The translations under genes were made by a program, and so were the position numbers. This document shows, piece by piece, positions 1 through 63,841 of a DNA stretch of 63,841 nt. How positions within the stretch are numbered: position 1 is the first letter of the stretch; the number at the start of each line of letters is the position of its first letter. Origin of the DNA: an uncultured bacterium (lineage in GTDB: Bacteria > Verrucomicrobiota > Kiritimatiellia > RFP12 > UBA1067); contig CAIZQW010000287.1 in NCBI GenBank assembly GCA_903935195.1, positions 1-63,841 on the forward strand. Direction: 5' to 3'. The notes beneath the pieces are model-generated. The model had not been told where the DNA came from and made no database searches. It was given only the letters and a program-made list of their open reading frames with translations.

Positions 1-425
1 ATCTTATTAACACTGATCGCATTCGGATCCTTCAACAAACTTTGTAACTTATCGCGATACTCCGAATCCACAACCGGTTCATCTAAAAACAGTGGTGTCG
101 GATATTCATAAGCCATCGGTTGCGCCCGTGCACAGGCGGTCGCGGCCCCAGCAGAGCCGCTGTTTAAAGGTTCGGCTGTATCATCGTCTCTCTCAATCAG
201 CTGCAGGTTAGGGTTTTGATAATTCTGGACAGCCGGATACATTCCATACGCAGCATAGTAACCCGAAAGGGCGAACTGGAGACACTCCAAGCGTTTGGTC
301 GTGACAGAACGCGCCTTTGCGTCAGCGGCAACGTTAATCAATTTAAAGGTGGCGCCCATGAGAATACTAATGATCGCAACCACGATCATCAGCTCAATCA
401 GGGTAAAGCCTTTATTCTTTTTCAT
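1..425 (-). CDS. Prepilin-type pseudopilin (T2SS GspG-like / type IV pilin-like); C-terminus lies beyond the window edge
   Basis: Minus-strand ATG at 423-425. Hand translation gives MKKNKGFTLIELMIVVAIISILMGATFKLINVAADAKARSVTTKRLECLQFALSGYYAAYG, which carries the canonical prepilin cleavage/methylation motif G/FTLIELMIV. It lies directly downstream of the gspF-like gene. It is absent from the ORF track because there is no stop codon inside the window. Confidence 0.85.
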   Translation of the reverse strand, partial: MKKNKGFTLIELMIVVAIISILMGATFKLINVAADAKARSVTTKRLECLQFALSGYYAAYGMYPAVQNYQNPNLQLIERDDDTAEPLNSGSAGAATACARAQPMAYEYPTPLFLDEPVVDSEYRDKLQSLLKDPNAISVNK

Positions 426-445
426 AGCGTAAACCTCCTTCCACC

Positions 446-1762
446 TTACGTCTGCTGCCCCATGGTGGTGATAATTTGGATCATCGGCATGAACATGGCC
501 ACCACGATCGTACCAACGATTACCGACAAGAAAATAATCATAATCGGCTCAATAATCGAGGTCATGCCCGCCACCGCATTATCCACCTCGTCATCATATG
601 TGTCCGCGACGCGGGTTAACATGTCCGCAAGTGCACCCGTCTCTTCACCCACTTCGACCATGGAGATCACCATCGGCGGAAATACCTTGCTCTGGGCCAG
701 AGGCTCTGTCATGCTTTCGCCCTCTTTGACGGCATCATGCACACTCTGAATCGCACGAGCGATCACCGCGTTCCCCGAGGTGTCACGCACAATGTCCAAA
801 GCCTGTAACACCGGCACACCAGACGAGAGGAGCGTCCCAAGGGTACGCGTCATACGCGCAATTGCTGTACGGCGAACCAAGGTGCCAAAGGCCGGCATTC
901 TCAGTTTGCAAACGTCAATGAAGTAGGCCCCGCCTGCTGTCTTCTTGAAGACCGTAAAGAGAAAGACAAAACCACCGATTCCGCCAAGAACAAGCAACCC
1001 GTTGTTCATCACAAAATTACTGGCGTTCATGACAAACTCTGTAATCGGGGGCAAGGGCTTATCACCCAAGAGGTCTCTGAAAATGTCTTTAAACTTGGGA
1101 ATCACCTTAACCAAGAGGAAGCCTGTAATACCGCAGGCAGCAAATAAAACGATAACCGGGTAAATCATCGCCCCCTTGACCTTGTTCTTGATCTTCTCGG
1201 CCTTCTCAGCAAACTCAGCCAGTCGATTCAAGACAACTTCTAACACACCACCCGCCTCGCCTGCCCTGACCATGTTGATATAGAGATGGTTGAAGATCTT
1301 CGGGTGATTCTGAAGTGACTCCGAGAAGGTACTGCCGCTCTCCACGGACTCACACATCTCTTTCAACGCTTCCCGCAACGTGGGATTCGGCGTCTGGCGC
1401 TCCAAGACATGCAGGCCTCTCAAGAGGGGCAAGCCAGCATCGACGAGTGTCGCCAGCTGGCGTGTCAAGACGGTCAAATCTTTCTGTTTTACACCCGCCC
1501 GTAAGAATTTGGGCATCTTCAGGTTAATATTGATATCCATGGCCCTTTTCTTGGGCGCAACCTTCTTGGCGGGTGCTGGAGTAGACCCTCCCTTTGCAGG
1601 AGCTGCCCCACCCGATGACTCCCCTCCTACGGCACCAATCGCCGTTGGAAACAGGCCTTGACTCCGCACTTTGGCAATCGCCTGGGCTTGATTAGGGGCC
1701 TCAATAGATCCACGCGTCTCTTGTCCTGCCGAATCAACAGCAATATAGGCAAATTTGGGCAT
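446..1762 (-). CDS. gspF: Type II secretion / type IV pilus platform protein GspF/PilC family
   Basis: From ORF 446..1801. Start trimmed to MPKFAYIAVDSAGQETRGSIEAPNQAQAIAKVRSQGLFP, a typical GspF/PilC N-terminus. It has two T2SSF-type repeats with membrane segments and a pseudopilin gene downstream. Confidence 0.9.
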   Translation of the reverse strand: MPKFAYIAVDSAGQETRGSIEAPNQAQAIAKVRSQGLFPTAIGAVGGESSGGAAPAKGGSTPAPAKKVAPKKRAMDININLKMPKFLRAGVKQKDLTVLTRQLATLVDAGLPLLRGLHVLERQTPNPTLREALKEMCESVESGSTFSESLQNHPKIFNHLYINMVRAGEAGGVLEVVLNRLAEFAEKAEKIKNKVKGAMIYPVIVLFAACGITGFLLVKVIPKFKDIFRDLLGDKPLPPITEFVMNASNFVMNNGLLVLGGIGGFVFLFTVFKKTAGGAYFIDVCKLRMPAFGTLVRRTAIARMTRTLGTLLSSGVPVLQALDIVRDTSGNAVIARAIQSVHDAVKEGESMTEPLAQSKVFPPMVISMVEVGEETGALADMLTRVADTYDDEVDNAVAGMTSIIEPIMIIFLSVIVGTIVVAMFMPMIQIITTMGQQT

Positions 1763-1861
1763 AAGAAAGTCTCCACTAGACAGGTCTACCGTACAACACA
1801 CGCTTCATTTATACTCTTTTTAAATAGTACCACAGATTGCGCAGGTGCTACAATCAAAAAC

Positions 1862-2497
1862 TTAGGCCAGAGAGAGGCTTCCGAAGCACGTGGGGAGGTG
1901 AAAATTTCGGGCTGAAAGCGGTGCCCAGGAGACCCAGTGCGGATGGGAGGTAGCATCGCCACATTTGTAGAAATTTCCACGCCAAATCTTCTCGGTCAGT
2001 GGACCTGTGAAGGGCTCAAAAAGAGCGTACGGAAGTCGGTATCGTAAGGTCCATTGCGCAGCCTGTTCGGGTTCAACCACACGCGGCAGAGTGGAGTAAA
2101 TTTCAATCTGGCTCCCCCAGGCTAGATCCATGGGAGTCCATTTGGCAAAGCCATGAGGGACCCGCGTGGGATCTTCAATGTAGGATGCTAAGAGTGTCCC
2201 GCCCGCATTGATCTCGATGTTGAAGTATCCCTTGCCTGTCACCGGTTGAACAAAAAACTCCACACAACTATCCGTGTAGACTGGACTCTGATATACCGTC
2301 TGAACAGACCTAACATGGGCTTCGTTGACGCAAAACTGAACATAAAGCGCCTCCCCGTCATGAAGCACATAGAAGCGGGTTTCGGGTGCAGCTCCATTCG
2401 ATTCAGGGCGAACAACTGCAATGCGTCCCTCTTCGGCAATCGAGAAGTCGATGGATGAGAGCGGGGCAGGCGTTATTCTGTTGATGGTGTAGTGCAT
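1862..2497 (-). CDS. Carbohydrate-binding family 9-like (CBM9_2/DOMON-like) protein
   Basis: From ORF 1862..2524. The C-terminal NFHLPTCFGSLSL and the WxGNFYKCGD pattern are typical of CBM9-like proteins. Start trimmed to MHYT (2497) because the first 9 codons are encoded by the 9-bp tandem repeat. Confidence 0.6.
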   Translation of the reverse strand: MHYTINRITPAPLSSIDFSIAEEGRIAVVRPESNGAAPETRFYVLHDGEALYVQFCVNEAHVRSVQTVYQSPVYTDSCVEFFVQPVTGKGYFNIEINAGGTLLASYIEDPTRVPHGFAKWTPMDLAWGSQIEIYSTLPRVVEPEQAAQWTLRYRLPYALFEPFTGPLTEKIWRGNFYKCGDATSHPHWVSWAPLSARNFHLPTCFGSLSLA

Positions 2498-2506
2498 CGT
2501 GTTCTT

Positions 2507-2540
2507 GTCGGACAGGTCGGACAAGTCAGACAGGTCAGAC
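2507..2540. repeat. 9-bp tandem repeat GTCRGACAR, about 3.8 copies, followed by CTTTTTT
   Basis: Read directly: gtcggacag gtcggacaa gtcagacag gtcagac. It lies in the larC-to-CBM9 spacer. Confidence 0.9.
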
Positions 2541-2552
2541 CTTTTTTCCTGG

Positions 2553-3776
2553 TTATTTCGGCCAAACTTGCCTAACGCTCACGCCATGAGCCTTTGCCAA
2601 GGCTTCACAGGCATCATGCTCTGGCGAGCGCGTAATGACTTCGCCCTTGTAAAGCCCTACCTTGACCGGGATCTTTCCATACGGTGTCTCGAGCTGCTCA
2701 AAACGACGCTCCAGCACCTCGCGCTGGACAGGATAATAGCGAATCCCAAAGGTCGTTGTACCTCTGAACATCACTTCCCGCAAAGCCGCAGCGCTGGCTT
2801 CAGTCGCCAGCACGCTTAAGAGAATGGCGGTACGCCCCTTCTTCATCACAATCGGCGTCTGCCAGACATCCAAGGCCCCCTTCTCCAGCAAGACCGGGAC
2901 CAGCGAGGCAATCCATTCCGGATTGCAATCATCCAAGTTAGCCTCCAGTACCAGCAGGGCTTCGCCTGCTGGAAACTTGAAACTGGAAACTTGAAACTCG
3001 TCATTTGCCTCCGCCATCAGCGTGGCGCGCAGGACATTCGGACGGCGTTGTAAGGTTCGCTGGCCAAAACCGAAGCCGCTCTTCTCAATGACAGTCTCAT
3101 CCGGTACGCGCTCCAAGGTCTGGGTCCAGACACGCAAGAGTGCTGCCCCTGTCGGGGTTACCAGCTCAAACGGTTCGTCGGTCTGCATGACGCGCATTCC
3201 TTGAAGAAGCTCTTGCGTGGCTGGGGCAGGATTGGGCATCTGACCATGGGAGCAGGAAATCGTCCCAACACCCGCCGGAAGCGGACCGCAACTCACACCA
3301 CACACGCCCAACTGCTCTAACGCAAGGCACGCGCCAACAATATCGGCCACAGAGTCCCAGGCACCCACTTCATGGAAGTGAATCTTCTCAAGCGACGTGT
3401 TGTGAATCTTAGCCTCCGCCTCACCCAAGGCACGAAAGACACTCACCGCCAACCCCCGACTCGCCTCTGAGAGTGGCGCCCCTGCCAACAGGGCCTCAAT
3501 CTCCTTTAGTCCACGGTGCGCATGTTCCTGATGATGTGCATCTCGCCACTCGCCACTTTTAACTTTCAAGTTTTCACTTTTAACTTCGACTGTCATCCTA
3601 ACACCATTGAGGCCGGCATCCGAAACTGGCTCGCATCGAAGGTGTAATTTCTCAGGAAAGAACGCATTCAGGGTTTTCTCAATGGCTTGAAGATCTGCGC
3701 CGAGAACAGCCAACGCCGAGAGGATCATGTCACCACTGGCACCGCCTACACTATCAAAACGAAGGTATTTTTTCAT
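2553..3776 (-). CDS. larC: Nickel-pincer cofactor biosynthesis protein LarC (nickel insertion cyclometallase, DUF111)
   Basis: From ORF 2553..3836. Evidence is the MKKYLRFDSVGGASGDMILSAL N-terminus, the His-rich WRDAHHQEHAHRG stretch and the C-terminal LEANLDDCNPEW domain. Start set to 3776, giving an ATGA overlap with the stop of the upstream gene. Confidence 0.85.
   Translation of the reverse strand: MKKYLRFDSVGGASGDMILSALAVLGADLQAIEKTLNAFFPEKLHLRCEPVSDAGLNGVRMTVEVKSENLKVKSGEWRDAHHQEHAHRGLKEIEALLAGAPLSEASRGLAVSVFRALGEAEAKIHNTSLEKIHFHEVGAWDSVADIVGACLALEQLGVCGVSCGPLPAGVGTISCSHGQMPNPAPATQELLQGMRVMQTDEPFELVTPTGAALLRVWTQTLERVPDETVIEKSGFGFGQRTLQRRPNVLRATLMAEANDEFQVSSFKFPAGEALLVLEANLDDCNPEWIASLVPVLLEKGALDVWQTPIVMKKGRTAILLSVLATEASAAALREVMFRGTTTFGIRYYPVQREVLERRFEQLETPYGKIPVKVGLYKGEVITRSPEHDACEALAKAHGVSVRQVWPK
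2971..2998. repeat. Perfect 14-bp tandem duplication (GGAAACTTGAAACT x2) inside larC
   Basis: Read directly. It encodes EFQVSSFKFP, with the two copies read in different frames. An inverted 12/14 relative, AACTTTCAAGTTTTC, lies at 3561-3575. Confidence 0.9.
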
Positions 3777-6700
3777 GGCAGCAGCTTTTTCCAGACACGG
3801 AGCAACTCGGACATTCCCCAGGCCTGCGCCACACAACCCCGCGCAAGATGGGGCGCATCGCCATCGCAGATTTCAGGTGTATGACAGAGGCAACCTCGGT
3901 TAATCAGTTCAAGCGAGGAGCTGAGCAAGGAGAGGCCGGTCTCCCGTGCCTCCTCGCCATAAACCTTAACCAACGCTTCAACATAGAGCGGGAAGGGCCA
4001 CGTCCAGGCTGTTCCATTGTGATAAGCAGGTTTTCGACGGGTATCCTCATCTCCAAGATAATGCCCTTGGTAGGGATGATGGGGATCATTCAACAGGACA
4101 CCGTCGCGCAGAACAGGCAGCGCCATCTTGACTGGTCTATCGGCTAGACTTCGGATCGCGCCTGGCACCAACAAACCTTCGCAAGCGCGGAGAATATCCC
4201 GTTCCATCTCTGGGTTGTGTAGCACATCAAGGGTCACAGCCAACAATTGATTCGGCCGGAGCGTATCTTCGGGCAGCGCATCTTTTGCAGGAACTCCTGA
4301 TTGTGCCCGCAGGCAGTCCGCGAGCCACCCTTCGGGCATCATAAAATAACGTCGCACAGAATCCGTCGCACGTTCAGCTAGCGTGACCCACGAAAGGTCG
4401 ATCGTATGCGCCACGCTTTGGAGGGCCGCAATCCACAAGGCTTGGATATCGATCGGATATCCCTCGCGTGGCGTGGCTGCTGGATAGTTTGTATCCATCC
4501 AGGTATAGTGCGGTGGACTGTAGATCAGGCCACTCTCCGGATCCATGCGGATGCCATTGGGCGTACCGTCACGATAGTGCGAGAGGATCGAGAGCAAGAC
4601 CTCGCGCAAGGGGCGTGTCCCACAAAGCATATTCAGAACACGGTCATCATCCTTCATGGCCTTCATCAAATCCCCAGCAGCCACACAGAGCCACAACGGG
4701 GCGTCGGAGGTCTCGCGATTGGCGTCATCCTCGCCGCGAATCATATTGGGCAAGGTGCCCGCCTTTTCAAAACGTGCAAACTCACGCAAGATATTCAATG
4801 CCGCATCGTGGCGTCCAGCCGCAATCAGACCGCGCAATGCAATCAGGGTGTCGCGACCCCAATCCAGAAACCAAGGGTACCCCGCAATGACCGTGCTCAG
4901 CGCATCGCGCCGGACCACATAGAGCGATAAGGCATCCGCCACGCCCTCGGCCAAGGGCATCTCCCGGCTGATGGCGGGCTTTTCCGCAGCACCGTGCGAG
5001 GGCTTCTGGGCACTGGCCATGGTCCCTTCATCATGACGCCAGGCGGAGAGCGTTGAAACATCGCCCCCTTTAAGCGGCAAACCGAACCAACCCGGACTAA
5101 AGAGATCGCCGGAACCGTCGAGCCCCCGCTCTGCCTCTTCCGGGTGAGGCACAAGGTAATGCCAAGCCTGTTCGCTCGAAAAATGTCCATGCGACACCTC
5201 CATGGAGAGTGTCTCATGGGCGGCGGGAGAGAAGGTGAAACCTTTAATCTGTGACCGTATGGCAGCAGGCCAGGCTGTCTCAGGTCCTGTGTACGCCTTG
5301 GTGGTCTCATGGAAACTCCGCCATTCAATATCCGGACGCAGAATCACGGAGACCTCATCGTGCGCCTTTAACGCCTCCCCGTGCACATGGCGCATGATCA
5401 CCAGATTGACGCGATTGGCATCCTTCTCGATTTCCAGACGGAAGCTCAAGGGAACCCACTGCCCCATGCCACACGGCACCGTGAAGAACCATTCGACAAA
5501 ACGGCCCGCGGGATCAGCATCAAAATAGGTCAAACAACTCTTGTTGATCTCCTGCGAGTAGCCTCGATAGTTGAGCCATGCGCGACACCGTGTCCAAAAG
5601 ATCCGTTTATCCACAGGGACTGTTGGATGAGAATTGACCGCAAGCAAGCAATCATACTGGCTACGGAGTTCGCCCCAGGCAATTCGCACCTGCGACATGG
5701 CGCCTGCGCCATTGGACAGAACAGAGAGATAGGTGCCATCCATCTCGCGAATCTGGCGGCCCATGAGGCGTGTCACCATGCAGGCACGTTCTCCGGGAGG
5801 CAAGAGCAAGACCGTGGATTCATGCCGCTGGATGCCCGATGAGAGATATGCAATGGTGTGCAACGTGCGCTGTTCAGCACAGGTATTATCACCTGCGTAG
5901 GGCGGAGGGGCAAGAAAGGCGCACCACTGTCCATTCTTCAACTGCACAGACGTTTCCATACAGAGGGTGTGGTCTCCCTCTTTCAGCGTTGCCATAAAGG
6001 CGTGTGGCGCACGCACCAAAAGCAAATGCCCTTGCGGAATCATCACCTGCCGGCGTGTATCCTCCGGCCAGGTCCATGTTGTACAACGAGGCAAGCCTCC
6101 TGGCGTACGAGCACAGAAAAGCAAGGGATCTTCAATCAAAGCCTCTCCCAAAGCATCTGGATCTGTCTCTTCCGCAAGCGCAATAGCCTGATCTTCTGAC
6201 AGAGCCAATTTAACCTTCATGGCCATCAGGTTACGCCGCCGATTGGAAATGCTCTGAGGCTCGGTGACGACCGGATCACCCAGAACTGTGTTCAAATATT
6301 CCAGGTCTCCTTCGTCCGTCGTCAGACAGATCACCTGTCCGGAAGACAAGGTCACATTCGTGGCATGGAGGTGATGATGAGTTCCCGTCAACAGATCAAT
6401 CATGCGCCCGGGCTTGAACGCCTCCTGATCCCAGCGAGCGGTCACAGGCTGGTGACAATCCAAATTCACGAGAATCAGAAGCGAGGCCCCCTCGCCTGGG
6501 GCGAGTCCACGCAAGAGCGCTAAGAAGGATCCCTCCCCCTGCTGGATCATGCGCAGATGCGACGTACTCCCAAAGGCGGGATGGGTGGCGAGTAAGGTTG
6601 TGAGGCGCAAAAGCTCTTGTATTTGATTTTCGTGTGCCCCCCAATTGAGTGCAGAAGCCCCATGGACATCAATCCGCTCAGAGGCAAACCACTCCACACC

Positions 6701-8041
6701 ATTGGCCATCCCAAAGGCACCCTGATGTGAGAGCAACGCCGAAAGAGCCGTGCGCATGCGCGCAAAGGTCGGTCCCCCTCGTGCGGCGAGACGCATATTG
6801 TCGTGCGTCTCTGCAAAGTGGATCAGCGGCCCGCATTTTTCAGCCATGGCAATGGCCTGCGGCAAATACCATTCGATGGCGGAGCGGTCATCCGTCTGGA
6901 AGAGTTCCGAGTAGGCCCAGTTTAGATGAGACTCCGAGAGAAGTCGCTCCGTGACCTGCACACTGCCACCCAGACCTTCGAGCAGGAAGATGCAATCGGG
7001 ATACTCTTCCCGGACACGTGCCACGATGTAAGTCCACGTCTCCACGGGAATCATATATCCAGCATCACATCGAAAGCCATCAACGCCTTGCCGGCACCAG
7101 TAGAGAAAGACATTTGCCATATAGGCGCGCAATCGCGGATCATTGTAATCCAACTCCACAAGATCCGCCCAGATCACCCCCCAGGCCCCTGGAGAGACAA
7201 ACTCGCCATCAGGTTTGCGATGATACCAGTCCGGATGATGGGTCTGAAGCGTCGACGCCCAGCCCGTATGGTTCGCAGGCAGATCGAGATAGAGATGACC
7301 CGAACGACTATGGACCGCATCCACCAACTCCCGGAACTGGTCAAGGGGCGTGGCATGGGTATCAAACTCCGCGAGGGCCGGATCCACCGAAAGAAAATCA
7401 AGCGCTGCAAAGGGGGACCCGTAACGCCCCATACGCGCAAAGATCGTCGGGGTCGGATGGATCGGAAGGAGTTGCACGATACGGAAACGCATCGTCTGCA
7501 TGATGTGGTCCAGCTGACGGACCACGTTTCGGAAGGTGCCCGAGGGAGGAATGACCACATAACCAGCGTCATCGAGCGCTTTTTCATGCTCCTGCGTTTC
7601 GGGACGACTCGGATTCCGTTGTAATGCCGCGCCAAACTGTCGGACAAAGATCGTGTACATCGTGTTCGCAACAGCCGTGTGAGCAGGCTCAACCTTAATC
7701 TGAAGATTTTCCCCCTCTGGCCATTGCGGGAGGTGTTTGCCGTGCTCAAAGAAACAGGCCTTGCCTGAGAAGATGCCGACCTCTGTCAGCGGGATGCGCA
7801 CCGAGAAACAGCCAGGCGCATTCTCATTCATCGGGATGTCATGCCAATCCCGAGCGAGGGGTGCCTCGCCAGACTCGGTATGAGCAATAATCTCCTTGCG
7901 ACGGATTGAGGCGCGACCGATATTGGTCCGGAAGACCGCGCGGCCCTTGGGCGCGTTGTCGAACCGTAGCGTGATCTCGAGAAGATCACCCGCCCACTTT
8001 AAGATAAAATCTCCCGGCCGCGGATACTGTTGCATAGTCAC
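3773..8041 (-). CDS. Glycogen-debranching-type enzyme: N-terminal GH13 alpha-amylase-family domain fused to C-terminal amylo-alpha-1,6-glucosidase (GDE_C/GH133-like) domain
   Basis: 1422-aa ORF. GH13 regions are present: YLDLPANHTGW (I), GFRCDAGYM (II), FLLEGLGG (III) and FAETHDN (IV). The C-terminal half carries GYPWFLDWGRDTLIALRGL, the hallmark of GDE_C. Confidence 0.8.
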   Translation of the reverse strand: MTMQQYPRPGDFILKWAGDLLEITLRFDNAPKGRAVFRTNIGRASIRRKEIIAHTESGEAPLARDWHDIPMNENAPGCFSVRIPLTEVGIFSGKACFFEHGKHLPQWPEGENLQIKVEPAHTAVANTMYTIFVRQFGAALQRNPSRPETQEHEKALDDAGYVVIPPSGTFRNVVRQLDHIMQTMRFRIVQLLPIHPTPTIFARMGRYGSPFAALDFLSVDPALAEFDTHATPLDQFRELVDAVHSRSGHLYLDLPANHTGWASTLQTHHPDWYHRKPDGEFVSPGAWGVIWADLVELDYNDPRLRAYMANVFLYWCRQGVDGFRCDAGYMIPVETWTYIVARVREEYPDCIFLLEGLGGSVQVTERLLSESHLNWAYSELFQTDDRSAIEWYLPQAIAMAEKCGPLIHFAETHDNMRLAARGGPTFARMRTALSALLSHQGAFGMANGVEWFASERIDVHGASALNWGAHENQIQELLRLTTLLATHPAFGSTSHLRMIQQGEGSFLALLRGLAPGEGASLLILVNLDCHQPVTARWDQEAFKPGRMIDLLTGTHHHLHATNVTLSSGQVICLTTDEGDLEYLNTVLGDPVVTEPQSISNRRRNLMAMKVKLALSEDQAIALAEETDPDALGEALIEDPLLFCARTPGGLPRCTTWTWPEDTRRQVMIPQGHLLLVRAPHAFMATLKEGDHTLCMETSVQLKNGQWCAFLAPPPYAGDNTCAEQRTLHTIAYLSSGIQRHESTVLLLPPGERACMVTRLMGRQIREMDGTYLSVLSNGAGAMSQVRIAWGELRSQYDCLLAVNSHPTVPVDKRIFWTRCRAWLNYRGYSQEINKSCLTYFDADPAGRFVEWFFTVPCGMGQWVPLSFRLEIEKDANRVNLVIMRHVHGEALKAHDEVSVILRPDIEWRSFHETTKAYTGPETAWPAAIRSQIKGFTFSPAAHETLSMEVSHGHFSSEQAWHYLVPHPEEAERGLDGSGDLFSPGWFGLPLKGGDVSTLSAWRHDEGTMASAQKPSHGAAEKPAISREMPLAEGVADALSLYVVRRDALSTVIAGYPWFLDWGRDTLIALRGLIAAGRHDAALNILREFARFEKAGTLPNMIRGEDDANRETSDAPLWLCVAAGDLMKAMKDDDRVLNMLCGTRPLREVLLSILSHYRDGTPNGIRMDPESGLIYSPPHYTWMDTNYPAATPREGYPIDIQALWIAALQSVAHTIDLSWVTLAERATDSVRRYFMMPEGWLADCLRAQSGVPAKDALPEDTLRPNQLLAVTLDVLHNPEMERDILRACEGLLVPGAIRSLADRPVKMALPVLRDGVLLNDPHHPYQGHYLGDEDTRRKPAYHNGTAWTWPFPLYVEALVKVYGEEARETGLSLLSSSLELINRGCLCHTPEICDGDAPHLARGCVAQAWGMSELLRVWKKLLP

Positions 8042-8154
8042 ATACCAAAACAGGATGAAAAGTTGCCATATTATGAAGAAGGCAGGCTCAAAATGAAAGT
8101 CTATTTTTCAGACGCTTTCAATGACAAAGATGAAACGACAACGCTAAAATAACA

Positions 8155-8184
8155 AACGCCGAAGGGTGTGTCTCCTTCGGCGTT
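8155..8184 (-). terminator. GC-rich hairpin with a T-run on the minus strand (candidate intrinsic terminator)
   Basis: AACGCCGAAGG (8155-8165) pairs with CCTTCGGCGTT (8174-8184) around an 8-nt loop. On the minus strand it is followed by TTGTTATTTT. Confidence 0.5.
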
Positions 8185-8203
8185 CGTCCTGTGTAACACA
8201 GGA

Positions 8204-8261
8204 GTGTGGTGTAATTTATATAATTTGTGTGTGTGTGTGGTGTATATCTAGTTGTGGTGTG
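8204..8261. repeat. TG-rich word repeats (GTGTGGTGT x3) including a (TG)7 microsatellite at 8226-8239
   Basis: GTGTGGTGTA occurs at 8204-8213 and 8235-8244, and TGTGGTGTG at 8253-8261. The perfect palindrome CCTGTGT-A-ACACAGG lies at 8188-8202. Confidence 0.85.
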
Positions 8262-8337
8262 TGTATGAAAAAAGTAATAATACTATAGCAACTGTCATGC
8301 CAGATCATTTTATGCTGTTTTTTCGTCACTTTTTACC

Positions 8338-8382
8338 TAAAAAAGAATAAAACACCCAGGGTAGGGTGTTTTATTCTTTTTT
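8338..8382. terminator. Bidirectional intrinsic terminator downstream of lpxD
   Basis: A 12-bp stem, AATAAAACACCC (8346-8357) pairing with GGGTGTTTTATT (8364-8375), has a 6-nt loop. It is flanked by an A-run upstream and CTTTTTT downstream. Confidence 0.75.
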
Positions 8383-8463
8383 GGAGCCCTTCTCGCTGCA
8401 TTCAACTAAATGCATTAAAAAGAAAAGCTGCCTATTACAGTATACAGTGCGTCAGAAGGTCAC

Positions 8464-9510
8464 CTATTGCGCATCAAGTTGGCTTAACTTCGCTTCTAGG
8501 GCAGCAACCCTGGCCTTCAACTTATCAACGGTACGAGGCAGGAGCAATTGGGCGCCAAGTTCCCGACGCGGCACTGCTGGCAACCCAAGATAGAACTCGC
8601 CAGGAGGCACATCTTTGGAGAGTCCGCTTGCAGGCCCCACCTGGCCACGATCACCGATCGTCAAATGGCCCGAAATGCCTGCTTGAGCCCAAATGATACA
8701 GCCCTGTCCAATGTGGGTACTTCCCGCCACACCTGCTTGCGCAATGATGCCACTGTAGTCCCCGACTTGAACATTGTGCCCCAACTGGACAAGGTTATCA
8801 ATCTTGACGCTGTTCCCGACGCGGGTGCGACCGAAACGAGCCCGGTCAATGGTGGTGTTACAACCGATCTCCACATCATCACCCAGTTCCACAATACCGA
8901 TCTGGGGAATCTTCTCGATCGTGATTGAGCCGTCAGGCTTGATAACCGGATTAAAACCATAGCCATCGCCCCCGAGTCGCACACCCGAGTGGAGAATGAC
9001 GCGGTCACCAATGATGGTGCCTTCGCGCACAGTGACCTGTGCATAAATGAGGCCGCCGTTACCAATCTTAACATTGGCCCCGATAAAGACCTGCGCTTCG
9101 ATCACGCAACGATCCCCGATCACGGTGTTCTCGTCAATCACCGTATAAGCCCCAACAGAGACCTCTTTCCCGAGCTGAACATTCTGCCCAATGATGGCCG
9201 TGGGATGAACGCCTGGCAACCGCACAACCGGGGGTGGCGCATACAAGGCCCCTACGTGGGCAAAAGCCGCATTCGGACTCTCCACACGGATCACAGAACG
9301 TGCAGAGCAGTCCCCCGACCAATCCCGGGGCACGAGAACACAACTTGCCTTGGTGGTCGCCAGTTGTTTTCCATACTTGGAATCGGTGAAGAAACTAATG
9401 TCACCTGCGCGAGCTTCGCTCAAACTGGACATTGCAACGATCTCTACAGAGCCATCTCCTTCGAGCTGGCCTGAGAGTTTATCAGCGATCTCTTGTGCAC
9501 GCATCTTCAT
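8464..9510 (-). CDS. lpxD: UDP-3-O-acylglucosamine N-acyltransferase
   Basis: From ORF 8464..9582, trimmed to MKMRAQEIADKLSGQLEGDG. It has a long left-handed beta-helix hexapeptide-repeat region and lies in the conserved bamA-skp-lpxD order. Confidence 0.9.
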   Translation of the reverse strand: MKMRAQEIADKLSGQLEGDGSVEIVAMSSLSEARAGDISFFTDSKYGKQLATTKASCVLVPRDWSGDCSARSVIRVESPNAAFAHVGALYAPPPVVRLPGVHPTAIIGQNVQLGKEVSVGAYTVIDENTVIGDRCVIEAQVFIGANVKIGNGGLIYAQVTVREGTIIGDRVILHSGVRLGGDGYGFNPVIKPDGSITIEKIPQIGIVELGDDVEIGCNTTIDRARFGRTRVGNSVKIDNLVQLGHNVQVGDYSGIIAQAGVAGSTHIGQGCIIWAQAGISGHLTIGDRGQVGPASGLSKDVPPGEFYLGLPAVPRRELGAQLLLPRTVDKLKARVAALEAKLSQLDAQ

Positions 9511-9514
9511 AGGA

Positions 9515-10105
9515 TTACTTCTTAGCAGCTGCTGCCTTCTTCTCGGCCTCTTCCTTGGCTTCCTTACGGACCTTCGGATCAATACCCATACGCTTCAGGA
9601 CATCATCTGTCACATCTAGCTTGGGATCAAAATACGCAAGCGTCGAGGCATCCATCACGATCGAGGTCTTGGTGTCCTTAGCATATTTGGTGATGGTCTC
9701 GCGGATCTCATTGGTGACCTGGCGTAACAGACGGGTGTCTTGGTCGCCTAACTCGCGTTGAAGCTTCTGAGCCTCTTGGCGCAGATCGCGTTCAGCCTCA
9801 GCAACCACATCGCGCTGCTTAAGCGCCTTGTTTTCAGCCTCAGCGCGCGCCTTGTCGCTCAACACAGGGTTGCGCGTCTCCTTGGCACTGCGTTCGAAAT
9901 CTTCGCGGAGTTGCTCAAAGCGCTCACGACGTTTATCCAGCTTGCCTTGGTACTCCTTCTCCATATCCACCATCAGCTTGCGGTCGCGTTCACGGTTCGG
10001 ATGAAACCGGATCAGGTCGATCATATTGACAACAACGGTCTTTTCCTCGGCAAAACCCACCAGTGCGGACATCAGGACCGCGACCATTAGACATGTAGCT
10101 TTCAT
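9515..10105 (-). CDS. skp: OmpH/Skp family periplasmic chaperone
   Basis: 196 aa with a signal peptide and a charged coiled-coil body. It lies between bamA and lpxD. Confidence 0.85.
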   Translation of the reverse strand: MKATCLMVAVLMSALVGFAEEKTVVVNMIDLIRFHPNRERDRKLMVDMEKEYQGKLDKRRERFEQLREDFERSAKETRNPVLSDKARAEAENKALKQRDVVAEAERDLRQEAQKLQRELGDQDTRLLRQVTNEIRETITKYAKDTKTSIVMDASTLAYFDPKLDVTDDVLKRMGIDPKVRKEAKEEAEKKAAAAKK

Positions 10106-10153
10106 GCGTATTCCCTTTCTGCAAGAGCCAACAGAGCTTCTTGCGAACAGTTA

Positions 10154-12496
10154 TTATTCAAACCCAATGGAGAAGGAGAAGACCTCTTCGTCCGTGTAAT
10201 CATCATCTGTGATGAAGGGCTTAGCCAGATCGAACCGGATCGGGAAGCCCGGGATGTCAATGCGCAGGCCCACACCGGCCGCGACACACACACCATTCAT
10301 ACCCCCACCAAAGGCGTCATCCCCGAGGGAGCCAGCATCCGTGAAGACAGCCAAACGAACCGCCTTAAAGACGGGGACCGTGTACTCAGCTGTTGCCATG
10401 GCCAGCGTCTTGCCTCCCATGGGCGAATAACGGTCGCTTCCGTTCTTGAAGAGCTTGGGTCCCAAACCACGGTACTCGACACCACGGACTGTCCGGGGAC
10501 CTCCGAGATAAAGAGATTCGTAGACGGGCAGTTCACCGCTATAAGCATCCACCGTTTCGAGACGACCGCGCAGATTCAACACATGCTTCCACCACGGCAT
10601 CGTGAACCAGTGACGGTGCGAAGCGCCCATGCGATAAAATTCGTTATCTCCGACAAAGCCCTCGGAAAGATCGCCAAAGACCATGGATTGATACCCACGC
10701 GTCGGAACAAAGGCTTGATCACGGGTGTCGGTTGACCAGAAGAGGCGGCCCACGCTATTGATATTGCCACTATACAACCGCTCTTGCTGTTTCCAGTAAT
10801 CTCCCACCAACGTACCTGCCTCAGTCTGCCATAAATTATAATTATCCACCTCATCCATATCCACCTGTTCAAGGGTATAACGGAAGCCTAGGCGACCAAC
10901 AGCAACAGGATAGGAGAGTCCGACCGCACCCCCTGAACGAATCTCGTCATATTGATCAAACCAGCGCATCCGACGATAGAGGTCCACCGAGAGCGCAAGG
11001 GGCTGATCAAAGAGCCACGGTTCTGTCCAGTTTGCCTCTGCGGTTTGACGGCGTGGACCATACTCAACACCTAAACGCGCCTTCTGTCCAGCGCCCGTGA
11101 AGTTCGGCCAGTTTAAGATATCAAAGTTGCTCTGGGAAACCTCACCATAACCAAAGATGCTGTCAACCGTCGAAACACCTAAGCCCACCATGAAGTTTCC
11201 GGTGCGTTGCTCGGTCACTTCATATACGAGGTCGCGTTTAGAAGGATCATCCGTCTTTTCAGAGTAGTGGCGAACCTCTGAGAAGTATCCCAGATTTCTC
11301 AGGCGAGCTTCGCTGCGCTCCGCACGGACCTCGTCTAAGATTTCGCCTGGACTGACGAGTACTTCGCGACGAATAACCTTATCTTTTGTTTTGTTATTTC
11401 CACGAAGAACGATGTTACGGATGTAGGCGAGTTGTCCCTCGCGCACATCAAAGGTAACCACCGCGCGCCCGGGACGCCCAGGTACGGGATCCACCAAGGT
11501 ACGCACCTCGGTATCCACATAACCACGGGAGCCATAATAATCGCGCACATCCTTCGCGGCATCCGCAAGGGTCTGACGGCCACAGACCATCTCCTGCTTC
11601 AGGCGGGAACGGGAGATCACGTCATTTTCAGGAAAGAGCTTAACCCCGCGAATGACGGTCGATTCAGTCGTATACGCGTCACCCTCTGTGACCTTAAAGA
11701 CCATGTCCACCTTCTCTTCGCCAACCTTTTCAGAAACTGGCGAACCCACCTTGGCATCTAAGAAGCCTTTATTTTGATAGACCTCTTCCGCTTGCTGGCG
11801 CGCATCCTCAAGAGCCTGTTCGGTTATAATCGCATCCGTGAACCAGCCACGCGGATCATACCACGGCAGATCCCCAAAGGAATAGCGCAACTCCTCTGCA
11901 GGAATCGAAACATTTCCGTCGAACTTGAAAGAACGAATCTTCTCGCGAGGTCCTTCATTCACCATAAAGGTCACCTGCGCAAAACCGACACTGTTGGTGA
12001 GGGGCTCCATGACCACGCTGATTTTGACGTTCCGATAATAGCGCTTAATATATTCGTCGCGAATCTTGCTGACTTTTGTCGCCAAGATCTGCTCATCAAT
12101 AGGGTCGCCGTTTTTGAGCTCCGCATATTTGCGGATCTTGCTCTCGCTCATGTAACTGTTGCCACGAATCGCGATCGGCTCTTGAAAACGATGACGGCGC
12201 TTGACGGAATAGATCACATGGAGTCCATCGCTAGAACCCGTTTCAATCTCAACGCTAGCTTTTTCAAAGCGTTCTGTATCCAAGAGCGTCCGAACATCCT
12301 TCGACAGTTGCTCCGTGAAATCCTTCTGGTTTTCAACCTTATCACCCACTTTTACGGTACAATATTGCAACACATCTGTTGCATCTGTACCAAAGGTGTC
12401 CAGGGTCTTAACCGTCACCTTTTTTACTGTTTCCGCAAAAACAGATCCTGCGACAAACAAGAAGACCATCATCCACGTGCGCTGTAATTGTTGCAT
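10154..12496 (-). CDS. bamA: Outer membrane protein assembly factor BamA (Omp85)
   Basis: From ORF 10154..12595, trimmed to MQQLQRTWMMVFLFVAGSVFA (signal peptide). It has POTRA repeats, a C-terminal beta-barrel ending FSFSIGFE, and synteny with skp/lpxD. Confidence 0.9.
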   Translation of the reverse strand: MQQLQRTWMMVFLFVAGSVFAETVKKVTVKTLDTFGTDATDVLQYCTVKVGDKVENQKDFTEQLSKDVRTLLDTERFEKASVEIETGSSDGLHVIYSVKRRHRFQEPIAIRGNSYMSESKIRKYAELKNGDPIDEQILATKVSKIRDEYIKRYYRNVKISVVMEPLTNSVGFAQVTFMVNEGPREKIRSFKFDGNVSIPAEELRYSFGDLPWYDPRGWFTDAIITEQALEDARQQAEEVYQNKGFLDAKVGSPVSEKVGEEKVDMVFKVTEGDAYTTESTVIRGVKLFPENDVISRSRLKQEMVCGRQTLADAAKDVRDYYGSRGYVDTEVRTLVDPVPGRPGRAVVTFDVREGQLAYIRNIVLRGNNKTKDKVIRREVLVSPGEILDEVRAERSEARLRNLGYFSEVRHYSEKTDDPSKRDLVYEVTEQRTGNFMVGLGVSTVDSIFGYGEVSQSNFDILNWPNFTGAGQKARLGVEYGPRRQTAEANWTEPWLFDQPLALSVDLYRRMRWFDQYDEIRSGGAVGLSYPVAVGRLGFRYTLEQVDMDEVDNYNLWQTEAGTLVGDYWKQQERLYSGNINSVGRLFWSTDTRDQAFVPTRGYQSMVFGDLSEGFVGDNEFYRMGASHRHWFTMPWWKHVLNLRGRLETVDAYSGELPVYESLYLGGPRTVRGVEYRGLGPKLFKNGSDRYSPMGGKTLAMATAEYTVPVFKAVRLAVFTDAGSLGDDAFGGGMNGVCVAAGVGLRIDIPGFPIRFDLAKPFITDDDYTDEEVFSFSIGFE

Positions 12497-12591
12497 ACCC
12501 CTTACCCTCTCCACTGTCAATGAGATAAAACGTTGGATTATACGACAGGAATAGGGTAAATACAAGGAGGAAGTCAAGACTATGCGGAGAC

Positions 12592-13341
12592 TCAACGCTG
12601 ATTAGGGCTGAAGAAGGTTCGGACCTTCTCAAGCGGCGAGTGATCGCGGAGTTCAGCGGGTTTTCCTTCGGCGATAATCGTGCGTGTCTCTGCATCCAGC
12701 ATGATGCAGCGGTCACCGACAGCATAAATGCTGGCCAGTTCATGCGTGACAATCACGAATGAAATGCCATGCGTGTCCCGGAGTCGGAGGATCAAATGAT
12801 CCAACTCTGCTGAGGTCACAGGATCAAGCCCTGCTGATGGCTCGTCCAGAAGGAGGACCTGCGGATCAAGGGCCATAGCTCGAGCGATCGCGGCCCGCTT
12901 CTTCATACCACCGCTCACATCCGTGGGGAAGTAGTTTGCAAAGGGCTTGAGGCCGACGAGCTCCAGCTTCATCTCTGCGATAAGACGCCGCGCATCAGAG
13001 GGCAGGTCTGTAAAGGACTCCAAGGGCAGGCAGACATTCTCCAGAAGCGTCATACTCCCAAAGAGTGCGCCACTCTGATAGGTGACGCCAAACGACCGCA
13101 TGGCCGCCTCTCGTTCACCCTCACCCCCATCTTGAATACGATGGCCGAGAATACGCACCTCGCCAGACAATAACGGATGCAACCCAATAAGATGTTTGAG
13201 CAAGGTGCTCTTTCCACAGCCCGAGCCCCCCAGCACGACGAAGGTCTCCCCTTGGGCCACCGTAAAGGAGATGTCTTTTAAGATCACCCGACCCTCATAG
13301 CCAGCGACCATATCTTTGACCTCTATGACCGTATCATTCAT
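12592..13341 (-). CDS. mlaF: ABC transporter ATP-binding protein, MlaF-like
   Basis: Walker A GGSGCGKST, signature VSGGMKKR and Walker B LLLDEP. It is paired with an MlaE-like permease. Confidence 0.85.
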   Translation of the reverse strand: MNDTVIEVKDMVAGYEGRVILKDISFTVAQGETFVVLGGSGCGKSTLLKHLIGLHPLLSGEVRILGHRIQDGGEGEREAAMRSFGVTYQSGALFGSMTLLENVCLPLESFTDLPSDARRLIAEMKLELVGLKPFANYFPTDVSGGMKKRAAIARAMALDPQVLLLDEPSAGLDPVTSAELDHLILRLRDTHGISFVIVTHELASIYAVGDRCIMLDAETRTIIAEGKPAELRDHSPLEKVRTFFSPNQR

Positions 13342-13343
13342 GC

Positions 13344-14432
13344 TTAAATATCCAGTACAAACAACAGAACGGAAAAAATGCCGTCGAAAATCGTGATGAG
13401 CACAAGGCTACCAACCACGGAGGCTGTGGCGGCTTGGCCCACCGCATCTGCACTGCGCTTGGTGTGCAGTCCATGTGAACAGCCCGAGAGCCCAACCAAC
13501 ACGCCGAAGGTGAGTGCCTTCGTCAAACCAATCAACACATTGTTGACCGTGATCGCATTAAAGACATGCTGCCAATAGGTAATCGCAGGAATGTCCATCA
13601 TCCAAAGGACTACGAAACCGCCGAAGAGCCCCATGACCACCGCGAAGATGCTCAAGAAGGGCAAGACAAAGGCAGCAGCGAGAACGCGAGGAAGCGCGAG
13701 AAAGAGTACAGGGGGCAAACTCAGCGTGGTCAGAGCGTCAATCTCTTCATTGACCTTCATCGTCCCCAGTTCCGCGGCAAAAGCCGACCCGGTACGCCCC
13801 GCTAAAATGATCGCGGTGATGAGGGCCCCCATCTCGCGAAAGAGTCCGATACAGATAAGGTCCGCCACATAGACCTCTACACCGAACTGCCGCATGGAGG
13901 AGCCTGAGAGAAAGGCTAGAATCAAGCCGATCAGAAAACCGATCAGCGCCACAATCGGCAAGGCGTCCATGCCTGCCCGCTCAATGCAAAGCATGGTGTC
14001 ACGCAAACGCAGTCTGCCCGGTCGCACCAAAAAGGAGAGACCCGAGGTGACCACCTCCCCTAAAAAGGCCAGCACATCAACAATATCCCGCCAGATGCGC
14101 ACGGCCGACTCGCCGACCTGCACAACCGTATGGGTATTGCGGGGTGGAAGATCATAGGCTGTATGATCAGAGAAGACGGCGGGATTGAAAATCTTGAGCG
14201 TCTTAGAGATCACCGCGACGGCATCACGATACTCCACGCTAAAGCCTTGCGCGGCTGCGCAGCGATGTACTTCAATAATCAGAGCCTCAGCCGAACCGTC
14301 ATACCGTTTGACGCTGTCGGCATCCAGAATAAGCACCTCGCCCGCCTTCAACTTGCCGACCTCGGGCATCCGCTGTTTCCACAACGGTGTCACCGAGTCA
14401 ACAGTACAAATCTCTGGTAAATTTAGTGTCAT
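13344..14432 (-). CDS. mlaE: MlaE-family ABC permease with an N-terminal STAS/MlaB-like extension
   Basis: 362 aa. The C-terminal roughly 250 aa are polytopic and MlaE-like. The N-terminal roughly 100 aa are soluble and STAS-like, by inference. Confidence 0.75.
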   Translation of the reverse strand: MTLNLPEICTVDSVTPLWKQRMPEVGKLKAGEVLILDADSVKRYDGSAEALIIEVHRCAAAQGFSVEYRDAVAVISKTLKIFNPAVFSDHTAYDLPPRNTHTVVQVGESAVRIWRDIVDVLAFLGEVVTSGLSFLVRPGRLRLRDTMLCIERAGMDALPIVALIGFLIGLILAFLSGSSMRQFGVEVYVADLICIGLFREMGALITAIILAGRTGSAFAAELGTMKVNEEIDALTTLSLPPVLFLALPRVLAAAFVLPFLSIFAVVMGLFGGFVVLWMMDIPAITYWQHVFNAITVNNVLIGLTKALTFGVLVGLSGCSHGLHTKRSADAVGQAATASVVGSLVLITIFDGIFSVLLFVLDI

Positions 14433-14445
14433 GGTGGCAACTAAT

Positions 14446-14588
14446 GTCTGGCTTTTGTCTTCTATCCTTTGGGTCTTCTAGTCTTCAGGTCTCTGCGTCC
14501 TCGTCTTCTCTGCAATAATCCAGAGTATTTACACGCTTGAGGACCCAAAGACTTTAAGACCTCAAGACGCAAAAAAAGACGCTAAGAC
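14446..14588. repeat. Word element: 5x GTCTT on the left arm and 5x AAGAC on the right arm
   Basis: GTCTT or GTCT at 14457, 14473, 14481, 14489 and 14503. AAGAC at 14548, 14556, 14564, 14576 and 14584. TTTGGGTC (14468-14475) is complementary to GACCCAAA (14542-14549). The element fills the argS-mlaE spacer. Confidence 0.85.
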
Positions 14589-14592
14589 CTTC

Positions 14593-16341
14593 TCAAATCC
14601 TCCTAGGCGTCCGAATCCCGAGCAGGGTCAGACCCTCTTGAAGGGCTTGGGCGACCATGAAACAGAGCCGTAGACGGCTGTTCCGTATGTCAGATTCAGA
14701 CTTCAACACCGGAGATTGCTGATAGAAGCTACTGTAAATCTGCGAGAGACTGAAGAGATAATCCGCCAGCACATTGGGTCGATAGAGTTCCGCGGCACGG
14801 GAGACCGTTCCAGGGAACTGCAACAATTTGAGCACCAGCTCCTTCTCCAACGGCGTATCCAGGCGCAAGACGCACGTGTTCATGTCGAGTTTCCCGAATT
14901 GATCCGCCGCCTTGTCGAGCAGACTGCAGACCCGCGCATACGCATATTGGAGGTAGGGTCCTGAATTACCTTCCAGAGCCAAAGCCTTCTCCCACGTAAA
15001 GACAATCAGCGTCTGAGGATCATGACTGAGGTCGGCATACTTGATAGCGCCAAGTCCGATAGCCTCTGACAAGTCACGCTGTTCCTCTGCACTCATCGTG
15101 GGGTTGGACTCCTGAACAATCTTGAGCGCGCGACTCACGGCCTCATCGAGCAACGCATCCAGCTTGATCACATTCCCCTGACGCGTTGAGAAGGTTCCCT
15201 CTGGCAGACGCATTAAACCGAACCAGACATGCTCCAGATGTGGAAGGGAGGAGGGCGAAGGGAGGAGGGAGGAGGTTGCAATACCCAACTTTTCACAGAC
15301 CTTGAAGAACTGTTTGAAGTGCAACTGCTGACGCTCATCCGTGACATAGACAATGCGATCAGGCGTAAACTCGGTCACGCGATTCCGCACCGTCGCAATA
15401 TCCGTGGCCGCATAGTTGAATCCACCATCGCTTTTACGGACCATGCAGATAGGCATACCGTCCGCTTCAAGATTCACAATCAGTGCCCCTTCACTCTCCA
15501 CCGCCAACCCCTTCTCCTGGAGCAGGCTAATGGTCTCGGGAAGGATGTCGTTGTAAAAGCTCTCGCCACGATAGAGGTCAAACCCCACATCGAGACGCTT
15601 GTAGACACGATTAAACTCGTCAAGACTGATGGTAACAAAACGTTGCCAGATCGCGCGATTCTCTGGATCGCCCTGCTGAAGCTTGACAAGCTCCGCCTTG
15701 CAACTCTCCAGATAAGCAGGATCCTCTTGCGTACGATTATAACTCTGGACATACATCCGCTCCAGAGACTCGACTGTCAGGGCTGCGCGCTCTTCCTCTG
15801 TCAAGAACGTGCGATACCCTTGAATTAAGATGCCGAACTGCGTGCCCCAGTCTCCCAAATGGTTGTCCGCGATCACCTGATATCCCAGGGCACGATAAAG
15901 GCGGTCAATGGCATTGCCGATAACCGTGGAACGGATGTGGCCAATGTGCATCGCCTTGGCAGCATTAGGGCTGGAGTAATCAATAATGACGGTCTTGCCT
16001 TCACCCTCCTTCGGGATGCCGAAACGTGGCGCGGCGGAAAGAGCGGCAACCTGCTCAGCAAGCCATGTGGGGTTCACCGTCAGATTAATAAAACCAGGCC
16101 CCGCCACCTCCAGCTTCTGAATAGAGGGCGGGAGGGGAAGTGCTTGAACCACTGCCTCTGCGATGACACGTGGTGGCTTCTTGAGCTTCTTCGCCAGTGG
16201 CATAATGTCGTTACACTGGAAATCCCCAAACTTCGTATCCGTTGCGGGCGTGACACGAATTGAGAGCTCTGATGCCTCCTCGCCACAGGCGGCAATAAAA
16301 GCGGACTTGAGCCAGGTGGCGAGTTGCTGTTCAGTATTCAT
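14593..16341 (-). CDS. argS: Arginine--tRNA ligase
   Basis: 582 aa. HIGH motif (AMHIGHIRSTVIGN), an MSTR-type second motif (FSTRQGNVIKL) and a C-terminal DALR anticodon-binding region. Confidence 0.92.
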   Translation of the reverse strand: MNTEQQLATWLKSAFIAACGEEASELSIRVTPATDTKFGDFQCNDIMPLAKKLKKPPRVIAEAVVQALPLPPSIQKLEVAGPGFINLTVNPTWLAEQVAALSAAPRFGIPKEGEGKTVIIDYSSPNAAKAMHIGHIRSTVIGNAIDRLYRALGYQVIADNHLGDWGTQFGILIQGYRTFLTEEERAALTVESLERMYVQSYNRTQEDPAYLESCKAELVKLQQGDPENRAIWQRFVTISLDEFNRVYKRLDVGFDLYRGESFYNDILPETISLLQEKGLAVESEGALIVNLEADGMPICMVRKSDGGFNYAATDIATVRNRVTEFTPDRIVYVTDERQQLHFKQFFKVCEKLGIATSSLLPSPSSLPHLEHVWFGLMRLPEGTFSTRQGNVIKLDALLDEAVSRALKIVQESNPTMSAEEQRDLSEAIGLGAIKYADLSHDPQTLIVFTWEKALALEGNSGPYLQYAYARVCSLLDKAADQFGKLDMNTCVLRLDTPLEKELVLKLLQFPGTVSRAAELYRPNVLADYLFSLSQIYSSFYQQSPVLKSESDIRNSRLRLCFMVAQALQEGLTLLGIRTPRRI

Positions 16342-16344
16342 AAA

Positions 16345-16668
16345 TTAGATTGCAGCTTCGACAGCTTTGATCAGCGCATCACCGGACTGGAGTCCGACCA
16401 TCTGCTGGACAAGCTGCCCGTTCTTGAAGACGAGAATGGCGGGAATGCTTTTAATACCGAACTTGACGGCCAGCTCGCGCGACTCATCCACATTGACCTT
16501 GGCGATCTTGGCGCGACCTGCAACAGCAGGGGCAACCTGATTTTCTAGGATGGGGGTGAGCATTTGACAGGGACCGCACCAGGGGGCCCAGAAGTCTACG
16601 AGCGTCACGCCTTCGGCTATCGAGGCGTCAAAGTTTGCTGTGTTAAGAGCGAGTAAGTTTGCTGACAT
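16345..16668 (-). CDS. trxA: Thioredoxin
   Basis: From ORF 16345..16722, trimmed to MSANLLALNTANFD. The WCGPC active site is present. Confidence 0.92.
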   Translation of the reverse strand: MSANLLALNTANFDASIAEGVTLVDFWAPWCGPCQMLTPILENQVAPAVAGRAKIAKVNVDESRELAVKFGIKSIPAILVFKNGQLVQQMVGLQSGDALIKAVEAAI

Positions 16669-16705
16669 GTTTTTTTCTCCTACGGGCAGGCACAACGACC
16701 TGCCC

Positions 16706-17875
16706 CTACAGTACACACGCACCTGGAGCCGGCTTGATCACGCTGACGTCACAGGGCTTTCCAAATTTCGCCGCATACGCACTCGCGAGCGCGGCACTGG
16801 CTGTCTCCGCATCACGCGGATGAACAAGGACAACAACGGAGCCACCGAAGCCACCCCCTGAGAGGCGAGCACCCAGCACGCCCGGGATCTTCTTCGCGGC
16901 TTCTACAACCACATCGAGCTCCTCACATGAATTCTGGAAGAGGATCCGTGAACTTTCATGCGAATCAAACATCAACGCACCAAAGCCAGGCAGATCACCA
17001 GAAGCCAAAAGCTCTGCGCCTTTGAGCACCCGTTCATCCTCGCCAATCGGATGCGCAGCCCGGTTCGCGACCGTTTCCGGCAAGCCGCCCTTATAGAGCG
17101 CCCACTCGGCCATGCTCACATCGCGTAGCGCCTTCACGGGATGACGCAGCACGGTTGCAAAATAAGCAGCGGCTGTTTCACAGGCCTCGCGCAGGCGGTT
17201 ATAGGCGCCATCGACGAGTGCATGCTTGGCATGCGTATTACACATCAGGAAGCAGGCGTCAGGCCCCATCTCCACATTCTCATAGACCAAGGAGCGGAAG
17301 TCGGTCTTCACGAGCTTGCCTTCCTGTCCGGCCAAGCTTGAAATCTGATCGAGCAAACCGCATTTGCAACCCGCATACGTATGCTCTGCCTTCTGGCCAA
17401 TCTTCGCCAGCGTAACCGGATCAACGGTTATCTTGTACAGTTTTGCGAGGGCAAGTCCTGTGGACATTTCAAGCGCCGCAGAGCTCGACAAGCCACTCCC
17501 CAAAGGAATATTTCCAAAAAACATACCGTCAAAGCCGACTGCGGCACCCTGGTTCGTCAGCCCCGCGAAGGTCCCTTTGACATAGTTCTGCCAGGTATCC
17601 GTCTTCGAAGGCGTCACGTCATTGGCTTCAAAGGTGACCTCTTTCATCAGGTCCCCGGCGACAAGGCGACACTGCTTCGAGGTACTCTTTGCCGCAGCGA
17701 AGAAGGTTCCGAAATTGATAGCCGCCGAGAAGACAAAGCCTTCATTGTAGTCCGTGTGGTTGCCGAGCACCTCGATACGGCCAGGCGCATACGCCACAAC
17801 CTCTGGATCGCGACCAAAATGTTTGCGGTACTTCTGAATCAGCTCATCGTGAACATGCTTATTGATCATAATCAT
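16706..17875 (-). CDS. galK: Galactokinase (GHMP kinase)
   Basis: GRIEVLGNHTDYNEGFV galactokinase signature and PLGSGLSSSAAL GHMP ATP motif. Confidence 0.88.
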   Translation of the reverse strand: MIMINKHVHDELIQKYRKHFGRDPEVVAYAPGRIEVLGNHTDYNEGFVFSAAINFGTFFAAAKSTSKQCRLVAGDLMKEVTFEANDVTPSKTDTWQNYVKGTFAGLTNQGAAVGFDGMFFGNIPLGSGLSSSAALEMSTGLALAKLYKITVDPVTLAKIGQKAEHTYAGCKCGLLDQISSLAGQEGKLVKTDFRSLVYENVEMGPDACFLMCNTHAKHALVDGAYNRLREACETAAAYFATVLRHPVKALRDVSMAEWALYKGGLPETVANRAAHPIGEDERVLKGAELLASGDLPGFGALMFDSHESSRILFQNSCEELDVVVEAAKKIPGVLGARLSGGGFGGSVVVLVHPRDAETASAALASAYAAKFGKPCDVSVIKPAPGACVL

Positions 17876-17878
17876 TCC

Positions 17879-19207
17879 CTACTTTCTGATAATCGCCAAC
17901 AACTCGTCGCGTTTAGCTTCCATGACAACCTTGGTCTTGGCCTCCACGTTCAGACGGACAAGCGGTTCGGTGTTCGAACAACGTACATTGAACCACCAGT
18001 CCGCATACTCCACGCTCACACCATCGAGTTCAAACATCCTGCCGTCCGTATACTTTGCACGAATCTCATCGAGAATCGTCTTAGGATCGCGAGACACATG
18101 GGTGTTAATCTCGCCACTGGCGAAATACTTGCGCAACGGAGCGATCAGTTCCGAGAGCGGCTTGTCCGACTTGCTGACGATGTTTGCCAAGGAGAGGATG
18201 GCCATCGCGGAACTCTCGGCGGTAAAATTGTCTTTGAAGTAGTAGTGTCCGCTCAATTCCCCTGCAAAGAGCGCATCATTCTCGCGCATCTGCTGCTTGA
18301 TGAAGGCATGGCCGACCCGGCTCATCATGGGCTTACCTCCTGCGGCTTCAATAACCTCCTTGACCACCCAACTGCTGCGCAGATCATAGAAGATTGCGCC
18401 TTTGCGTGTGGCTAGGACATCCTGGGCGATGAGCGCGGTAATAAGGTCCATGGGAATAATTTCGCCCTTTTCATCAACGAATCCCGCGCGATCTGCATCA
18501 CCATCATATGCCACGCCAAACGCATAACGTCCTGCGCGCACTTTGGCCTGGAGATCTGCAAGCGTAGCATGGTGGAGCGGATTAGCCTCATGGTTCGGGA
18601 AGCGACCATCTGGATCCTCAAAGAGTCCATCCCACGTGATAAGGCCTTTGAGCGTCTTCACTTCCCAAATGCCCATGCCATTCGCAAAGTCAATGGCAAC
18701 ATGGATTGGCTTGGCCAGCCGCGCAAACGTGGCGACATGCTTAGCGTAGGCCTCGCTGACATCGGCTGTTGTGAGTGTTCCTGGCTTGGAAGGCTTCGGA
18801 GCAAATGCCCCTGTCATCGCTATCTTCTCAATGTCCATGATGCCTGTCGCACCGCTGATCGGCACGGCATTGGCGCGGCAGAGCTTAAACCCATTCCACT
18901 CGGCTGTGTTATGGGAGGCTGTGATCATGACACTTCCATCAGCACCCAACGTGCCATTGGCAAAATAGGACATCGGCGTGGAACCGAAGCCAATATCTAC
19001 GACGTCGGCCCCCTGCTCCATAATACCTTTTGCGAGATTGGCAAAGAGGGGTTCCGAGTGAGGCCGGATATCGCGTGCAATGACCACCTTGGTACATCCA
19101 GTAAACGTGACGAACGCCCGACCGATTTTGTAGGCCAGCTCATCCGTCAAATCTTTACTGTAAATGCCACGAATATCATAAGCTTTAAAGATTCCGCCCA
19201 TAGACAC
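17879..19207 (-). CDS. Phosphomannomutase/phosphoglucomutase (alpha-D-phosphohexomutase)
   Basis: 442 aa. Active-site ITASHNTAEWNGFK, metal loop AYDGDADR and a four-domain length. Confidence 0.88.
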   Translation of the reverse strand: MSMGGIFKAYDIRGIYSKDLTDELAYKIGRAFVTFTGCTKVVIARDIRPHSEPLFANLAKGIMEQGADVVDIGFGSTPMSYFANGTLGADGSVMITASHNTAEWNGFKLCRANAVPISGATGIMDIEKIAMTGAFAPKPSKPGTLTTADVSEAYAKHVATFARLAKPIHVAIDFANGMGIWEVKTLKGLITWDGLFEDPDGRFPNHEANPLHHATLADLQAKVRAGRYAFGVAYDGDADRAGFVDEKGEIIPMDLITALIAQDVLATRKGAIFYDLRSSWVVKEVIEAAGGKPMMSRVGHAFIKQQMRENDALFAGELSGHYYFKDNFTAESSAMAILSLANIVSKSDKPLSELIAPLRKYFASGEINTHVSRDPKTILDEIRAKYTDGRMFELDGVSVEYADWWFNVRCSNTEPLVRLNVEAKTKVVMEAKRDELLAIIRK

Positions 19208-19261
19208 TCCTTATTTTAAAAAATGAAATTTTATTATAACCGAAAAAACAGAGATAAGAGA

Positions 19262-19354
19262 AGTTCTAAAATGATAAAGTTCTAAAGTTGTATTTTACTT
19301 TAGAACTCCCTAGCGCGCCGTAGCTTTAGCGAAGGCGGCTCGAACTTTAGAACT
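19262..19354. repeat. Word element: nested inverted repeats of AGTTCTAAAG around a GC-rich core
   Basis: AGTTCTAAA at 19262-19270, AGTTCTAAAG at 19278-19287, CTTTAGAACT at 19298-19307 and CTTTAGAACT at 19345-19354. The core CGCCGTAGCTTTAGCGAAGGCGG lies at 19316-19338. Confidence 0.9.
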
Positions 19355-19360
19355 TGCTTT

Positions 19361-20194
19361 TTACTTAATCGAGTAGCGCGTGGCCTTCAAAAGAGCCTTC
19401 CAAAGCTCCTCAGAGGTTTTCGCCTCAAGGATTGCTTCGCGGTTCTGCTCTTTTAGGAAGGTTTCGGTCAATCCTGACATCAGGCGCAAATAGAAGGCGC
19501 TCACCGCAGTCGGGATCGTGATAAAAAAGACAATGTTCACAAGCTTGCCCGCGTCATCCCATGGAATACCCTTCTTGGAGACACCCATGGCCAACGTAAG
19601 GCCGCCACCCTCAACCCCTCGCACATGCGGGAAGGCCAATCCATTTTCCATGGCAGTACTGAGCACCGCCTCACGCTCCAAGGCAGATTGAACGAGCTTA
19701 TCGGACGCTGAGATAAAGTTTTGTTCTTCCATGACCTTGGCCAGCTTCTCAATCGCCTCAACAGCGGAGTGCGCCTTTAGGTTGGGCACCATCAATATCT
19801 CAGCTGAAAAACGAGAGATTCCTGACTTCCGAGGCTCTGTACGACTGGGGGCATCTCCGATCCATTTTGGAGCATCACTCTCTTCAAAAAGGATACGCGC
19901 ACAGCTTGGGCAGCTCTGGATCTGCTTGCAAAGGCGAACCGCTTGGACCTGGCTGATCGGCATCCGCATGCCGCAGATCGCACAACAGCCGTTGTGCATC
20001 GGAGCCATAACGATGTGGTCCTTCTTGTACAACCGCAGATACAAAGATTTCATCTCCACAGGCAACATGTCCGTCAGCTGTTCGATCGAATCATTTAAAC
20101 GATCCATGTGACGACCATCACCTGTTGTACGATGCTCGTCTCGAATCAGCAACAGTTCTTGCAACTGATTCAAATGGTTGATCAAACTTTGCAT
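19361..20194 (-). CDS. Fusion protein: coiled-coil plus C4 zinc-ribbon (DUF164/zf-RING_7-like) N-domain and PTS EIIA type-2 (PtsN-like) C-domain
   Basis: CCAICG...CPSCARILF zinc ribbon. The C-terminal half carries GLAFPHVRG (EIIA-2 phospho-His motif) and the typical IVFFITIP segment. Confidence 0.7.
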   Translation of the reverse strand: MQSLINHLNQLQELLLIRDEHRTTGDGRHMDRLNDSIEQLTDMLPVEMKSLYLRLYKKDHIVMAPMHNGCCAICGMRMPISQVQAVRLCKQIQSCPSCARILFEESDAPKWIGDAPSRTEPRKSGISRFSAEILMVPNLKAHSAVEAIEKLAKVMEEQNFISASDKLVQSALEREAVLSTAMENGLAFPHVRGVEGGGLTLAMGVSKKGIPWDDAGKLVNIVFFITIPTAVSAFYLRLMSGLTETFLKEQNREAILEAKTSEELWKALLKATRYSIK

Positions 20195-20355
20195 ATACGA
20201 TTCCTTTTCTATTTCCTATTCCACAAAAAACCCACAGGTCATGAAAACAATGAAAATACGGTAGGTTTTTAGATGTTGGAATATACATCATTTTGTCAGG
20301 TTGGTCAATCATCCGATTGAAAAACCTTCAAAAGAGGCCATCTGTATACACTCGA

Positions 20356-23300
20356 TTAAGGGAGGTGCTTGTGGTACTCCTGGAGGCTACACACCGCGAT
20401 GCGACCATTGAGATCGTTCGTCTGCAACCCTTGGAGTGCTGCTTGGAAGCCATCCAGTGTGGTTGACAGCGGGATTCCCGCAAGTACAGCACCTGAGCGC
20501 ATCTGCGTCTCGTCCATCTTAGACGAAGCGCCCGTCTCAGGCGCGTTCACAATCCACTGGATCTTCTTTTCGGCCATCAGATCAAGAATATTCGGGCGTC
20601 CCATCGGGATGCGATAAACCGCATGACACTTGATACCGTTGTTATAGAGCATCGTCGCGGTTCCGCGCGTGCAGTACAACTCATACCCCAACTTGCTCAA
20701 CTCACGAATGAGCGGCAATGCTGGCAGTTTGTCTTCATCACGCAACGAAAGGAAAACGCCACCTTTCAGCGGAATCGCGTTATTCGCAGCCATCTGAGAC
20801 TTCAAATAGGCAGTGCCATAGTGGTAATCAATGCCCATCACCTCGCCAGTGGACTTCATCTCCGGGGTCAAGACAATGTCCACGCCAGGGAACTTCACAA
20901 ACGGGAAGACGGCCTCTTTAAAGGCCGTGTAGGGAATCGTGACCTCCTGAGTGAAGCCGAGCTCAGGTAGCGTCTTGCCGACCATACAGAGCGCGGCCTT
21001 CTTTGCCAGAGGCACGCCAATCGCCTTACTCACAAACGGTACTGTACGAGAAGCTCGCGGATTCACCTCAAGGATGTAGACATCATCATTTTGTACTGCA
21101 AACTGGATGTTGATGAGCCCGCAGACATGCAGCTCTTTTGCCAAGGCCGCAGACTGAACACGAATCCGATCCTTGATCTCTTCCGAGATCGAATGTGTCG
21201 GAATGGAGCAAGCCGAGTCACCGGAGTGGATGCCCGCCAGTTCCACGTGTTCCATGATCGCGCCGATCACGGTGTTTGTGCCATCAGAGATGAAGTCCAC
21301 ATCAATCTCGGTCGCATGTTCGAGGAAGTGGTCCACGAGGATCGGCTTGCCTTCAGATACGCGGGCCGCCTCTTCGACATACTTCCTTAAATATTGGGGT
21401 TCGTAGACAATCACCATGGCACGTCCGCCGAGGACGAAAGAGGGCCGGACCAACACGGGGTAACCAATCTGATCTGCAATCGCAACCGCCTCATCCACCG
21501 TGTAGGCAATGCCACTCGGAGGTTGCTTGATGTTCAGTCGGTCTGCCAACTGCTTGAAGAATTTACGATCCTCTGCAGCCTCAATATCTTCGGGGCTCGT
21601 ACCAATGATGGTCGCGCCCGCCTCCTTGAGTTGCATCGCCAGATTGAGCGGGGTTTGTCCACCAAACTGGACAATGATGCCCGAACAGGCTTCCCGCTCG
21701 TAGATATTCATGATGTCTTCGAGCGTCAGCGGCTCAAAGTAGAGCTTATCGCTGGTGTCATAGTCGGTCGAGACGGTCTCTGGATTGCTATTGACCATGA
21801 TGGTTTCAAAGCCAGCATCATGTAAGGCAAAGGCCGCATGCACGCAGCAATAGTCAAACTCAATGCCCTGACCAATACGATTGGGTCCGCCACCCAAGAT
21901 CATGATGGACTTCTTGCCACCCTTGTCACGGACCGGCTCATCATGTTCGGAATACGTTGAATAGTAGTACGGCGTGATCGCCTCGAACTCACCTGCACAG
22001 GTGTCCACGAGTCCGTAAGTCGGCAGCACACCCTGCTGGACGCGACGCTTGCGAAGCTCCGCCTCCTTGGTCTTCAGCAGATAGGCGAGCTGGCGATCAG
22101 AGTAACCCCAGATCTTGGCCTGGCGCATCATCTCCGTTGCGTCTGAATCCGGCTTTGAAAGGCCCTTGGCCAAACCTGCCTCAAACTGAACCAGCTCAGT
22201 AAGGTGGCGCAAAAAGTAAGGATCAATACCTGAGAGCTCGTACAGACGCTCAACCGTCACGCCGCGTTTCAGTGCCTCATAGAGGACAAAGACGCGTTCG
22301 GCATGGGGACGTATGATCTGGGCTTCCAGTTCCGCATCGCTCAGCGCTTCAAACTTCTGGTTCTTGCCATCCGCACCAAAGCCAAAACGCCCAGTCTCTA
22401 ACGACCGAAGTGCCTTCTGGAAGGACTGCTTAAAGTTGCGTCCGATGGACATCGCCTCGCCGACAGACTTCATCTGTGTGCCCAGCGTGCTATCTGCTGC
22501 CGGGAATTTTTCAAAGGCGAAACGGGGAATCTTCGTCACCACATAATCAAGGGCCGGTTCAAAACAGCTTGGCGTGGCACGTGTGATGTCGTTACGGATC
22601 TCGTCCAGCGTATAGCCAACCGCCAACAAGGTCGCAATCTTTGCAATCGGGAAGCCCGTGGCCTTCGAGGCCAAGGCCGAAGAGCGCGAGACACGGGGAT
22701 TCATCTCGATAATGATCTGACGACCATCTACGGGATTAACCGCCCACTGAACATTGGACCCGCCCGTCTCAACGCCAATCGCGCGCATCACCTTCAAGGA
22801 GTTGTCGCGCATGAGTTGATACTCCTTGTCGCTCAAAGTCTGGGCAGGGGCAACCGTGATGGAGTCCCCTGTGTGAACACCCATGGGATCAAAATTTTCA
22901 ATCGAACAGACGATCACGCAGTTGTCCTTACGATCACGGATCACCTCCAGCTCAAACTCTTTCCAGCCCAACAAAGATTCTTCGATCAGCACTTCGCTGT
23001 TACGACTTGCAGCAAGTCCGCGTGCGACAATGGTTTTGAAGTCGTCCATGTTGTAAGCAATGCCGCCACCCGTGCCACCGAGCGTAAACCCGGGACGGAT
23101 AATCAGCGGCCACTTGCCAATGGTCGAGGCGATCGAGAGTGCCTCCTGCATGGTATGGGCAGAGCCTGACAATGGCAACTCAAGTCCGATATCCCGCATG
23201 ATGTTTTTGAAAAGCAGCCGATCCTCTGCGCGCCGAATCGCCTCTGCATTGGCGCCGATCAATTCGACATGATACCGGTCGAGAATGCCACCCTCTGTCA

Positions 23301-23604
23301 ACTCCATGGCCAAGTTGAGCGCGGTTTGTCCGCCCAGCGTGGGGAGCAGAGCGTCAGGACGCTCACAGCGGATGATCTCCTGCAGAACCTCTACGGTCAG
23401 AGGCTCAATATAGGTGCGATCCGCGAATTCAGGGTCCGTCATGATGGTCGCTGGATTACTGTTCACCAGCACGACCTCAAAGCCCTCTTTCTTAAGAACC
23501 TTACAGGCTTGAACACCCGAGTAGTCGAATTCGCATCCCTGCCCGATGGCAATCGGACCGGAACCGATGAGCATGATCTTTTTCAAGTCGGTACGTTTAG
23601 GCAT
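20356..23604 (-). CDS. carB: Carbamoyl-phosphate synthase large subunit
   Basis: 1082 aa. [31 protein letters not shown]-terminus, duplicated ATP-grasp halves and an MGS-like C-terminus. Confidence 0.95.
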
Positions 23605-25201
23605 GACTCTCCTTTTGCTTGAGCGCTGCTGCGATTAAACCTTTAAACAATGGATGGGCTTCTGCAATTTGCGATTGGAATTCAGGATGGAACTGGCAAC
23701 CGATAAAGAACGGATGATTCTGCAATTCCACCATTTCGACCAAGAGGTCGTCTGGCGACGTGCCGACAATCTTCAAATCCGAGGTTGCAAAATCCTCGCG
23801 ATAGAGGTTGTTGAACTCATAGCGATGACGATGGCGCTCTAGGATATCGTCTTTACCATAGAGCTGGTGGGTGATGCTGTCCTTTGACAGACGGCAGGGA
23901 TAGCTTCCCAGACGCATGGTTCCGCCCTTTGCGGAGATGGTGCGTTGGTCATGCATGAGATGGACTACCGGATGCGTCGTATCGGGATTCATCTCCACAC
24001 TGTCCGCATCCTCGAACTTCAGCACATTGCGCGCATATTCAATGACCATGCACTGTAATCCAAGACAGATGCCGAGGAGCGGGATCTTCTGCTCGCGTGC
24101 ACGTTTGATTGCCTGGAGCTTTCCAGGGATACCCCGATGACCAAAGCCACCTGGGATCAAGATACAATCCACATTATCCAGCATTTCAGGCGCCTTCTCC
24201 AGCAACTCCGCCTCAACCAATTCCACCTTGACGCGGCAATCATTCGCAATGCCTGCATGATGGATAGATTCCACAATGCTCTTGTAGGCATCGGGACAAC
24301 CCGTGTACTTGCCGACCACTGCAATCGTGCAGTTATTCTTGGGCGAGATCACCGTATCCACCAGTTTACGCCAATCCTCCATCTCCAGCTTGCCGCAGGG
24401 CAGATGGAGAAGGTTCAAGACCTTCTTGTCAAAATTCTGCTTCGCCAACTCCAAAGGCACCTCGTAGATCGAGTGCGACACATCCCGCTCTTCAATCACC
24501 AGTTCGACGGGTACATTGCAAAAGAGCGCCAGCTTCTGCATCTCACTCTCGCTGATCGACACCTCTGTGCGACAGACCAACACGTCTGGAAAGATACCAA
24601 TGTTGCGCAAGATACCGACAGACTGTTGCGACGGCTTCGTCTTCAACTCACCTGCAGCCCTCAAGTAAGGCAGGAGGGTCAGATGCACAAAGATCGCATT
24701 CAGTTGACCGACCTCGTGGCGGAACTGACGAGCTGCCTCTAAGAAGGGAAGTGATTCAATGTCGCCGGCAGTGCCCCCGACCTCAATGATCGCTATGTCG
24801 ATATCCGGACCCGCAACCGACTTAAAGGCCTCTTTGATCTCATTCGTGATGTGAGGAATCACCTGCACCGTCGCGCCAAGATAACCCCCTTGACGTTCGC
24901 GTTCGATCACAGCCTTGTAGATACGACCCGAGGTGTAGTTACTGTTGCGCGTACACCGGATACCGGTAAAACGCTCATAGTGACCCAAATCCAGATCGGT
25001 CTCCGTTCCATCGGCCGTCACAAAAACCTCGCCATGTTGATAAGGAGACATTGTGCCTGGATCAACGTTGAAGTAAGGGTCGAGTTTCTGCATCGCCACA
25101 CGCAGGCCACGACGCTTCAACAACAACGCCAGCGAGGCGGCAGTAATGCCCTTGCCCAGACTGGAAACCACACCCCCGGTCATAAAGATATACTTGGTCA
25201 T
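23597..25201 (-). CDS. pyrG: CTP synthase
   Basis: [20 protein letters not shown]-terminus and a GATase domain with GICLGLQ and HPEF. Confidence 0.95.
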
Positions 25202-26283
25202 TTTGCGCCCTCCAGCAATGATCTGAATTGTTTAAAAAGATAAAATGCGTCATTCGGTCCGGGTGCTGCCTCTGGATGATACTGGACAGCAAACGCCGGC
25301 TCGCTCTTGTGACGAATGCCTTCGACGGTCTGGTCATTCAAGTTGATATGCGTCAATTCGAGCTGGCTGGGAAGCTTCTCAGGACTGAGCGCATAGTTGT
25401 GGTTCTGGCTGGTAATCTCCACCAGCCCGGTCAGCAGGTTCTTGACTGGATGGTTGCATCCATGATGGCCGAATTTCAGACGTCCGCATTGGGCGCCCAT
25501 GGCCAGGCCCATGATCTGGTGCCCTAGGCAGATACCCATGAGTGGCACCTTCCCGGTCAGCTCCTTTGCCGCCTGAATCGCTCCCTTAACTGCCGAAGGA
25601 TCCGCGGGTCCGTTGGAGAAAAACACGCCATCCGGCTTCAGTGCCAAAACTTCCTTCGCCGTCGTCCAGGAGGGAACCACCTTCACAGCCATGCCCTGTC
25701 CAGCCAAGCAACGCAGGATGTTATACTTAATACCAAAATCGTAGGCCACCACACGGAAATCACCCGCGGTGCTCCAGTCATACCCCTTGGGGTCTGTGAC
25801 CTTTGCGGCATAGTCTTGTCCGTCGAGACCAACCCACTCCCGCGCACGGGCGACACCCTGCTCCGGCGTAATGGCCTCGGTTGAAGTATGCAAAAAACCC
25901 TTCACTGTTCCGCATGAACGCAAGTGAAGGGTCAGTTTACGCGTGTCGACCTCGTAAAGGCACGGCACCTGATGCTGCTTGAGCAAGTCAGGAAGCGAAC
26001 ACTCCGACTTAAAGTTCGAAGGAGGATTCAGTCCCTGAATGATCAGGCCGCTCAAAAAGAGCTTCCTGGACTCCATTGCGTCGGCGCAACAGCCATAGTT
26101 GCCCACCTCAGCCGTGGTTAGTGTCACGATCTGTCCAGCGTACGAAGGATCCGAGACAATCTCCTGATACCCCGTCATGCCGGTATTAAAGACCACCTCG
26201 CCCACTTGATCAACAGCGGCTCCTGCAGCCTTCCCAAAGAAGACCGTTCCATCCGCCAGCGCCAAAAATGCTCTATTTTGCAT
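25198..26283 (-). CDS. carA: Carbamoyl-phosphate synthase small (glutamine amidotransferase) subunit
   Basis: From ORF 25198..26352, trimmed to MQNRAFLALADGTVFFGK. GICLGHQ catalytic Cys and HPEA. Its stop forms an ATGA overlap with the pyrG start. Confidence 0.92.
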   Translation of the reverse strand: MQNRAFLALADGTVFFGKAAGAAVDQVGEVVFNTGMTGYQEIVSDPSYAGQIVTLTTAEVGNYGCCADAMESRKLFLSGLIIQGLNPPSNFKSECSLPDLLKQHQVPCLYEVDTRKLTLHLRSCGTVKGFLHTSTEAITPEQGVARAREWVGLDGQDYAAKVTDPKGYDWSTAGDFRVVAYDFGIKYNILRCLAGQGMAVKVVPSWTTAKEVLALKPDGVFFSNGPADPSAVKGAIQAAKELTGKVPLMGICLGHQIMGLAMGAQCGRLKFGHHGCNHPVKNLLTGLVEITSQNHNYALSPEKLPSQLELTHINLNDQTVEGIRHKSEPAFAVQYHPEAAPGPNDAFYLFKQFRSLLEGAK

Positions 26284-26548
26284 CAACACACCCCTCTCAG
26301 CTTTATTCTGCCTCAAACCTTTTACGATACATGCAACTAATATGCCATACAAACCGTTTTTCTAAAAATAGTCCGAAATAGCCTTTTTGAGTCAAAAAAG
26401 GTCTTTGAAAGGACTTTTTGATTCCTACCGCTCTGCGCGAAAGCCATTATGTTTACATTCGAGTAAAACAAAAGTGTCACATTTTTACGAAACCGTAACC
26501 TATGGATCGCTTGACCTGCTTAAGAGATTATGAGATTGTTTATAACTC

Positions 26549-28198
26549 ATGCAGCGTTATGCCAACATGTCTTTTGAGAGTCCGTTAGATGTCATAGAAG
26601 CCTTTGACTACGATGGGCTGGCGGAGGCTTTTCAAAAGATCGAGCAAGCGTGGCAGCGCAATACCCTTCTGGGGTACATCCGCTATGAGGCGAAGAATGC
26701 CTTGCTCGACCGCGCCTTCCGCTCAAAACTCCCCCTGCTCTATTTTGAAGTTCATCAAACAGCCCAGCCTACGACCCCGGCTGTCCGACCCTGCGTCCCG
26801 TTGACCGCCATACCTTCCATTGACTTTGCCACCTATTGCGCCGCCCTCCTGCGGATCAAGGAGGAGATCGCCGAGGGCAACACGTATCAGGTCAACTACA
26901 CGTATGACAGCCGCCTTCGGACATCGCTCGCGCCGCTTGACCTCTATGAGATGCTCCTCCCGCGCCAGACTACCCCCTACACCGCTTTCATCGAAAACCA
27001 ATACGAGAGCATCCTCTCCTTCTCCCCTGAACTCTTCTTTGAGATCAAGGGACGCACCATCCGCGCCAAGCCGATGAAGGGCACCGCCAGCCGCGGAAAA
27101 AACAGCGCAGAAGATGACGCCAATCGGGTCGGCCTGCAGGAGGATGCCAAGAACCGCTCTGAAAACGTGATGATCGTGGACCTCTTGCGCAATGATCTTG
27201 GAAAGGTAGCCACCCCGGGAAGCGTCAAGGTCACCCAGCTCTTTGACGTCGAAACCCACAGCACCCTCCACCAGATGACTTCGGAGATTGTCGCGGAGCT
27301 CAAGGAGTCCACATCCCTGTGGGAGATTTTTAAGGCGCTCTTCCCCTGCGGCTCCGTAACGGGTGCGCCTAAACGCAGTACCATGGCCATCATTGACGCG
27401 CTTGAAAAAGGACCCCGCGGGGTCTATTGCGGCGCCATCGCCTTTCTTCAGCCCGGCCGCGCGACCTTCAGCGTCCCGATCCGCATCCTCCAGCGCACGC
27501 GAGAAGAAGCCGACTATCGTTACCGCGTGGGCAGTGGCATTGTCTGGGACTCCGATCCGCAAGAGGAGTGGCTTGAAACCCAGACCAAGACCGCTTTCCT
27601 CCAGGGCGATTACCAGCTTCTGGAGACGATCCGCGTCACGGATGGCATCTGGCTCACCGGTGAGGAACACCTGGCACGCATGGAACAATCGGCAAAGGCC
27701 CTGGGTTTCCCTTTCCAGAAACCTTCCATGACCCATCCGCAACAGGCTGATGGCATCTTACGCCTGTTGCTCGCACGGGACGGCACCTTCACGACAGAGC
27801 TGCATCCTGACAAGGGAATACACTCGACACGTATTGCAATTGCTCCGCATTGCGTCGCGAGCTTCGAGCCCTTGCTCCGCCACAAGACAACCTATCGTCC
27901 CTGGTATGCGGAGAGCGCTGACAAAATTCGTACGGGCGAGCTCTTTGATGAACTCTTTTTGAATGAGCACGGTGAGGTGACTGAGGGTTCGCGAAGCAAC
28001 CTCTTCGCACAGATCAATGGCGTGCTCTACACACCCCCGCTTTCCTGCGGACTCCTAAACGGCATTCTGCGCCAAAAGCTGCTCGACGACGGCAAATGCC
28101 AGGAGCGCATTCTCCGCCTCAACGACCTCCAGAAAGCCGAACGCCTCTTCTGCGGCAACTCCGTCCGCGGCCTCATCGAAGTGCAACTGCTGGCTTGA
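26549..28198 (+). CDS. pabB: Aminodeoxychorismate synthase component I fused to a class IV aminotransferase-fold aminodeoxychorismate lyase (PabB-PabC)
   Basis: Chorismate-binding motifs are present (FPCGSVTGAPKRSTMAIIDALE, GVYCGAIAF). The C-terminal roughly 200 aa are class-IV-like (NEHGEVTEGSRSNLF). An alternative start is M7 at 26567. Confidence 0.8.
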   Translation: MQRYANMSFESPLDVIEAFDYDGLAEAFQKIEQAWQRNTLLGYIRYEAKNALLDRAFRSKLPLLYFEVHQTAQPTTPAVRPCVPLTAIPSIDFATYCAALLRIKEEIAEGNTYQVNYTYDSRLRTSLAPLDLYEMLLPRQTTPYTAFIENQYESILSFSPELFFEIKGRTIRAKPMKGTASRGKNSAEDDANRVGLQEDAKNRSENVMIVDLLRNDLGKVATPGSVKVTQLFDVETHSTLHQMTSEIVAELKESTSLWEIFKALFPCGSVTGAPKRSTMAIIDALEKGPRGVYCGAIAFLQPGRATFSVPIRILQRTREEADYRYRVGSGIVWDSDPQEEWLETQTKTAFLQGDYQLLETIRVTDGIWLTGEEHLARMEQSAKALGFPFQKPSMTHPQQADGILRLLLARDGTFTTELHPDKGIHSTRIAIAPHCVASFEPLLRHKTTYRPWYAESADKIRTGELFDELFLNEHGEVTEGSRSNLFAQINGVLYTPPLSCGLLNGILRQKLLDDGKCQERILRLNDLQKAERLFCGNSVRGLIEVQLLA

Positions 28199-28260
28199 AC
28201 TTAAGGCGGACTGAGCATATAATATTTATCAATTGTGTGTTCAAAATAAAGGAGATTCCT

Positions 28261-28563
28261 ATGACTTCACGTCGTCAATTCATTCAAGCCTGTATTCCGC
28301 TCTCAGCCGCGCTCGTACTCAGCTCCTGTAAAACCGCGGAGGCACCGATCCCCACCGAGGCGGCCTCCCACTTCAAAGCAACCGGAGCGACGGTGATCGA
28401 TGCTGCAGAAAAAACCGTTAAGCTCCATATCAAGTGTCCGCGCTGTGGCTACACCACCGAGATGGAGATCGAGAAGCCGACGGCCGACAAGCCCTATTCG
28501 AAAGAGTGGAAATGTCCGCGCTGCGGCTGCCGCGTAAAGATCACGGTTGAAGTGGAGAAGTGA
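28261..28563 (+). CDS. Small Tat-signal lipoprotein with a 4-Cys zinc-ribbon
   Basis: Internal start of ORF 28096..28563 at ATG 28261, preceded by AAGGAG. SRRQFIQA twin-arginine motif, LSSC lipobox, and CPRCG...CPRCGC. Confidence 0.65.
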   Translation: MTSRRQFIQACIPLSAALVLSSCKTAEAPIPTEAASHFKATGATVIDAAEKTVKLHIKCPRCGYTTEMEIEKPTADKPYSKEWKCPRCGCRVKITVEVEK

Positions 28564-28574
28564 GACAGAGGACT

Positions 28575-28660
28575 GAGGTCAGAGGGCAGAGGTCAGAGGG
28601 TGCGGGGGTTAACTCACGCGCTTCCCGAGCTGTACGCGCTACCCGGGCTATCCGACCTCT
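28575..28660. repeat. Word element: GAGGTCAGAGGG x2 (period 14), a G-rich core, and an inverted partial word CCGACCTCT
   Basis: Words at 28575-28586 and 28589-28600. Core AGAGGGTGCGGGGGTT at 28595-28610. CCGACCTCT at 28652-28660. The element fills the convergent spacer between the lipoprotein and sulfatase genes. Confidence 0.85.
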
Positions 28661-31600
28661 ACTTGTCTACTTCATACGTCGCACGCAGTTCTTTGTAGAG
28701 CGCCTTCATTTTGGCCAGCGTTTCGGCATAAGCCGGATCATCATGTAAGCTGCGCATCTCCTGAGGATCTTTTTCGCGGTCAAAGAGTTGCCATTCGTCC
28801 GTGTCCGGAAAGCGCATGAGTTTGTAGCGCTGCGTCGCAACACCATCATGCTTGGCCACGTTGTGCGTATCTTCGCCTGTGTAATAATAATAAAGTGAAG
28901 CCCGCCAATCGGCTGGCGCGACGCCATTTTTTTTGAAGACTGGCAAAAGGCTCCGTCCTTGAATATCCTCCGGGATCTTAATACCTGCGGCCTCGAGAAA
29001 GGTCGGCGCGTAGTCAATGTTCTGGATCAGGGCCTGTGAGCGGACACCCGGATTGATCACTCCTGGCCAACGGATCAGGAAGGGCATGGCAAAGGACTCC
29101 TCAAACATCCAGCGCTTATCATACCAGCCGTGTTCACCTAAGTAGAAGCCCTGGTCGGACGAGTAGATGACAATGGTGTTTTCCGCAAGGCCAGACTCAG
29201 CGAGATAATCGAGGACACGTCCGATGTTTTCATCAAGTGAGCGTATGCACCGGAGATAGTCTTTAATATAACGCTGATACTTCCAGCGGATAACCTCTTC
29301 ATCGCTCATGCCCTTGGCGAGGCGCTCAACCAAAAGGTTATTTTCCTCTCCATAGGCTTTGTCGAAAGCTGCCTTCTGCCCAACATTCATCCGCGTGTAT
29401 TCGTTATTGGCGAGGCCATCGGCAAAGCGTGGGTCCGCAGGTTTACCGTGAAGCAGCATATCCCAGCCCCAAAAGAAATCCTTGTTGATGCTCATCTTCT
29501 GCTTTTTCAGCGCGACACTGCGGTTTGCATAGTCATCAAACAACGTTTCGGGCTCGGGCAGGTCACGTCCTTTGAAGAGGTCAAAATGTCGTGCGGGTGG
29601 GAACCAGTTGCGATGCGGTGCCTTGTGTTGGCTCATCAGCAGGAAGGGTTTATCCTTGTCACGCCGGTTCTTAAGCCAATCAAGTGTCTTATCCGCAATC
29701 AGGTCAGTGACATACCCTTCGAAGCGTTTTTGTTTCCCATCCATCTGGATGAAATCGGGATTCCAATAACTTCCCTGACTCGGAAGAACCTCCCAATAAT
29801 CGAAGCCTGTAGGATTAGAGACGAGATGCCACTTGCCGATGATCGCGGTCTGATATCCGGCCTTTTGCAGATATTTCGGAAAGGTCGGTTGCTCACCATT
29901 GAAGCAACTGCTATTGTCAATAAAGCCGTTCTTGATCGAGTGCTTCCCTGTGAGGATGCAGGCGCGCGAGGGACCGCAAATCGAGTTGGCGCAATAGGAG
30001 CGCTCAAAGATCGCACCAGCCTTCGCAATACGGTCCAGATTCGGCGTAGGAGCGATATCCTTGAAACGGCCGCCATAGGCTGAAATCGCTTGCAGGGCAT
30101 GGTCATCACTGAAGAGGAAAAGGATATTCGGTTGCTTGGCCTTTGGAAGAGCCGCCTGTTCGGTGAAGCGGTCGGTCTGTTGGAGCCAAAGCCGCTCAAG
30201 TTTCTGCACGCGATCCGGCTTCGAAGCAGCAAGGTCATGTTGTTCGGCACGGTCAACACTCAAATCATAGAGCTCCCAAGGCTTACCTTTGTCTGCCACA
30301 ATTTTCCAGTCGCCTGCCCGGAGGGCGCGATTTCCTTCGTGCAACCACCAAAGCGATTCGCGGTCAATCTGTTGATCTTTAACAAAGGCTGGCACAAGGC
30401 TCTTGCCTGGGGCAGGCGGAATGGGCTCGCCGTTCCACGTGGTCGGCTTTTTAATTCCTGCAGCCTCGAGTACTGTCGGAACAATATCGATGAGATGACC
30501 TGGCGTATGACGCAGTTCATTACGTGCGGCAATACCCTTGGGCCAGTGGACCACAAGTGGCGTGCTGATGCCCCCTTCGTAGACCCATGACTTATGGCGA
30601 CGAAGAGGCGTATTACACGCGCTTGAGAAGCCAGGACCGAGACAGAGATAGGTGTTTGCGCTGCCGGGTTCGGCTTTTGGATCGTGACCGCCGTGGCGAA
30701 CCATCATCTCGGCGCTGGCGCCGTTGTCGGAGACGAAGAGGATCATCGTATTTTCGAAGGCCCCCATCTCCTTGAGTTGGGCGATGATGCGTCCGATCTC
30801 GCGGTCCATACGATCCACCATCGCGGCATGAATCGCCATCTTTGTAGCTTGGAAGCGGCGTTGATCCTCTGTCAGTTCCGTCCACGGGAGCGGACGATTC
30901 ACCTCGTCGGGACCGATGACGCCAAGAACCTCTTTAAAGTAATAGGGAGGCCCGACTTCGCGTTCCACAGGTGAGAGCGATGTATTGACAATGCCCATCT
31001 CCTTCGCGCGGGCGTAACGGGCGTTGCGCATGACGTCCCAACCCTCCAAATAACGATCCCGATACTTCGCAATATCCTCGGGCAGCGCCTGAAGCGGGAA
31101 ATGGGGCGCGGTGAAGGCGACAAAATGGAAGAAGGGGCGATCCTTGTAACGGACCGCATGATCCTTAAGGCACTCGAGTACATGTGAAGAGGTTGCGAGT
31201 GTCGAATAGTAGTTCGCGTTCGTGACAGGATCAGGCCGATCATCCACAAGATTGCCAATACTTGAGAAGTAACCGAAGTTTTTTTCCAGACAGAACGAGC
31301 GGTCAAAACCATTTTCTAAAACCTTACCATCTATATGCCACTTGCCACTATGGTAGTTGCGATACCCTGCGGGTTTAAGAAATTCCGACAACAATGGCGC
31401 CCACTGCTGGCGCACGCCATAATAACCGCCCGTCTCATTCGGTAGCATGTCTCGGCGAATCTGCTGTGCATAGTAGCCGGTCATCAATGCTCCTCGTGAG
31501 GGCCAGCAACGGGCTGTGTTATAGAACTGGGTAAAACGCAGACCGTTCTTTGCGAGACCGTCGAGGTTGGGGGTCTCAATCTCACTCCCGTAACAGCCGA

Positions 31601-31754
31601 GATCCGAATACCCCATATCATCTGCGAGTATAATGATGATGTTGGGCTTTGCCTTAGAATCTTCAGCTTGCAGTGCGCCCAAACCAAACCCCGTCAAACT
31701 GAGTATCCCAAAAATCTGTGCGATGATGAATATGTATTTATTTCTTTTGCTCAT
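28659..31754 (-). CDS. Secreted protein with two tandem sulfatase catalytic domains
   Basis: 1031 aa with a signal peptide. There are two independent formylglycine CxPxR motifs, ARCWPSRGALMTG and NSICGPSRACILTG. Each is preceded by a DD metal-binding start (IIILADDMG and ILFLFSDDHA). Confidence 0.88.
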   Translation of the reverse strand: MSKRNKYIFIIAQIFGILSLTGFGLGALQAEDSKAKPNIIIILADDMGYSDLGCYGSEIETPNLDGLAKNGLRFTQFYNTARCWPSRGALMTGYYAQQIRRDMLPNETGGYYGVRQQWAPLLSEFLKPAGYRNYHSGKWHIDGKVLENGFDRSFCLEKNFGYFSSIGNLVDDRPDPVTNANYYSTLATSSHVLECLKDHAVRYKDRPFFHFVAFTAPHFPLQALPEDIAKYRDRYLEGWDVMRNARYARAKEMGIVNTSLSPVEREVGPPYYFKEVLGVIGPDEVNRPLPWTELTEDQRRFQATKMAIHAAMVDRMDREIGRIIAQLKEMGAFENTMILFVSDNGASAEMMVRHGGHDPKAEPGSANTYLCLGPGFSSACNTPLRRHKSWVYEGGISTPLVVHWPKGIAARNELRHTPGHLIDIVPTVLEAAGIKKPTTWNGEPIPPAPGKSLVPAFVKDQQIDRESLWWLHEGNRALRAGDWKIVADKGKPWELYDLSVDRAEQHDLAASKPDRVQKLERLWLQQTDRFTEQAALPKAKQPNILFLFSDDHALQAISAYGGRFKDIAPTPNLDRIAKAGAIFERSYCANSICGPSRACILTGKHSIKNGFIDNSSCFNGEQPTFPKYLQKAGYQTAIIGKWHLVSNPTGFDYWEVLPSQGSYWNPDFIQMDGKQKRFEGYVTDLIADKTLDWLKNRRDKDKPFLLMSQHKAPHRNWFPPARHFDLFKGRDLPEPETLFDDYANRSVALKKQKMSINKDFFWGWDMLLHGKPADPRFADGLANNEYTRMNVGQKAAFDKAYGEENNLLVERLAKGMSDEEVIRWKYQRYIKDYLRCIRSLDENIGRVLDYLAESGLAENTIVIYSSDQGFYLGEHGWYDKRWMFEESFAMPFLIRWPGVINPGVRSQALIQNIDYAPTFLEAAGIKIPEDIQGRSLLPVFKKNGVAPADWRASLYYYYTGEDTHNVAKHDGVATQRYKLMRFPDTDEWQLFDREKDPQEMRSLHDDPAYAETLAKMKALYKELRATYEVDK

Positions 31755-31984
31755 TCTAGTGAGTTTCCCTGTCCGTGATAGAGAGCAAAAGAGTAGCTGA
31801 ACAGGGGGCGCTTTGCAACCCCTTATTCGTGCTGAAACGGAAAGGAAGTCTATTATATTTCCCTGTTTAGGTTTGCGTTTAACATATCGGCTATGGACGA
31901 GCCGTAACCAGTAGAAACGTCTTCACCAAGGATATAGATCTACGACACCTCGTCCGCCTCGCACCTCCGAAGACAGTGTAGAAG

Positions 31985-32596
31985 CTATTGCGCTGGCCAA
32001 ATATTCTCGCGATCAAGCCGTATTTCGATAACGGGAATATTAACGCCATATTTATCCGACAGTTTGTCAGCAAAAGAGTGTCTTAAATCTGGAAGGGTAC
32101 GCCAATGAGGTAAAATTTGTGCAACCTGGTGGCTAAACAAATCAAAATCCGCTTGTAATCGAGAATGAGGAACGAGAAGTCGTCCGGCAAATTCATTAGC
32201 CTCCTGTTCTATTCGATATCGTGCTGGGCTATCCTCGTGCAGCCAGCGGAAAAAGTCGGTAAAATTCGAGAATTTGTGTTTGGTTGCCTCCGCTTTATGC
32301 AGAACAAAGTGGCCCAATTCATGCGCGAACGTGAATCGTAACCGCTTTTGCTTCCAAACTGGCCCTTTCTCAAGATATTGATAGGCCTCTGCATCGACAT
32401 AGATGCCTGTGAAATTCTGAAGAAGCATCGCATCCATGTTATACTTGGCAAAGAGGTCGTCAAAGGGGATGATGTCTAACTTTAAATCGAGCTCAGCGAC
32501 GGTAAAGACATCGATGGGCAAAGAGGCCTGCGATCCAGAAAAATAGGTGTCGCGAAATTCCTCTGCCCGCTCCCAGATAGGGTCTATGCCGTTCAT
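31985..32596 (-). CDS. ImmA/IrrE family (M78) zinc metallopeptidase
   Basis: HEXXH in FAHELGHFVLH, plus the downstream EQEANEFAGRLLVP motif typical of ImmA/IrrE. Its start overlaps the stop of the XRE gene by 4 nt. Confidence 0.85.
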   Translation of the reverse strand: MNGIDPIWERAEEFRDTYFSGSQASLPIDVFTVAELDLKLDIIPFDDLFAKYNMDAMLLQNFTGIYVDAEAYQYLEKGPVWKQKRLRFTFAHELGHFVLHKAEATKHKFSNFTDFFRWLHEDSPARYRIEQEANEFAGRLLVPHSRLQADFDLFSHQVAQILPHWRTLPDLRHSFADKLSDKYGVNIPVIEIRLDRENIWPAQ

Positions 32597-32976
32597 TCAG
32601 CCGTCTCCTTGTCTGGCGAGTGAAGAGCCTTGAGATCCTGAATGAACTGCTCCATTTTCGCCTGATCCATTTCGTTACTTCTCACCGCACGGAAAAATGC
32701 CGGTAAGGCTTGGAGCAGAAGTCCATCCGTGGCAAGGTCCGATGGCAATTCACGCCTCGACAGAGCAGCCGCATCGAAGAACACCTGACGTTCGTTTGCC
32801 TCTAGCTTGAAAAATGAGGCCCACTGTTCCAAGACTCCAGTGTCTTTAGGTGCCGGATGGATGCCGCGTTCCATCTTGCTCCAGTTGCTTGGGTCGATGC
32901 CAAGCTCGGCACTGCACTGACGCAGTGTCAGCCGATTTGCGATACGTGTGTTTTTGAGTAATTCGCCAAAGTTCAT
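32593..32976 (-). CDS. XRE-family helix-turn-helix transcriptional regulator
   Basis: From ORF 32593..33012, trimmed to MNFGELLKNTRIANRLTLRQCSAELGIDPSNWSKMERG (HTH_3 pattern). Confidence 0.85.
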   Translation of the reverse strand: MNFGELLKNTRIANRLTLRQCSAELGIDPSNWSKMERGIHPAPKDTGVLEQWASFFKLEANERQVFFDAAALSRRELPSDLATDGLLLQALPAFFRAVRSNEMDQAKMEQFIQDLKALHSPDKETAE

Positions 32977-32989
32977 AATCCTCTCCCTT

Positions 32990-33012
32990 GTGTGGTAAAA
33001 ATAATACCACAC
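32990..33012. promoter_or_regulatory. Perfect inverted repeat GTGTGGTA-N7-TACCACAC just upstream of the XRE start (candidate operator)
   Basis: The arms are 32990-32997 and 33005-33012, 14-36 nt upstream of the ATG at 32976. No T-run follows on the minus strand. Confidence 0.4.
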
Positions 33013-33094
33013 TCAGGGCGAGGACTTAAAGAGTATTTTTAAAAGGTTTAAAAAAATCAGGAGATTGCGCTAAAGAACCGTAAGGAAATCAACC

Positions 33095-33718
33095 TTAGTT
33101 CCCCTTCGGCACTACCACATACCCCTCTTTTGGTTCGCCGTAGCATGTGATTTGATTTCGCCTGAAGGCTTCTGCGGTAACAGCGCAGAGTGCGGCATCA
33201 ACGAGATCGATGTTGGTCAGGAGGGTGATGTCGAGTCCGAGCGTGCTCAATACCTCACGACGGACACGCGTCTTCGGATGGGCCGGAACAATACGACCGC
33301 TTAAGGCGCATACAATAGCATGGGGAAAGGTTTCGAAACAGACCCGTTTTGCCTGACGCTTTCCCGTGTACAATGAAAAGTGCTTGCCCAGGGCTTTAAA
33401 GAGTTTCTCGCCATTCAGCATCCAGCTATAAAAAGGATTTTCCTTGGCGCGCTCCCGGGTCGGCGTATAAAAACAGTGCATCCCCTCTTGATTCAAGAGG
33501 CGTTCCGCTTTCCGGTGTTTGCCCGCAACACTCCACATGCATGGCGCATCCACACCCACAACAGAGGCTTCCTGCTCCAGACACCACTCCATTATCGCCA
33601 TCGGATCCCAGTCTGTCTTTCTCCCGCAGATCTGCCCCTCACGCATCACTACCGCATGAAAGCCCTTCCGAGCGCCGCCTACATCGATTCCAATGACTGT
33701 GTTGTTTGAGCGTTTCAT
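33095..33718 (-). CDS. DUF429-family predicted RNase H-fold nuclease
   Basis: From ORF 33095..33820, trimmed to MKRSNNTVIGIDVGGARKGFHAVV. This IGID-x-GG-x-KG start is characteristic of DUF429. The start lies 1 nt after the stop of the upstream orphan gene. Confidence 0.7.
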   Translation of the reverse strand: MKRSNNTVIGIDVGGARKGFHAVVMREGQICGRKTDWDPMAIMEWCLEQEASVVGVDAPCMWSVAGKHRKAERLLNQEGMHCFYTPTRERAKENPFYSWMLNGEKLFKALGKHFSLYTGKRQAKRVCFETFPHAIVCALSGRIVPAHPKTRVRREVLSTLGLDITLLTNIDLVDAALCAVTAEAFRRNQITCYGEPKEGYVVVPKGN

Positions 33719-33719
33719 A

Positions 33720-34871
33720 TCATTTAGTAGCTGACTGCAAATGGTGGTGTTCATATTGTTTAAGCAGAAAACTATCAATTTTTTCAATGAGGGGGTTGAT
33801 CTCTGAAAGAAAAGGATCAAAGACTTTCAGATTAGCTTTGTGAAAACTATCAAGGTGCTCAACATATGCCTCGATCTTTCTAAAGCATTGTATCAAACAG
33901 TTCTTTGATATTTTAGATGTTCTTATCTTCGGTTTTTCGCAAGTATCAGGTTTCCGATTTAATAAAACAATTTTGTCAAGTATATGTAACAACTGAACTG
34001 TTGTCACAGATTGTGAAATCAATCCCGTTGGTGTATGGCCTTTATACTTGAATTCATAATACGCTTTGAAGAAGTTGTGCAAGAAGTTAAAATCAAGATT
34101 TTTATTTCTGAGTGCGCCATAGAAATAGCTCCTCCGCCCATCCTCGTTTTTTGTTTCAATTTTGCCTGATAAATCTCTTCTTTCGTTCGCGTCAAATATT
34201 CGAAAAACTTTGTACTTTTCGCCATCCAAAAAAAGTCCATCAAGATAGCTACGCATATATTGACCAAGGTCAAAGGACTTTACCGCTTCAGTAATTTTAA
34301 ATAACGCAGGATCTTGAAAAGCTTCCTTACAGGCGATGAATAACATAAGCGATTCTAGCCTAAAAAGTCGCTTTTCTTTAAATCCAAAATTCAAGAGTTT
34401 TCCATCTGCGTTAATTTTTGAAGGCAGGGTGTCTAGATAGGATCCCGGAACTTCGACATCAGAAAATTTGAGAGCTGTAGAGATTTGTTCATTACACAAT
34501 GATGCAAATCTACGACGAACGAGCTCATTAATATGCCATAGATAAACAAATCCAAACTGGTTAGCGTTCCAAAATGCGGCCCTTAAAATAAGTGGTTCGG
34601 CAAGTTGATTAGCAATTGATGGAGTAAGAGAATGAAATAAAGCATGAATAAGCATTAAAGCAGGCGGGGCCGTGTTCGCCATTGTTTTAGAAATAATCAA
34701 CCGAGTCTCATCCTCTGTTTGCTCTTTACCGCTTAAGCAGTTTCGAAAGAATCTAATTATTTTTAACTTGTCTCGCTTATCGCTGTTTTGAACTTTATCA
34801 AAAGCATCAAAGAGAATTAGCCAGTAAAATAAAGATCGGAACAACGTGAAATCATTTATTCTTTGATTCAT
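33720..34871 (-). CDS. Hypothetical 383-aa protein with no recognisable motif
   Basis: A long uninterrupted ORF in AT-rich DNA, tightly abutting the DUF429 gene. It looks helical, and I could find no catalytic motif. Confidence 0.7.
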   Translation of the reverse strand: MNQRINDFTLFRSLFYWLILFDAFDKVQNSDKRDKLKIIRFFRNCLSGKEQTEDETRLIISKTMANTAPPALMLIHALFHSLTPSIANQLAEPLILRAAFWNANQFGFVYLWHINELVRRRFASLCNEQISTALKFSDVEVPGSYLDTLPSKINADGKLLNFGFKEKRLFRLESLMLFIACKEAFQDPALFKITEAVKSFDLGQYMRSYLDGLFLDGEKYKVFRIFDANERRDLSGKIETKNEDGRRSYFYGALRNKNLDFNFLHNFFKAYYEFKYKGHTPTGLISQSVTTVQLLHILDKIVLLNRKPDTCEKPKIRTSKISKNCLIQCFRKIEAYVEHLDSFHKANLKVFDPFLSEINPLIEKIDSFLLKQYEHHHLQSATK

Positions 34872-35046
34872 TCGGTAATCTCGTATTGCGAAAAGTTACA
34901 AGAATACGTGCTTATTTACAATACAATAGTTTGGGAGGCCTAAATAATCCTTTGTTCAATGCATAACACTTTATAGAAGAACAACTTATAAAATCAAAAT
35001 GCTTACTATCGTGAGTCAACCGCTTTCGTATATTCTAATTCTTGTC

Positions 35047-35096
35047 GACCACAAAACAGTTTTGTGGTCCCAACAACAGAACAACAGGAACAACAA
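35047..35096. repeat. Perfect palindrome GACCACAAAAC-A-GTTTTGTGGTC followed by tandem AACAACAG words
   Basis: The palindrome is at 35047-35069. The words caacaacag, aacaacag and gaacaacaa are at 35071-35096. Confidence 0.85.
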
Positions 35097-35192
35097 ATGA
35101 ATACACTCAATAAAGGTGGCGGAGCAGGTTATCCCAGTACGACAGGCAGGCCATCGGGCGGTGGACGCGACAATGGATCCCGCGGTAAATAA
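35097..35192 (+). CDS. Possible 31-codon Gly-rich small ORF (MNTLNKGGGAGYPSTTGRPSGGGRDNGSRGK); may instead be a repeat-element core
   Basis: ATG at 35097, TAA at 35190-35192, with a terminator-like hairpin downstream. There is no clear RBS. It contains AGGTGGCGG (35114-35122), which is shared with the repeat core at 50981-50989. Confidence 0.2.
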   Translation: MNTLNKGGGAGYPSTTGRPSGGGRDNGSRGK

Positions 35193-35200
35193 ACCCAAGC

Positions 35201-35238
35201 TGGGCTTGCCGTTGCAAATCGGCACGCCCAGTTTCTTT
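35201..35238 (+). terminator. Terminator-like hairpin followed by GTTTCTTT
   Basis: TGGGCTTGCCG (35201-35211) pairs with CGGCACGCCCA (35220-35230) around an 8-nt loop, followed by a T-rich tail. Confidence 0.45.
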
Positions 35239-35373
35239 ACCCCTTGATTAGTCCACCTCTATCTCCGCCTTGAAATGCTGCCTCTCTTATCTCGAAATTG
35301 CTATTGTTCAAAGCACCCTTAAAATGGTACTTTAAAAATCTCTAACATACACAACGAAAGGAGGCAAGGCGTA

Positions 35374-35955
35374 ATGGGGCGGCATACACATATTCCTGAA
35401 CTTCTGCTATTGATATTCTTCTTCGGCGTGTTGCCTTTGTTGTATTTTGCGTTTAATTGGATGAAGAAAATATTTTTTCCAGAAGAATACGTCTTATGGA
35501 AAAAAATTGGAGGAACATATCCAGATGATCCATACAACGGCATTCAGATGCCAAGCTTTTCAGATCAGACGATATATTCAGTGAGAGGTGTCTCGTATGG
35601 ACAATGGAGGACGGAATTCCTGGAGTGGCTTAAACATCGGACGATAAAGCACAAAGTTAAAAGGTATTCTTGGCTTGGGTCAAGGATGCTTGATGGAAAA
35701 GACTGGGCAGCAGAAGACAGACAGTGGGCTAAGCACTATGAGATATGGCACAGAGATATCTATAGACCGGAAGAAACGAAAAGATACGCCCATTTAAAGC
35801 AAATTAATGAATCGCACAAGAGCCAGTTAATTGGCGAATTCATTTCTGTTTATGCAAGACAACCCAAGTCTTACCATTATGATAGGTGTACAAACATAGT
35901 TCGCGATTTTGGAGCCTATTCACCTGTTTATGATAAAAACGGGCGATTATTATAG
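35374..35955 (+). CDS. Hypothetical 193-aa protein with an N-terminal transmembrane helix
   Basis: A strong RBS (GAAAGGAGG) lies 8 nt upstream. The LLLLIFFFGVLPLLYFAF segment is hydrophobic. No known motif was found. Confidence 0.6.
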   Translation: MGRHTHIPELLLLIFFFGVLPLLYFAFNWMKKIFFPEEYVLWKKIGGTYPDDPYNGIQMPSFSDQTIYSVRGVSYGQWRTEFLEWLKHRTIKHKVKRYSWLGSRMLDGKDWAAEDRQWAKHYEIWHRDIYRPEETKRYAHLKQINESHKSQLIGEFISVYARQPKSYHYDRCTNIVRDFGAYSPVYDKNGRLL

Positions 35956-35965
35956 TACTGCGCAT

Positions 35966-36913
35966 TTATTCAGTCTGCTTTGTATCCGAGACCTTCTTCC
36001 TCGTCAAGCTGGACGCGTCTTCTATGGGAATTATTCCTTCTTCAGGTGGCATGTTGTCGGCAAATGTTTGGTAGCGGATGGAAGTGGGGGTTAAAAGATC
36101 GCAATTTCTTCCTGTACAGACGAAGTTAAACTTTTTTGTGATTACGCCTTGCGGAAAGAGTGGTTGGTCCGAATGATTGCTTCCTGTGAGTCGTCTAACT
36201 TTAGTCTTCCCGTCATCTAGCAGTTCTATGGTTGTGCCTGGAATCTCGATGAAATTACCATCAATGTGGACGGGGAGCTCCATTCTTGTCATCACGTATC
36301 GAGCAAAGACGTTGGAGAGATTTGTAACTCGCCAAAAGATATTGTTTTCTCCTCCCAACTGATTAAAATTCACATAGATCTCGGTTTTGACTTTAGGATT
36401 CTGCTTCCGGTTGAGAATGTCTAATACGGCTCGATGACCGATCGCATTGAGCTTAGAACCAATGCGTGTATAGTACTTTTTGTCATTAGCTTGGTGTGGT
36501 GCTACATCACTCGGCGGAATGTGAATGACGATCAGGCCCCGACCGGAGGAGAAGGAGTTGCCAGCAGGGTCCGTGACGACATGGATGTTAAGTTTTGGAA
36601 TCGATGGATCGGTTAGGTTCGGAATTATATCTTCAAGCCAGGATTTCAGACCCTGTTTACCTCCCTTTTTATTTAAGTCAACTCCTTCATCCAGTTCCAA
36701 AGGCTTTCCACCATGAGGATTACGGATTCCCAAAACTAAGAATCCCCCGTCGTAGTTGGCAAACGCAGAGACATATTCAGACAGTTCATCTAAGAATTTG
36801 CCGTTATCCACCCATCGACTATCCTTGAAATCAAGCCAATCAAACTCTCCGACCGGAAGGCCGCGAACATAATCCAAGTCCCATTGCGATATGTCTTTAA
36901 GCTGTGTATTCAT
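35966..36913 (-). CDS. AlbA_2 (Schlafen-like) DNA-binding domain protein with an unknown C-terminal domain
   Basis: FDWLDFKDSRW...LSEYVSAFANYDGGFLVLGIRNP matches the AlbA_2 core pattern E-x-EFK ... AFANT-GG-L-x-G. Confidence 0.7.
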   Translation of the reverse strand: MNTQLKDISQWDLDYVRGLPVGEFDWLDFKDSRWVDNGKFLDELSEYVSAFANYDGGFLVLGIRNPHGGKPLELDEGVDLNKKGGKQGLKSWLEDIIPNLTDPSIPKLNIHVVTDPAGNSFSSGRGLIVIHIPPSDVAPHQANDKKYYTRIGSKLNAIGHRAVLDILNRKQNPKVKTEIYVNFNQLGGENNIFWRVTNLSNVFARYVMTRMELPVHIDGNFIEIPGTTIELLDDGKTKVRRLTGSNHSDQPLFPQGVITKKFNFVCTGRNCDLLTPTSIRYQTFADNMPPEEGIIPIEDASSLTRKKVSDTKQTE

Positions 36914-36974
36914 AATTTTTATACAGAACCGTTAGTAACCCGCGATCGGCAAGCCGCATTTTGTTCATTCACTT

Positions 36975-37043
36975 TTAACTTTTTTGGCCCTTCCGCGAGC
37001 CTCCCACATCAATTCCGATGACTATAATATTTAAGGTTTTCAT
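36975..37043 (-). pseudogene. Decayed 5' stub of a second DUF429 gene (22 codons, then a stop)
   Basis: Hand translation gives MKTLNIIVIGIDVGGSRKGQKS*. It matches MKRSNNTVIGIDVGGARKG of the intact DUF429 gene at 14/19 aa and 44/58 nt by my own alignment. Confidence 0.7.
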
Positions 37044-37095
37044 GGGGGTAAAAAGAGGTGAAATAACTTGATGGGGCTTCTTGCCTTCCGCAGTA

Positions 37096-39030
37096 TTATT
37101 TTGATCGAGTAAGAATATTTGTTACACTCGGTGACTTCATAAGTGTACCCAGTGAGGGGTTCAGTTTCAGTGCTTTTTCAAAGTGCGGTTGACTTGCTGC
37201 AATCGCACCTGTTTGAGAGAGCGCAACAGCAAGGTAAAAATAACTTTCAGCATGTGAAGGATTAAGTTTGCAAGACTCTTGATAGTGTGCAATCGCTCCT
37301 TGCATATCACCCTGGTTAAGACATGAATTTCCCAAATTGAAACTGTACATGCCGAGGTTGTAGGTTGCCATTGTAGATGCCGGCAGTGAGGGTGGAAGGT
37401 TCGTAATAACTCGATAGTCCGCCATTGCCTTTTCGATATCACCTTTCTTGATATAGACGGAGGCGCGATTGCCATACGCGGCACAATCTTTTGGATTGTT
37501 GGTTATGACCTTTGAGAAATATTCGAGTGCTGCATCTTCACGCCCACTTATTGCATCGTCCAGTGCCTCGTAAGTGGACAGCAAAGAAACGTTACCTTCC
37601 GTTCGCAATGATGTGTTCAGTCGCATCACTTCCTTTAAATCCCGAGCTGCCTGACTATATTTACTTTCTTTAGCAAAAGCTAAACTTCGCGCGATATATG
37701 CTTGTTCCATGTCTGGTCGCCTAGCAATAGCTTTATTAAATTCAAAAATTGCATTGCTAATAGAATTTTCGTTAAATAACGCCACACCTTTACTGTAGTA
37801 CGGCCATTCATTTGTATAGCCTAATAGAATTGCCTGATCGAAATCCCGTCGCGCTTCACTATATCGGTCCAACTCGCTCAATACTACTCCCCTCTCGTAT
37901 ATCAGACTTGCTTTGTTAGTGCCTGAGAGGGAAATGGCCTTAGAATAATTGGTGAGTGCTTCGTCTTTACGACCAAGGCTTTGAAGACATTGAGCCATAT
38001 GGGCATACGTTAAGGGATCGTCAGGCAGTAACGAAAGTGCCTTCAAGCTGTCTTGATAGGCATCTTGTAAACGGCCTTTCATTAACCGTATGCCGGTTCG
38101 GTTGCCATAAGCTACGCCAAGAGATGGATTCATTTGAATTGCACGTGTTAATTCTCTTTCTGCCGAATCAAAGTCCCCCGCCAAAATCAAACTGTTCGCA
38201 TTTGTAACTCTATAAGCTCCCGCGATCGGTGTGGTGCTCATTGAACCCAGCATGTGCATTGTTCCAGGGCCAAGTGACCTTATTCCCATTGCATCAAACC
38301 TTGGGAATTCGAGTCCAGATGAACCATCCTCAAGCATTAAACTTGCTGGAGGCGCGTTTGTGAAAAAAGAAACCGAAGAAAGGAAGTAATGTTCGCCTGG
38401 CGGCAAAGTTTTAAATGATTGATTACGGATACGAAATCCGGCATTCGCTTTTGGCGGAAGATGTGAAATTGTTAGCCAAAAAGCCTCATGATCTGTGGTG
38501 TCTCGTCCATGCATAACCGTTCCGTGAAATGCAATGAGTGCCTGATTAAATGGATCGCCAGAAATTGGTTGGGGCATCGCTGCGTTTGACGGTACATCAA
38601 TCATCTCCACCCCTACATCATTATTTGTCAATGAAAGTGTTGAAGAGCTGAGTTGAAGCTTAACGGTTACCTGATAAAGATCCACCTCGCCAATATTTCG
38701 GATAAAGAAGTTGTTTATGGTCTTTTTGGTGCCCAAACCGAGATCGATTCGCGTAGACGATAGGACTATGACTTCTTTAGTCTTTGGGAAATAGTAACTA
38801 CGTAGACCCAGTGTATCGTTCCAAAAACCAATGACAAGCGGAATCATAGTAAAAAACATGAACCAAAAATATTTCAAAAACCGAGTTTTTTGGGATATGG
38901 GTTGTTGCTCAAATGGTGTTGATGTCGGAGCGGGCACGGGCGTTTTGTGCGGCGCTTTCAAATGAACCTTCGGAACCCATTTTTTCCGTTTTTTCTTTTT
39001 GTTTTTGCTCATTTGTTGCGCAACTTTCAC
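37096..39030 (-). CDS. Membrane-anchored TPR-repeat protein
   Basis: 644 aa. It has a Lys-rich N-terminus and a TM helix (FLKYFWFMFFTMIPLVIGFW). An unknown domain of about 230 aa follows, then about 10 TPR-like repeats (AYGNR..., AESYFYLAVAL...). Confidence 0.75.
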   Translation of the reverse strand: MKVAQQMSKNKKKKRKKWVPKVHLKAPHKTPVPAPTSTPFEQQPISQKTRFLKYFWFMFFTMIPLVIGFWNDTLGLRSYYFPKTKEVIVLSSTRIDLGLGTKKTINNFFIRNIGEVDLYQVTVKLQLSSSTLSLTNNDVGVEMIDVPSNAAMPQPISGDPFNQALIAFHGTVMHGRDTTDHEAFWLTISHLPPKANAGFRIRNQSFKTLPPGEHYFLSSVSFFTNAPPASLMLEDGSSGLEFPRFDAMGIRSLGPGTMHMLGSMSTTPIAGAYRVTNANSLILAGDFDSAERELTRAIQMNPSLGVAYGNRTGIRLMKGRLQDAYQDSLKALSLLPDDPLTYAHMAQCLQSLGRKDEALTNYSKAISLSGTNKASLIYERGVVLSELDRYSEARRDFDQAILLGYTNEWPYYSKGVALFNENSISNAIFEFNKAIARRPDMEQAYIARSLAFAKESKYSQAARDLKEVMRLNTSLRTEGNVSLLSTYEALDDAISGREDAALEYFSKVITNNPKDCAAYGNRASVYIKKGDIEKAMADYRVITNLPPSLPASTMATYNLGMYSFNLGNSCLNQGDMQGAIAHYQESCKLNPSHAESYFYLAVALSQTGAIAASQPHFEKALKLNPSLGTLMKSPSVTNILTRSK

Positions 39031-39085
39031 AAGCGATACTTATGGATTGAAACTGCTAGCCTAATCCTCCGATGTAACACGTTTC

Positions 39086-41578
39086 TCACTCCCCCCAAAC
39101 CCGGGCGAGGGTAGTTTGGATTTTCTTCTCGAAGCGGGTGATGAGGTCGCGGTTGGCGTTGACAAGGGCTTGCTCAGCTTCAATCTCCGCAACAATTGCA
39201 CGCTGCGTCTCGATAGGAGGGAGGGGGATTTTCTGTTCCCGAACAAAGGAGAGATTCGCCATGCGAAACTTGCCTTCGCCTAACTTCAAAAACTCTGGAT
39301 AAAGTTGCTGTGCAGCATGAAATAGATATACCGGCTCCAGCACCTCCCGTGATTTGGGATAAATACCGGCGATGTTCTGATTCGTCGTGGATTCAAACTT
39401 CAAGATGGCGGTCTTGCCAATCGTTGCTCCTACCAACGCTATCAAAGTGGTATCTTTTGGAAGGATCTTAGCGGCAGAGTTCTTCAAGCCAGCATCGGTG
39501 ATGAACTCCTCAGCTTGTGTCACCTCTCCATCTTTACACACCGTTGAGCCAACCCAAGGAATGTGCCCGTTCCAGTAGGAATCCTCGGCACGGCTGGGCG
39601 TACCTCCTGAGCGGACCTCGCAAATTTTCTCAAGTGGCTCCATCGGCCACGTTGGATCGACGGGGATGTGGGGGCGGTAGTTGTTGAGGACGGTGCGGGC
39701 ACCGTTGATGATTTTCTGGTAGCCCTCAATCTCTGCCACGATCTCTTTCTGGATTTCAAGTGGAGGGAGGGGAATTTGGAACTGTTCTACATATCCCTTC
39801 GGCACTCGTTGTAGCCCACCTGTCCCAGTCATTTGTGCAATAGCAGATTCCCTGAAAGTCGAATGCATTAAGCAAAAGTAAATGTATTCGGCAAGAACGC
39901 AGTTGCTTGGTCGAAAAACATAAAATTCACTTGATCCAAAGCCCGTGCTGTTAACTAAGCCTTTGGCAATACCCGCTTTACCATTTTCAAAACAAGGTGT
40001 GACCTTTGCGAGCAGCACATCACCATCAGCAAAATAGGTATAACTTGCGCCCAACTCGCTGATTTTACGGGTTTCCTTGGCCTGAAACATTATTCTGTTT
40101 TCACCAATATCACTCATGGGCACAAAGGAAACAAGCGTGTCGGGCGGCAAGGTGAGCCCTTCGCGTTTTGGCGGGTTGATCGTGCAAACCGTTGCGAGCG
40201 GAACATGAGGGAAATGGGCACTGGATGCAGCCCCTTCCCGATACCGTTCTCCGCTCAGATTGTAGTCGCCATTGGTGGCGATCTTTTCTTTGGGAATGAC
40301 AAGACCTGTGGTTAGCGTGAGTTCGTCTGCGGACTGTCCACGGCGGAGGGCTTGGAGATAGGTATGTAGTTCGGCTTTGACTTGCGGCAGATCGTTCTTG
40401 GTGATTTCACGGCGCTGGGCGCCGAGGCCGAAGCCGTCATTTTCGACCTTGAAGAAGGCGATGGTTTTTGCCTTTTTAGCAAGGGTCTTATCGAGGATGA
40501 GGATCGATGTCTTAACGCCTGAGTAGGGATTGAAGCAACCTGCCGGAAGGGATATAACCGCGACAAGGGAGTTTTCGACGAGCATCTTGCGCAGGCTCTT
40601 GTAAGCATCCTGGCTCTGGAAGATGATGCCTTCAGGGACGATGATGCCGGCGCGTCCGTTCGGCGTGAGGTGTTCAGCCATGTAGTCCACGAAAAGGACT
40701 TCGCTGCGCTTGGCCTGGATGGAGAAGCGCTTGTGGGGCTTGATACCACCCTTTGGCGACATGAAGGGCGGGTTGGCTAAAATTACATCGGCGAAGTCGT
40801 TCCAGCGCTCTTCGGAGGTGAGGGTGTCGTACTCGTAGATATGCGGGGCGGCGAAGCCGTGCAGGTAGAGGTTCACGAGCGAGAGGCGCACCATATCAGG
40901 CGAGATGTCGTAGCCCTTGATATTTTCAGCGAGGCGACCACGCTCTTCAGGGGTGAGGGAGGAGTGGCCTTTGGCGTGGGTGTTGGCCTTGAGGATGTGC
41001 TTGTAGGCGGAGATGAGGAATCCAGCCGTGCCACAGGCGGGATCGAGGATGGTCTCGTTCTTCTTGGGATCAAGGACTTCGACCATGAAATCAATAATAT
41101 GGCGCGGGGTGCGGAACTGTCCAGCGTCGCCTTGGGAACCAAGGACACTGAGAAGGTATTCAAAGGCATCGCCGAGGCGTTCGCTGTGGTCGTAGCTGAA
41201 TTCATCAATGATCTTGAGGAACGCCTTGAGCGTCTCGGGGTCGCGATAGGGCAGATAGGCGTTCTTGAAGATATCGCGGAAGAGCAGCGGGATGCCGGGA
41301 TTTGCGGGCATCTTGTCGATAGCCTCTGCGTAAAGGGCGAGGGTCTCGTGTCCGCCCAGCCCAGAACGCATGAGCTTGGCCCAACCGTAGCGGGCGAAGT
41401 CGCCTGCGAAAAACTTACGCTTGCCGCCCAGCTCCGCAGATTCGGCATCCATGTCGTCCATGAATTTGTAAATCAGGGCGATGGTGATCTGTTCGACTTG
41501 GGATTTGGGGTCTGGTACTTTGCCCACAAGGATGTCGCGGGCGGAGTCGATGCGGCGCTTGGTCTCGGTGTCTAACAT
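39086..41578 (-). CDS. hsdM: Type I restriction-modification methyltransferase fused to a specificity subunit (HsdM-HsdS)
   Basis: N6-adenine MTase motifs are present (DPACGTAGFL, ILANPPFMSP). Two TRD regions follow, each closed by an HsdS conserved helix: PLPPLEIQKEIVAEIEGYQK and PLPPIETQRAIVAEIEAEQA. Confidence 0.85.
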   Translation of the reverse strand: MLDTETKRRIDSARDILVGKVPDPKSQVEQITIALIYKFMDDMDAESAELGGKRKFFAGDFARYGWAKLMRSGLGGHETLALYAEAIDKMPANPGIPLLFRDIFKNAYLPYRDPETLKAFLKIIDEFSYDHSERLGDAFEYLLSVLGSQGDAGQFRTPRHIIDFMVEVLDPKKNETILDPACGTAGFLISAYKHILKANTHAKGHSSLTPEERGRLAENIKGYDISPDMVRLSLVNLYLHGFAAPHIYEYDTLTSEERWNDFADVILANPPFMSPKGGIKPHKRFSIQAKRSEVLFVDYMAEHLTPNGRAGIIVPEGIIFQSQDAYKSLRKMLVENSLVAVISLPAGCFNPYSGVKTSILILDKTLAKKAKTIAFFKVENDGFGLGAQRREITKNDLPQVKAELHTYLQALRRGQSADELTLTTGLVIPKEKIATNGDYNLSGERYREGAASSAHFPHVPLATVCTINPPKREGLTLPPDTLVSFVPMSDIGENRIMFQAKETRKISELGASYTYFADGDVLLAKVTPCFENGKAGIAKGLVNSTGFGSSEFYVFRPSNCVLAEYIYFCLMHSTFRESAIAQMTGTGGLQRVPKGYVEQFQIPLPPLEIQKEIVAEIEGYQKIINGARTVLNNYRPHIPVDPTWPMEPLEKICEVRSGGTPSRAEDSYWNGHIPWVGSTVCKDGEVTQAEEFITDAGLKNSAAKILPKDTTLIALVGATIGKTAILKFESTTNQNIAGIYPKSREVLEPVYLFHAAQQLYPEFLKLGEGKFRMANLSFVREQKIPLPPIETQRAIVAEIEAEQALVNANRDLITRFEKKIQTTLARVWGE

Positions 41579-41584
41579 GGTTTC

Positions 41585-44125
41585 CTATGCTACGAATTGA
41601 TTGAGGCTGACGTAGTCCTTGATGTATTCGGGGATGAGATCGCGATACTTTTCAGGGACGGCCTTGAAGTCGCGTGTGGAAAAAACAGGATTCGTGGCCA
41701 GTTCGGTGAAGTCGTGGCTTTCGATGATGAGGCGGATCTGATCGCTGATAATGTAGGCCTTGAAATAGGTCTTGAGGGCCGGGATAGCCTCAGCTTCTTC
41801 GGGCTTGATGTCGGAGACGAACTTGGCGAACTCCTCTTCCAGTAGCTCGTCCTTGGACTTGAAACGGGGGATGAGTCCGAAGATTTTTTCGAGGATCTCG
41901 CGCAGCGTCAGTCGGCGGTCCACAGTCGCCGCCCTGCGCAATTTGTCGAGCGTGTAGTACTGCTCCGGCTTGTCGAAGACCTCTTGGTTGACGTACTCAA
42001 TGACACGATCCCATTGGCCCGCTTCAACGGCCTTGGCGATGGTTGCGTTTTCTCGGATGGACGATTCGAATTTCGCGAAGAACATGCGGTCGATCTTCAT
42101 GCCCTCGTAGCCGACGGCTTCTTCTTTGATAGATGAGATGATGTCCGAACCCAGATGCTCATACGCTTCTGGCTTGGCTGGCGGTTCTTCGCCACCGCCA
42201 CCGTCCTTGCCTTTGCCTGTGGGACGCGGCAGGACGAGCACTTCGTCGTAGTTAAAATCCTCTTCGAAATATTCGCAGTTACCAAAGAAGTCAAAAAGCT
42301 TGAACGCCTCTTTATGTGGCTTGACGACATTTTCCTTGAGTTCCACATCAAAAAGCTGGTCCCGAAAATCGTGTGTCCGGGTTCCGCGTCCCTTGATCTG
42401 GATGAAATCAGTCGGCGAGAAGATCGGACGGAAAAGGCCGAGGTTGAGGATGTCCGGGCAGTCATACCCTGTGGTCATCATGCCGACCGTGACGCAGACG
42501 CGCGCTTTGCTGGTCTTGTAGGCGGACAAGAAGTTGGCAGAGCCCAGGAGATTGTTGTTGCTAAAATTGATAGTGAACTGCTGGGCGTCTGGAATCTGAG
42601 AGGTGACCTGGATGGCAAAGTCTGACTGGTATTTCCCTGGAAACATTTTTTCCGCCATGAGATTCAGGATGTTGGCCAGTTTAGCCGCATGGTTCTGGCT
42701 GACGGCATAGATGATGGACTTGCCGATCTCACCGCTGACAGGATCGCGCAGCGCGTTTTCAAGAAAGGTCTTGCAGAAGAGTCCATTGGTGGCATCGGAA
42801 AAGAAGCGCTTTTCAAATTCGCGCTGCTTGTAAGCCTCTTCCTGGTCCTCGCCGGTGTCATCCGTGAAGGTAACGACAAAGCCTTCCTCTGAGAGCAGTT
42901 GCGTGGTGATCTCCGTCCGGGCATCCACGACAACGGGGTTGATCAGAAAGCCATCCTTCACACCGTCGAGCAATGAATATCTGAATGTGGGTTGGCTCTT
43001 CTCGCAACCGAAGGTGCGGTAGGTATCGAGAAGCAGGCGGCGCTCAGCTTCGCGCGGATCGCGAGTTGTCGGGGCGACCTTGTCGAAATGCTTGAGATAG
43101 TCGCGGGGTGTCGCGGTAAGTCCCAGCTTGTAGCCGATGAAATAGTCAAACACCGCGCGGGCATTTCCTCCGATCGAGCGGTGCGCTTCGTCAGAAATGA
43201 CGAGGTCAAAGTCGGTTGGCGAGAAGAGCTTCTGGTACTTGTTGTTGAAGAGCAGGGACTGGACTGTGGTGACGACGACCTCCGCCCGCCGCCAGTCATC
43301 GCGGTTCTCCTTGTAGATGACGGTCTGGAAATCAGCGGACAAAAGAGCAGAGAAGGCCTTTTTGGCTTGGTCTTCCAATTCAAGACGGTCTACCAGAAAG
43401 AGTACGCGCCGGACATTGCCCGAACGTAGAAAGAGCTTTATGATGGCGGCGGCTGTCAGCGTCTTGCCCGTACCAGTGGCCATTTCGAAAAGGAACCGGT
43501 CGTGTCCATCTTTGACTGCGGCCTGCAAGCCCTGGACCGCTTTCATCTGATAGGGACGAAGGAAGCGGAGTTTATTGGCCTGAATATAGCCCGGCCGTTC
43601 CGTCTCCTTCTTCCACGCCGCATCTGACTGATAAAGAGGCCGCTGGGTCAGGACGATATAATCGGCCCCCACCTGTTCTGTGACCAGACGGTTCGCATCA
43701 GGGGTGACCTTATGGTATCCAATGACCGACTCCGGCGTTGGAAAAGAGGTGATGATGTAGGGGCTGCCGCGCTCCAGATCCCAAAAGTAGTGGAGGTTCC
43801 CGTTTGAGAGGATGACAAAGCGGCAATTCTGAGAACGGGCATATTTTCGCGCTTGTTCTTTGCCCACGAACGGATTTTTGTTTTCCGCCTTAGCTTCAAG
43901 AACAATGAGCGGAAAGCCTTTTGCATCGAGGAGGAGAAAGTCAATGAACCCTTTTGAAACCTTTTCAAAGTCATTACCGAGTTCGTCGAGCGCATTCTGT
44001 TTCAGTGTGACACTGGGTTCGAGTTGGATATTGGCGGGGGCGTCACCCTTAGGAAAAAAACGCCAACCTGCAGCTTCCAGCAGGTTGTTAATCTTAATAC
44101 GGGCGTTTGCTTCTTTTTCCGACAA
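41585..44125 (-). CDS. hsdR: Type I restriction enzyme R subunit (HsdR family: PD-(D/E)xK nuclease plus SF2 helicase)
   Basis: N-terminal IDFLLLD...VLEAKA nuclease motif, Walker A MATGTGKT, DEAH box ISDEAHRS, and an EcoEI_R_C-like C-terminus. Confidence 0.85.
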   Translation of the reverse strand: MSEKEANARIKINNLLEAAGWRFFPKGDAPANIQLEPSVTLKQNALDELGNDFEKVSKGFIDFLLLDAKGFPLIVLEAKAENKNPFVGKEQARKYARSQNCRFVILSNGNLHYFWDLERGSPYIITSFPTPESVIGYHKVTPDANRLVTEQVGADYIVLTQRPLYQSDAAWKKETERPGYIQANKLRFLRPYQMKAVQGLQAAVKDGHDRFLFEMATGTGKTLTAAAIIKLFLRSGNVRRVLFLVDRLELEDQAKKAFSALLSADFQTVIYKENRDDWRRAEVVVTTVQSLLFNNKYQKLFSPTDFDLVISDEAHRSIGGNARAVFDYFIGYKLGLTATPRDYLKHFDKVAPTTRDPREAERRLLLDTYRTFGCEKSQPTFRYSLLDGVKDGFLINPVVVDARTEITTQLLSEEGFVVTFTDDTGEDQEEAYKQREFEKRFFSDATNGLFCKTFLENALRDPVSGEIGKSIIYAVSQNHAAKLANILNLMAEKMFPGKYQSDFAIQVTSQIPDAQQFTINFSNNNLLGSANFLSAYKTSKARVCVTVGMMTTGYDCPDILNLGLFRPIFSPTDFIQIKGRGTRTHDFRDQLFDVELKENVVKPHKEAFKLFDFFGNCEYFEEDFNYDEVLVLPRPTGKGKDGGGGEEPPAKPEAYEHLGSDIISSIKEEAVGYEGMKIDRMFFAKFESSIRENATIAKAVEAGQWDRVIEYVNQEVFDKPEQYYTLDKLRRAATVDRRLTLREILEKIFGLIPRFKSKDELLEEEFAKFVSDIKPEEAEAIPALKTYFKAYIISDQIRLIIESHDFTELATNPVFSTRDFKAVPEKYRDLIPEYIKDYVSLNQFVA

Positions 44126-44287
44126 TCAGACTCCTTGTTCAACAGACGGTTAGCTAGGCAACATCATTCAATGTTTCAGCATTTTACATCTTCTGTCTTT
44201 TTTGAACAAGGGAAAAGAATTGAAGGAGCTGTTTCAACTCCATTGGATGGAGCTCGGCGAGATCGCAGGTTATCAGATGGCCTATGT

Positions 44288-45982
44288 TCAGTAGGCGCGT
44301 TTGTTGACCTTGTCGCAGTAGTTGACAAGGGCCTGATTCACCACGCGATTACCGCCGGGGGTGGGGTAATTGCCGGAGAAGTACCAGTCGCCAGTGTGGT
44401 CCGGACAACAGAGGCGGAGATTTCCGAGCCGCTGGAAGACGACCGTGACCTTGGCCTTCAAACCATCAGGCGTGAGGAGGAGTCCGATCTCATGGCAGAG
44501 CTCATCGAAGGTGAAGGCCGCGTAGAGCGGCGCCACACGATTGCGCATGGCTACGTCCGGCTTCAGCAGATCTTCGCGGGCACAGCCCACGCATTCGTGA
44601 AGCAGGGACTCCTTGCCCGCCTTCTTCAAGAGCGAGATCACAGCCTGGAAGGCGATCAGCTCTCCCATGCTCGCCATGTCAATGCCATAGCAGTCGGGAT
44701 AACAGATGGGGGGCGCTGAAGAGACCACCACGATCTTCTTGGGCTCCAGCCTGTCGACAATCTTGAGAATCAGATTGCGCAGGGTCGTGCCGCGCACAAT
44801 CGAGTCATCCAACAGGACGAGATTATCCTGGTTCGGACGGATGAGTCCATAGACAATGTCATAGATATGCATGTCCAAGGCCTTACGTCGGTTGGCATCG
44901 GCAATAAAGGTTCTGAATTTAGCATCCTTGAGCACGACCTGGCCAAAGCGGAAGTTGCGCTTGTGGAGCAATTCATCGAGCACACCATGGAAGCTGATCT
45001 GTGCTGTGTTTGGAATATATGAGAAGAAGGTGTTGTCGTAATCCTGGTCAATCGCATCCAGAATCTGTGGAACCAGATGCTTGCCCATCAGCCGGCGTTC
45101 CTGTTGGATATCCGAATCATTTCCGCGCGAGAAATAGATTCGCTCGAAGACGCAGCGACGCGGCTCACGGGGAATCAGGCAGGGCCGTTCTTCCACGGTC
45201 TTCCCATCGCAGGAAATCAGGAGCAGGGTGCCAGGCGAGATCTCCTTCACAGCATCACTCTTCACATTGAAGGTGGTCTGGATGGCGGGACGCTCAGACG
45301 CCACAACCGCGACCTCATCGTCAAAGTAATAGAACCCCGGGCGTATACCGGCTGGGTCGCGCAATGCGAAAGCCGTACCATCACCCAAGATACCGCAGAT
45401 CAGGAAGCCGCCATCCCACGAGATCGCCGCCTTTGACAAGAGCATCGCGAGGTCGCCTTCAATCGGATTTCCAGCATCCAAGGCCTTCTCCAGTTCATGT
45501 CCGATCTGGTGAAGCAGGATGGTCGTATCCTGACGATTAGGCAAGTGGTGTCCCTTGCGCGTCAGGCTATCAAAGATTGCAGGGCTGTTGGTGAGATTGA
45601 AGTTACCGGCCAGCAACAAGGTCCGGTTACGGCAAACGCTGTATTTCAGCAAGGGGTGACAAGCTTCGATGGTCTGACCACCAAAAGTTCCATAACGCAG
45701 ATGCCCTAGAAAGATCTCTCCGAGAAAAGGCCGCTCCCATACCTGCTCCAGAACATTGGCCAGTGGATTACGGTCAGCCGATTTTTCAATGTGAAAGTAA
45801 GGTTCCCCTGGGGTAGACTCGATTTTCAGGGCTGCAATACCCGCGCCATCCTGTCCACGGTTATGCTGCTTCTCCATGAGAAGCGCCATCTGTTGCAAAC
45901 CATAGTGTTCAGGATAGGCTGTTAAGGGTTTACGCAACCTTAACAAGCCAACACCGCATTCATGTTTTAGTTCATCAGACAT
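44288..45982 (-). CDS. purF: Amidophosphoribosyltransferase (long class II glutamine amidotransferase form)
   Basis: N-terminal HECGVGLLRL (Ntn Cys) and the PRTase motif VLLDDSIVRGTT. 564 aa. Confidence 0.8.
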   Translation of the reverse strand: MSDELKHECGVGLLRLRKPLTAYPEHYGLQQMALLMEKQHNRGQDGAGIAALKIESTPGEPYFHIEKSADRNPLANVLEQVWERPFLGEIFLGHLRYGTFGGQTIEACHPLLKYSVCRNRTLLLAGNFNLTNSPAIFDSLTRKGHHLPNRQDTTILLHQIGHELEKALDAGNPIEGDLAMLLSKAAISWDGGFLICGILGDGTAFALRDPAGIRPGFYYFDDEVAVVASERPAIQTTFNVKSDAVKEISPGTLLLISCDGKTVEERPCLIPREPRRCVFERIYFSRGNDSDIQQERRLMGKHLVPQILDAIDQDYDNTFFSYIPNTAQISFHGVLDELLHKRNFRFGQVVLKDAKFRTFIADANRRKALDMHIYDIVYGLIRPNQDNLVLLDDSIVRGTTLRNLILKIVDRLEPKKIVVVSSAPPICYPDCYGIDMASMGELIAFQAVISLLKKAGKESLLHECVGCAREDLLKPDVAMRNRVAPLYAAFTFDELCHEIGLLLTPDGLKAKVTVVFQRLGNLRLCCPDHTGDWYFSGNYPTPGGNRVVNQALVNYCDKVNKRAY

Positions 45983-46041
45983 TGTGCATCTTCCAGTTTA
46001 CAATTCCCTTCTCCTGTCCAAAATGCACAACAGAGGGGAAC

Positions 46042-46767
46042 TTATTTGAACAACTTCTTCGCCAGCAAATTTACAAACAAATACACCACAACCGTAATTC
46101 CTGCCATGAGACCCCAGAACTGAGCGTGGATAAAGTCCCCGTGGGCGACAGTGTCACACGCCAGGCCAAGCGCTGTATAGATCAACATCATGACCAACAC
46201 GCCATGGCACTCTTTCCGGATCATGAACTTCAGGGAGTAGGGCAACGCCGTCTTGGTCCAGAGTGCAAGATTCGGCATAAACACAGGCGTCCGCAACGCA
46301 TACTCTTCATAGGCCGAACCGAACTTCTTGCGCAAAAAATCTTCTTCTGCCATGATGATCCGCTCATAGTAGAGCCAGAAGCATAAAATATAGACCACCA
46401 CACACCACGCTGAGCCCAGGAAAGCCACCTGTCCCAGCATAATAATGAAATTGCCGAGGTAGAGCGGATTACGGACGACGGAGTAGATGCCCGTTGTGTT
46501 CAACGTCTCGGCGACCTGACCCTCTTTCGTATTTCGTCCCGAGGTACCCTTGGCAGCGTACCCCACCGTATAAGCCCGGATAACTTCACCAATAAAAGAG
46601 ATCGCGACGCAGAAGCCCCAAGAGATCATCAACCCCTGATGCGTGCCTTGAGGATAGTGGTACTCATACAAAGCAGGAACGATGAGTGCGATGAAGCACA
46701 GGGGCAGGAAACCTCTCCAGCGAAACAACCAATGACCAACCGAGACTGACTGCGCTGACAATGTCAT
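46042..46767 (-). CDS. Isoprenylcysteine carboxyl methyltransferase (ICMT/PEMT) family membrane protein
   Basis: Polytopic, with GIYSVVRNPLYLGNFIIMLG (RNPxYxG motif). Confidence 0.7.
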   Translation of the reverse strand: MTLSAQSVSVGHWLFRWRGFLPLCFIALIVPALYEYHYPQGTHQGLMISWGFCVAISFIGEVIRAYTVGYAAKGTSGRNTKEGQVAETLNTTGIYSVVRNPLYLGNFIIMLGQVAFLGSAWCVVVYILCFWLYYERIIMAEEDFLRKKFGSAYEEYALRTPVFMPNLALWTKTALPYSLKFMIRKECHGVLVMMLIYTALGLACDTVAHGDFIHAQFWGLMAGITVVVYLFVNLLAKKLFK

Positions 46768-46782
46768 AATGATAACTTCCTT

Positions 46783-47538
46783 TTAACTTGATAAAGGTGT
46801 TATATTATCACAATTATAGTGAGGAGGCAATCTCCGCTTATGTTCGCTCACCCGATGATAGCGCTCCATCAACGCCCGCTCCGCTTCTGTAGCGGTTCCT
46901 TGCAGCAGGAACGCATCAATCGCTTTATAAGTGATTCCCATTTCCTGTTCGTCCGTCTGTCCATCGAAAAGCGCTGCTGACGGGGCCTTGGCAATCACCG
47001 CCTCCGGCGCACCCAGATAACGAAGGAAGTCATAAATCTCGGAGACGGTCAGATCTGCGATGGGATTGAAGTCATATGCGCCATCGCCCCACTTTGTAAA
47101 ATAGCCCATGTACCCTTCGCTACGGTTACCCGTGCCAGCAACCAAACGGTTCTCACTGGCGGCGATTGCATAGAGCGTTGACATACGGAGTCTCGGAGCT
47201 AAGTTACTGATGGCCATTGCACTCAGTTGCGTCTGGGTACCGAGGAGCGTCAGAAAAGAATCCTTAATTGGCGTCAAATCAACAGTCCGCGTTGGTATGT
47301 CAAACAGCCGCGCAATCTCTTGCGCGTCTGTTTTGTCCTCATTGTAGTTCCGACGCGATCCGCAGGGCATAATCACCCCCACAGTATTCGCGCAAGCCTT
47401 CTTGCAGAGAATACCGACAAGGGCGCTATCCTTGCCTCCACTGTTGCCATAAACAACGCCGGAAGCCCCGGCATTGTTTAGGCATTTCTGGATAAAGGCT
47501 ACCCGATTATGCGTTTCCTGTTCGAAGTTACGTTTCAT
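46783..47538 (-). CDS. nadE: NH3-dependent NAD+ synthetase
   Basis: PP-loop VVYGNSGGKDSALV. 251 aa. Confidence 0.85.
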   Translation of the reverse strand: MKRNFEQETHNRVAFIQKCLNNAGASGVVYGNSGGKDSALVGILCKKACANTVGVIMPCGSRRNYNEDKTDAQEIARLFDIPTRTVDLTPIKDSFLTLLGTQTQLSAMAISNLAPRLRMSTLYAIAASENRLVAGTGNRSEGYMGYFTKWGDGAYDFNPIADLTVSEIYDFLRYLGAPEAVIAKAPSAALFDGQTDEQEMGITYKAIDAFLLQGTATEAERALMERYHRVSEHKRRLPPHYNCDNITPLSS

Positions 47539-47543
47539 AGTCC

Positions 47544-49673
47544 TTAGTACACGAAGAGCATCTCGCGATACTTGGGCAACGGCCAGACAGCATCATCAAT
47601 GATGCCTTCCAGCTTATCGACTGTCTGACGCAACTCGGTCATCGCTTCCAGGATCTCGCCATGTTCAGCGGCCAGAGCCTTCTCGAGGACATTGGCGCCA
47701 CCGATCAGTGCATCCAGTAATGCCCCGAGCTTTTCGGTGTAGGAGGAGAGAGCGGTGATGCCCATCTTGACCTTTGCGGACTTAGCCTGGTTCAGTGCAT
47801 TGGCTGCCTTGTCAAAGGAGGAGATCACCACTGGGAGGATGATGTTCTTGGCCATTTCCAGCGCAAGCAACCCTTCGATGCGAACACGGCGATGATACTC
47901 TTCGAGATAGATCTCATAGCGAGAATCCAGTTCGACCTTGCTCAGCACGCCATACTTCTCAAAGAGGGCAATGTTTTCCTTCTTGGTCAAAGGCTTGATG
48001 CCTTCAAGGGTCGTGCGGAAGTTAGGCAGACCGCGGCGCTTGGCCTCTGCTGCCCACTCGGCGCTGTAGTTGTCGCCATTGAAGATAATCGCCTTATGGT
48101 CGGAGATCACCTTCTTGAGCAGCTTCTGCAACTGGCCGTTGAAGTCGTTCTTGTCAAACTTCTCGATCTTCTCCGCGAGATAATCCATGGACTCGGCAAC
48201 GATGGTGTTGAGCACCACATTGACGCCAGCACAGGACTGGCTCGAACCTGGAGCACGGAACTCGAACTTGTTGCCGGTAAAGGCGAAGGGGCTCGTGCGG
48301 TTACGATCGGTCGCATCGCGCGGAAGCGTCGGAAGCGTGTCCACGCCGATACGCATGGTGCCCGCCTGCTTGCTGGAGGTCGCGCCACCCTTCTCGATCT
48401 GCGCGATCACATCAGCGAGCTGGTCGCCCAAGAAGATGGAGACGATCGCAGGAGGCGCTTCATTCGCACCCAGACGATGATCATTACCCGCAAACGAAGT
48501 GGTGACACGCAGGACATCGCTGTGCAGATGCACCCCACGAATGATCGAGCTGAGGACCGTGAGGAAGATCGCGTTCTGATGCGGATCAGCACCCGGCTCG
48601 AGCAGATTCTGCTTGCCAAATGCAACGGACCAATTGTTGTGCTTGCCTGAACCGTTCACGCCAGCGAAGGGCTTCTCGTGCAAGAGGCAGACAAGACCGT
48701 GACGCTCTGCGGTCTGGCGCAGCACTTCCATGACGATCATGTTGTGGTCAACCGCTAGGTTCAACTCTTCAAACATCGGCGCGATTTCGAACTGCGCAGG
48801 TGCCACTTCGTTATGGCGCGTCTTGGCAGGGATCCCTAATGTCCAGAGCTCTTTTTCAACTTCGTGCATGAAGGCGAGAATGCGGGGCTTGATCGAACCA
48901 AAGTAGTGGTCTTCCATCTGCTGATGCTTCGGCGGCGGTGCGCCGAAGAGCGTACGGCCCGTCTGGAGGAGGTCCGGACGTTGCAAATAGAAGCCCTTGT
49001 CGATGAGGAAGTATTCCTGTTCCGGGCCGAGGGTCACCATCACCCGCGCCTGAGGAACACCGAAACACTTCATTAAGCGGTTCACCGACGTCTTCAGCGC
49101 CTGGATGGAGCGCAGCAAAGGCGTCTTCTTGTCCAAGGCTTCTCCCGTATAGGAACAGAATGCCGTGGGGATGCAAAGGGTCGCGCCCTTCGGGTGACGC
49201 TTGATAAAGGCAGGGCTGGTAGGATCCCATGCTGTATAGCCACGCGCTTCGAAGGTGGAGCGCAGACCGCCAGACGGGAAGCTGGAAGCATCTGGCTCAC
49301 CCACGATCAGGTTCTTACCAGAGAAGATCATGATGGCTTCGCCCATTCCGGTCGGCTCTAAAAAAGCGTCATGCTTCTCAGCGGTACCACCTGTCAAAGG
49401 CTGGAACCAGTGGGTGAAGTGGGTCGCGCCACGTTCCATAGCCCATGTCTTCATGGCATGTGCAATATCGCCCGCAATGGCAGGATCCAGGGGAAGACCG
49501 TCATTCAATGTGGACAACAGTTTTTCCGCAACAGCCTTGGGAAGATACTTCTTCATGACCTGAGTCGTGAAGACATCCTCGCCATAAAAATCCAGTTCGA
49601 AGGGTTCCGCCTTTGCTGCTTCTGGGGCACCCATCTTTGCAATCTGCTCCAACGTATTCATACGACTATTCAT
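47544..49673 (-). CDS. glnN: Glutamine synthetase type III
   Basis: From ORF 47544..49718, trimmed to MNSRMNTLEQIAKMG because a sigma-54 promoter lies inside the 5' extension. Length of about 709 aa and GS catalytic-domain motifs. Confidence 0.88.
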   Translation of the reverse strand: MNSRMNTLEQIAKMGAPEAAKAEPFELDFYGEDVFTTQVMKKYLPKAVAEKLLSTLNDGLPLDPAIAGDIAHAMKTWAMERGATHFTHWFQPLTGGTAEKHDAFLEPTGMGEAIMIFSGKNLIVGEPDASSFPSGGLRSTFEARGYTAWDPTSPAFIKRHPKGATLCIPTAFCSYTGEALDKKTPLLRSIQALKTSVNRLMKCFGVPQARVMVTLGPEQEYFLIDKGFYLQRPDLLQTGRTLFGAPPPKHQQMEDHYFGSIKPRILAFMHEVEKELWTLGIPAKTRHNEVAPAQFEIAPMFEELNLAVDHNMIVMEVLRQTAERHGLVCLLHEKPFAGVNGSGKHNNWSVAFGKQNLLEPGADPHQNAIFLTVLSSIIRGVHLHSDVLRVTTSFAGNDHRLGANEAPPAIVSIFLGDQLADVIAQIEKGGATSSKQAGTMRIGVDTLPTLPRDATDRNRTSPFAFTGNKFEFRAPGSSQSCAGVNVVLNTIVAESMDYLAEKIEKFDKNDFNGQLQKLLKKVISDHKAIIFNGDNYSAEWAAEAKRRGLPNFRTTLEGIKPLTKKENIALFEKYGVLSKVELDSRYEIYLEEYHRRVRIEGLLALEMAKNIILPVVISSFDKAANALNQAKSAKVKMGITALSSYTEKLGALLDALIGGANVLEKALAAEHGEILEAMTELRQTVDKLEGIIDDAVWPLPKYREMLFVY

Positions 49674-49714
49674 AGTTTGCTCCTCACCTTTCTTCTTGTG
49701 ACGTGATTTTGAAC

Positions 49715-49729
49715 GCAACTAACGTGCCA
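49715..49729 (-). promoter_or_regulatory. Sigma-54 (-24/-12) promoter for glnN
   Basis: The minus strand reads CTTGGCACGTTAGTTGCGT, an exact TGGCAC-N5-TTGC. It lies about 42 nt upstream of ATG 49673, with the AGGTGAGGAG RBS in between. Confidence 0.65.
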
Positions 49730-49900
49730 AGCACGCTGTTAGAGATGCTACATGCCTCGTTTTTGTTAAAAAAGGAACAGGAACATGATAATTGTCTCAA
49801 AATCAATGAAAATGTTATCATATTCTTGGCGACATTGACAAATGAATTTACAATTTGGTAAACTCTATTTAATCAGCCTTTCCCATTTTCGTAAAAATTT

Positions 49901-50719
49901 CTAGAGGGTGATTCCCAGATTGATACCGCCCCAAAGCAGGTTATTCTCATGATAAACGCCCTTGAGTTCGTTATCCACTGTGCTTACCCAGCCTATACGG
50001 GCGCCAACAAAGACATTAGCTGTAATCGCATACTTGGTATAGATCACAGCCTGGGCATCCGTGAACCAGTACTGGGACTCCCCTCCCGCGTAATAGTACT
50101 CCGTGTAAGGATGTGAGGCGCCACTCAGGGAGACTTCAGCTCCTGCGGTCAACTTGTCAAAGGTCATCTCTTTGCGCAGACCGACCGTCACGTAGGTACC
50201 ATCCACACGGGCATAATCGTAGTAGGCCTTGATAAAGGGAACCACGATGTCATTATTATACGCGGCGCTCACGAAGATCTCGCGCGTGCTGGGATAATAT
50301 TGGGTATCGCTGATTGCCGGGAAGGTGTACCAGATATGCCCGATACCGAGAGAGAAATCTCCGACGTTAACCGCATACTGAAGCGTGTAATCGATTTCGT
50401 TCATCCCAGCAAAGCTGGTTTGACTGTTGTTATCCGTGGTGTCGAAGTTCATCCAGGCATCCGCCGTCACGGAACCGTAATCCCCGAAGGAATAGGTCAA
50501 AGCCAGGTCGGGCTCCAATACAGGTTCATCGTTCATAATCATACCGTGCCAGATATAGGCAGAGTAGATGTCTAAGGTTGCGCCGAAGGTCAGGGGGAAG
50601 GGTTTCTCCTCCTTGACCGCCTCTGGCGTTGCCGCTGGGGCATTGGTTGAAACACTGTCTGCTGCGAAAACCATGTTCGCTGTCACCATCACCATAAACA
50701 TTCCTATGATGTTTTTCAT
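49901..50719 (-). CDS. Outer-membrane beta-barrel protein (TorF/Gcw_chp-like putative porin)
   Basis: Signal peptide, alternating aromatic/hydrophobic beta-strand pattern, and a C-terminal WGGINLGITL. Confidence 0.6.
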   Translation of the reverse strand: MKNIIGMFMVMVTANMVFAADSVSTNAPAATPEAVKEEKPFPLTFGATLDIYSAYIWHGMIMNDEPVLEPDLALTYSFGDYGSVTADAWMNFDTTDNNSQTSFAGMNEIDYTLQYAVNVGDFSLGIGHIWYTFPAISDTQYYPSTREIFVSAAYNNDIVVPFIKAYYDYARVDGTYVTVGLRKEMTFDKLTAGAEVSLSGASHPYTEYYYAGGESQYWFTDAQAVIYTKYAITANVFVGARIGWVSTVDNELKGVYHENNLLWGGINLGITL

Positions 50720-50803
50720 GTCTTCTTTCTCCTTCTTGCCCTGAAGGGCCTCTCGTTTGTTAATGTTTGTTCCTGTTACTTAAGCATCGCTGTGGGGTAT
50801 ATC

Positions 50804-50818
50804 GCACAACTTATGCCA
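50804..50818 (-). promoter_or_regulatory. Candidate sigma-54 promoter for the porin gene
   Basis: The minus strand reads TTGGCATAAGTTGTGCGAT. GG-N10-GC is preserved, with two deviations from TGGCAC-N5-TTGC. It lies about 85 nt upstream of ATG 50719. Confidence 0.45.
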
Positions 50819-50979
50819 ATCTCTTAAAATCTGTTTTTTTGTTAAAAACCATGTATTTATTTGTTTATTTTGATCTTTTTTATTTTTTTATTCCATTTAT
50901 GTAAACAAATGATCGTCATAATGAACATTAATTTCTAAATAAATCACCCGAGTTAATCCTTTATTTCATTGTCTCTCTG

Positions 50980-51120
50980 CAGGTGGCGGGGTTGTCTATA
51001 ACTTCAACGTTAAGAGTTGGGCGTTCAGCGTTAAGCGTTTAACGTTTAACTCTTAATTTAAGAAGTTACTCCTCATTTTATTCCTAGGCCCCCAGGCGGC
51101 GGGCTAGTCTGTGCCTTCAA
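50980..51120. repeat. Word element: 28-nt direct repeat pair flanking a hairpin built from TTAAGAGTT and GCGTT words
   Basis: CAGGTGGCGGGGTTGTCTATAACTTCAA (50980-51007) matches CAGGCGGCGGGCTAGTCTGTGCCTTCAA (51093-51120) at 22/28. TTAAGAGTT (51010-51018) is complementary to AACTCTTAA (51048-51056). GCGTT/CGTT tandem words lie between them. Confidence 0.85.
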
Positions 51121-51199
51121 GTTTGCCCTAATTTATTCTGCCGGACGCTTCCATTCCAAAAAGGAGTATGTTATTATAAAAAATAAATGGAGATCACGT

Positions 51200-52039
51200 A
51201 TGACTGCTTTCTTTAAAAAAATCTTTAAGTTTCTCGTCGGCTTGGTTGTAGTTCTGCTCATTCTGCTGGTGGCGCTTTTCTTCTTCATGGGGTCTATTGT
51301 GGAGAAGGGGATTAACACAGCGGCGCCTGCGCTTCTCGGGGTGAATACCCATGTGGATAGTGTCAGCATCAGCCCGATCAGAGGCATTGTACACCTCAAG
51401 AACTTGACGCTTGCGAACCCCGAGGGGTACTCTGCGGATAAGAAACTCTTCGAAGTCACTGAGTTCTATGTCAATATCAACATGGCTTCACTCTTCTCTG
51501 ACACGATCACGATTCGAAAGATCCTGATTAAGGGGCCTGGTTGCACCTACGAAGTCAAGAATGGCACTTCCAATATTGATGCGTTGATTGCGAAGTTGAA
51601 CAAAGGAGCGCCTGCTGAACCTAAAGCAAAGACAGCGCCAGCGCCAACCGACAAACCGAAGGATGCGAAGGCCGGGAAAAAGGTCATCATTGATGAGCTT
51701 TCCATCAATGACACGCGCCTCGCCTACTCTTCATCCATGACTGCCGGACAGTTTGTGAACCTCCCGATTGGAACTATCACGTTGAAGGATATCGGAAAGA
51801 AGGACGGAGGCGTTACTTTTTCAGAGGCGTTGACCCAGATCATGAATGCCATGTTGAATGGCATTAACTCTGCCATCTCCAGCGTAGGCGACATTCTTGG
51901 CTCGACCACGAAGAGCGCAACCGACGCCACAAAGGCAACAACGGAAGCACTTAATTCCGGAGTGAAGGACACGACGAAGGCGGTAGGCTCGGCACTTGAT
52001 GAGGTCGGTGGACTTTTCAAGTCGAAAAAGAAAGAGTAG
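51200..52039 (+). CDS. Membrane-anchored protein of unknown function
   Basis: 279 aa. N-terminal TM helix (FLVGLVVVLLILLVALFFF) and an A/P/K-rich linker. Confidence 0.6.
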   Translation: MTAFFKKIFKFLVGLVVVLLILLVALFFFMGSIVEKGINTAAPALLGVNTHVDSVSISPIRGIVHLKNLTLANPEGYSADKKLFEVTEFYVNINMASLFSDTITIRKILIKGPGCTYEVKNGTSNIDALIAKLNKGAPAEPKAKTAPAPTDKPKDAKAGKKVIIDELSINDTRLAYSSSMTAGQFVNLPIGTITLKDIGKKDGGVTFSEALTQIMNAMLNGINSAISSVGDILGSTTKSATDATKATTEALNSGVKDTTKAVGSALDEVGGLFKSKKKE

Positions 52040-52084
52040 CCCTTCATCCCTCCCATCCCCTTTTGGGCAAAACAATAAACTCCC

Positions 52085-52726
52085 ATGCCGCACGATAAAA
52101 CCGATTGTATTTTAAGCACGCAAAGCGTCAAGCGCCTGCCTCTCTACCTGCCGATTCTCGCAGAGATGAGGGATGCGGGAGATGCGTACGTATCCAGTGC
52201 TGTCATTGCGGAGCGTTTAAGTTTTGATCCGATCATGGTGCGTAAGGACTTGGCTGGTTGCGGCGTCACAGGCTTGCCACGCAAGGGGTTCCCGTTAGAG
52301 GAGCTCTATCAGGCTGTTGAAAAGACGCTGGGGTGTCATGTCACATGCGAAGCCGTCATGGTCGGCGTGGGCAAGCTCGGCGCTGCACTGCTAGGCTTCC
52401 CTGGATTCTCCCAATATGGCATTAAGATTGTGGCGGCTTTTGATATCCAACCCGCTCAAGTTCCTCATGTCGGAATTCCCGTCTACCCGATGAGGCGCCT
52501 AGAGGAGATCTTGGCCAAGACCAAGCCTAAAATTGGAATCTTGACGATCCCCGCTGATGTGGCTCAACCGATTGCGGATCGTTTGATTGCCGCAGGGGTC
52601 AAGGGTATTTGGAATTTTACCTCCACCCATCTGGCTATTCCAGAGGGGGTCATCGTCAAACGAGAAAATCTAGCAACAAGCCTGATTGTTCTCTCTCACC
52701 GTCTTCGCGTCGCAAAGCTAATCTAA
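52085..52726 (+). CDS. rex: Redox-sensing transcriptional repressor Rex
   Basis: Winged-helix N-terminus with VKRLPLYLPIL, and a Rossmann domain with VMVGVGKLGAALLGF. Confidence 0.85.
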   Translation: MPHDKTDCILSTQSVKRLPLYLPILAEMRDAGDAYVSSAVIAERLSFDPIMVRKDLAGCGVTGLPRKGFPLEELYQAVEKTLGCHVTCEAVMVGVGKLGAALLGFPGFSQYGIKIVAAFDIQPAQVPHVGIPVYPMRRLEEILAKTKPKIGILTIPADVAQPIADRLIAAGVKGIWNFTSTHLAIPEGVIVKRENLATSLIVLSHRLRVAKLI

Positions 52727-52732
52727 CCAAGA

Positions 52733-53461
52733 CTAGACCTTGCCGACCCAGCGGCGCATGAAGTCCGCAACGGGCAATCCTGCGCTGATATGACGGATGA
52801 GCGCGCTGCCAAAAATAATTGCATCCGGACGATCGGCCACAGGAATAGCGTCCAGTTGTTCCGGACTTGAAAAGCCGAAGCCCAAGGCAAGCGGAATACG
52901 GAAGGCCTTGCGCGCACGACGTAGCGTGTCTGACAAGTCTGGAGGAAACTCGGAACGGACACCTGTGATCCCTAGAACCGAGATGACATAGACATAACCT
53001 GTCGCCACTTCAGCATACGCCTTCATGCGCTCAAGCGACGTGTTGGGCGCGACAAGGGCGATCAGATGGATGCCACAAGCCGAGAGCTGCTTTCGATAGG
53101 GCGCATCCTCATCGAGGGGCAGATCTGGAATAATGAAGCCGTAAATACCGATCTCCTGAGATTCTTTAGCCAGCCGCTCAAAGCCATATTGCAAAAAAGG
53201 ATTCAGATAGCCCATCAACACGAGCTTCGCCTTGAACTGCCCCTTACGCTGGCGTAACCCTTCCAGAATGCTCTCAAGCGTCACACCATTCTCCAGCGCC
53301 TTCATCGATGCGGCTTCAATCACCGGTCCGTCTGCCACAGGATCAGAAAAGGGCACGCCAATCTCGATAATGTCCGCGCCATTTTCATCCAGTTCTTTAA
53401 GGTTCTTCCAGAAGGTCTCCACCGTTGGAAACCCAGCCGTCATAAAGGGGATCAGCATCAT
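52733..53461 (-). CDS. trpA: Tryptophan synthase alpha chain
   Basis: [24 protein letters not shown] motif, and an ATGA overlap with the trpB stop. Confidence 0.92.
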
Positions 53462-54627
53462 ATTCCAAGTTCCTTTCGGATAATGTCCATATCCTTGTCG
53501 CCGCGTCCGGAGAGATTGACAACCACATTCGCACCTTTCGCGAATTGCCCGGGATTATCCAAGACCCAAGCCAGCGCATGGGAGGATTCTAACGCCGGGA
53601 TGATGCCCTCCTCGTGGCAGAGAGCCTGAAAGGCGGCCAAGGCCTGCCGATCGATTACTGGATGATATTCGGCTCGCTTCGTTGCCTGGAGCATAGCATG
53701 TTCAGGACCGACGCCTGGATAGTCCAGCCCAGCAGAGACAGAGTGTGAAGGCTCAATCTGACCGTTACGATCTTGGAGTAGCATCGTATATTCGCCATGC
53801 AAGACACCAGGTGTACCGCGGCCAAGGGCCGCTGAGTGGTAACAGCCGGGTTCACCAGTTCCACCAGCCTCTACGCCGATAATACGGACTGACGGATCGT
53901 CCACAAAGGGGTGAAACATACCGATCGCATTGGAGCCGCCGCCGACACAGGCGACAACAGCATCTGGAAGCCGTCCTGTCCTGTCCAACATCTGCTGACG
54001 CGTCTCGCGTCCGATGACACACTGGAAGTCGCGTACCAAGAGAGGGAAGGGATGCGGTCCCGCTGCAGTACCAAAGCAGTAATGCGTCGTCTTCTGGGTG
54101 ACCACCCACTCCCGCAGGGCGGCGTTGATAGCGTCCTTCAACGTGCGTGTTCCGCTCTCGACAGCGATCACCTCGGTTCCGAGAAGCTTCATGCGCCGAA
54201 CATTCGCTGCCTGACGGATCACGTCATCCGCCCCCATGAAGATGCGACAGGTCAAGCCCAAGCGTGCAGCCGCGGCGGCGGTTGCCACACCGTGCATCCC
54301 TGCTCCTGTTTCGGCCAGGAGCGACGTCTTGCCCATGCGCTTGGCCAACAGAGCCTGCCCCAATGTGTTGTTCACTTTGTGCGCCCCGGTATGCAGCAAA
54401 TCCTCTCGCTTCAAATAGAGGTTGAGGCCCAGACGTTTTGAAAGCGTCGGACAAAAGGTCAGGGGTGTCTCACGTCCGGCATAGTTACACAGCAAGTCGC
54501 TCAGTTCGGCTTGGAACTGCGGATCCGGCAGAAACTTGGCCATCGCAGCCTCAAGTTCCTGTAGAGGCGGGACCAACGATTCGGGAACGAAACAACCACC
54601 GAAATCACCAAAATACCCTTTTCTCAT
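53458..54627 (-). CDS. trpB: Tryptophan synthase beta chain
   Basis: [11 protein letters not shown] (PLP Lys) and GGGSNAIG. Confidence 0.95.
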
Positions 54628-55217
54628 AACAGTTCCTTTATCTCTTTAATCCGTTCAGCGCTCTTAATGCCAGGAGCCATCTCCACGCCTGAGTTCACAT
54701 CCACCCCATCCGGACGACACACCTTCAACAGGTCGGGGATGTTCTGAGCACTCAATCCTCCTGCAACGAAAAAGGGTCGCTTCACCCCCTTCAGCACCTG
54801 CCAGTCAAAGGCCTTGCCGGTTCCATATCCAGAATCAAAGAGGGTGTAGGCAACTTCAGGCTCAGGGGTGACGGAGAGCGAAGGTGCTTCTCCAGGAAAG
54901 AGCACTCGGATGACCCGATGACCTCCAATCGCATCAACCACCGTGTCCTCTTGACGGCCATGGAGCTGCGCATAGTCCAGCCTGGCAAGCGTCATGATGT
55001 CCACGATTTCCTGAATATTGTGCGTTGTAAAGACCCCAACCCGTTTACACTGGGCGGTCTGAATGGAGGAGACACGTTCAGGCGAGATATAACGCGGACT
55101 TGCTGGATGGAAGATAAATCCACAAAAGTCCACGCCTAATTGTTCACAAGCCGTCGCATCCTCTTGGCGCGTAATGCCGCATACTTTCAACAGGATCTTT
55201 TGTTCGTCGGCAACCAT
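54624..55217 (-). CDS. trpF: Phosphoribosylanthranilate isomerase
   Basis: [12 protein letters not shown]-terminus, 197 aa, overlapping trpB. Confidence 0.88.
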
Positions 55218-55246
55218 AACTGCGCGTGAGGCGGCCTCCCTCTCTT

Positions 55247-56683
55247 CTAGGCACCGAGGATCGTCCGAATCACATCTTCGGCGGTGAACGACGTAGAACC
55301 TGCCTTACAGAAGCGCTGAACGTTCAGGGCATCGTCACCCAACGTTACAACACCAGGCTCCTTATAGCCGTTCGCCCGGACTTGAGGCAGGCCACAGGCT
55401 GCAAAGAGTGCGTTGCAGACACATTTACGTCCTACAATAGACTCGGGTGTACCACCCTTCGCCAGATAAATAGCCTCGGGTTCAGCGGCACAACGATAAC
55501 CAACCGTTCCATCTGGCTTCCGATAAGCCTCCAGGAGATAACCGCAGTCACAGATTTTAGTACGCTGACGAACTACTTCAGGATCAGAGATCGTCCCCTC
55601 TACAGAAGCGACCTTAAAGGGGAAGCCTGTGGGCGAAACGACAGGGTCTGTAAAGACCGTGGCCTTTCCTGCTAGCAGACTGTCGCGAACCTTTGTTCGG
55701 AGCTCAGGTGTAAATGCGGAGTCCTCGCAGAGGGCAAAAGCTGTGCCCACTTGGATACCCGCAGCACCCTGATCCAAAGCCTCTTTCAGCTTCTCGGGCG
55801 AACCATAGCCACCTCCCAGCCAGAAGGGCAAGCCGATCTTGCGCATCGCCTCCAGATTCACGATATCACGGGCACCATAAATCGGCTGACCGAGCTCGTC
55901 GAACTTCATCTGCCCACGCGGAGGCGCGTTATGTCCACCTGCCGTGAACCCCTCGATCACAAAGCCTTCCACACTCCCCTCGGCGCGCCGAAGCAACATC
56001 GTCGCCAAGGAATCAGAAGAGATGATCGGGAGGAAGTCCGGACGATTCAACTCAGGCGGCAGACCCTCGGGAAAGAGCATGGCCGGATCAAACGTCCTGA
56101 CACAGTCCGTATCGGGTGTTGCATCAATGACACGGATCGGATAGGTGGCTGCCTCGTGCTTGCAAAAGAGATCCAGAACCTTGGGAACATTGACCGGGAT
56201 ACCTGCGCCCATAATGATCACGGAGACACCCGCCAACATGGCGCCATAGATAGAGGGTAAATGGGGAATCTGGATCTTTTCCAGATAATTGATGCCGACC
56301 GGGTTACTATGCCCCTCACGCGCCAGAAAGACCTCGACGTAATTAGCCACAACGCAAAGCTCGTCTATAAAACTGTTGTTCTTGATCGTATGGATGCCGA
56401 TTGCCTTATAAGGGACATGCGCGGGCTTACCCCCTGGAATAAAAAAGGTGTCCAGTACGCGCTGGGCGAGTCCCATGTTCGGAAAAGCTTGAAGCGCACG
56501 ACGGATATCGCCTTTGAGATCTCCATCTTGAAGACGACGCGCCATAACTTGATCCAGCGCTGTTCCAGAGACAACCCCGAGCTGGCCCATTCGCGACACC
56601 ACATTAGCAAGATGCCAATTTGATACGCCAATGCCCATCCCGCCTTGAATAATTTTTGGAAGGTTAATTTTCAATGGTTCCAA
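55247..56683 (-). CDS. Nitronate monooxygenase (NMO/2-nitropropane dioxygenase) family FMN oxidoreductase, long form
   Basis: IIQGGMGIGVS N-terminal motif and a TIM-barrel FMN-binding pattern (GFVIEGFTAGGH). 478 aa. Confidence 0.75.
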   Translation of the reverse strand: MEPLKINLPKIIQGGMGIGVSNWHLANVVSRMGQLGVVSGTALDQVMARRLQDGDLKGDIRRALQAFPNMGLAQRVLDTFFIPGGKPAHVPYKAIGIHTIKNNSFIDELCVVANYVEVFLAREGHSNPVGINYLEKIQIPHLPSIYGAMLAGVSVIIMGAGIPVNVPKVLDLFCKHEAATYPIRVIDATPDTDCVRTFDPAMLFPEGLPPELNRPDFLPIISSDSLATMLLRRAEGSVEGFVIEGFTAGGHNAPPRGQMKFDELGQPIYGARDIVNLEAMRKIGLPFWLGGGYGSPEKLKEALDQGAAGIQVGTAFALCEDSAFTPELRTKVRDSLLAGKATVFTDPVVSPTGFPFKVASVEGTISDPEVVRQRTKICDCGYLLEAYRKPDGTVGYRCAAEPEAIYLAKGGTPESIVGRKCVCNALFAACGLPQVRANGYKEPGVVTLGDDALNVQRFCKAGSTSFTAEDVIRTILGA

Positions 56684-57403
56684 TCCTTTTGCTACTGTTC
56701 TTTTTTAGGAATCGGAAAAATAATATCATATCTCGCTGAAACACTCAAGATGACAAGGAAACATAATTTCACGCATTTTTTTGGTTCCCTCTTGCATCCT
56801 CAGAAGCTATCTGATAAAGTAAGTTGGCATGAAATTTAAACATGCAGATCGTGTTTCAGTGATGAGGGTTGAGGCTCTCTTCTCTGTCGCGAAAATCTCC
56901 TGCATGATTGGCTGTATGCTTATCGCGGCCATGGGACACATCAACACGGTATTCTATGGCCCGTTGCCGAGCGTCGCTCATACGGCAGATGGGCTTTCTC
57001 ACTCATCAGGCACGGGATCGGCCAATTTGAACGGCACCAGCAATCCATTGCCGACAGAAGCTTTTTTTGACTCTGAGGAAAAAACAAACCCCTTCCTCCT
57101 TCTCCTTGCGTTTCGCGAAGTTTCAGCAGGCATCCAAATACCCTTATATCCATTCTGTTTCACCGATGCTCACCTGTCTGGCCGGTTCGCCCAGAAGGCG
57201 CCTAACATATATTTCACCCTCATCCGCTGCTCCACGCCACTACGTTGTTGAGACAAGGCCTTTCCTCGTTGCATGAAGCGAAACAGATCCGATTGATTCA
57301 TGCCTCGCGAAAGGAAATTTTTGGAGACGTTTTCACATCGAACACCTCATCTCACAATTTGTTTACCAGAATCAAATAATTTTATTTTATCACCGTTCAG
57401 CGG

Positions 57404-58465
57404 GTGAAGGAGTATTTCAAGATGAAACAGGGCATGGAACATAAAGGCAGAGTCTATCTCAAACCGTCAACACAGCCACCCCCCTTACGCGTTGCCGTAA
57501 CAGGCGCGGCTGGCCAGATTTGCTACAGTCTTTTAAAACGCATCGCGGCAGGCGAAATGTTCGGGAAAGAAACCCCTGTCATTCTTCAGCTCCTGGAAAT
57601 CCCAAACGAGAAGGTCCAGAAAGCCCTCGCGGGCGTTGCCATGGAACTCGAGGACTGCGCCTTCCCTTTGCTGGAGGAGGTACATTGTACCAGCCAACCC
57701 GAGGAGGCTTTCAAGGATGCAGAGTGGTGCTTGCTCGTGGGCTCCAAGCCACGGGGTCCGGGTATGGAACGTGCCGACCTGCTGAAGGATAACGGACACA
57801 TTTTCGTGACGCAAGGTCGGGCCATTGATGCTGTCGCCGCTGAGAATTGCCGCATCGTAGTCGTCGGCAACCCTTGTAATACCAATTGCATGATCGCGGC
57901 AGCTCAGGCCCGTAGACTCCCGCCTGAACGCTTTACCGCCATGGTCCGGCTCGACCAGAACCGCGCCGCCTCCCAACTGGCCAAAAAAGCCTGCGTCCCC
58001 GTTGATGTCATCGAACAGCTCGCTATCTTCGGCAATCACAGCCCCTCACAGTTCCCAGACTTTTCGAATGCCACCATCTTCGGCATCCCCGTCCCTGAAG
58101 TGATCGAAGACGTGGCATGGCTCGAGGAAACCTTTATTGAGACCGTTCGGAAACGTGGCGCAGACATCATTGCGGCGCGTGGCGTCTCTAGTGCACTCTC
58201 GGCGGCCAATGCAATCATTGACCATGTGAAGTCGCTCTGCACACCCGGCAAGACCATTCACTCAATGGCTGTTAGATCTTCTGGCGAATATGGTTTTGGC
58301 GAAGGCCTCTGGGCTGGCATGCCCGTGCGGACCACTGCCCCCGGAACCTATGAAATCGTCACTAATTTTCACCACGATGCGTTTGCGAAAAGCAAACTCC
58401 TGATCACCCAGGAGGAGCTTGAGAGCGAGCGGGAGATGGTCAAAGATTTTATTTCATTAAACTAA
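57404..58465 (+). CDS. mdh: Malate dehydrogenase (NAD-dependent, LDH-like type 2)
   Basis: [17 protein letters not shown] Rossmann start. The start codon is uncertain, with alternatives at 57422 and 57434. Confidence 0.88.
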
Positions 58466-58484
58466 AAAAAGGAGAACCAACAGT

Positions 58485-59786
58485 ATGGCAACAGTACCAG
58501 TCAATCGTGAAACCGTATTGGCTTTTCACCAAGGGGGCAAAGTCGGCGTCAGCCTGACCAAGCCGTTGAAGACACAGAACGATCTTTGCCTGGCCTACAC
58601 GCCAGGTGTCGCACACGCCGTCAAGGAGATCGCAGCAAAACCTGAAACCATTTTTGATTACACAGCCAAGCGGAGTCTCGTGGCTGTCGTCTCGGATGGA
58701 ACCGCGATCCTGGGCCTGGGCGACCTCGGCGCAGAGGCCTCCATCCCCGTCATGGAAGGTAAGGCTGTCCTGTTCAAGGCCTTTGGCGATGTGGACGCCT
58801 GGCCCATGCCGGTCAACCACTGCCGTAAGGATGGCAAGAACACGGGCAAGACCGATGCTCAGCGCGTCATCGATGTGGTCATGGCGATCGCCCCGATGTA
58901 CGGCGGTATCAACCTCGAAGACATCGCGGCTCCGGCCTGCTTTGAAATCGAGGACCGCCTGGACGCGATGCTCGACATCCCGGTGTTCCATGACGACCAG
59001 TGGGGAACCGCGGTCATCACGCTGGCGGGACTCATGAACTACTCCCGTCTGTGCGGACGCGGACTCGGCGAACTGCGTGTCGTCATGAACGGCGCTGGTG
59101 CCGCAGGTATCCGTATTGCGGATATGTGCAAGGCCGCGGGCGTAAAAGACTTGATCATGTGTGACACCAAGGGCGTCATCCATACCGATCGCACCGATCT
59201 CACAGAACACAAGCGCCGTCATGCCTCCACCACCTCGGCTCGGACCCTCACGGAAGCGTTCCGTGGCGCGCATGTCTTCATTGGCGTTTCAGTGGCGAAC
59301 TGCGTGACAGCTGAAGAGATCCGCAGCATGGGTGATTATCCCGCCATCTTCGCGATGTCAAATCCGGATCCTGAAGTCCGTCCTGAGATCGTCGCAGAGG
59401 CCCTCGGTAACAAGCCCTACGTGATGGCGACCGGCCGTTCGGACTTCCCGAACCAGGTGAACAACGTGCTCGGCTTCCCCTTCCTCTTCCGCGGCGCGCT
59501 GGATGTGAAGGCCAAGACCATCAACACCGCGATGAAGGTGGCTGCCTCAGAAGCACTGGCTGGCCTGGCACGTGAAGCCGTTCCGGCTGAAGTACAGGCT
59601 CTCTACCCGACCGAAAAACTCGTCTTCGGAAACAGCTACATCATTCCGAAGCCGTTTGATCGCCGTCTCTTTGTCGAGGTCTCCTATGCGGTGGCCAAGG
59701 CAGCGGTTGAATCAGGCGCAGCCCCGGCAACCGATCTGACAGCCCTCAAGGCAAGCCTGATCGCCCGTAATGCCGCCCGCGGATAA
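58485..59786 (+). CDS. maeB: NAD(P)-dependent malic enzyme (short form without a PTA domain)
   Basis: [22 protein letters not shown] and VMNGAGAAG motifs. Confidence 0.9.
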
Positions 59787-59812
59787 GTCCGTCAAATAGA
59801 CTTAGAACCATC

Positions 59813-59856
59813 AAGCGTTGGATGTTCTTACCAAACATCCAACGCTTCGTCTTTTC
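59813..59856. terminator. Bidirectional intrinsic terminator between convergent maeB and trpC
   Basis: A 14-bp stem, AAGCGTTGGATGTT (59813-59826) pairing with AACATCCAACGCTT (59834-59847), has a 7-nt loop and is followed by CGTCTTTTC. Confidence 0.75.
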
Positions 59857-60607
59857 ATTCTTGGATGATGGCTTGCAACGCCTGTTTCGGATTTTGATCT
59901 GACATCAGCGCACTGCCGATGAGCGCGGCATCATAGCCGGCGAGGCGGGTCAGGGCCTCATGGGAATCAATGCCGCTGGCGGCGATCCAGCGTTCCTGCG
60001 GAAGCCGGTGCTTGATCAGCCGTAACGTCGTGGTCATATCCACTTCGAGCGTTTCCAGATTGCGATTGTTGACCTGGATAATCTTCGCCCCGGACGCACG
60101 GGCCAGCTCAAGTTCGGCTTCATTAAAGATCTCAACCACTGCCTCGATGCCAAACGACTCTGCCAACTGCCGCAAAGCGCGCAAGTGGCTGACCTCAGGT
60201 GTCAGCGCAACAATCAGCAGCAGCGCGGAGGCTGGCGTGGTCGCGGTCTCGCGCACCTGCAGTTCGTCAAAGAGAAAGTCCTTCCGCAGGAGGGGAAGCG
60301 TCGTGTGGCTCGCGATCTCCTGCAAAAATTCAAGCTTACCTCCAAAGTATTTCTCTTCCGTCAGTACGGAGATGGCCTGCGCGCCGCCCTCGGTGTAGAG
60401 GCGTGCAATCTCCGCGGGAGAGATCCCTTCGTTGATGACGCCGCGTGACGGCGAGGACCGCTTATACTCCGCGATGATCGAAAGACCTCCCTCTTGCTTT
60501 GCGGGCAGAAAAGCAGGACGCGACCCCTGAAATACAGTTGTTGGCGGCTGGAGGCGCAAGCGCTCAACATCCGGCATCTTAGCTTGCCTGAAGCGTTCAA
60601 GAGACAT
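59855..60607 (-). CDS. trpC: Indole-3-glycerol phosphate synthase
   Basis: IIAEYKRSSPSRG and LLRKDFLFD motifs. Start taken at M8 (60607), which is uncertain; M18 at 60577 is also possible. Confidence 0.88.
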   Translation of the reverse strand: MSLERFRQAKMPDVERLRLQPPTTVFQGSRPAFLPAKQEGGLSIIAEYKRSSPSRGVINEGISPAEIARLYTEGGAQAISVLTEEKYFGGKLEFLQEIASHTTLPLLRKDFLFDELQVRETATTPASALLLIVALTPEVSHLRALRQLAESFGIEAVVEIFNEAELELARASGAKIIQVNNRNLETLEVDMTTTLRLIKHRLPQERWIAASGIDSHEALTRLAGYDAALIGSALMSDQNPKQALQAIIQE

Positions 60608-62201
60608 GGAGCGCCCTCCCGCCGACACCGCCAGCCACAGCCTCGCGGGCCTTGGCCATACAGGTCGCCAAGGACATCTCCGGCTTCAACAGGTAAAGCC
60701 CCAGCCCCACATTGAGCGCCACCATATCCTTGACCGGCTGCGTCGCCCTGCCACTTAAAATATCACGCATCACCCGTTCCGAGTGGTCGAGCGATTCAAT
60801 CTGCAGGTCTGCCTCGGTACATGGCGCGATGCCATAATCAGCCGGTTGGATCTCCAGCTCTTCCATTCGGCCATCCTGCACCAAGATCACCTTCGAGACA
60901 CCCAGCGGGGTCAACTCATCATACCCCCCTGCCCCATAGACCACAGCAGCGCGCTTGACCGTTGAGACGCGCAGGGTCTCCGCCATCAGCTTCAGCAACT
61001 CAGGACGTGCAACACCCAAAAGGATGTGCGTCGGCCGCGCCGGATTCAGAAGCGGACCCAAGAGATTGAAGATGGAGCGGATGCCCAACTCCTTGCGGAG
61101 CGGAGCGATCTTACCGAAGACCGGATGATAGAGCGGCGCGTAGAGAAAGACAAACTTGTTCTTTTTCAACTGCTGAGGAACTTCTGCTGCAGGGGTGTTG
61201 ATCGGAACGCCCAGCCGCTCGAGAATATCCGCACTGCCGCACATCGAGGTGATGGCGCGATTGCCATGCTTCACGACCTGATGTCCCATACCTGCCAAGG
61301 TCAGGGCTGTCGCTGTCGAACAGTTGAAGGAACTCCGTCCATCGCCACCGGTGCCGACTACATCAATAAAATCGCCGTCAATACCGTCAACCCGAATTGC
61401 GCGGGCCAGGGCGGATCGCGCAGCCTGTGCCAGCTCAATCGAACTCTCACCCTTGAGCCGCAACCCCATCAGTAGGGCGCCAGCTTGAACAGGAAGCATC
61501 TTGCCGTCCATCAAGGCTTCAAAGGCATGAAGGGCCATGGCGGCTGTCAGATCACGTCCCTCGGCAAGGGTGTTCAGCACATTCTTCAGCTGAACCTCAC
61601 CGCTCTCGGAGGAGAGAATCGCCTGCGGGAAGTTGGCGAGCAGTTTCATGCCCTCGGGCGTAAGCACAGATTCCGGATGGAACTGGACACCGACCCACGG
61701 GCGATCACGATACTGCAATCCCATGACCACGTCCTCCGGACCCCGTGCCGTCACCTTGAAGACAGAACTCTTCTTGTCAGAGGGAAGCGCCACAGCTAGG
61801 GAGTGGTAGCGTCCCACGGTCATCGGCTGATAGAGTCCTTTGAAGAGACCCTCTCCGTCGTGCGTAATGTCCGAAGTCTTGCCATGCATGATGGAGGGGG
61901 CGCGAACCACTTCCTCGCCGGCAAAGAGTCCAAGGATCTGATGTCCCAGGCAGATGCCCAAAACAGGGACCGAGGGGTCCAGCCGCTTCAGAAACTCGAG
62001 GCAGTAGCCCGAGTTGATCGGATGGCTCGGCCCAGGAGAAATACAGACCTTCTCCACTTCAGGGTCCGTGGCCAGCTCGAGCAACCGCGGATCGTCGTTA
62101 TAGACCACAACCGGCGTCTCGCCCAGCATACAGAAGGCCTGCACCAGGTTATACGTGAAGGAATCGTAGTTATCAATGAGTAAGAACATGTTTAAATCCA
62201 A
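60597..62201 (-). CDS. trpD: Bifunctional anthranilate synthase component II / anthranilate phosphoribosyltransferase (TrpG-TrpD fusion)
   Basis: GATase1 domain (LIDNYDSFTYNL, GICLGHQ, HPES) followed by TrpD (VGTGGDGRSSFN). The start may be M5 at 62189. Confidence 0.9.
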   Translation of the reverse strand: MDLNMFLLIDNYDSFTYNLVQAFCMLGETPVVVYNDDPRLLELATDPEVEKVCISPGPSHPINSGYCLEFLKRLDPSVPVLGICLGHQILGLFAGEEVVRAPSIMHGKTSDITHDGEGLFKGLYQPMTVGRYHSLAVALPSDKKSSVFKVTARGPEDVVMGLQYRDRPWVGVQFHPESVLTPEGMKLLANFPQAILSSESGEVQLKNVLNTLAEGRDLTAAMALHAFEALMDGKMLPVQAGALLMGLRLKGESSIELAQAARSALARAIRVDGIDGDFIDVVGTGGDGRSSFNCSTATALTLAGMGHQVVKHGNRAITSMCGSADILERLGVPINTPAAEVPQQLKKNKFVFLYAPLYHPVFGKIAPLRKELGIRSIFNLLGPLLNPARPTHILLGVARPELLKLMAETLRVSTVKRAAVVYGAGGYDELTPLGVSKVILVQDGRMEELEIQPADYGIAPCTEADLQIESLDHSERVMRDILSGRATQPVKDMVALNVGLGLYLLKPEMSLATCMAKAREAVAGGVGGRALHVS

Positions 62202-62219
62202 TCCTTTAAAATGGGAAAA

Positions 62220-63614
62220 CTATTTCATGCGCTCCGGGACTTCAGCCTTGCCAATGACGGTCTTCATGATGGCCGCCTTGTTCTGGCACTCCTGATACTC
62301 GCTCTGCGGGACAGAGTCGAAGACAATGCCCGCGCCCGCCTGCCAATGTAGCTTGCCGTCCTTGATCCAAAGGCTGCGAATCGTAATACCCATGTCGAGG
62401 CTGACTGTATCCTTGTCGAGTCCCAACCAGCCGATACTGCCGGCATAGGGTCCGCGCGGACGCTTCTCCGTCTCCGCAATAATCTCCATCGCCCGCACTT
62501 TCGGCGCACCGCTCACGGTTCCTGCCGGGAAGGTCGCGCTGATCACATCCACGGCATCCAGATTAGGATTGAGCTGGGCTGTCACCCGCGAGGTCAAGTG
62601 CATCACATGCGAGAAGCGCTCCACCTCCATGAGCCGTTCGACCTTCACCGTGCCGGGACGCGCCAGGCGTCCGAGATCATTACGTCCCAGGTCCACCAAC
62701 ATGAGATGCTCGGCACGCTCCTTGGGGTCCTGCAGCAGGTCCATGGCGAGCTTGGCATCCTCCTCCTCGGTCTTGCCGCGTTTCCGCGTGCCTGCAATGG
62801 GCGAGAGCTGGAGCTGGTTCGCTGAACAACGGATCAGCAGTTCCGGCGAAGAGCCCATCAGCGTCGTCTTCGGCAGATCCATGAAGAAGAGATAGGGCGA
62901 CGGATTGATGCGCCGCAGGCGACGATAGACCGCAAAAGGTTCGCCCTGGAAAGAGGTTTCAAAGTGCGTGGAGAGCACGACCTGAATCGCCTCGCCCTGA
63001 CGCAACTGCTCCTTGATGAACTCCACCCGCTTCATATACTCCTCAGGCGTTGAACTCTCGGTCACATCGCCCACTTGGAAGGTTTCGCTCTCCAAGGCAG
63101 GCGCTGGCTTTTCAAGCGTGTCTGTCAGGACCAACTCCGCGACGCGGTTGTAAACATGGTCAAAGATCACCACTCGGCTCGGCAGGATGAGGCAGGCTTC
63201 AGCCTCCTCTGCAGGAATCACCTTAGCCAACCGCTTGAGCGTCAGCCCAGCAATGCCATAACCGAGGTACCCATAGAGTCCACGGGTAATCGCCGGCTGG
63301 TTCGCGAAAGCAGGCGCAGTCTCAATGGTGATCGCCTTCATGACCTCGCGCAGTCCATCCAGGAAAGGCAGGCCTTCTAAAGATGACAGCGAAGCGAGCC
63401 GCTCATCCTTGATCTCCAGATGCAATTTTCCTGCAACGCAGTTGACCGACAACAGGCAACCTGTCGCAAGAATGCTGTACTTGCCCCAGCGACCGTCAAC
63501 CTCCGCGCTCTCCAGCAGGATGCCCTGCGGATTGCGGAGAAAGAGACTGATCGGCGTATCGGTGTCACCCTCCAGGTAACGCCCCTGCTGCGATAATATG
63601 ATCGGTGTTATCAT
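62220..63614 (-). CDS. trpE: Anthranilate synthase component I
   Basis: Chorismate-binding motifs FPAGTVSGAPKVRAMEII and GPYAGSIGW. Confidence 0.92.
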   Translation of the reverse strand: MITPIILSQQGRYLEGDTDTPISLFLRNPQGILLESAEVDGRWGKYSILATGCLLSVNCVAGKLHLEIKDERLASLSSLEGLPFLDGLREVMKAITIETAPAFANQPAITRGLYGYLGYGIAGLTLKRLAKVIPAEEAEACLILPSRVVIFDHVYNRVAELVLTDTLEKPAPALESETFQVGDVTESSTPEEYMKRVEFIKEQLRQGEAIQVVLSTHFETSFQGEPFAVYRRLRRINPSPYLFFMDLPKTTLMGSSPELLIRCSANQLQLSPIAGTRKRGKTEEEDAKLAMDLLQDPKERAEHLMLVDLGRNDLGRLARPGTVKVERLMEVERFSHVMHLTSRVTAQLNPNLDAVDVISATFPAGTVSGAPKVRAMEIIAETEKRPRGPYAGSIGWLGLDKDTVSLDMGITIRSLWIKDGKLHWQAGAGIVFDSVPQSEYQECQNKAAIMKTVIGKAEVPERMK

Positions 63615-63712
63615 GGTAAATCCTTGTTACTTCAAATAGAAACAGCGCTCACTATAACTGTTTCTACATGTAGAGTCAATGCGTTTCTTTAAAAAAATGT
63701 AGCCGTTTCTTT

Positions 63713-63823
63713 CTCACAGAGCCCACAGAGTTCACAGAGGAAACCAATTTCCACCAGGATACATCTTTCTCTGTGCCCTCTGCCTGTCCACCGTTTTATC
63801 CGCCGTAGCCTTGGCGAAGGAGG
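63713..63823. repeat. Word element: CACAGAG x3 (period 9), inverted CTCTGTG-type words, then a core shared with locus 19316
   Basis: ctcacagag/cccacagag/ttcacagag at 63713-63739. ctctgtgccctctgcctgtcc at 63769-63789. The core CGCCGTAGCCTTGGCGAAGGAGG at 63801-63823 matches 19316-19338 at 20/23. Confidence 0.85.
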
Positions 63824-63841
63824 AAGGCGTATCCGCGAAGG

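Follow-up and report, generated by a model that had tools for sequence, protein, structure and literature searches.

We propose, with moderate confidence, that the intergenic spacers of this uncultured member of the Verrucomicrobiota are mosaics in which short repeats of a selfish or semi-selfish nature make up two layers, and that the hairpin element forming one of these layers is moved as single-stranded DNA by an HUH/Y1 enzyme acting in trans. The first layer consists of hairpin cassettes built from tandem words of 7-9 nt, often in inverted pairs; some carry a PF05635 gene and others do not. From one congener to the next, a given site can hold a cassette, a gene-less hairpin or neither, and one can replace the other. 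The second layer is a 30/31-nt hairpin that has exact ends, leaves no target duplication and enters both the word arms and the GT^AG of resident copies. Word arrays and core belong to different layers, the core being an element in its own right that inserts into array arms and into itself. We analyzed a window of 63,841 nt, the whole stretch of DNA under study (features are given on its + strand), together with its genome, a 466-contig MAG broken at repeats in which gene calls are crude (longest ORFs), and other genomes of the phylum. A preliminary description of the window had treated eight spacer loci as one REP/MITE-like family, in which a word unique to each locus stands beside a shared G-rich core, with terminators, insulators or binding platforms as possible roles.

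Tandem words are far more frequent in this genome than expected by chance. The 370 kb of spacers hold 943-944 intergenic arrays, compared with 43-44 in three Markov-2 simulations (about 22-fold), and periods 7-9 dominate, with 616 real arrays against 19-25 simulated ones. A clustered inverted partner lies within 150 nt of 235 of the 944 intergenic arrays (control, 21); solo arrays are also common and use the same vocabulary as the hairpin arms. Contrary to the idea that each word is unique to its locus, words recur genome-wide: the GGAATRTT family occurs in about 100 arrays, AGAACTTT in 32, GCGCCTCT in 19 and GCCTCTGT in 17.

Within the window, tandem or inverted words are indeed present at the loci starting at 2507, 14446, 19262, 28575, 35047, 50980 and 63713, as TRF and the sequence itself show. 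When each locus was compared with the genome by BLAST, the numbers of HSPs elsewhere were 62 for 63713, 41 for 19262, 14 for 50980, 13 for 28575, 5 for 14446 and 1-2 for 2507. The proposal that the eight loci form one system therefore holds only in part: six fall into genome-wide repeat families, whereas 8155 and 35047 are unique (0 HSPs each). In two congeners, the 8155 spacer is nearly identical in sequence, and it resembles an ordinary terminator/promoter spacer that contains a GT microsatellite.

The arrays detected by TRF include two solo ones, namely (GTCRGACAR) x3.8 at 2507-2540, between two co-directional genes and with two related arrays elsewhere in the genome, and an array of GAGGTCAGAGG words at 28564-28600, with about 19 related arrays. 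Beside the latter lies another small dispersed repeat (CGCGCTTCCCGAGCTGTACGCGCTACCCGGGCTATCCGACC, 28615-28657), of which three related copies are found on contig C379. Word hairpins detected in the same way comprise 14457-14588, whose left side consists of GTCTTC-type units and whose right side consists of AAGAC units (fold z = -2.7), and 63713-63782, where a CACAGAG x3 array (63713-63739) is followed by the inverted copy CTCTGTGCCCTCTG (63769-63782; fold z = -2.0). The strongest fold is that of 19258-19356 (z = -4.0), a gene-less word hairpin in which a left arm of AGTTCTAAAG-type units (19262-19289, TRF) pairs with a right arm of ACTTTAGAAC units (19297-19356); these arms also occur in the congeners G001, G004 and G002. 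A further hairpin at 51008-51056 (TTAAGAGTT ... GCGTTAA/AACGTTT ... AACTCTTAA; z = -2.8) has copies on contigs C80, C365, C424, C216 and C11. It is flanked by a second module family, GGCGGCGGGCTTGTCTATAACTTCA plus AAGTTACTCC..TTTATTCC, and the similarity reported earlier between 50980-51007 and 51093-51120 thus proved real, the 14 HSPs of this locus being spread over 11 contigs. One copy of this family, GGYGGCGGGSTTGTCTATAACTTCA, occupies 50981-51007 (relatives on C296 and C54), and the module AAGTTACTCCTC..TTTATTCC..GGCGGCGGGCT.GTCT..CTTCA occupies 51063-51120 (relatives on C296, C449, C337, C377 and C167). Two other resemblances that had been drawn between loci look like chance, since the 9-mer AGGTGGCGG is common, matching the genome at 60 places, and AGGGTGCGGGGGTT has no relative at ≤1 mismatch.

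Comparison with congeners at 85-91% identity revealed an exchange of words. The 2507, 14446, 28575 and 50980 spacers contain different words there, while six other spacers keep their length. At the 2507 site, the flanking genes abut in G004 with a 1-nt spacer, and G001 carries other words, a composite module of the 51008 hairpin family that matches the window near 51000 and is thus common to unrelated loci across species. The 14446 spacer of G001 holds CATCGGRA and CTTCTG, the 28575 spacer of G004 holds AAGTGTCAGT.., and the right part of the 50980 spacer is a different mosaic in G001 and in G004.

The words also bracket genes. Each of the seven PF05635 genes of the genome (23S-rRNA-IVS/Avd-like, four-helix bundle) is enclosed by inverted arrays of a single word. 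The cassette on contig C33, 544 nt including its arms, is missing from G002 and G005, whose empty sites have no arrays whatever, so that arms and gene were gained or lost together; the site is instead occupied in G003 and G004 by a CACAAAGG hairpin lacking a gene. The cassette on C295 is found in G000, G003 and G005, and G001 and G002 keep only an arm remnant. No target-site duplication is evident at the C33 and C295 junctions, and the word hairpins do have inverted arms. Alternatively, the arrays could arise in place by replication slippage, with PF05635 genes and the 31-nt element merely preferring such palindromic DNA. In favor of this possibility, congeners differ in the number of units and in the unit variants they carry, solo arrays are common, and ordinary genes (hisB, queC, rluA-like and tatC) are also found between inverted arrays of one word; PF05635 genes might favor landing in palindromic arrays already present. 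However, the C33 sites of G002 and G005 are free of any arrays, the same composite module sits at unrelated loci in different species (the 2507 site of G001 and position 51000 of the window), and slippage alone does not explain a vocabulary common to hundreds of loci, so that we consider this account unlikely.

The second layer is anchored in the core at 19316-19338 and its match at 63801-63823, both of which belong to a dispersed element. Its pattern, CGSCGTAGCYTTRGCGAAGSCGG, has 70 matches at ≤3 mismatches in the 3.63-Mb genome and none in three Markov-3 simulated genomes, confirming the match and answering in the affirmative the question of enrichment over a random control; 52 of the 70 fall between genes according to the crude ORF calls. 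The ends of the element emerge from a joined-flank scan, in which the joined 9+9-nt flanks are found again elsewhere after removal of 31 nt, in 11-12 copies, or of 30 nt, in 3-7 copies, and every other offset gives only 0-2 copies. The copy at 19309-19339, which interrupts the right word arm described above, consists of CCTAGCG, the 23-nt core CGCCGTAGCTTTAGCGAAGGCGG and a final C, and removals of 31 or 30 nt give the only peaks of the boundary scan. At the one orthologous site examined, G001 and G004 lack exactly these 31 nt and read ACTTTAGAACT joined directly to CTCGAACTTTAGAAC. Neither the empty site nor the joined-flank scan shows a target-site duplication of the 30/31-nt element; it thus lacks the combination of terminal inverted repeats and target-site duplication that marks a classical cut-and-paste MITE.

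The predicted fold of the 19309-19339 copy is ....((.((((.(.((....)).).)))))). Across copies, the 5' end is a 4-nt tail (CYTG). The stem that follows has 6 bp and may contain a one-base bulge; inside it lie an internal loop of invariant GTA/GAA and then a GC/GC step, and the hairpin is closed by a YTTR tetraloop. The stem covaries: pair 3:20 is C-G in 33 copies and G-C in 21-25, and the outer pair is T-A in 26, G-C in 23 and C-G in 10. In the stem alignment, 95% of the cells are paired, compared with 86.8 ± 1.0 in shuffles (0/500 as high) and only 12-50% in slid controls. The minimum-energy fold is this covariation-supported hairpin; taken by itself, the element folds with no better energy than shuffles do. 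G.T pairs are frequent (11/63 at pair 2:21), which fits RNA better than DNA, and one could imagine a route in which the core moves as a stable RNA hairpin copied back by reverse transcriptase, with Avd-like PF05635 proteins as cofactor. Avd is a cofactor of the reverse transcriptase in diversity-generating retroelements and, we assume, belongs to PF05635. Such a route would suit the G.U-compatible pairs, the combination of GUA/GAA (loop-E-like), GC/GC and tetraloop, which may resemble an RNA motif, the occurrence of the element in the arms of PF05635 cassettes, and the two reverse-transcriptase genes of the genome. Yet the element has no bias toward the transcribed strand, with 10 copies on the same strand as genes and 16 on the opposite one. 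Rfam gave no match at gathering score anywhere in the window, and permissive scans of two core loci returned a sole match at chance level (E = 1). Moreover, we know of neither a reverse transcriptase nor a PF05635 protein that moves elements in this manner. The RNA route therefore seems improbable to us. A full-text literature search for the core sequence returned no match.

The second core of the window shows that the element also enters itself. The 30-nt copy at 63795-63824, composed of TTTATC, the core CGCCGTAGCCTTGGCGAAGGAGG and A, is nested within another copy, CCTGTCCACCGT^AGGCGTATCCGCGAAGG.. (63783-63841), which adjoins the 63713 word hairpin, is split at GT^AG and runs to the contig end, located inside the repeat. 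Joining the flanks as GTCCACCGT+AGGCGTATC yields a sequence found elsewhere only if 30 nt are removed, and the full nested arrangement has a twin at C315:5378. At least nine copies are nested at the GT^AG of a host copy, eight of them complete and one being the truncated case at the window end. The GTAG is nearly invariant in the element and lies in the internal loop of its hairpin. Of the 70 copies, 29 are ≤20 nt from a word array (control mean 12.6, maximum 21) and 41 have none within that distance; 25 carry a common 7-mer on both sides (control mean 4.3, maximum 11). The hosts comprise many different word families as well as non-array DNA. Over the 70 copies, the left flank holds no conserved target tetranucleotide, and the sole bias of the right flank is for TG (29), TC (15) and AG (14).

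The element is found in 63 of 301 genomes of the phylum, with a patchy distribution and copy numbers from 0 to 57, against 2 matches in total for the reversed-pattern control. In genome G134, there are 40 matches at ≤1 mismatch, and 13/13 are identical among the matches listed. At least four other phyla have the element too: its exact 22-mer is present in Planctomycetes, Nitrospirales, Spirochaetia, Bdellovibrionales and Desulfohalobiaceae, where the copies again sit within other tandem words and removing 31 nt restores the word phase.

These observations bear on another possibility, namely that the core is a selected functional site for protein binding or processing that is spread passively as arrays of the same word undergo gene conversion with each other. 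The loop is invariant, the stem covaries, and conversion between like arrays could copy the core, given the same word on both sides of 25/70 copies. Against this stand the copies nested at GT^AG, the many word families and non-array DNA that serve as hosts, the near-identical copies of G134 and the crossing of phyla. In addition, the congeners with the empty site retain the same neighbor genes, so that a fixed need for the site at the 19309 locus is not evident. We regard this explanation as highly improbable.

As for the enzyme, the statement that the window contains no RAYT is correct, and the genome itself has at least 15 RAYT-like HUH genes. None of those inspected has the core on both sides, and the six found with Pfam are flanked by other inverted repeats. 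We rejected two candidates. Two cores adjoin the C106-type RAYT-like gene, on one side only, and across the 301 genomes this type is missing from the high-copy genomes G134, G146, G261 and G065 and present in eight core-free genomes; the C158-type gene is missing from G002, G134 and G146. Both clades thus fail the co-occurrence test, and no enzyme is linked to the element. REP/REPIN elements, mobilized by RAYT (Y1 HUH) transposases (Bertels & Rainey 2011, PMC3116915), share with it the format of short, extragenic, multicopy hairpin repeats (here 30/31 nt and 70 copies), the GTAG tetranucleotide, the presence of RAYT-like genes in the genome and the lack of target duplication. However, REPINs are inverted doublets and our copies are singlets, the 77 copies giving only 3 neighbor pairs within 400 nt, 3/3 of them direct. 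Further differences are that the element flanks no RAYT-like gene, that its GTAG lies within the loop instead of 5' of the hairpin, and that its stem has only 6 bp.

The REP/MITE-like label is therefore apt insofar as the repeats are dispersed, mobile and share a hairpin core, and it fails in positing one family with locus-specific words. That single-family interpretation draws on the shared core, its frequent adjacency to words and the several loci that fold as hairpins (z between -2 and -4). Nevertheless, we judge it very unlikely: the words are common to the whole genome, most of the approximately 940 arrays lack the core, just as 41/70 cores lack an array within 20 nt, insertion of the core involves a 31-nt unit of its own and shows no strand bias relative to genes, two of the listed loci are unique, and two defining features of REPs, inverted doublets and a flanked RAYT gene, are absent.

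The closest known systems are the small dispersed repeats (SDRs) of Nostoc in heptamer arrays, STRR-type repeats, rRNA IVS cassettes and REP/RAYT. SDR4-6 of Nostocaceae are reportedly ORF-less hairpins of 21-27 nt with compensatory changes, embedded in tandem short-unit and other repeats, and are said to be inferred mobile with no known enzyme. The element resembles them in its size of tens of nucleotides, the lack of an ORF, the hairpin with compensatory changes and the embedding both in tandem words (array association, word phase restored) and in other copies; for both, mobility is inferred and no enzyme is known. It differs in its length of 30/31 nt, in targeting its own loop at GT^AG and, apparently, in sequence. 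SDRs are reported only from Nostocaceae (PMC5861425), and this element is found in Verrucomicrobiota as well as at least four other phyla.

For the word arrays, there are parallels of a different kind. Cyanobacterial STRRs are dispersed tandem heptamer repeats. So are TAACTGA (MacGregor 2015, PMC4679880) and GGGNATC (Rehm 2015, PMC4692102). Like these, our arrays are short (2 to ~10 units of 7-9 nt), strongly enriched in spacers and patchy in phylogenetic spread. In contrast, this genome has many unit families and not one dominant unit, a quarter of its arrays form inverted pairs, arrays bracket PF05635 genes, and turnover between congeners is evident. In turn, 23S rRNA IVSs of Leptospira, Coxiella and others carry an S23p/23S_rRNA_IVP ORF (PF05635). 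In both settings, inverted repeats able to form a long stem enclose a small four-helix-bundle ORF, and the insertion is present or absent as a unit among strains, as seen here at two loci. The present cassettes differ in being located between protein-coding genes and not in rRNA, in having tandem word arrays as arms, with a different word per gene copy, and in being far outnumbered by gene-less derivatives.

Finally, the 'peel and paste' IS200/IS605 elements and their MITE-like derivatives have hairpin-recognized ends and insert exactly, without target duplication, as this element does. They differ in having two different ends instead of a single hairpin, and our element has no conserved 4-5-nt left target and no linked transposase. 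A single-strand target preference of this type would explain landing in loops and hairpin arms. Under our preferred two-layer account, the element would move as single-stranded DNA, a trans-acting HUH/Y1 enzyme (RAYT- or IS200-like) would recognize the folded hairpin, and insertion would occur in transiently single-stranded DNA, namely word arms prone to hairpin formation and the loops of copies that have folded. These arms may lengthen and shorten by slippage and hairpin-mediated deletion. If transcripts are affected, for example by RNase III cutting long stems as it does in rRNA IVSs, this would be a side effect.

It is tempting to speculate further that the GTAGC hairpin is a cross-phylum 'nano-transposon', smaller than any element of known mechanism, which recognizes single-stranded GT^AG in its own folded loop as well as in the hairpin arms of PF05635 cassettes, and whose mover is possibly an enzyme tied to the PF05635 cassettes. 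We offer this idea tentatively and think it rather doubtful. If it were true, word arrays, IVS-like cassettes and nano-elements would make up one nested mobile ecosystem that shapes spacers in many phyla.

The preliminary description had assigned eight intergenic loci of the window to a single REP/MITE-like family, in which words unique to each locus stand beside shared G-rich cores. At seven of them TRF detected tandem units. The likeness between the 23-mers at 19316-19338 and 63801-63823 was borne out: allowing up to three mismatches, the genome holds 70 copies of this family, against none in Markov-3 genomes. The likeness between 50980 and 51093 was also real, the pair belonging to a second, smaller repeat family. 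The resemblances involving AGGTGGCGG and AGGGTGCGGGGGTT were no better than chance, and both were dropped as additional cores. Nor are the words locus-unique: their vocabulary recurs genome-wide in many arrays, with AGAACTTT in 32, the GGAATRTT group in about 100, and GCGCCTCT, GCCTCTGT, AAGTGTCAGT and CTGCCAA in 13 to 19 apiece. Elsewhere in the genome, BLAST returned 62 HSPs for the locus at 63713, 41 for 19262, 14 for 50980, 13 for 28575, 5 for 14446, 1-2 for 2507, and none for 8155 or 35047. The 8155 spacer, nearly every base of which is conserved in two congeners, has the look of an ordinary regulatory spacer; it lies upstream of a large ORF (3773-8041), carries a GC-rich hairpin (8157-8184), and is conserved apart from a GT-rich tract with a (GT)n microsatellite (8200-8260), which differs by a few units in length among this genome and the congeners G001 and G004.

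The genome (G000) is a MAG of 3.63 Mb in 466 contigs with 53.7% GC, the window being one entire contig (C287); gene positions, taken as the longest ORFs of this fragmented assembly, are approximate. Its closest public relatives, at 79-90% nucleotide identity, are MAGs that carry the labels Akkermansia or Verrucomicrobiae, and on that basis the genome is treated here as belonging to Verrucomicrobiota. One of these MAGs, CAMBQV01 (matches L001, L003, L004, L007, L018, and L024; 79-90% identical), shares both the words and the hairpin element; its label, “Akkermansia muciniphila,” looks wrong, given that the genus genomes in our search set span 2.4-6.1 Mb and are repeat-rich. Within the window, positions 31755-44287 are low in GC (39-47%), hold restriction-modification and defense-type genes, have no counterpart in G001 or G004, and probably form a strain-specific island.

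The 23-mer folds, over 63-67 distinct copies, into a 4-bp stem, a GTA/GAA internal loop, a GC/GC step, and a YTTR tetraloop. In the stem, 33 copies have C-G at pair 3:20 where 21-25 have G-C; pair 2:21 takes the form G-C, G-T, or A-T; and two extra pairs extend beyond the 23-mer, the second being T-A (26 copies), G-C (23), or C-G (10); a one-base bulge lies between the stem halves in 38 copies. Of all cells, 95% were paired, compared to 86.8 +/- 1.0 in shuffles (0/500), and slid controls gave 12-50%. The minimum-energy fold is exactly this structure, with a folding energy no better than that of shuffles for so short and GC-rich a piece. One variant, CGGCGTAGCCTTAGCGAAGCCGG, holds both GCGTAGC and GCGAAGC, heptamers that form very stable DNA mini-hairpins. 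Rfam gave no match at the gathering score, and permissive scans of two core loci yielded nothing above chance (E = 1). A sigma-54 promoter reading of the left junction (TGGCAC/TGGCGC) was rejected by eye, as both the spacing and the -12 element are wrong for it; in addition, TGGC is absent from one element subfamily.

To locate the ends, we removed x nt to the left and y nt to the right of the 23-mer and sought the joined 9+9-nt flanks elsewhere in the genome. Removal of 31 nt gave matches for 11-12 copies, removal of 30 nt for 3-7, and any other offset for 0-2, which defines a unit of 7 (or 6) + 23 + 1 nt, whose first bases are CYTG, or TTTA in one subfamily, and which lacks a target duplication. 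At the one orthologous site compared, G001 and G004, which are 89-90% identical overall, present the empty site of the copy at 19309-19339: they read ACTTTAGAACT joined to CTCGAACTTTAGAAC, with exactly 31 nt missing. The element also targets itself. Eight complete copies are nested between the T and A of another copy's loop GTAG, and a ninth (63795-63824) sits inside a host at 63783-63841 that is truncated by the window end. Right-flank dinucleotides of the 70 copies are mainly TG (29), TC (15), and AG (14). Copies are singlets, oriented without strand bias with respect to neighboring genes (10 same, 16 opposite). They are associated with word arrays: 29 of 70 lie within 20 nt of one, whereas random spacer positions average 12.6 and never exceed 21; 25 of 70 have a 7-mer common to both sides (control average 4.3, highest value 11).

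At up to one mismatch, at least one core match occurs in 63 of 301 sampled genomes of the phylum, while the reversed pattern gave 2 matches in all. Copy number at this threshold is 42 in G000, 57 in the complete congener G002, and 40 in G134, another genome of the phylum, where the 13 copies listed are all identical; most other genera of the same family have 0-2. The exact 22-mer was also found in MAGs labeled Planctomycetales, Pirellulales, Phycisphaerae, Kiritimatiellaeota, Victivallis, Nitrospirales, Spirochaetia, Bdellovibrionales, and Desulfohalobiaceae, embedded there in different tandem words (ATTGCGG, CATCCAG, GTAAGGC, and TGTAACT) whose phase, judged by eye, is restored on removing 31 nt. 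The uneven copy numbers and the occurrence across phyla suggest that the element spreads by amplification bursts and horizontal transfer. On the Nitrospirales contig CAZSTS010000013.1 (L029, L034), two copies 1.7 kb apart both lie within arrays of several words (GTAAGGC, CTATCGT, TAGTAGC, and CATCCAG), so that the same layering exists outside the phylum of G000.

The spacers of G000 (370 kb) hold 943 tandem arrays, 616 of them with a period of 7-9, whereas three composition-matched simulations produced 43-44; non-coding DNA, roughly 10% of the total, contains about half of all arrays. Of 944 intergenic arrays, 235 have a clustered inverted partner no more than 150 nt away, compared to 21 in a complement-only control; this test replaced a looser one (354 versus 169 in the control). 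The word hairpins of the window fold with z values of -4.0 (19258-19356), -2.8 (51000-51062), -2.7 (14450-14592), and -2.0 (63713-63790). Such modules turn over between congeners. At the 2507 site, G004 lacks the spacer altogether, stop and start being 1 nt apart, and G001 carries a module of the family found at window position 51000; 14446, 28575, and the right half of 50720-51199 present a different mosaic in every congener compared. Six other window spacers are unchanged in length. The spacer at 59787-59854 measures 68 nt in the window and about 1189 nt in G004, pointing to an insertion in the latter. A further dispersed module is the perfect palindrome GGTCCGGCAGCTGCCGGACC, found on contigs C54 (position 4384), C106, C334, and C342 and in the G001 spacer orthologous to 50720-51199, and often adjoining the GGCGGCGGGCTTGTCTATAACTTCA family.

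All seven clear genes of G000 for PF05635, the 23S rRNA intervening-sequence (IVS/IVP) protein family of Avd-like four-helix bundles, are tightly bracketed by inverted arrays, with one word per gene (ATAGCAG, GTGAATAGTGA, CAGTTGGCAGTAG, TGGAAACT, GATTTTA, CTTTGTCGCGAG, and AAGTGTCAGT). These words are also those of the gene-less arrays; other ORFs between inverted arrays were ordinary housekeeping genes. The cassette on contig C33, 544 nt of arms plus gene, is absent in the congeners G002 and G005, in which its neighbor genes nearly abut, and is represented in G003 and G004 by a gene-less hairpin of 67-78 nt with CACAAAGG arms. That on C295 is present in G000, G003, and G005, with only a one-arm remnant in G001 and G002. 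Together with the turnover of window spacers, this polymorphism identifies the word arrays as arms of hairpin cassettes subject to gain, loss, and replacement; a solo array can be what a deletion leaves behind. To our knowledge, the only studied relative of the PF05635 family is Avd, which serves diversity-generating retroelements as a cofactor.

How the element moves is inferred from its ends, its fold, and its landing sites, which a single-strand, HUH/Y1-type reaction would fit best. The ends are exact and free of duplication, the enzyme would recognize a small folded hairpin whose unpaired bases are invariant, and the landing sites, namely, the loop of a resident copy or hairpin-prone arms, would be single-stranded once folded. 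An RNA route, with the two reverse transcriptases of G000 and Avd-like proteins, would accord with the frequent G.T pairs in the stem, but the element has no bias toward the transcribed strand, and we consider this route improbable.

For the HUH/Y1-type reaction, the genome offers at least 15 RAYT-like genes, which fall into four or more divergent groups and all match NF047646 below the cutoff. None of the genes inspected has the element on both sides. RAYT-like candidates were set aside as mobilisers on two grounds: the six found by Pfam are flanked by other repeats, and two clades did not co-occur with core copy number (see below). By the criteria of PMC3116915, the element differs from REPINs in forming no doublets and in bracketing none of the RAYT-like genes inspected. 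Several further REP-like systems are apparent in G000: the genes at C240:7310-8362 and C240:10172-11239 have their own inverted repeats GGGGTCGTAATTTGACAT, that at C158:11533-12204 has GCGCGGAATACCGCTTGCCGCGCGCACTCCAAAA, and those at C151:10756-11847 and C118:7813-8829 have ATGTCGCTTTGAAAGCGACAT plus GGGGACAGAC repeats. A HUH paralogue family of about ten members (310-335 aa; C106:416-1423, C461:3346-4326, C330, C286, C7, C246, C162, C92, and C227) combines a HUH N terminus with an extra conserved C-terminal domain; PF01797 detects C286 alone, weakly, the remainder being found by tblastn. Two 31-nt copies lie within 340 nt of the C106 gene, and apart from the C106/C461 pair no convincing recurrent gene neighbors the cores. 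Co-occurrence with core copy number was assessed for the C106 and C158 clades and spoke against both: the C106 type is missing from the high-copy genomes G134, G146, G261, and G065 and present in eight copy-free ones, and the C158 type likewise fails to track copy number. A small GIY-YIG gene (MTNFHYVYIL.., C335:5700-6030, minus strand), directly downstream of a tRNA gene, is preceded by a copy about 45 nt from its start, a layout repeated in two related MAGs (L003, L021); as G000 has one such gene and the three loci are probably orthologous, it was dismissed as a candidate.

The closest known description to the 30/31-nt element is that of the Nostoc repeats of Elhai et al. 2008, reportedly ORF-less, 21-27 nt long, with a common hairpin and compensatory changes, and embedded in tandem heptamer repeats. 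Full-text searches of the literature for the core sequence gave no match. According to PMC5861425, those small repeats are reported only in Nostocaceae. The word arrays fall in the class of STRR, TAACTGA, and GGGNATC repeats (PMC4679880, PMC4692102), and MacGregor's text on TAACTGA repeats mentions no link to PF05635 or IVS (PMC4679880). Here, the data tie word arrays to PF05635-family cassettes. As far as we know, descriptions of STRR, TAACTGA, GGGNATC, and the tiny Nostoc repeats span decades and include no mechanism. G000 offers an unusually clear way into such repeats: the ends of the element are exact to the single base, an empty site exists, and the self-target, GT^AG, is defined. The distribution of the element is patchy enough for phylogenetic profiling to find the enzyme. 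In practice, the repeats account for such MAGs breaking into hundreds of contigs and for differences in spacers, and possibly in operon coupling, between close species.

Follow-up and report, generated by a model that had tools for sequence, protein, structure and literature searches.

A probable mosaic anti-phage defence island framed by type I restriction-modification and DUF429 genes in an uncultured Kiritimatiellia bacterium

The window analyzed here is a stretch of 63,841 nucleotides from an uncultured bacterium of the Kiritimatiellia. Its region 31985-44125 probably constitutes one 12-kb mosaic anti-phage defence island of independently exchangeable modules, and the quartet of genes at 31985-34871 is likely to be the tail end of this larger island rather than one dedicated system. 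Type I restriction-modification (R-M) genes and a DUF429 gene would, as we consider fairly probable, frame a slot whose defence genes differ in each related genome. This reading builds upon the gene content, synteny, homology breakpoints, operator and DUF429 fold observed in this study (Table 1).

ORF calling confirmed the layout described in the first-pass annotation. The orphan, DUF429, XRE and ImmA genes run co-directionally on the minus strand from 34871 down to 31985; the orphan stop codon TGA (33720-33722) is followed by a single T and then the ATG of DUF429, a gap of 118 nt separates DUF429 from XRE, and XRE and ImmA overlap by 4 nt in ATGA. The family calls for DUF429, XRE and ImmA were reproduced as well (E-values in Table 1). 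The longest DUF429 ORF starts at TTG 33820, and the homologue alignment favours the ATG at 33718. The orphan is indeed AT-rich, with 35.9% GC (GC3 33%) against 52.5% for the whole window and 53-54% for the sulfatase, HsdR, HsdM/S and DUF429 genes. Low GC continues up to about 39.0 kb, where an intact type I R-M pair follows immediately; host-like frame genes (53-54% GC) stand against cargo genes of 36-45%.

Table 1. Features of the island, in descending order of position.
Feature	Position	Strand	Evidence
HsdR, type I restriction subunit, 846 aa, 5' frame of island	41585..44125	-	Pfam HSDR_N + ResIII + SWI2_SNF2; PADLOC REase_I 1.7e-58
Fused HsdM-HsdS, 830 aa: N6 methyltransferase and two target-recognition domains	39086..41578	-	Pfam N6_Mtase 3.5e-50, Methylase_S x2; PADLOC MTase_I 7.9e-96, Specificity_I
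Conserved hsdM/S 3' end, ~109 bp, left edge of cargo slot	39085..39196	-	remnant in relatives, 87-89% identity
Cargo gene 1, TPR-repeat protein, 644 aa longest ORF (587 aa per public gene callers)	37096..39030	-	Pfam TPR_1/2/8; GC 43.5%
Cargo gene 2, Schlafen/AlbA_2-domain protein, 315 aa	35966..36913	-	PF04326 at 3.4e-12; GC 44.9%
Cargo gene 3, p193, 193 aa, without assigned family, divergent from orphan	35374..35955	+	GC 40.0%
Divergent intergenic region, 502 nt, must carry orphan-DUF429 promoter	34872..35373	.	inverted repeats
Cargo gene 4, 383-aa orphan, last in slot, abuts DUF429	33720..34871	-	GC 35.9%; no family match
DUF429 RuvC-like nuclease (modelled fold), 207 aa, 3' frame of cargo slot	33095..33718	-	PF04250 E=2.7e-22; PADLOC PDC-S44
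Predicted XRE operator palindrome GTGTGGTA-N7-TACCACAC	32990..33012	.	conservation among XRE loci
XRE-family repressor, 127 aa, HTH + ~60-aa C-terminal extension (CapH-like layout)	32593..32976	-	HTH_31 1.2e-7, residues 3-63
ImmA/IrrE-type Zn metallopeptidase, 203 aa, short, CapP-like	31985..32596	-	Peptidase_M78 2.9e-9; PADLOC capP 4.4e-16

The cargo slot and the 383-aa orphan

In all comparisons the blastn similarity broke off at 39085 and 33718, which mark the end of hsdM/S and the beginning of DUF429. DNA similarity of hsdM/S to all relatives stops beside its stop codon, and that of the DUF429 region is confined to the gene (33718-33099). The interval between the two genes thus appears to be a hypervariable slot in which each related genome would carry a different, self-contained defence system. 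The gene order is HsdR-HsdM/S-(PDC-S32, PD-Lambda-3_A, 232 aa)-DUF429 in L083, HsdR-HsdM/S-(388, 675, 205 aa)-DUF429 in contig P0008, and HsdR-PDDEXK_3-HsdM/S-(DUF4062, PD-T7-4, dGTPase-like HD, DarG-like)-DUF429 in L086, which has its right-hand flank in common with the window. In L089, L090 and L003 an HsdM/S remnant is followed by NsnA, NsnB and NsnC (Menshen NsnABC) and then DUF429. L003, L087, L089 and L090 no longer have the R-M genes themselves but keep the 3'-end remnant on the upstream side of their cargo. The window slot would be filled by four AT-rich, recently acquired genes, encoding the TPR, Schlafen/AlbA_2, p193 and orphan proteins. The TPR gene has no PADLOC match and was not found at the equivalent position of sister loci, the Schlafen/AlbA_2 gene was seen only in contigs of the window's own strain, and p193 gave no significant match in Pfam, NCBIfam, PADLOC or PHROGs.

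In every cargo variant the breakpoint lies exactly at the DUF429 start, as could also be expected if DUF429 were a RuvC/IS110-like recombinase, capturing or exchanging cargo as an integron-like docking enzyme. The duplicate DUF429 copies in L087, the 74-83-bp 5' remnants in L087 and L092, and the RuvC-like fold, which weakly resembles the IS621 recombinase (8wt6, E=0.08), agree with such a role. We nevertheless consider it very improbable, as no conserved att-like motif or repeat was found 5' of the DUF429 start codon, and homologous recombination via the conserved flanking genes suffices for cargo swaps. IS110 transposases have a second catalytic domain, which is absent from the single-domain protein of 207 aa. 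DUF429 was moreover judged unlikely to be mobile (Majorek et al. 2014).

The orphan is a real gene and not a chance ORF, since 383 stop-free codons have a probability of p ~8e-13 at its base composition. It is unique to the window's strain: no homologue was found among 5.8 billion or 1.84 billion proteins, nor in phages or plasmids, and no family matched it in Pfam, NCBIfam, PADLOC or PHROGs. The motif search agreed with the earlier one in finding no Walker A, HExxH or HEPN Rx4-6H; for PD-(D/E)xK-like patterns it gave a single loose match attributable to chance. Structure modelling, which had been proposed for both proteins, served well for DUF429; the orphan is predicted to be all-helical and its model (pLDDT 38) is unusable.

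The first-pass annotation had proposed that the four genes form a defence module in which the orphan acts as sensor or partner of the DUF429 effector. The defence setting stands, with an anti-phage island marked by PDC-S44 (1.7e-14) and a CapP-like ImmA; the four genes, on the other hand, are not a conserved cassette. With no orphan homologue anywhere, orphan-DUF429 synteny cannot hold in other genomes, which weakens the four-gene model. The genes abutting DUF429 in sister loci are mutually unrelated, and one of them is NsnC of a complete Menshen system, so that this particular gene belongs to the system of the cargo and is not a DUF429 partner. As the slot holds different cargo in each relative, the orphan is cargo rather than a conserved DUF429 sensor. 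The recurrent partner of DUF429, the type I R-M at 39086-44125, lies outside the quartet. A dedicated four-gene, damage-inducible abortive-infection system, with the orphan as infection sensor or partner of the effector, is therefore improbable, although the orphan and DUF429 lie 1 nt apart in a common transcription unit within a defence island: the orphan is confined to one strain, relatives have unrelated genes at its position (including NsnC, or HsdM/S itself), and no XRE operator lies upstream of it.

Since p193 lies on the opposite strand, orphan and DUF429 are cut off from upstream transcription, and the gene layout makes them one transcription unit in the window's genome. The 502-nt divergent region contains a perfect palindrome at 35047-35069; it has no Rfam match, and its promoter-like matches were no better than chance. 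The 1-nt spacing and the common promoter region make a physical partnership of the two proteins possible in this genome. Within the mosaic island, we regard the orphan as a candidate for a new defence gene, judged by position alone.

DUF429 and its restriction-modification partners

The window HsdR shares 75-83% protein identity with HsdR of L006, L007, L008 and L017, and its gene 92% nucleotide identity with L083 and L086, while the target-recognition domains of HsdM/S correspond to the variable stretches at ~40233-39780 and 39640-39230. The order HsdR-HsdM/S-DUF429 with stop/start overlap was found in L006, L007, L008 and L017, which span four phyla (Nitrospirota, Thermodesulfobacteriota, Dehalococcoidales and Akkermansiaceae). 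Genes like HsdR846 or HsdM/S, or their remnants, occur in 19 of the 80 species-level DUF429 loci; this enrichment was judged against a rough expectation, set without a neutral gene-set baseline, that type I R-M occurs in well under 2% of random 20-kb windows. A further HsdR family lies near DUF429 in L041, and L051, L053 and L079 display the embedded order hsdM-hsdS-DUF429-(x)-hsdR. HsdR-like and HsdM-like proteins are the only neighbour clusters that recur across lineages, and type I R-M is the widest and most repeated DUF429 partner. About three in four DUF429 genome loci have no R-M nearby, so the linkage is frequent, not obligatory; some neighbours are housekeeping genes (OpcA, HI0933-like oxidoreductase).

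DUF429 is confidently modelled as a RuvC-like nuclease (AF2 pLDDT 91.3). The best Foldseek matches are RuvC 4ld0 in PDB (probability 1.0, target TM 0.58-0.60, sequence identity 15-16%) and phage RuvC resolvases in BFVD, in agreement with its placement in the RuvC/resolvase clade (Majorek et al. 2014). The acidic residues D12, D57, D171 and D174 are invariant in the homologue alignment.

The biochemical activities and regulatory steps that we infer for the island begin with the horizontally mobile type I R-M (HsdR and fused HsdM/S), which would restrict unmodified DNA. In the simplest relatives DUF429 would be a translationally coupled third gene of the R-M operon, and in general it appears to sit at the 3' end of, or inside, DNA-targeting operons (three type I R-M families, SbcCD-like). 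DUF429 is presumably a metal-dependent DNA nuclease, serving as an accessory or second-line nuclease beside DNA-targeting machines. It may be kept in check, like the R-M-linked nuclease PrrC, or may cut DNA structures made by translocating enzymes.

The XRE-ImmA module

Judged from sequence and gene neighbourhood, XRE-ImmA is a separate, CapH/CapP-like two-gene module, usually located beside R-M or other defence genes. XRE homologues lie beside ImmA in 75 of the 81 loci, and the window XRE is 92% identical to that of L087 and 91% to that of L092. The sole PDB relative of ImmA is CapP (7t5t, 1e-9, peptidase domain only), and the HELGH motif is invariant. Similarity to L086 picks up again at 31961, 24 bp beyond the ImmA stop. 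Eight of the ten sampled upstream neighbours are of defence type (four type IIG R-M, one type I HsdR), as are most downstream neighbours.

A distance of 13 nt separates the predicted operator from the XRE start codon, and the operator's spacer contains a -10-like TATTAT. XRE loci with as little as 66% protein identity retain the operator. Each of the 40 loci checked, and L173-175, has a single copy immediately 5' of XRE, and a scan of the window allowing up to three mismatches gave no other match. XRE would bind this palindrome, which overlaps its own promoter, and by homology ImmA may cleave XRE upon a DNA-damage or infection signal. The proposed cleavage would de-repress XRE-ImmA and any gene downstream; in sister genomes that gene would be DUF429. 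As the window DUF429 lies upstream of XRE-ImmA, its direct control is not evident.

The association of DUF429 with XRE/ImmA suggested earlier is borne out in part by gene adjacency. DUF429 adjoins an XRE/M78-type regulator in six of the ten contexts of the window's clade, in several gene orders and with two non-homologous M78-type regulators, which fits a closer functional tie than "independent modules" implies. The XRE-ImmA module itself is a neighbour of DUF429 in this clade only, where the order of the genes is permuted, and the operator is found at the XRE promoter only. One might accordingly suppose that DUF429, XRE and ImmA are the real unit, PDC-S44 under a CapH/CapP-like damage-inducible switch, with the R-M and cargo genes as mere neighbours. 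In L173-175 (DUF429 77% and ImmA 89% identical to the window's) the order is XRE-ImmA-DUF429 with a 12-nt gap and the operator upstream, and the distant L118 is ordered likewise; a 74-bp DUF429 remnant directly follows ImmA in L092, XRE overlaps DUF429 in L087, and an HTH+M78 fusion comes after DUF429 in L086, L087, L089/L090 and L176. However, HMMs of the ImmA, fusion-protein and XRE families found nothing near DUF429 in the 80 species-level genome loci, DUF429 accompanies the XRE-ImmA family in just one of the 81 loci (plus one remnant), the window DUF429 lies upstream of the sole operator, and XRE-ImmA adjoins many other defence genes. We regard such a three-gene unit as rather unlikely. 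It overlaps the mosaic-island reading, and the difference is mainly one of emphasis.

ImmA and XRE match phage repressor and metalloprotease PHROGs, and ImmR/ImmA of ICEBs1 is a precedent for an XRE/ImmA immunity region, so that the pair might mark a prophage or ICE whose cargo the neighbours are. This is extremely improbable: neither the island nor the window has an integrase, recombinase, tRNA or structural phage gene, PHROGs gave no match for the orphan, p193 or DUF429, the housekeeping flanks are common to the window and L086, and the sampled XRE-ImmA neighbours are mostly R-M or other defence genes.

Comparison with known systems

The earlier statement that the genes correspond to no named system is only partly right, as DUF429 is PDC-S44 of PADLOC and XRE/ImmA is CapH/CapP-like. 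The window DUF429 matches profile PDLC05019 at positions 9-147 of 259. PDC-S44 is an enrichment-based, single-gene phage-defence candidate, whereas the window DUF429 is part of a frame that recurs with type I R-M and, in its clade, also with M78 regulators.

Structurally, the RuvC Holliday-junction resolvase is the best match of DUF429. As in RuvC, an acidic residue follows strand 1, and the C-terminal helix of DUF429 carries a D-x-x-D pair, D171 and D174, which we take to resemble D138 and D141 of E. coli RuvC. Unlike RuvC, DUF429 has about 50 extra residues and no ruvAB context, and is not a housekeeping protein.

CapH/CapP regulate CBASS and other immune operons (Lau et al. 2022; Calloji et al. 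2026), and have DdrO/IrrE and ImmR/ImmA as relatives. CapP is the closest solved relative of the window ImmA; both pairs consist of an HTH repressor with a C-terminal extension and an M78 HEXXH peptidase, and have defence-gene association and a palindromic operator in the promoter region in common. The window protease is shorter (203 aa against 291 aa), and as only the peptidase domain aligns with CapP, a full GAF domain is unlikely. The window pair is co-directional and lies within defence operons or at their 3' end, whereas CapH/CapP are normally divergent and upstream of the operon they control (Lau et al. 2022). The mechanism considered for XRE-ImmA is taken from the same study; cleavage and ssDNA activation are features of CapH/CapP, to which the window pair is likened by homology.

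The E. coli prr locus has the order hsdM-hsdS-prrC-hsdR, with the anticodon nuclease PrrC kept latent by the type Ic EcoprrI (PMC1484252, PMC3458546). In both cases a type I R-M operon carries an additional nuclease gene, either within it or appended to it, and the embedded DUF429 order of L051, L053 and L079 mirrors prrA-prrB-prrC-prrD. In PrrC an ABC-ATPase is joined to a tRNA anticodon nuclease, while DUF429 has the fold of a RuvC-like DNA nuclease; prrC is described as always R-M-linked, DUF429 in about one quarter of loci. Silencing by R-M and activation by an anti-restriction protein are prr features, to which DUF429 is likened by gene position.

Defence-island hotspots with conserved flanks include the P2/P4 hotspots and the core-gene-flanked hotspots of the E. 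coli pan-genome. Like them, the window island displays conserved flanks, interchangeable cargo of differing composition and sharp homology breakpoints. Its slot is flanked by defence genes of one operon (hsdM/S and DUF429) where the hotspots are flanked by phage or core genes and, unlike the hotspots, the hsdM/S-DUF429 frame travels between phyla at 75-83% protein identity.

Gene content of the island and the orphan

The four minus-strand ORFs that the first-pass annotation had described as a four-gene cassette were recovered at the same positions, with 1 nt between the orphan stop and the DUF429 start, 118 nt before XRE and an ATGA overlap between XRE and ImmA. Its family calls for DUF429, XRE and ImmA are upheld by profile matches (see table). 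The orphan is AT-rich as described (GC 35.9%, GC3 33%, against 52.5% GC for the window), and Walker A, HExxH and HEPN motifs were likewise absent from it. The cassette is not a self-contained unit, though, but three juxtaposed modules: the last gene of a variable cargo, a DUF429 gene belonging to a conserved frame, and a CapH/CapP-like pair. We conclude that the region 31985-44125 is a modular defence island anchored by restriction-modification (R-M) genes. Gene content, synteny, homology breakpoints, base composition, the operator and the DUF429 fold are directly shown; the nuclease role of DUF429, cleavage of XRE by ImmA and a defence role of the orphan and the other AT-rich genes are inferred.

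Features of the window and of related loci (L-numbers)
Locus	Feature	Position	Strand	Profile match or description
Window	HsdR	41585-44125		HSDR_N, ResIII, SWI2_SNF2; PADLOC REase_I 1.7e-58
Window	hsdR-hsdM/S spacer	41579-41584		6 nt
Window	HsdM/S, fused	39086-41578		830 aa; N6_Mtase 3.5e-50; Methylase_S in two stretches; MTase_I 7.9e-96; Specificity_I
Window	hsdM/S stretches lacking DNA similarity	~39230-39640, ~39780-40233		HsdS-like half
Window	TPR protein	37096-39030		Cargo
Window	p193	35374-35955	plus	Cargo
Window	Inverted repeat	35197-35234		15 nt, imperfect
Window	Palindrome	35047-35069		Perfect
Window	Divergent region	34872-35373		502 nt
Window	Orphan	33720-34871	minus	ORF
Window	DUF429	33095-33718	minus	PF04250, E=2.7e-22
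Window	XRE	32593-32976	minus	HTH_31, E=1.2e-7
Window	XRE/ImmA overlap	32593-32596		ATGA
Window	ImmA	31985-32596	minus	Peptidase_M78, E=2.9e-9
L086	Gene between hsdR and hsdM/S	2911-3351		PDDEXK_3, 146 aa
L007	Gene between hsdR and hsdM/S	5615-5893		92 aa
L016	Gene between hsdR and hsdM/S	942-1712		256 aa
L133	Gene between hsdR and hsdM/S	1462-2235		257 aa
L087	Remnants	1701-1783, 2309-2417		
L092	Remnant	10631-10704		
L003	Remnant	6556-6655		
L089	Remnant	3430-3538		
L086	HTH-M78 fusion and 166-aa gene	10797-12417		
L087	HTH-M78 fusion and 166-aa gene	7333-8953		
L089	HTH-M78 fusion and 166-aa gene	7736-9356		
L087	Stop/start overlap	6539-6542		ATGA
L177	SbcD-like operon	1628-7639		Burkholderia replicon
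L178	SbcD-like operon	1588-7654		Burkholderia replicon

At the orphan's composition, 383 consecutive codons without a stop would arise by chance with a probability of ~8e-13. A word-indexed search of 5.8 billion clustered proteins returned only the orphan itself, and an exhaustive HMMER search of 1.84 billion representatives added only P0122, a protein of 434 aa with ~67-residue repeats. Its match to orphan residues 313-358 (E=1.8e-9) is misleading because the scores of six repeated stretches are summed; one 30-residue stretch is matched six times, and P0122 was rejected as a repeat artefact. No match to the orphan was obtained in Pfam, NCBIfam, PADLOC or PHROGs, and six-frame tblastn searches of phage and plasmid collections were empty. 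The ten contigs that encode it all come from one strain and one locus. Since the orphan matches only itself, conserved synteny of its homologues with DUF429, which the first-pass annotation had proposed as a test, cannot hold. The single-sequence AF2 model is all-helical with a pLDDT of 37.8 and is unusable.

Association of DUF429 with type I R-M genes and a probable cargo slot

In the window, an intact type I system lies upstream of DUF429. It comprises an HsdR with an N-terminal nuclease region and an SF2 motor, and a fusion of the HsdM N6-adenine methyltransferase to an HsdS that has two target-recognition domains; hsdM/S and DUF429 are 5.4 kb apart, with the cargo between them. A total of 80 species-level genome loci containing DUF429 were fetched and all neighbours clustered. 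Only HsdR-like (15 loci) and HsdM-like (13 loci) clusters recur across lineages, always on the strand of DUF429, and HsdR/HsdM/S-type genes or their remnants are present in 19 of the 80 loci. The order HsdR-HsdM/S-DUF429 with stop/start overlap was found in four phyla (L006, L007, L008 and L017), where HsdR is 75-83% identical to that of the window. A different HsdR family is placed directly 5' of DUF429 in L041, and L051, L053 and L079 display the order hsdM-hsdS-DUF429-(x)-hsdR. Other genes immediately 5' of DUF429 encode PDC-M68B, PDC-S11 and a NERD nuclease, and some are housekeeping genes. On two Burkholderia replicons (L177 and L178), DUF429 closes a conserved operon whose other products are an SbcD-like DNA-repair exonuclease, an AAA ATPase of 1156 aa and a protein with an HD domain; this operon is a second, unrelated DNA-processing machine ending in DUF429.

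Among close relatives, with DUF429 75-87% identical to that of the window, the interval between hsdM/S and DUF429 contains different genes. It encodes PDC-S32, PD-Lambda-3_A and a 232-aa protein in L083, and proteins of 388, 675 and 205 aa on the P0008 contig, both behind HsdR-HsdM/S. In L086, which has the double sulfatase and PabB-like gene of the window's right-hand flank in common, the order is HsdR-PDDEXK_3-HsdM/S, then DUF4062, PD-T7-4, a dGTPase-like HD protein and a DarG-like protein as cargo, then DUF429, an HTH/M78 fusion and a 166-aa gene. The interval in L089, L090 and L003, bounded by an HsdM/S remnant and DUF429, contains NsnA, NsnB and NsnC, a complete Menshen system. The homology breakpoints are identical in every blastn comparison: one is at 39085, the stop of hsdM/S, and the other at 33718, the start of DUF429. 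DNA similarity of DUF429 ends at the gene's own stop (~33099) and, in the case of L086, restarts at 31961, 24 bp past the ImmA stop. In loci that have lost the R-M genes, a 109-bp 3' remnant of hsdM/S is still found next to the cargo.

The frame genes are host-like in composition (GC 53-54%, GC3 60-67%), and the GC content of the window's cargo is 43.5% for the TPR protein, 44.9% for the Schlafen/AlbA_2 protein, 40.0% for p193 and 35.9% for the orphan. The genes abutting DUF429 (383, 232, 169, 318, 204 and 177 aa) were considered as distant relatives of one another and rejected, as they share no mutual similarity; one of the abutting genes is NsnC, a component of its cargo's own system. These data are most simply read as a hotspot in which cargo is exchanged by homologous recombination between conserved flanks, with the orphan as the final gene of this genome's cargo; the AT-rich genes, the orphan among them, would then be defence genes. 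No att-like motif 5' of the DUF429 start is conserved across 17 junctions. An alternative, in which XRE and ImmA form the ImmR-ImmA immunity module of a prophage or ICE, was rejected because the island has no integrase, excisionase or other mobile-element genes; the window contains no tRNAs, and PHROGs gave no match for the orphan, p193 or DUF429.

Several further observations concern the architecture of the island. Remnants of the DUF429 5' end (74-83 bp) and of the hsdM/S 3' end (~109 bp) mark past rearrangements, and in L087 a single array contains DUF429 twice at full length. Two stretches of hsdM/S, located between conserved framework segments, have no DNA similarity to relatives that are otherwise 86-92% identical, which implies that target-recognition domains were swapped and that DNA specificity is strain-dependent. 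A second insertion point exists between hsdR and hsdM/S, where four related loci have an extra gene. By eye, p193 and the TPR protein start with a hydrophobic, membrane-anchor-like segment, preceded in the TPR protein by a lysine-rich stretch. The TPR gene has a later start, giving 587 aa, according to public gene callers. An Rfam scan of the island gave no match.

On the hotspot reading, the frame can be used as a discovery tool: any gene in the interval from the hsdM/S stop to the DUF429 start becomes a strong defence-gene candidate, even one that, like the orphan, has no detectable relatives. This use of the frame and the link of DUF429 to R-M are the main value of the analysis.

The XRE-ImmA pair and possible control of DUF429

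ImmA belongs to a conserved 203-aa family with an invariant HELGH (H92, E93, H96), the HEXXH signature of the zinc metallopeptidase CapP. It matches Peptidase_M78 and PADLOC capP, and its sole solved relative is CapP (PDB 7t5t, 1e-9), with an alignment confined to the peptidase domain. Fused HTH-M78 families are matched too, namely RmrA (PADLOC) and the spr1629 repressor/antitoxin (NCBIfam). XRE has an HTH at residues 3-63 followed by a C-terminal extension of ~60 residues. Of 81 metagenomic and genomic loci of the ImmA family, 75 include XRE and one includes DUF429. Eight of ten sampled upstream neighbours of the pair are of defence type (four MmeI-type IIG enzymes, a type I HsdR, a BrxH/DrmD-like helicase, HerA and a PD-T4-6-like kinase), and the downstream neighbours are defence-like in most cases.

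A palindrome, GTGTGGTA-N7-TACCACAC, lies 13 nt 5' of the XRE start codon and is a putative operator. It occurs once per locus in 40 loci, just 5' of XRE, and in further loci (>40 in all), and is conserved down to 66% protein identity. No second copy was found in the window, island included, at up to 3 mismatches. If it works like CapH/CapP (Lau et al. 2022; Calloji et al. 2026), the pair would regulate its own expression as a switch relieved through proteolysis, with ImmA as the putative protease of XRE. The conserved operator of this widespread short CapH/CapP-like pair is directly usable for regulon mapping.

The first-pass annotation had suggested a damage- or infection-inducible module with DUF429 as effector. 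No ImmA, XRE or fusion regulator was detected by family HMMs near DUF429 in the 80 species-level loci. Within the window's clade, adjacency of DUF429 to such regulators recurs in differing orders: XRE-ImmA-DUF429 with a 12-nt gap and the operator upstream in L173-175, the same order in the distant L118, XRE overlapping DUF429 in L087, a 74-bp DUF429 remnant directly 3' of ImmA in L092, and a non-homologous HTH-M78 fusion 3' of DUF429 in L086, L087, L089/L090 and L176. Because the adjacency keeps recurring, control of DUF429 by an M78 switch is plausible in this clade, and the layout itself entails it where the order is XRE-ImmA-DUF429. In the gene order of the window, DUF429 is upstream of the sole operator. 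Transcription of the orphan and DUF429 must here depend on a promoter within the divergent region that separates the orphan from p193. This region contains a perfect palindrome, GACCACAAAAC-N1-GTTTTGTGGTC, unrelated to the XRE operator. Promoter and terminator scans gave counts not above shuffled expectation.

The perfect palindrome includes ACCACA/TGTGGT, as in the XRE operator half-sites with relative order reversed, and a second, imperfect inverted repeat lies in the same region. L092 is a second island in the genome of L003, with the order HsdR-HsdM/S, a 785-aa protein and TIR/ThsB as cargo, then XRE-ImmA. This island (L092 6044-9537, OW818680.1) is located ~17 kb from L003's DUF429; its R-M genes are of the same family, and its cargo of a Nuc_deoxyrib_tr-like 785-aa protein and TIR/ThsB is Thoeris-like. 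Modules are swapped exactly at ATGA stop/start overlaps, and one and the same XRE (92% identical) has ImmA as its overlapping partner in the window, L092 and L173 but DUF429 in L087. In L086, L087 and L089, the position of XRE-ImmA is occupied by a 370-aa HTH and Peptidase_M78 fusion followed by a 166-aa gene, a pair 87-95% identical across the three loci. XRE and ImmA were rejected as a split form of this fusion, since only the HEXXH region aligns. The fusion and the 166-aa gene may be toxin-antitoxin-like, because the window's ImmA matches the related RmrA and spr1629 families.

Fold of DUF429 and comparison with known systems

DUF429 matches Pfam PF04250 at 80 bits (gathering cutoff 23) over profile positions 1-213 of 214, and partially matches the PADLOC profile PDLC05019 of PDC-S44 (1.7e-14, positions 9-147 of 259). 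The AF2 model from a 23-sequence alignment has a pLDDT of 91.3 and a pTM of 0.91. Its best Foldseek matches are Thermus thermophilus RuvC on a Holliday junction (4ld0, probability 1.0, target TM 0.58-0.60) and phage RuvC resolvases. D12, D57, D171 and D174 are invariant in the homologue alignment; D12 ends strand 1 and D57 strand 4, so that acidic residues stand in the first and fourth strands as in the RNase H-like/RuvC-like fold. This agrees with the placement of DUF429 in the RuvC/resolvase clade, RNase H-like clade D, with predicted nuclease activity (Majorek et al. 2014). The only PDB match to the DUF429 profile by sequence search, the Rh5-interacting protein (E=0.0036), was discarded as spurious.

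The window's subfamily is large and well conserved, with >1000 matches at 50-87% identity. The family is without assigned biology and scarcely mentioned in the literature searched, where the four publications naming DUF429 as a whole word provide no link to defence or R-M. The tie of this subfamily to type I R-M and to a slot of validated defence systems (Menshen, PD-T7-4 and PD-Lambda-3) offers a concrete, testable function: DUF429 may be an accessory or second-line DNA nuclease working with type I R-M. A bolder proposal, which we regard as less likely than not, is that DUF429 represents an unrecognised class of R-M-linked, RuvC-like second-line nucleases and that hsdM/S and DUF429 bound a dedicated, horizontally mobile docking frame. 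If so, position alone flags the orphan, p193, the TPR protein and the Schlafen/AlbA_2 protein as new anti-phage genes without database relatives.

CapH consists of an N-terminal HTH and a C-terminal oligomerisation domain bearing the cleavage site, and recognises a defined promoter site. The XRE-ImmA pair differs from CapH/CapP in two respects. CapP (7t5t) has 291 aa with a C-terminal GAF domain and binds ssDNA in the inter-domain groove, whereas ImmA has 203 aa; the alignment ends at chain residue 151, and the ~50 residues that remain are too few for GAF, making a full GAF domain unlikely from the sequence, though a minimal substitute domain may be present. The CapH/CapP pair precedes the immune operon that it controls and is transcribed divergently from it, with a shared promoter (Lau et al. 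2022), whereas XRE-ImmA is co-directional with and 3' of DUF429 in the window and, family-wide, is situated co-directionally within or after defence genes.

For DUF429, the closest parallel is PrrC. The prr locus of E. coli has the same layout as hsdM-hsdS-DUF429-(x)-hsdR, and the DUF429 gene likewise lies inside a type I R-M operon or at its end. PrrC is composed of an ABC-ATPase N-domain and an anticodon-nuclease C-domain, and is silenced by the R-M enzyme until a phage anti-restriction factor activates it. DUF429, at 207 aa, has only one domain, which is RuvC-like. On the bolder proposal above, DUF429 would be a DNA-acting counterpart of PrrC, placed in the window's clade under a short CapH/CapP-like switch; it is a PrrC analogue at most and no member of that family.

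What the first reader, a model, noticed from the sequence alone, without database searches (positions are those of the whole stretch)
36975..37043. Decayed second DUF429 gene directly behind the TPR gene: two partner-plus-DUF429 modules in one island
Seen in the sequence:
- A 22-codon ORF starts 52 nt after the stop of the TM-TPR gene. It reads MKTLNIIVIGIDVGGSRKGQKS*.
- It aligns to the N-terminus of the intact DUF429 gene (MKRSNNTVIGIDVGGARKG) at 14/19 aa and 44/58 nt by hand alignment. It is therefore a diverged paralogue, not a recent duplication.
- The rest of the gene is missing, and the AlbA_2 gene begins 61 nt further on.

Inference:
- The island once carried TPR-protein plus DUF429, parallel to the surviving orphan-383 plus DUF429 pair.
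- A conserved nuclease behind a variable upstream partner is the pattern expected for a sensor/effector system with swappable sensors.
- It also marks a recombination or replacement scar, where the AlbA_2 / 193-aa segment came in.
Basis: partly seen in the sequence, partly recalled or inferred. Interest (0 to 1): 0.6.

Follow-up and report, generated by a model that had tools for sequence, protein, structure and literature searches.

The report
Dead second DUF429 nuclease gene stub
The 22-codon reading frame is the leftover of a second DUF429 nuclease gene that once sat behind the TPR gene in an anti-phage island, which is ordinary gene decay, though it shows how such islands stack and then prune their gene units.

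Summary
ORF 37043-36975 (minus strand) reads MKTLNIIVIGIDVGGSRKGQKS*. It matches codons 1-19 of the intact DUF429 gene (33718-33095) at 14/19 aa and 44/57 nt. It is the best non-self hit to a DUF429 family profile in the whole 3.6-Mb genome.

The decisive evidence comes from two metagenome contigs, L010 and L011. Both carry the same hsdMS-TPR synteny (TPR 80-82% identical). Both have a different piece of DUF429, codons 18-49 or 18-56 (tblastn E = 3e-12 and 1e-11), at the same place directly behind the TPR stop. So a TPR-DUF429 pair existed and has decayed independently.

The stub probably keeps both tips of the gene. Its tail reads PKKLKV, like family C-termini VVVPKGKLK. This suggests an internal deletion of roughly 0.55 kb rather than truncation by the AlbA_2 segment. 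A stub in a same-genus genome clearly has this two-tip form.

Related islands stack cargo units that each end in a DUF429 gene behind a type I restriction system. One contig has two intact copies plus a stub.

The "swappable sensor plus shared nuclease" idea is not supported as an obligate pairing. TPR stays under purifying selection without its neighbour, and DUF429 also occurs alone.

The scan had already described this island's frame (e1-3329685). This is an ordinary pseudogene of modest interest.

The parts
36975..37043 (-). 22-codon stub ORF MKTLNIIVIGIDVGGSRKGQKS*
36987..37043 (-). Codons 1-19 of a second DUF429 gene. This is beta-strand 1 with the invariant Asp of GIDVGG.
   Evidence: G10, D12, V13 and G19 are invariant in the family.
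36960..36987 (-). Probable 3' tip of the same gene. CCAAAAAAGTTAAAAGTGAA reads PKKLKV in its own frame, and the junction shifts the frame, which gives QKS*.
   Evidence: p about 0.02-0.03; family C-termini VVVPKGKLK.... The parallel G002 stub was shown at p<=0.002.
37044..37095 (-). Native 52-nt spacer between TPR and the stub. Homology to L010/L011 ends 4 nt after the TPR stop. An 8-mer GCGGAAGG (37091-37084) recurs in stub codons 16-19 (36996-36989).
36914..36974 (-). 61-nt spacer to the AlbA_2 start. The junction with the AlbA_2 segment must lie here or further on.
37096..39030 (-). TM-TPR gene, the former upstream neighbour. It is intact and under purifying selection.
35966..36913 (-). AlbA_2/Schlafen-like gene. 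It was found in no other of 319 genomes of the order.
33095..33718 (-). Intact DUF429 gene (207 aa). It has short direct repeats near both ends: GAAGGG at nt 51 and 612, and GGTAGTG at nt 66 and 603.
33720..34871 (-). 383-aa orphan directly upstream of the intact DUF429
39086..44125 (-). hsdR and the hsdM-S fusion (type I R-M) that anchor the island
31985..33012 (-). XRE and ImmA/IrrE (CapP-like) pair downstream of the intact DUF429

Best explanation
The stub is a pseudogene. It is the remains of a second, diverged DUF429 (RNase H-fold, predicted nuclease) gene that used to follow the TM-TPR gene.

The island lies behind a type I restriction-modification operon. Related strains hold different cargo there, and cargo units typically end in a DUF429 gene. 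Recombination between strains stacked two such units in this genome: TPR-DUF429, and AlbA_2/193-aa/383-aa-DUF429.

One DUF429 copy was then lost. The loss was most likely a deletion of roughly 0.55 kb inside the gene, which joined codon 19 to the last few codons. The native upstream spacer, start codon, first 19 codons and the gene's 3' tip remain.

Shown:
- The stub is homologous to DUF429.
- A DUF429 gene was ancestrally present behind TPR.
- DUF429 has decayed repeatedly and independently in relatives.
- Stacked units occur elsewhere.

Inferred:
- The internal-deletion route (about 65% likely).
- That redundancy with the second copy allowed the loss.

The 22-aa product is not expected to function.
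For: 1. Homology of the stub.
2. L010 and L011 begin with the hsdMS 3' end, followed by TPR at 80-82% aa identity. Directly after the TPR stop they carry DUF429 codons 18-49 and 18-56 (E = 3e-12 and 1e-11). Our copy keeps codons 1-19, so the common ancestor had both parts.
3. The stub and these remnants score best against the same DUF429 subclade as the intact gene, and they are diverged from it.
4. The G002 stub (codons 1-24) is followed by sequence homologous to a DUF429 3' end. The alignment score is 50 against a shuffle maximum of 28. So two-tip internal deletions do occur in this family.
5. Our stub's tail reads PKKLKV, like family C-termini VVVPKGKLK. At the DNA level p is about 0.02-0.03. 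The intact gene carries matching short repeats near both ends.
6. Contexts of the form hsdR-hsdMS-variable cargo-DUF429 occur in L027, L029 and the P0013 contig. L025 has two intact copies plus a stub.
7. Further DUF429 remnants occur in G004 and G106.
8. An intact paralogue is visible in the same genome or contig for our stub, for the G002 stub, for the L025 stub, and (at least its first 58 codons) for the L011 remnant.
Against: - No intact TPR-DUF429 pair was found in any collection.
- The 3'-tip reading of our stub rests on about 20 A-rich bases and is only marginally significant.
- The L025 stub (codons 1-29) is followed by unrelated DNA, so simple truncation also occurs in this family.
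- The order of events cannot be reconstructed. XRE-ImmA lies after DUF429 here but before it in L011 and G002.
Confidence: 0.72

Rival explanations
1. Truncation scar. The AlbA_2/193-aa segment was inserted into, or replaced, the body of the TPR-linked DUF429 gene after codon 19. Everything after 36987 is then incoming DNA.
For: AlbA_2 is unique to this genome among 319 genomes of the order and has lower GC than the frame genes. The L025 stub is a plain 5' fragment followed by unrelated DNA. The significance of the tail match is marginal.
Against: The first roughly 20 bases after the break read PKKLKV and match DUF429 3' ends at the position expected. A same-genus stub demonstrably keeps both tips.
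Confidence: 0.2
2. Chance resemblance. A short ORF happens to contain the common RNase H/ASKHA-type IGIDVGG strand motif.
For: Only 19 residues match. The genome-wide E-value is 0.16, and GIDxGG-like motifs occur in many families.
Against: It is the best non-self hit in the genome. It aligns from Met1, on the same strand, 3.3 kb from the intact gene. Core changes are mostly synonymous. A significant DUF429 remnant lies at the same position behind homologous TPR genes in two contigs.
Confidence: 0.03
3. att-type direct repeat. A site-specific element (AlbA_2 to the 383-aa gene) integrated into the 5' end of DUF429 and duplicated its target, like islands that integrate into tRNA genes.
For: The stub and the intact gene's 5' end are direct repeats flanking 3.3 kb of low-GC cargo.
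Against: The repeats are only 77% identical. Homology starts exactly at the ATG and follows codon structure. No integrase or recombinase gene lies in the segment. Break points differ among stubs, at codons 19, 24 and 29.
Confidence: 0.03
4. A retained functional element. The stub survives because its promoter, ribosome-binding site and short ORF now drive or tune expression of AlbA_2 as a leader peptide or upstream ORF.
For: The native upstream spacer and start codon are kept. A weak sigma-70-like match lies at 37052-37024. AlbA_2 starts 61 nt downstream on the same strand.
Against: The promoter count is no higher than in shuffled sequence. There is no Rfam match. No second genome carries this stub, so conservation cannot be shown.
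Confidence: 0.05

Closest known systems
Gene remnants in variable defence islands, such as solitary restriction genes beside methylase stubs or deleted type IIG enzyme stubs
   Same: A short 5' fragment of a defence-island gene, left by deletion, sits next to intact neighbours. An intact paralogue lies nearby.
   Different: The remnant probably keeps both gene tips. The same gene family has decayed independently at the same position in three lineages.
DUF429 / PF04250 (COG2410, COG4328, COG4923). Predicted RNase H-like nucleases of the RuvC/YqgF clade (PMC3985635). Matches the PADLOC candidate model PDC-S44.
   Same: The intact neighbour scores 80 bits against PF04250 (cutoff 23) and E = 1.7e-14 against PDC-S44. 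The stub carries the family's first strand with the invariant Asp.
   Different: The stub lacks more than 90% of the domain. The family itself has no tested function and no close solved structure.
Variable loci exchanged through conserved flanking genes, such as cargo embedded in type I R-M loci like prr (hsdM-hsdS-prrC-hsdR)
   Same: Different cargo lies between a conserved type I R-M operon and a conserved end gene. hsdS 3' remnants and DUF429 stubs mark the joints of stacked units.
   Different: The cargo sits downstream of hsdMS rather than inside the operon, except in G035. The right-hand frame gene is DUF429, often followed by an HTH/ImmA regulator.
CapH/CapP-type (XRE plus ImmA/IrrE protease) regulators of defence operons
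   Same: The ImmA protein matches the PADLOC capP model (E = 4e-16). An XRE/ImmA pair or fusion lies next to DUF429 in most contexts.
   Different: It is co-directional and lies downstream or upstream of DUF429, not divergent from a CBASS operon. Regulation of DUF429 by this pair is untested.

Membership tests
DUF429 (PF04250) | N-terminal strand motif GIDxGG with the invariant Asp, followed by RKG | tested here: met
   Stub residues 10-19 are GIDVGGSRKG. G10, D12, V13 and G19 are invariant in 35 family members. The stub is the best non-self profile hit in the genome.
DUF429 (PF04250) | Complete RNase H-like domain of about 200 residues, including the second acidic site (VDAP) and the C-terminal helix | tested here: not met
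   Only 19 codons, plus a probable tip of about 6 codons, remain. There is no other remnant in the window. It is therefore a remnant and not a functional member.
DUF429 (PF04250) | Score above the Pfam gathering threshold | tested here: not met
   The intact gene scores 80 bits against a cutoff of 23. The stub scores 14.2 bits on a subfamily profile.
Pseudogene / gene remnant | A homologue of part of a gene, with evidence from the same position in relatives that a fuller gene stood there | tested here: met
   L010 and L011 carry codons 18-49 and 18-56 behind homologous TPR genes in the same hsdMS-TPR synteny.
Two-gene sensor-effector defence system (TPR sensor plus DUF429 nuclease) | Conserved co-occurrence and co-retention of both genes across genomes | tested here: not met
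   No intact pair was found. TPR is kept under selection while DUF429 decays. Shorter TPR homologues lack DUF429. DUF429 occurs alone.
Two-gene sensor-effector defence system (TPR sensor plus DUF429 nuclease) | Anti-phage activity that needs both proteins | not testable with these tools
   This needs expression and phage challenge experiments.
Site-specific integrative element (att duplication) | Near-identical direct repeats at both ends and a recombinase gene | tested here: not met
   The repeats are 77% identical and follow codon structure. No recombinase domain is present in 33.7-37.0 kb.
PADLOC PDC-S44 (candidate single-gene defence system) | Match of the protein to the PDC-S44 model | tested here: met
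   The intact DUF429 matches PDLC05019 at E = 1.7e-14. This applies to the intact gene only.

The most novel reading that the evidence does not exclude
DUF429 genes may be more than passengers. They could be the right-hand handle of a modular cassette system behind type I R-M operons. Each unit would run from the hsdS 3' end through cargo to DUF429. Units would be exchanged and stacked through these two conserved ends. The RuvC-like DUF429 protein would either serve as a shared effector for varied upstream partners or take part in resolving the exchange. The stubs and the hsdS 3' remnants would then be the joints between cassettes.
Probability: 0.12. Interest if true: 0.65.

Novelty: new member of a known kind. 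Interest (0 to 1): 0.3.

Why it matters
The stub itself has no likely function. Its value is as a marker of history. It shows that this island was built by stacking cargo units that each ended in a DUF429 gene, and that surplus DUF429 copies are repeatedly deleted.

It also bears on whether DUF429, an untested candidate defence nuclease (PDC-S44), needs its upstream neighbour. The TPR gene has been kept without it, which argues against an obligate pair.

It also gives a concrete set of loci for testing DUF429 function: our island, G002, L025, L027, L029 and L031.

Tried and rejected
- Sensitive tblastn (word size 2) of the intact protein against the whole window and genome found no further remnants. 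This includes the 500-nt gap at 34872-35373 and the ImmA-sulfatase gap.
- A chimeric query (stub plus L011 remnant plus the rest of the gene) was used to fish for an intact TPR-linked DUF429. It gave one candidate and no hit.
- Two scans of genome contigs for TPR relatives found none.
- The metagenome scan found only more distant TPR homologues without DUF429.
- The TPR N-terminal domain was found in no other of 221 genomes of the family.
- AlbA_2 was found in no other of 319 genomes of the order.
- I tested whether L010/L011 arose by deletion between the two GCGGAAGG copies. The observed junction does not fit.
- There is no hsdS 3' remnant behind our stub, unlike in L025.
- Rfam and promoter/terminator scans of 36700-37300 gave nothing above background.
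- A PDB sequence search for DUF429 gave nothing meaningful.
- A fold search of a confident model (pLDDT 93.7) gave only weak RNase H-superfamily hits: UvrC C-terminal domain, RNase H1, terminase nuclease, and the Cas12 and IS110 RuvC domains, all with E > 1e-3.
- Most full-text hits for 'DUF429' were in fact for DUF4297.

Full report
**Observation**

On the minus strand, ORF 37043-36975 reads MKTLNIIVIGIDVGGSRKGQKS*.
- It starts 52 nt after the stop of the 644-aa TM-TPR gene (39030-37096).
- It ends 61 nt before the ATG of the 315-aa AlbA_2 gene (36913-35966).
- The intact DUF429 gene (33718-33095, 207 aa) scores 80 bits against PF04250, cutoff 23. It begins MKRSNNTVIGIDVGGARKG.
- Identity over codons 1-19 is 14/19 aa and 44/57 nt.

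**Is the match more than chance?**

- tblastn gives E = 0.001 within the window and 0.16 genome-wide.
- A profile was built from 119 family members, without the genome's own gene. It was run with filters off against all 123,324 six-frame peptides of the 3.6-Mb assembly. The stub is the best non-self hit (E = 0.16; next best 8.3).
- blastn against the 5' end of another DUF429 gene (L025) gives 80% identity over 61 nt (E = 9e-10 in a database of about 200 kb).
- Homology begins exactly at the ATG. The upstream regions are unrelated.
- In the conserved core (codons 8-19) the differences are four synonymous changes and one replacement, at a position that varies in the family. The other replacements fall in the variable codons 3-7.
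- This is the signature of a protein-coding paralogue that diverged under selection and was broken later.

**Evidence from relatives**

A search with the TPR N-terminal 300 residues found only five relatives. The two closest are P0002 and P0003 (80-82% identity over the full 644 aa). They lie on short metagenome contigs L010 and L011.
- Both contigs start with the 3' end of hsdMS directly before TPR, so they share our hsdMS-TPR synteny.
- Immediately after the TPR stop, both carry a different piece of DUF429.
  - L011 2067-2162 encodes QGFHEVVLREGQLCGRKIDYDPLVMVEWCLNE, which is codons 18-49 (tblastn E = 3e-12).
  - L010 2227-2343 covers codons 18-56 (E = 1e-11).
- In those contigs the spacer and roughly the first 12-17 codons are gone. 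In our window the spacer and codons 1-19 are kept and the body is gone.
- The ancestor of these loci therefore had a fuller DUF429 gene behind TPR. Different deletions have since removed different parts.
- The stub and the remnants score best against the same subclade as our intact gene (members at 75% identity or more) but are diverged from every member.
- No intact TPR-linked copy was found.

**How the gene was lost**

A complete same-genus genome (G002) has a stub MPRSNNTVIGIDVGGERKGFHAVVPGEES* after XRE-ImmA.
- The sequence after its break point aligns to the 3' end of a DUF429 gene (the G004 remnant). The score is 50, against a maximum of 28 in 500 dinucleotide shuffles.
- That stub is therefore an internal deletion that kept both tips. 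The join is at GTGGTG (codons 22-24, AVV), which also occurs as GTGGTNGTG at codons 200-202 (VVV).

Our stub's tail, CCAAAAAAGTTAAAAGTGAA (36987-36968), looks similar.
- In its own frame it reads PKKLKV, which resembles family C-termini such as VVVPKGKLKGKS, VVVPKGKLRVKR and VVVPRERKLKG.
- The DNA match to DUF429 3' ends has p of about 0.02-0.03, both by shuffling and by comparison with A-rich 28-mers of the window.
- Our intact gene carries short direct repeats near both ends: GAAGGG at nt 51 and 612 (RKG and PKG), and GGTAGTG at nt 66 and 603. A slip between the first pair would give MKRSNNTVIGIDVGGARKGN*, very like what is seen.

I rate the internal-deletion reading at about 65%. The alternative is truncation by the incoming AlbA_2 segment, and it remains possible. 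A third stub, in L025 (codons 1-29), is followed by unrelated DNA.

**The island**

The order on the minus strand is: hsdR, hsdM-S fusion, TPR, stub, AlbA_2, a 193-aa gene on the plus strand, a 383-aa orphan, DUF429, XRE, ImmA, sulfatase.
- The frame genes have genome-like GC of 52-54%. The cargo has 36-45%.
- L027 is the same chromosomal slot. Its order is hsdR (97% identical), hsdMS, DUF4062, DUF4145, HD, a 169-aa gene, DUF429, an HTH/ImmA fusion, a 166-aa gene and a double sulfatase.
- L029 and the P0013 contig also show hsdR-hsdMS-cargo-DUF429.
- L031 and G002 locus A show an hsdS 3' remnant, GmrSD_N, AAA_15, a 318-aa gene and DUF429.
- L025 has a DUF429 stub, then an hsdS 3' remnant, then two further units, each ending in an intact DUF429.
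- In G035, from another family of the order, DUF429 sits between hsdS and hsdR.
- The genes directly upstream of DUF429 belong to at least six unrelated families.
- DUF429 is rare in the order, with 10 of 319 genomes matching at E <= 0.01 (7 at E < 1e-5, own genome included). Several hits are remnants, in G002, G004 and G106.

This agrees with the earlier follow-up on this island (e1-3329685). It adds that units are stacked and that the surplus end gene is then pruned.

**Function**

- DUF429 was assigned to the RuvC/YqgF clade of the RNase H-like superfamily and predicted to be a nuclease (PMC3985635).
- A model with pLDDT 93.7 shows the expected strand-helix order. It gives only weak RNase H-superfamily fold matches.
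- The protein matches the PADLOC single-gene candidate PDC-S44.
- TPR has dN/dS of 0.23-0.30 among the three lineages in which its neighbouring DUF429 is dead.
- The TPR gene is itself a recombination mosaic, with 53-99% identity along its length.
- More distant TPR homologues (56-63% identity, shorter C-terminus) sit in other contexts without DUF429.
- DUF429 also occurs with no partner.

An obligate TPR-DUF429 sensor-effector pair is therefore not supported. Use of the remaining DUF429 copy in trans cannot be excluded.

**Verdict**

The stub is a real and correctly read gene remnant. The inferred former TPR-DUF429 unit is well supported. The mechanism of loss is probably an internal deletion rather than a scar from the arrival of AlbA_2. 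The swappable-sensor idea remains speculation. This is ordinary decay in a defence island. Its modest added interest lies in what it reveals about how these restriction-anchored islands are assembled.

**Limits**

L010 and L011 are short contigs. The tail evidence rests on about 20 bases.

Noticed in passing
L006 1501-1590 (G002:C1:3127734-3127825): A same-genus complete genome has its own DUF429 stub (codons 1-24 plus the gene's 3' tip) after XRE-ImmA and before a sulfatase. An intact copy lies 27 kb away behind an hsdS 3' remnant.
   Followed up: yes
L025 1701-1787 and 2306-2413: One metagenome contig holds a third DUF429 stub (codons 1-29), then a remnant of the last 36 codons of hsdS, then two units each ending in an intact DUF429. 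This looks like stacked 'hsdS 3' end-cargo-DUF429' units.
   Followed up: partly
L031 3430-3537; L007 7098-7197 (G002:C1:3097098-3097197): Remnants of the hsdMS 3' end (87-100% aa identity to ours, 89% nt for the G002 copy) precede the GmrSD_N/AAA_15/318-aa/DUF429 unit, at sites that lack a type I operon. The whole unit seems to have been moved together with its left flank.
   Followed up: partly
window 37096-39330 versus L010 and L011: Identity along the TPR gene is strongly mosaic. It is 96-99% to L011 over about 450 nt near the 5' end and falls to 53-65% in the middle. The DUF429 remnant region of L010 and L011 is 96% identical between the two contigs. This points to frequent recombination among these populations.
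   Followed up: partly
window 37084-37091 and 36989-36996: The 8-mer GCGGAAGG lies 5 nt after the TPR stop, right where homology to L010/L011 ends. It occurs again in stub codons 16-19. A simple deletion between the two copies does not reproduce the L010/L011 junction.
   Followed up: partly
window 32985-33010; L010 about 2445-2470; L011 about 2255-2280; G002:C1 about 3126690-3126712: The palindrome GTGTGGTA(A/T)TATTTTTACCACAC upstream of the XRE gene is conserved in all four loci. Homology among the loci starts just before it. It is a likely operator of the XRE/ImmA module.
   Followed up: no
L027 10797-12417; L031 7736-9356; L025 7333-8953; L019 757-1869: A 370-aa HTH/ImmA fusion follows DUF429 in four contexts, and a conserved 166-aa protein (86-95% identical) follows it in three of them (L027, L031, L025). 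Our window has a split XRE plus ImmA instead. In L011 and G002 the XRE-ImmA pair precedes a DUF429 copy.
   Followed up: partly
L018 10234-18293 (G035:C5): In another family of the order, DUF429 is embedded in a type I operon: hsdM, a 355-aa gene, hsdS, DUF429, a 346-aa gene, hsdR. The link between DUF429 and type I R-M therefore reaches beyond this genus.
   Followed up: no
L010 2878-3917; L025 8979-10648; L026 275-1944: A recurrent module is DUF3037, then a protein of about 190-204 aa (89-100% identical), then DUF429 with an 8-nt overlap. In L010 the same two genes are followed instead by a four-helix-bundle gene.
   Followed up: no
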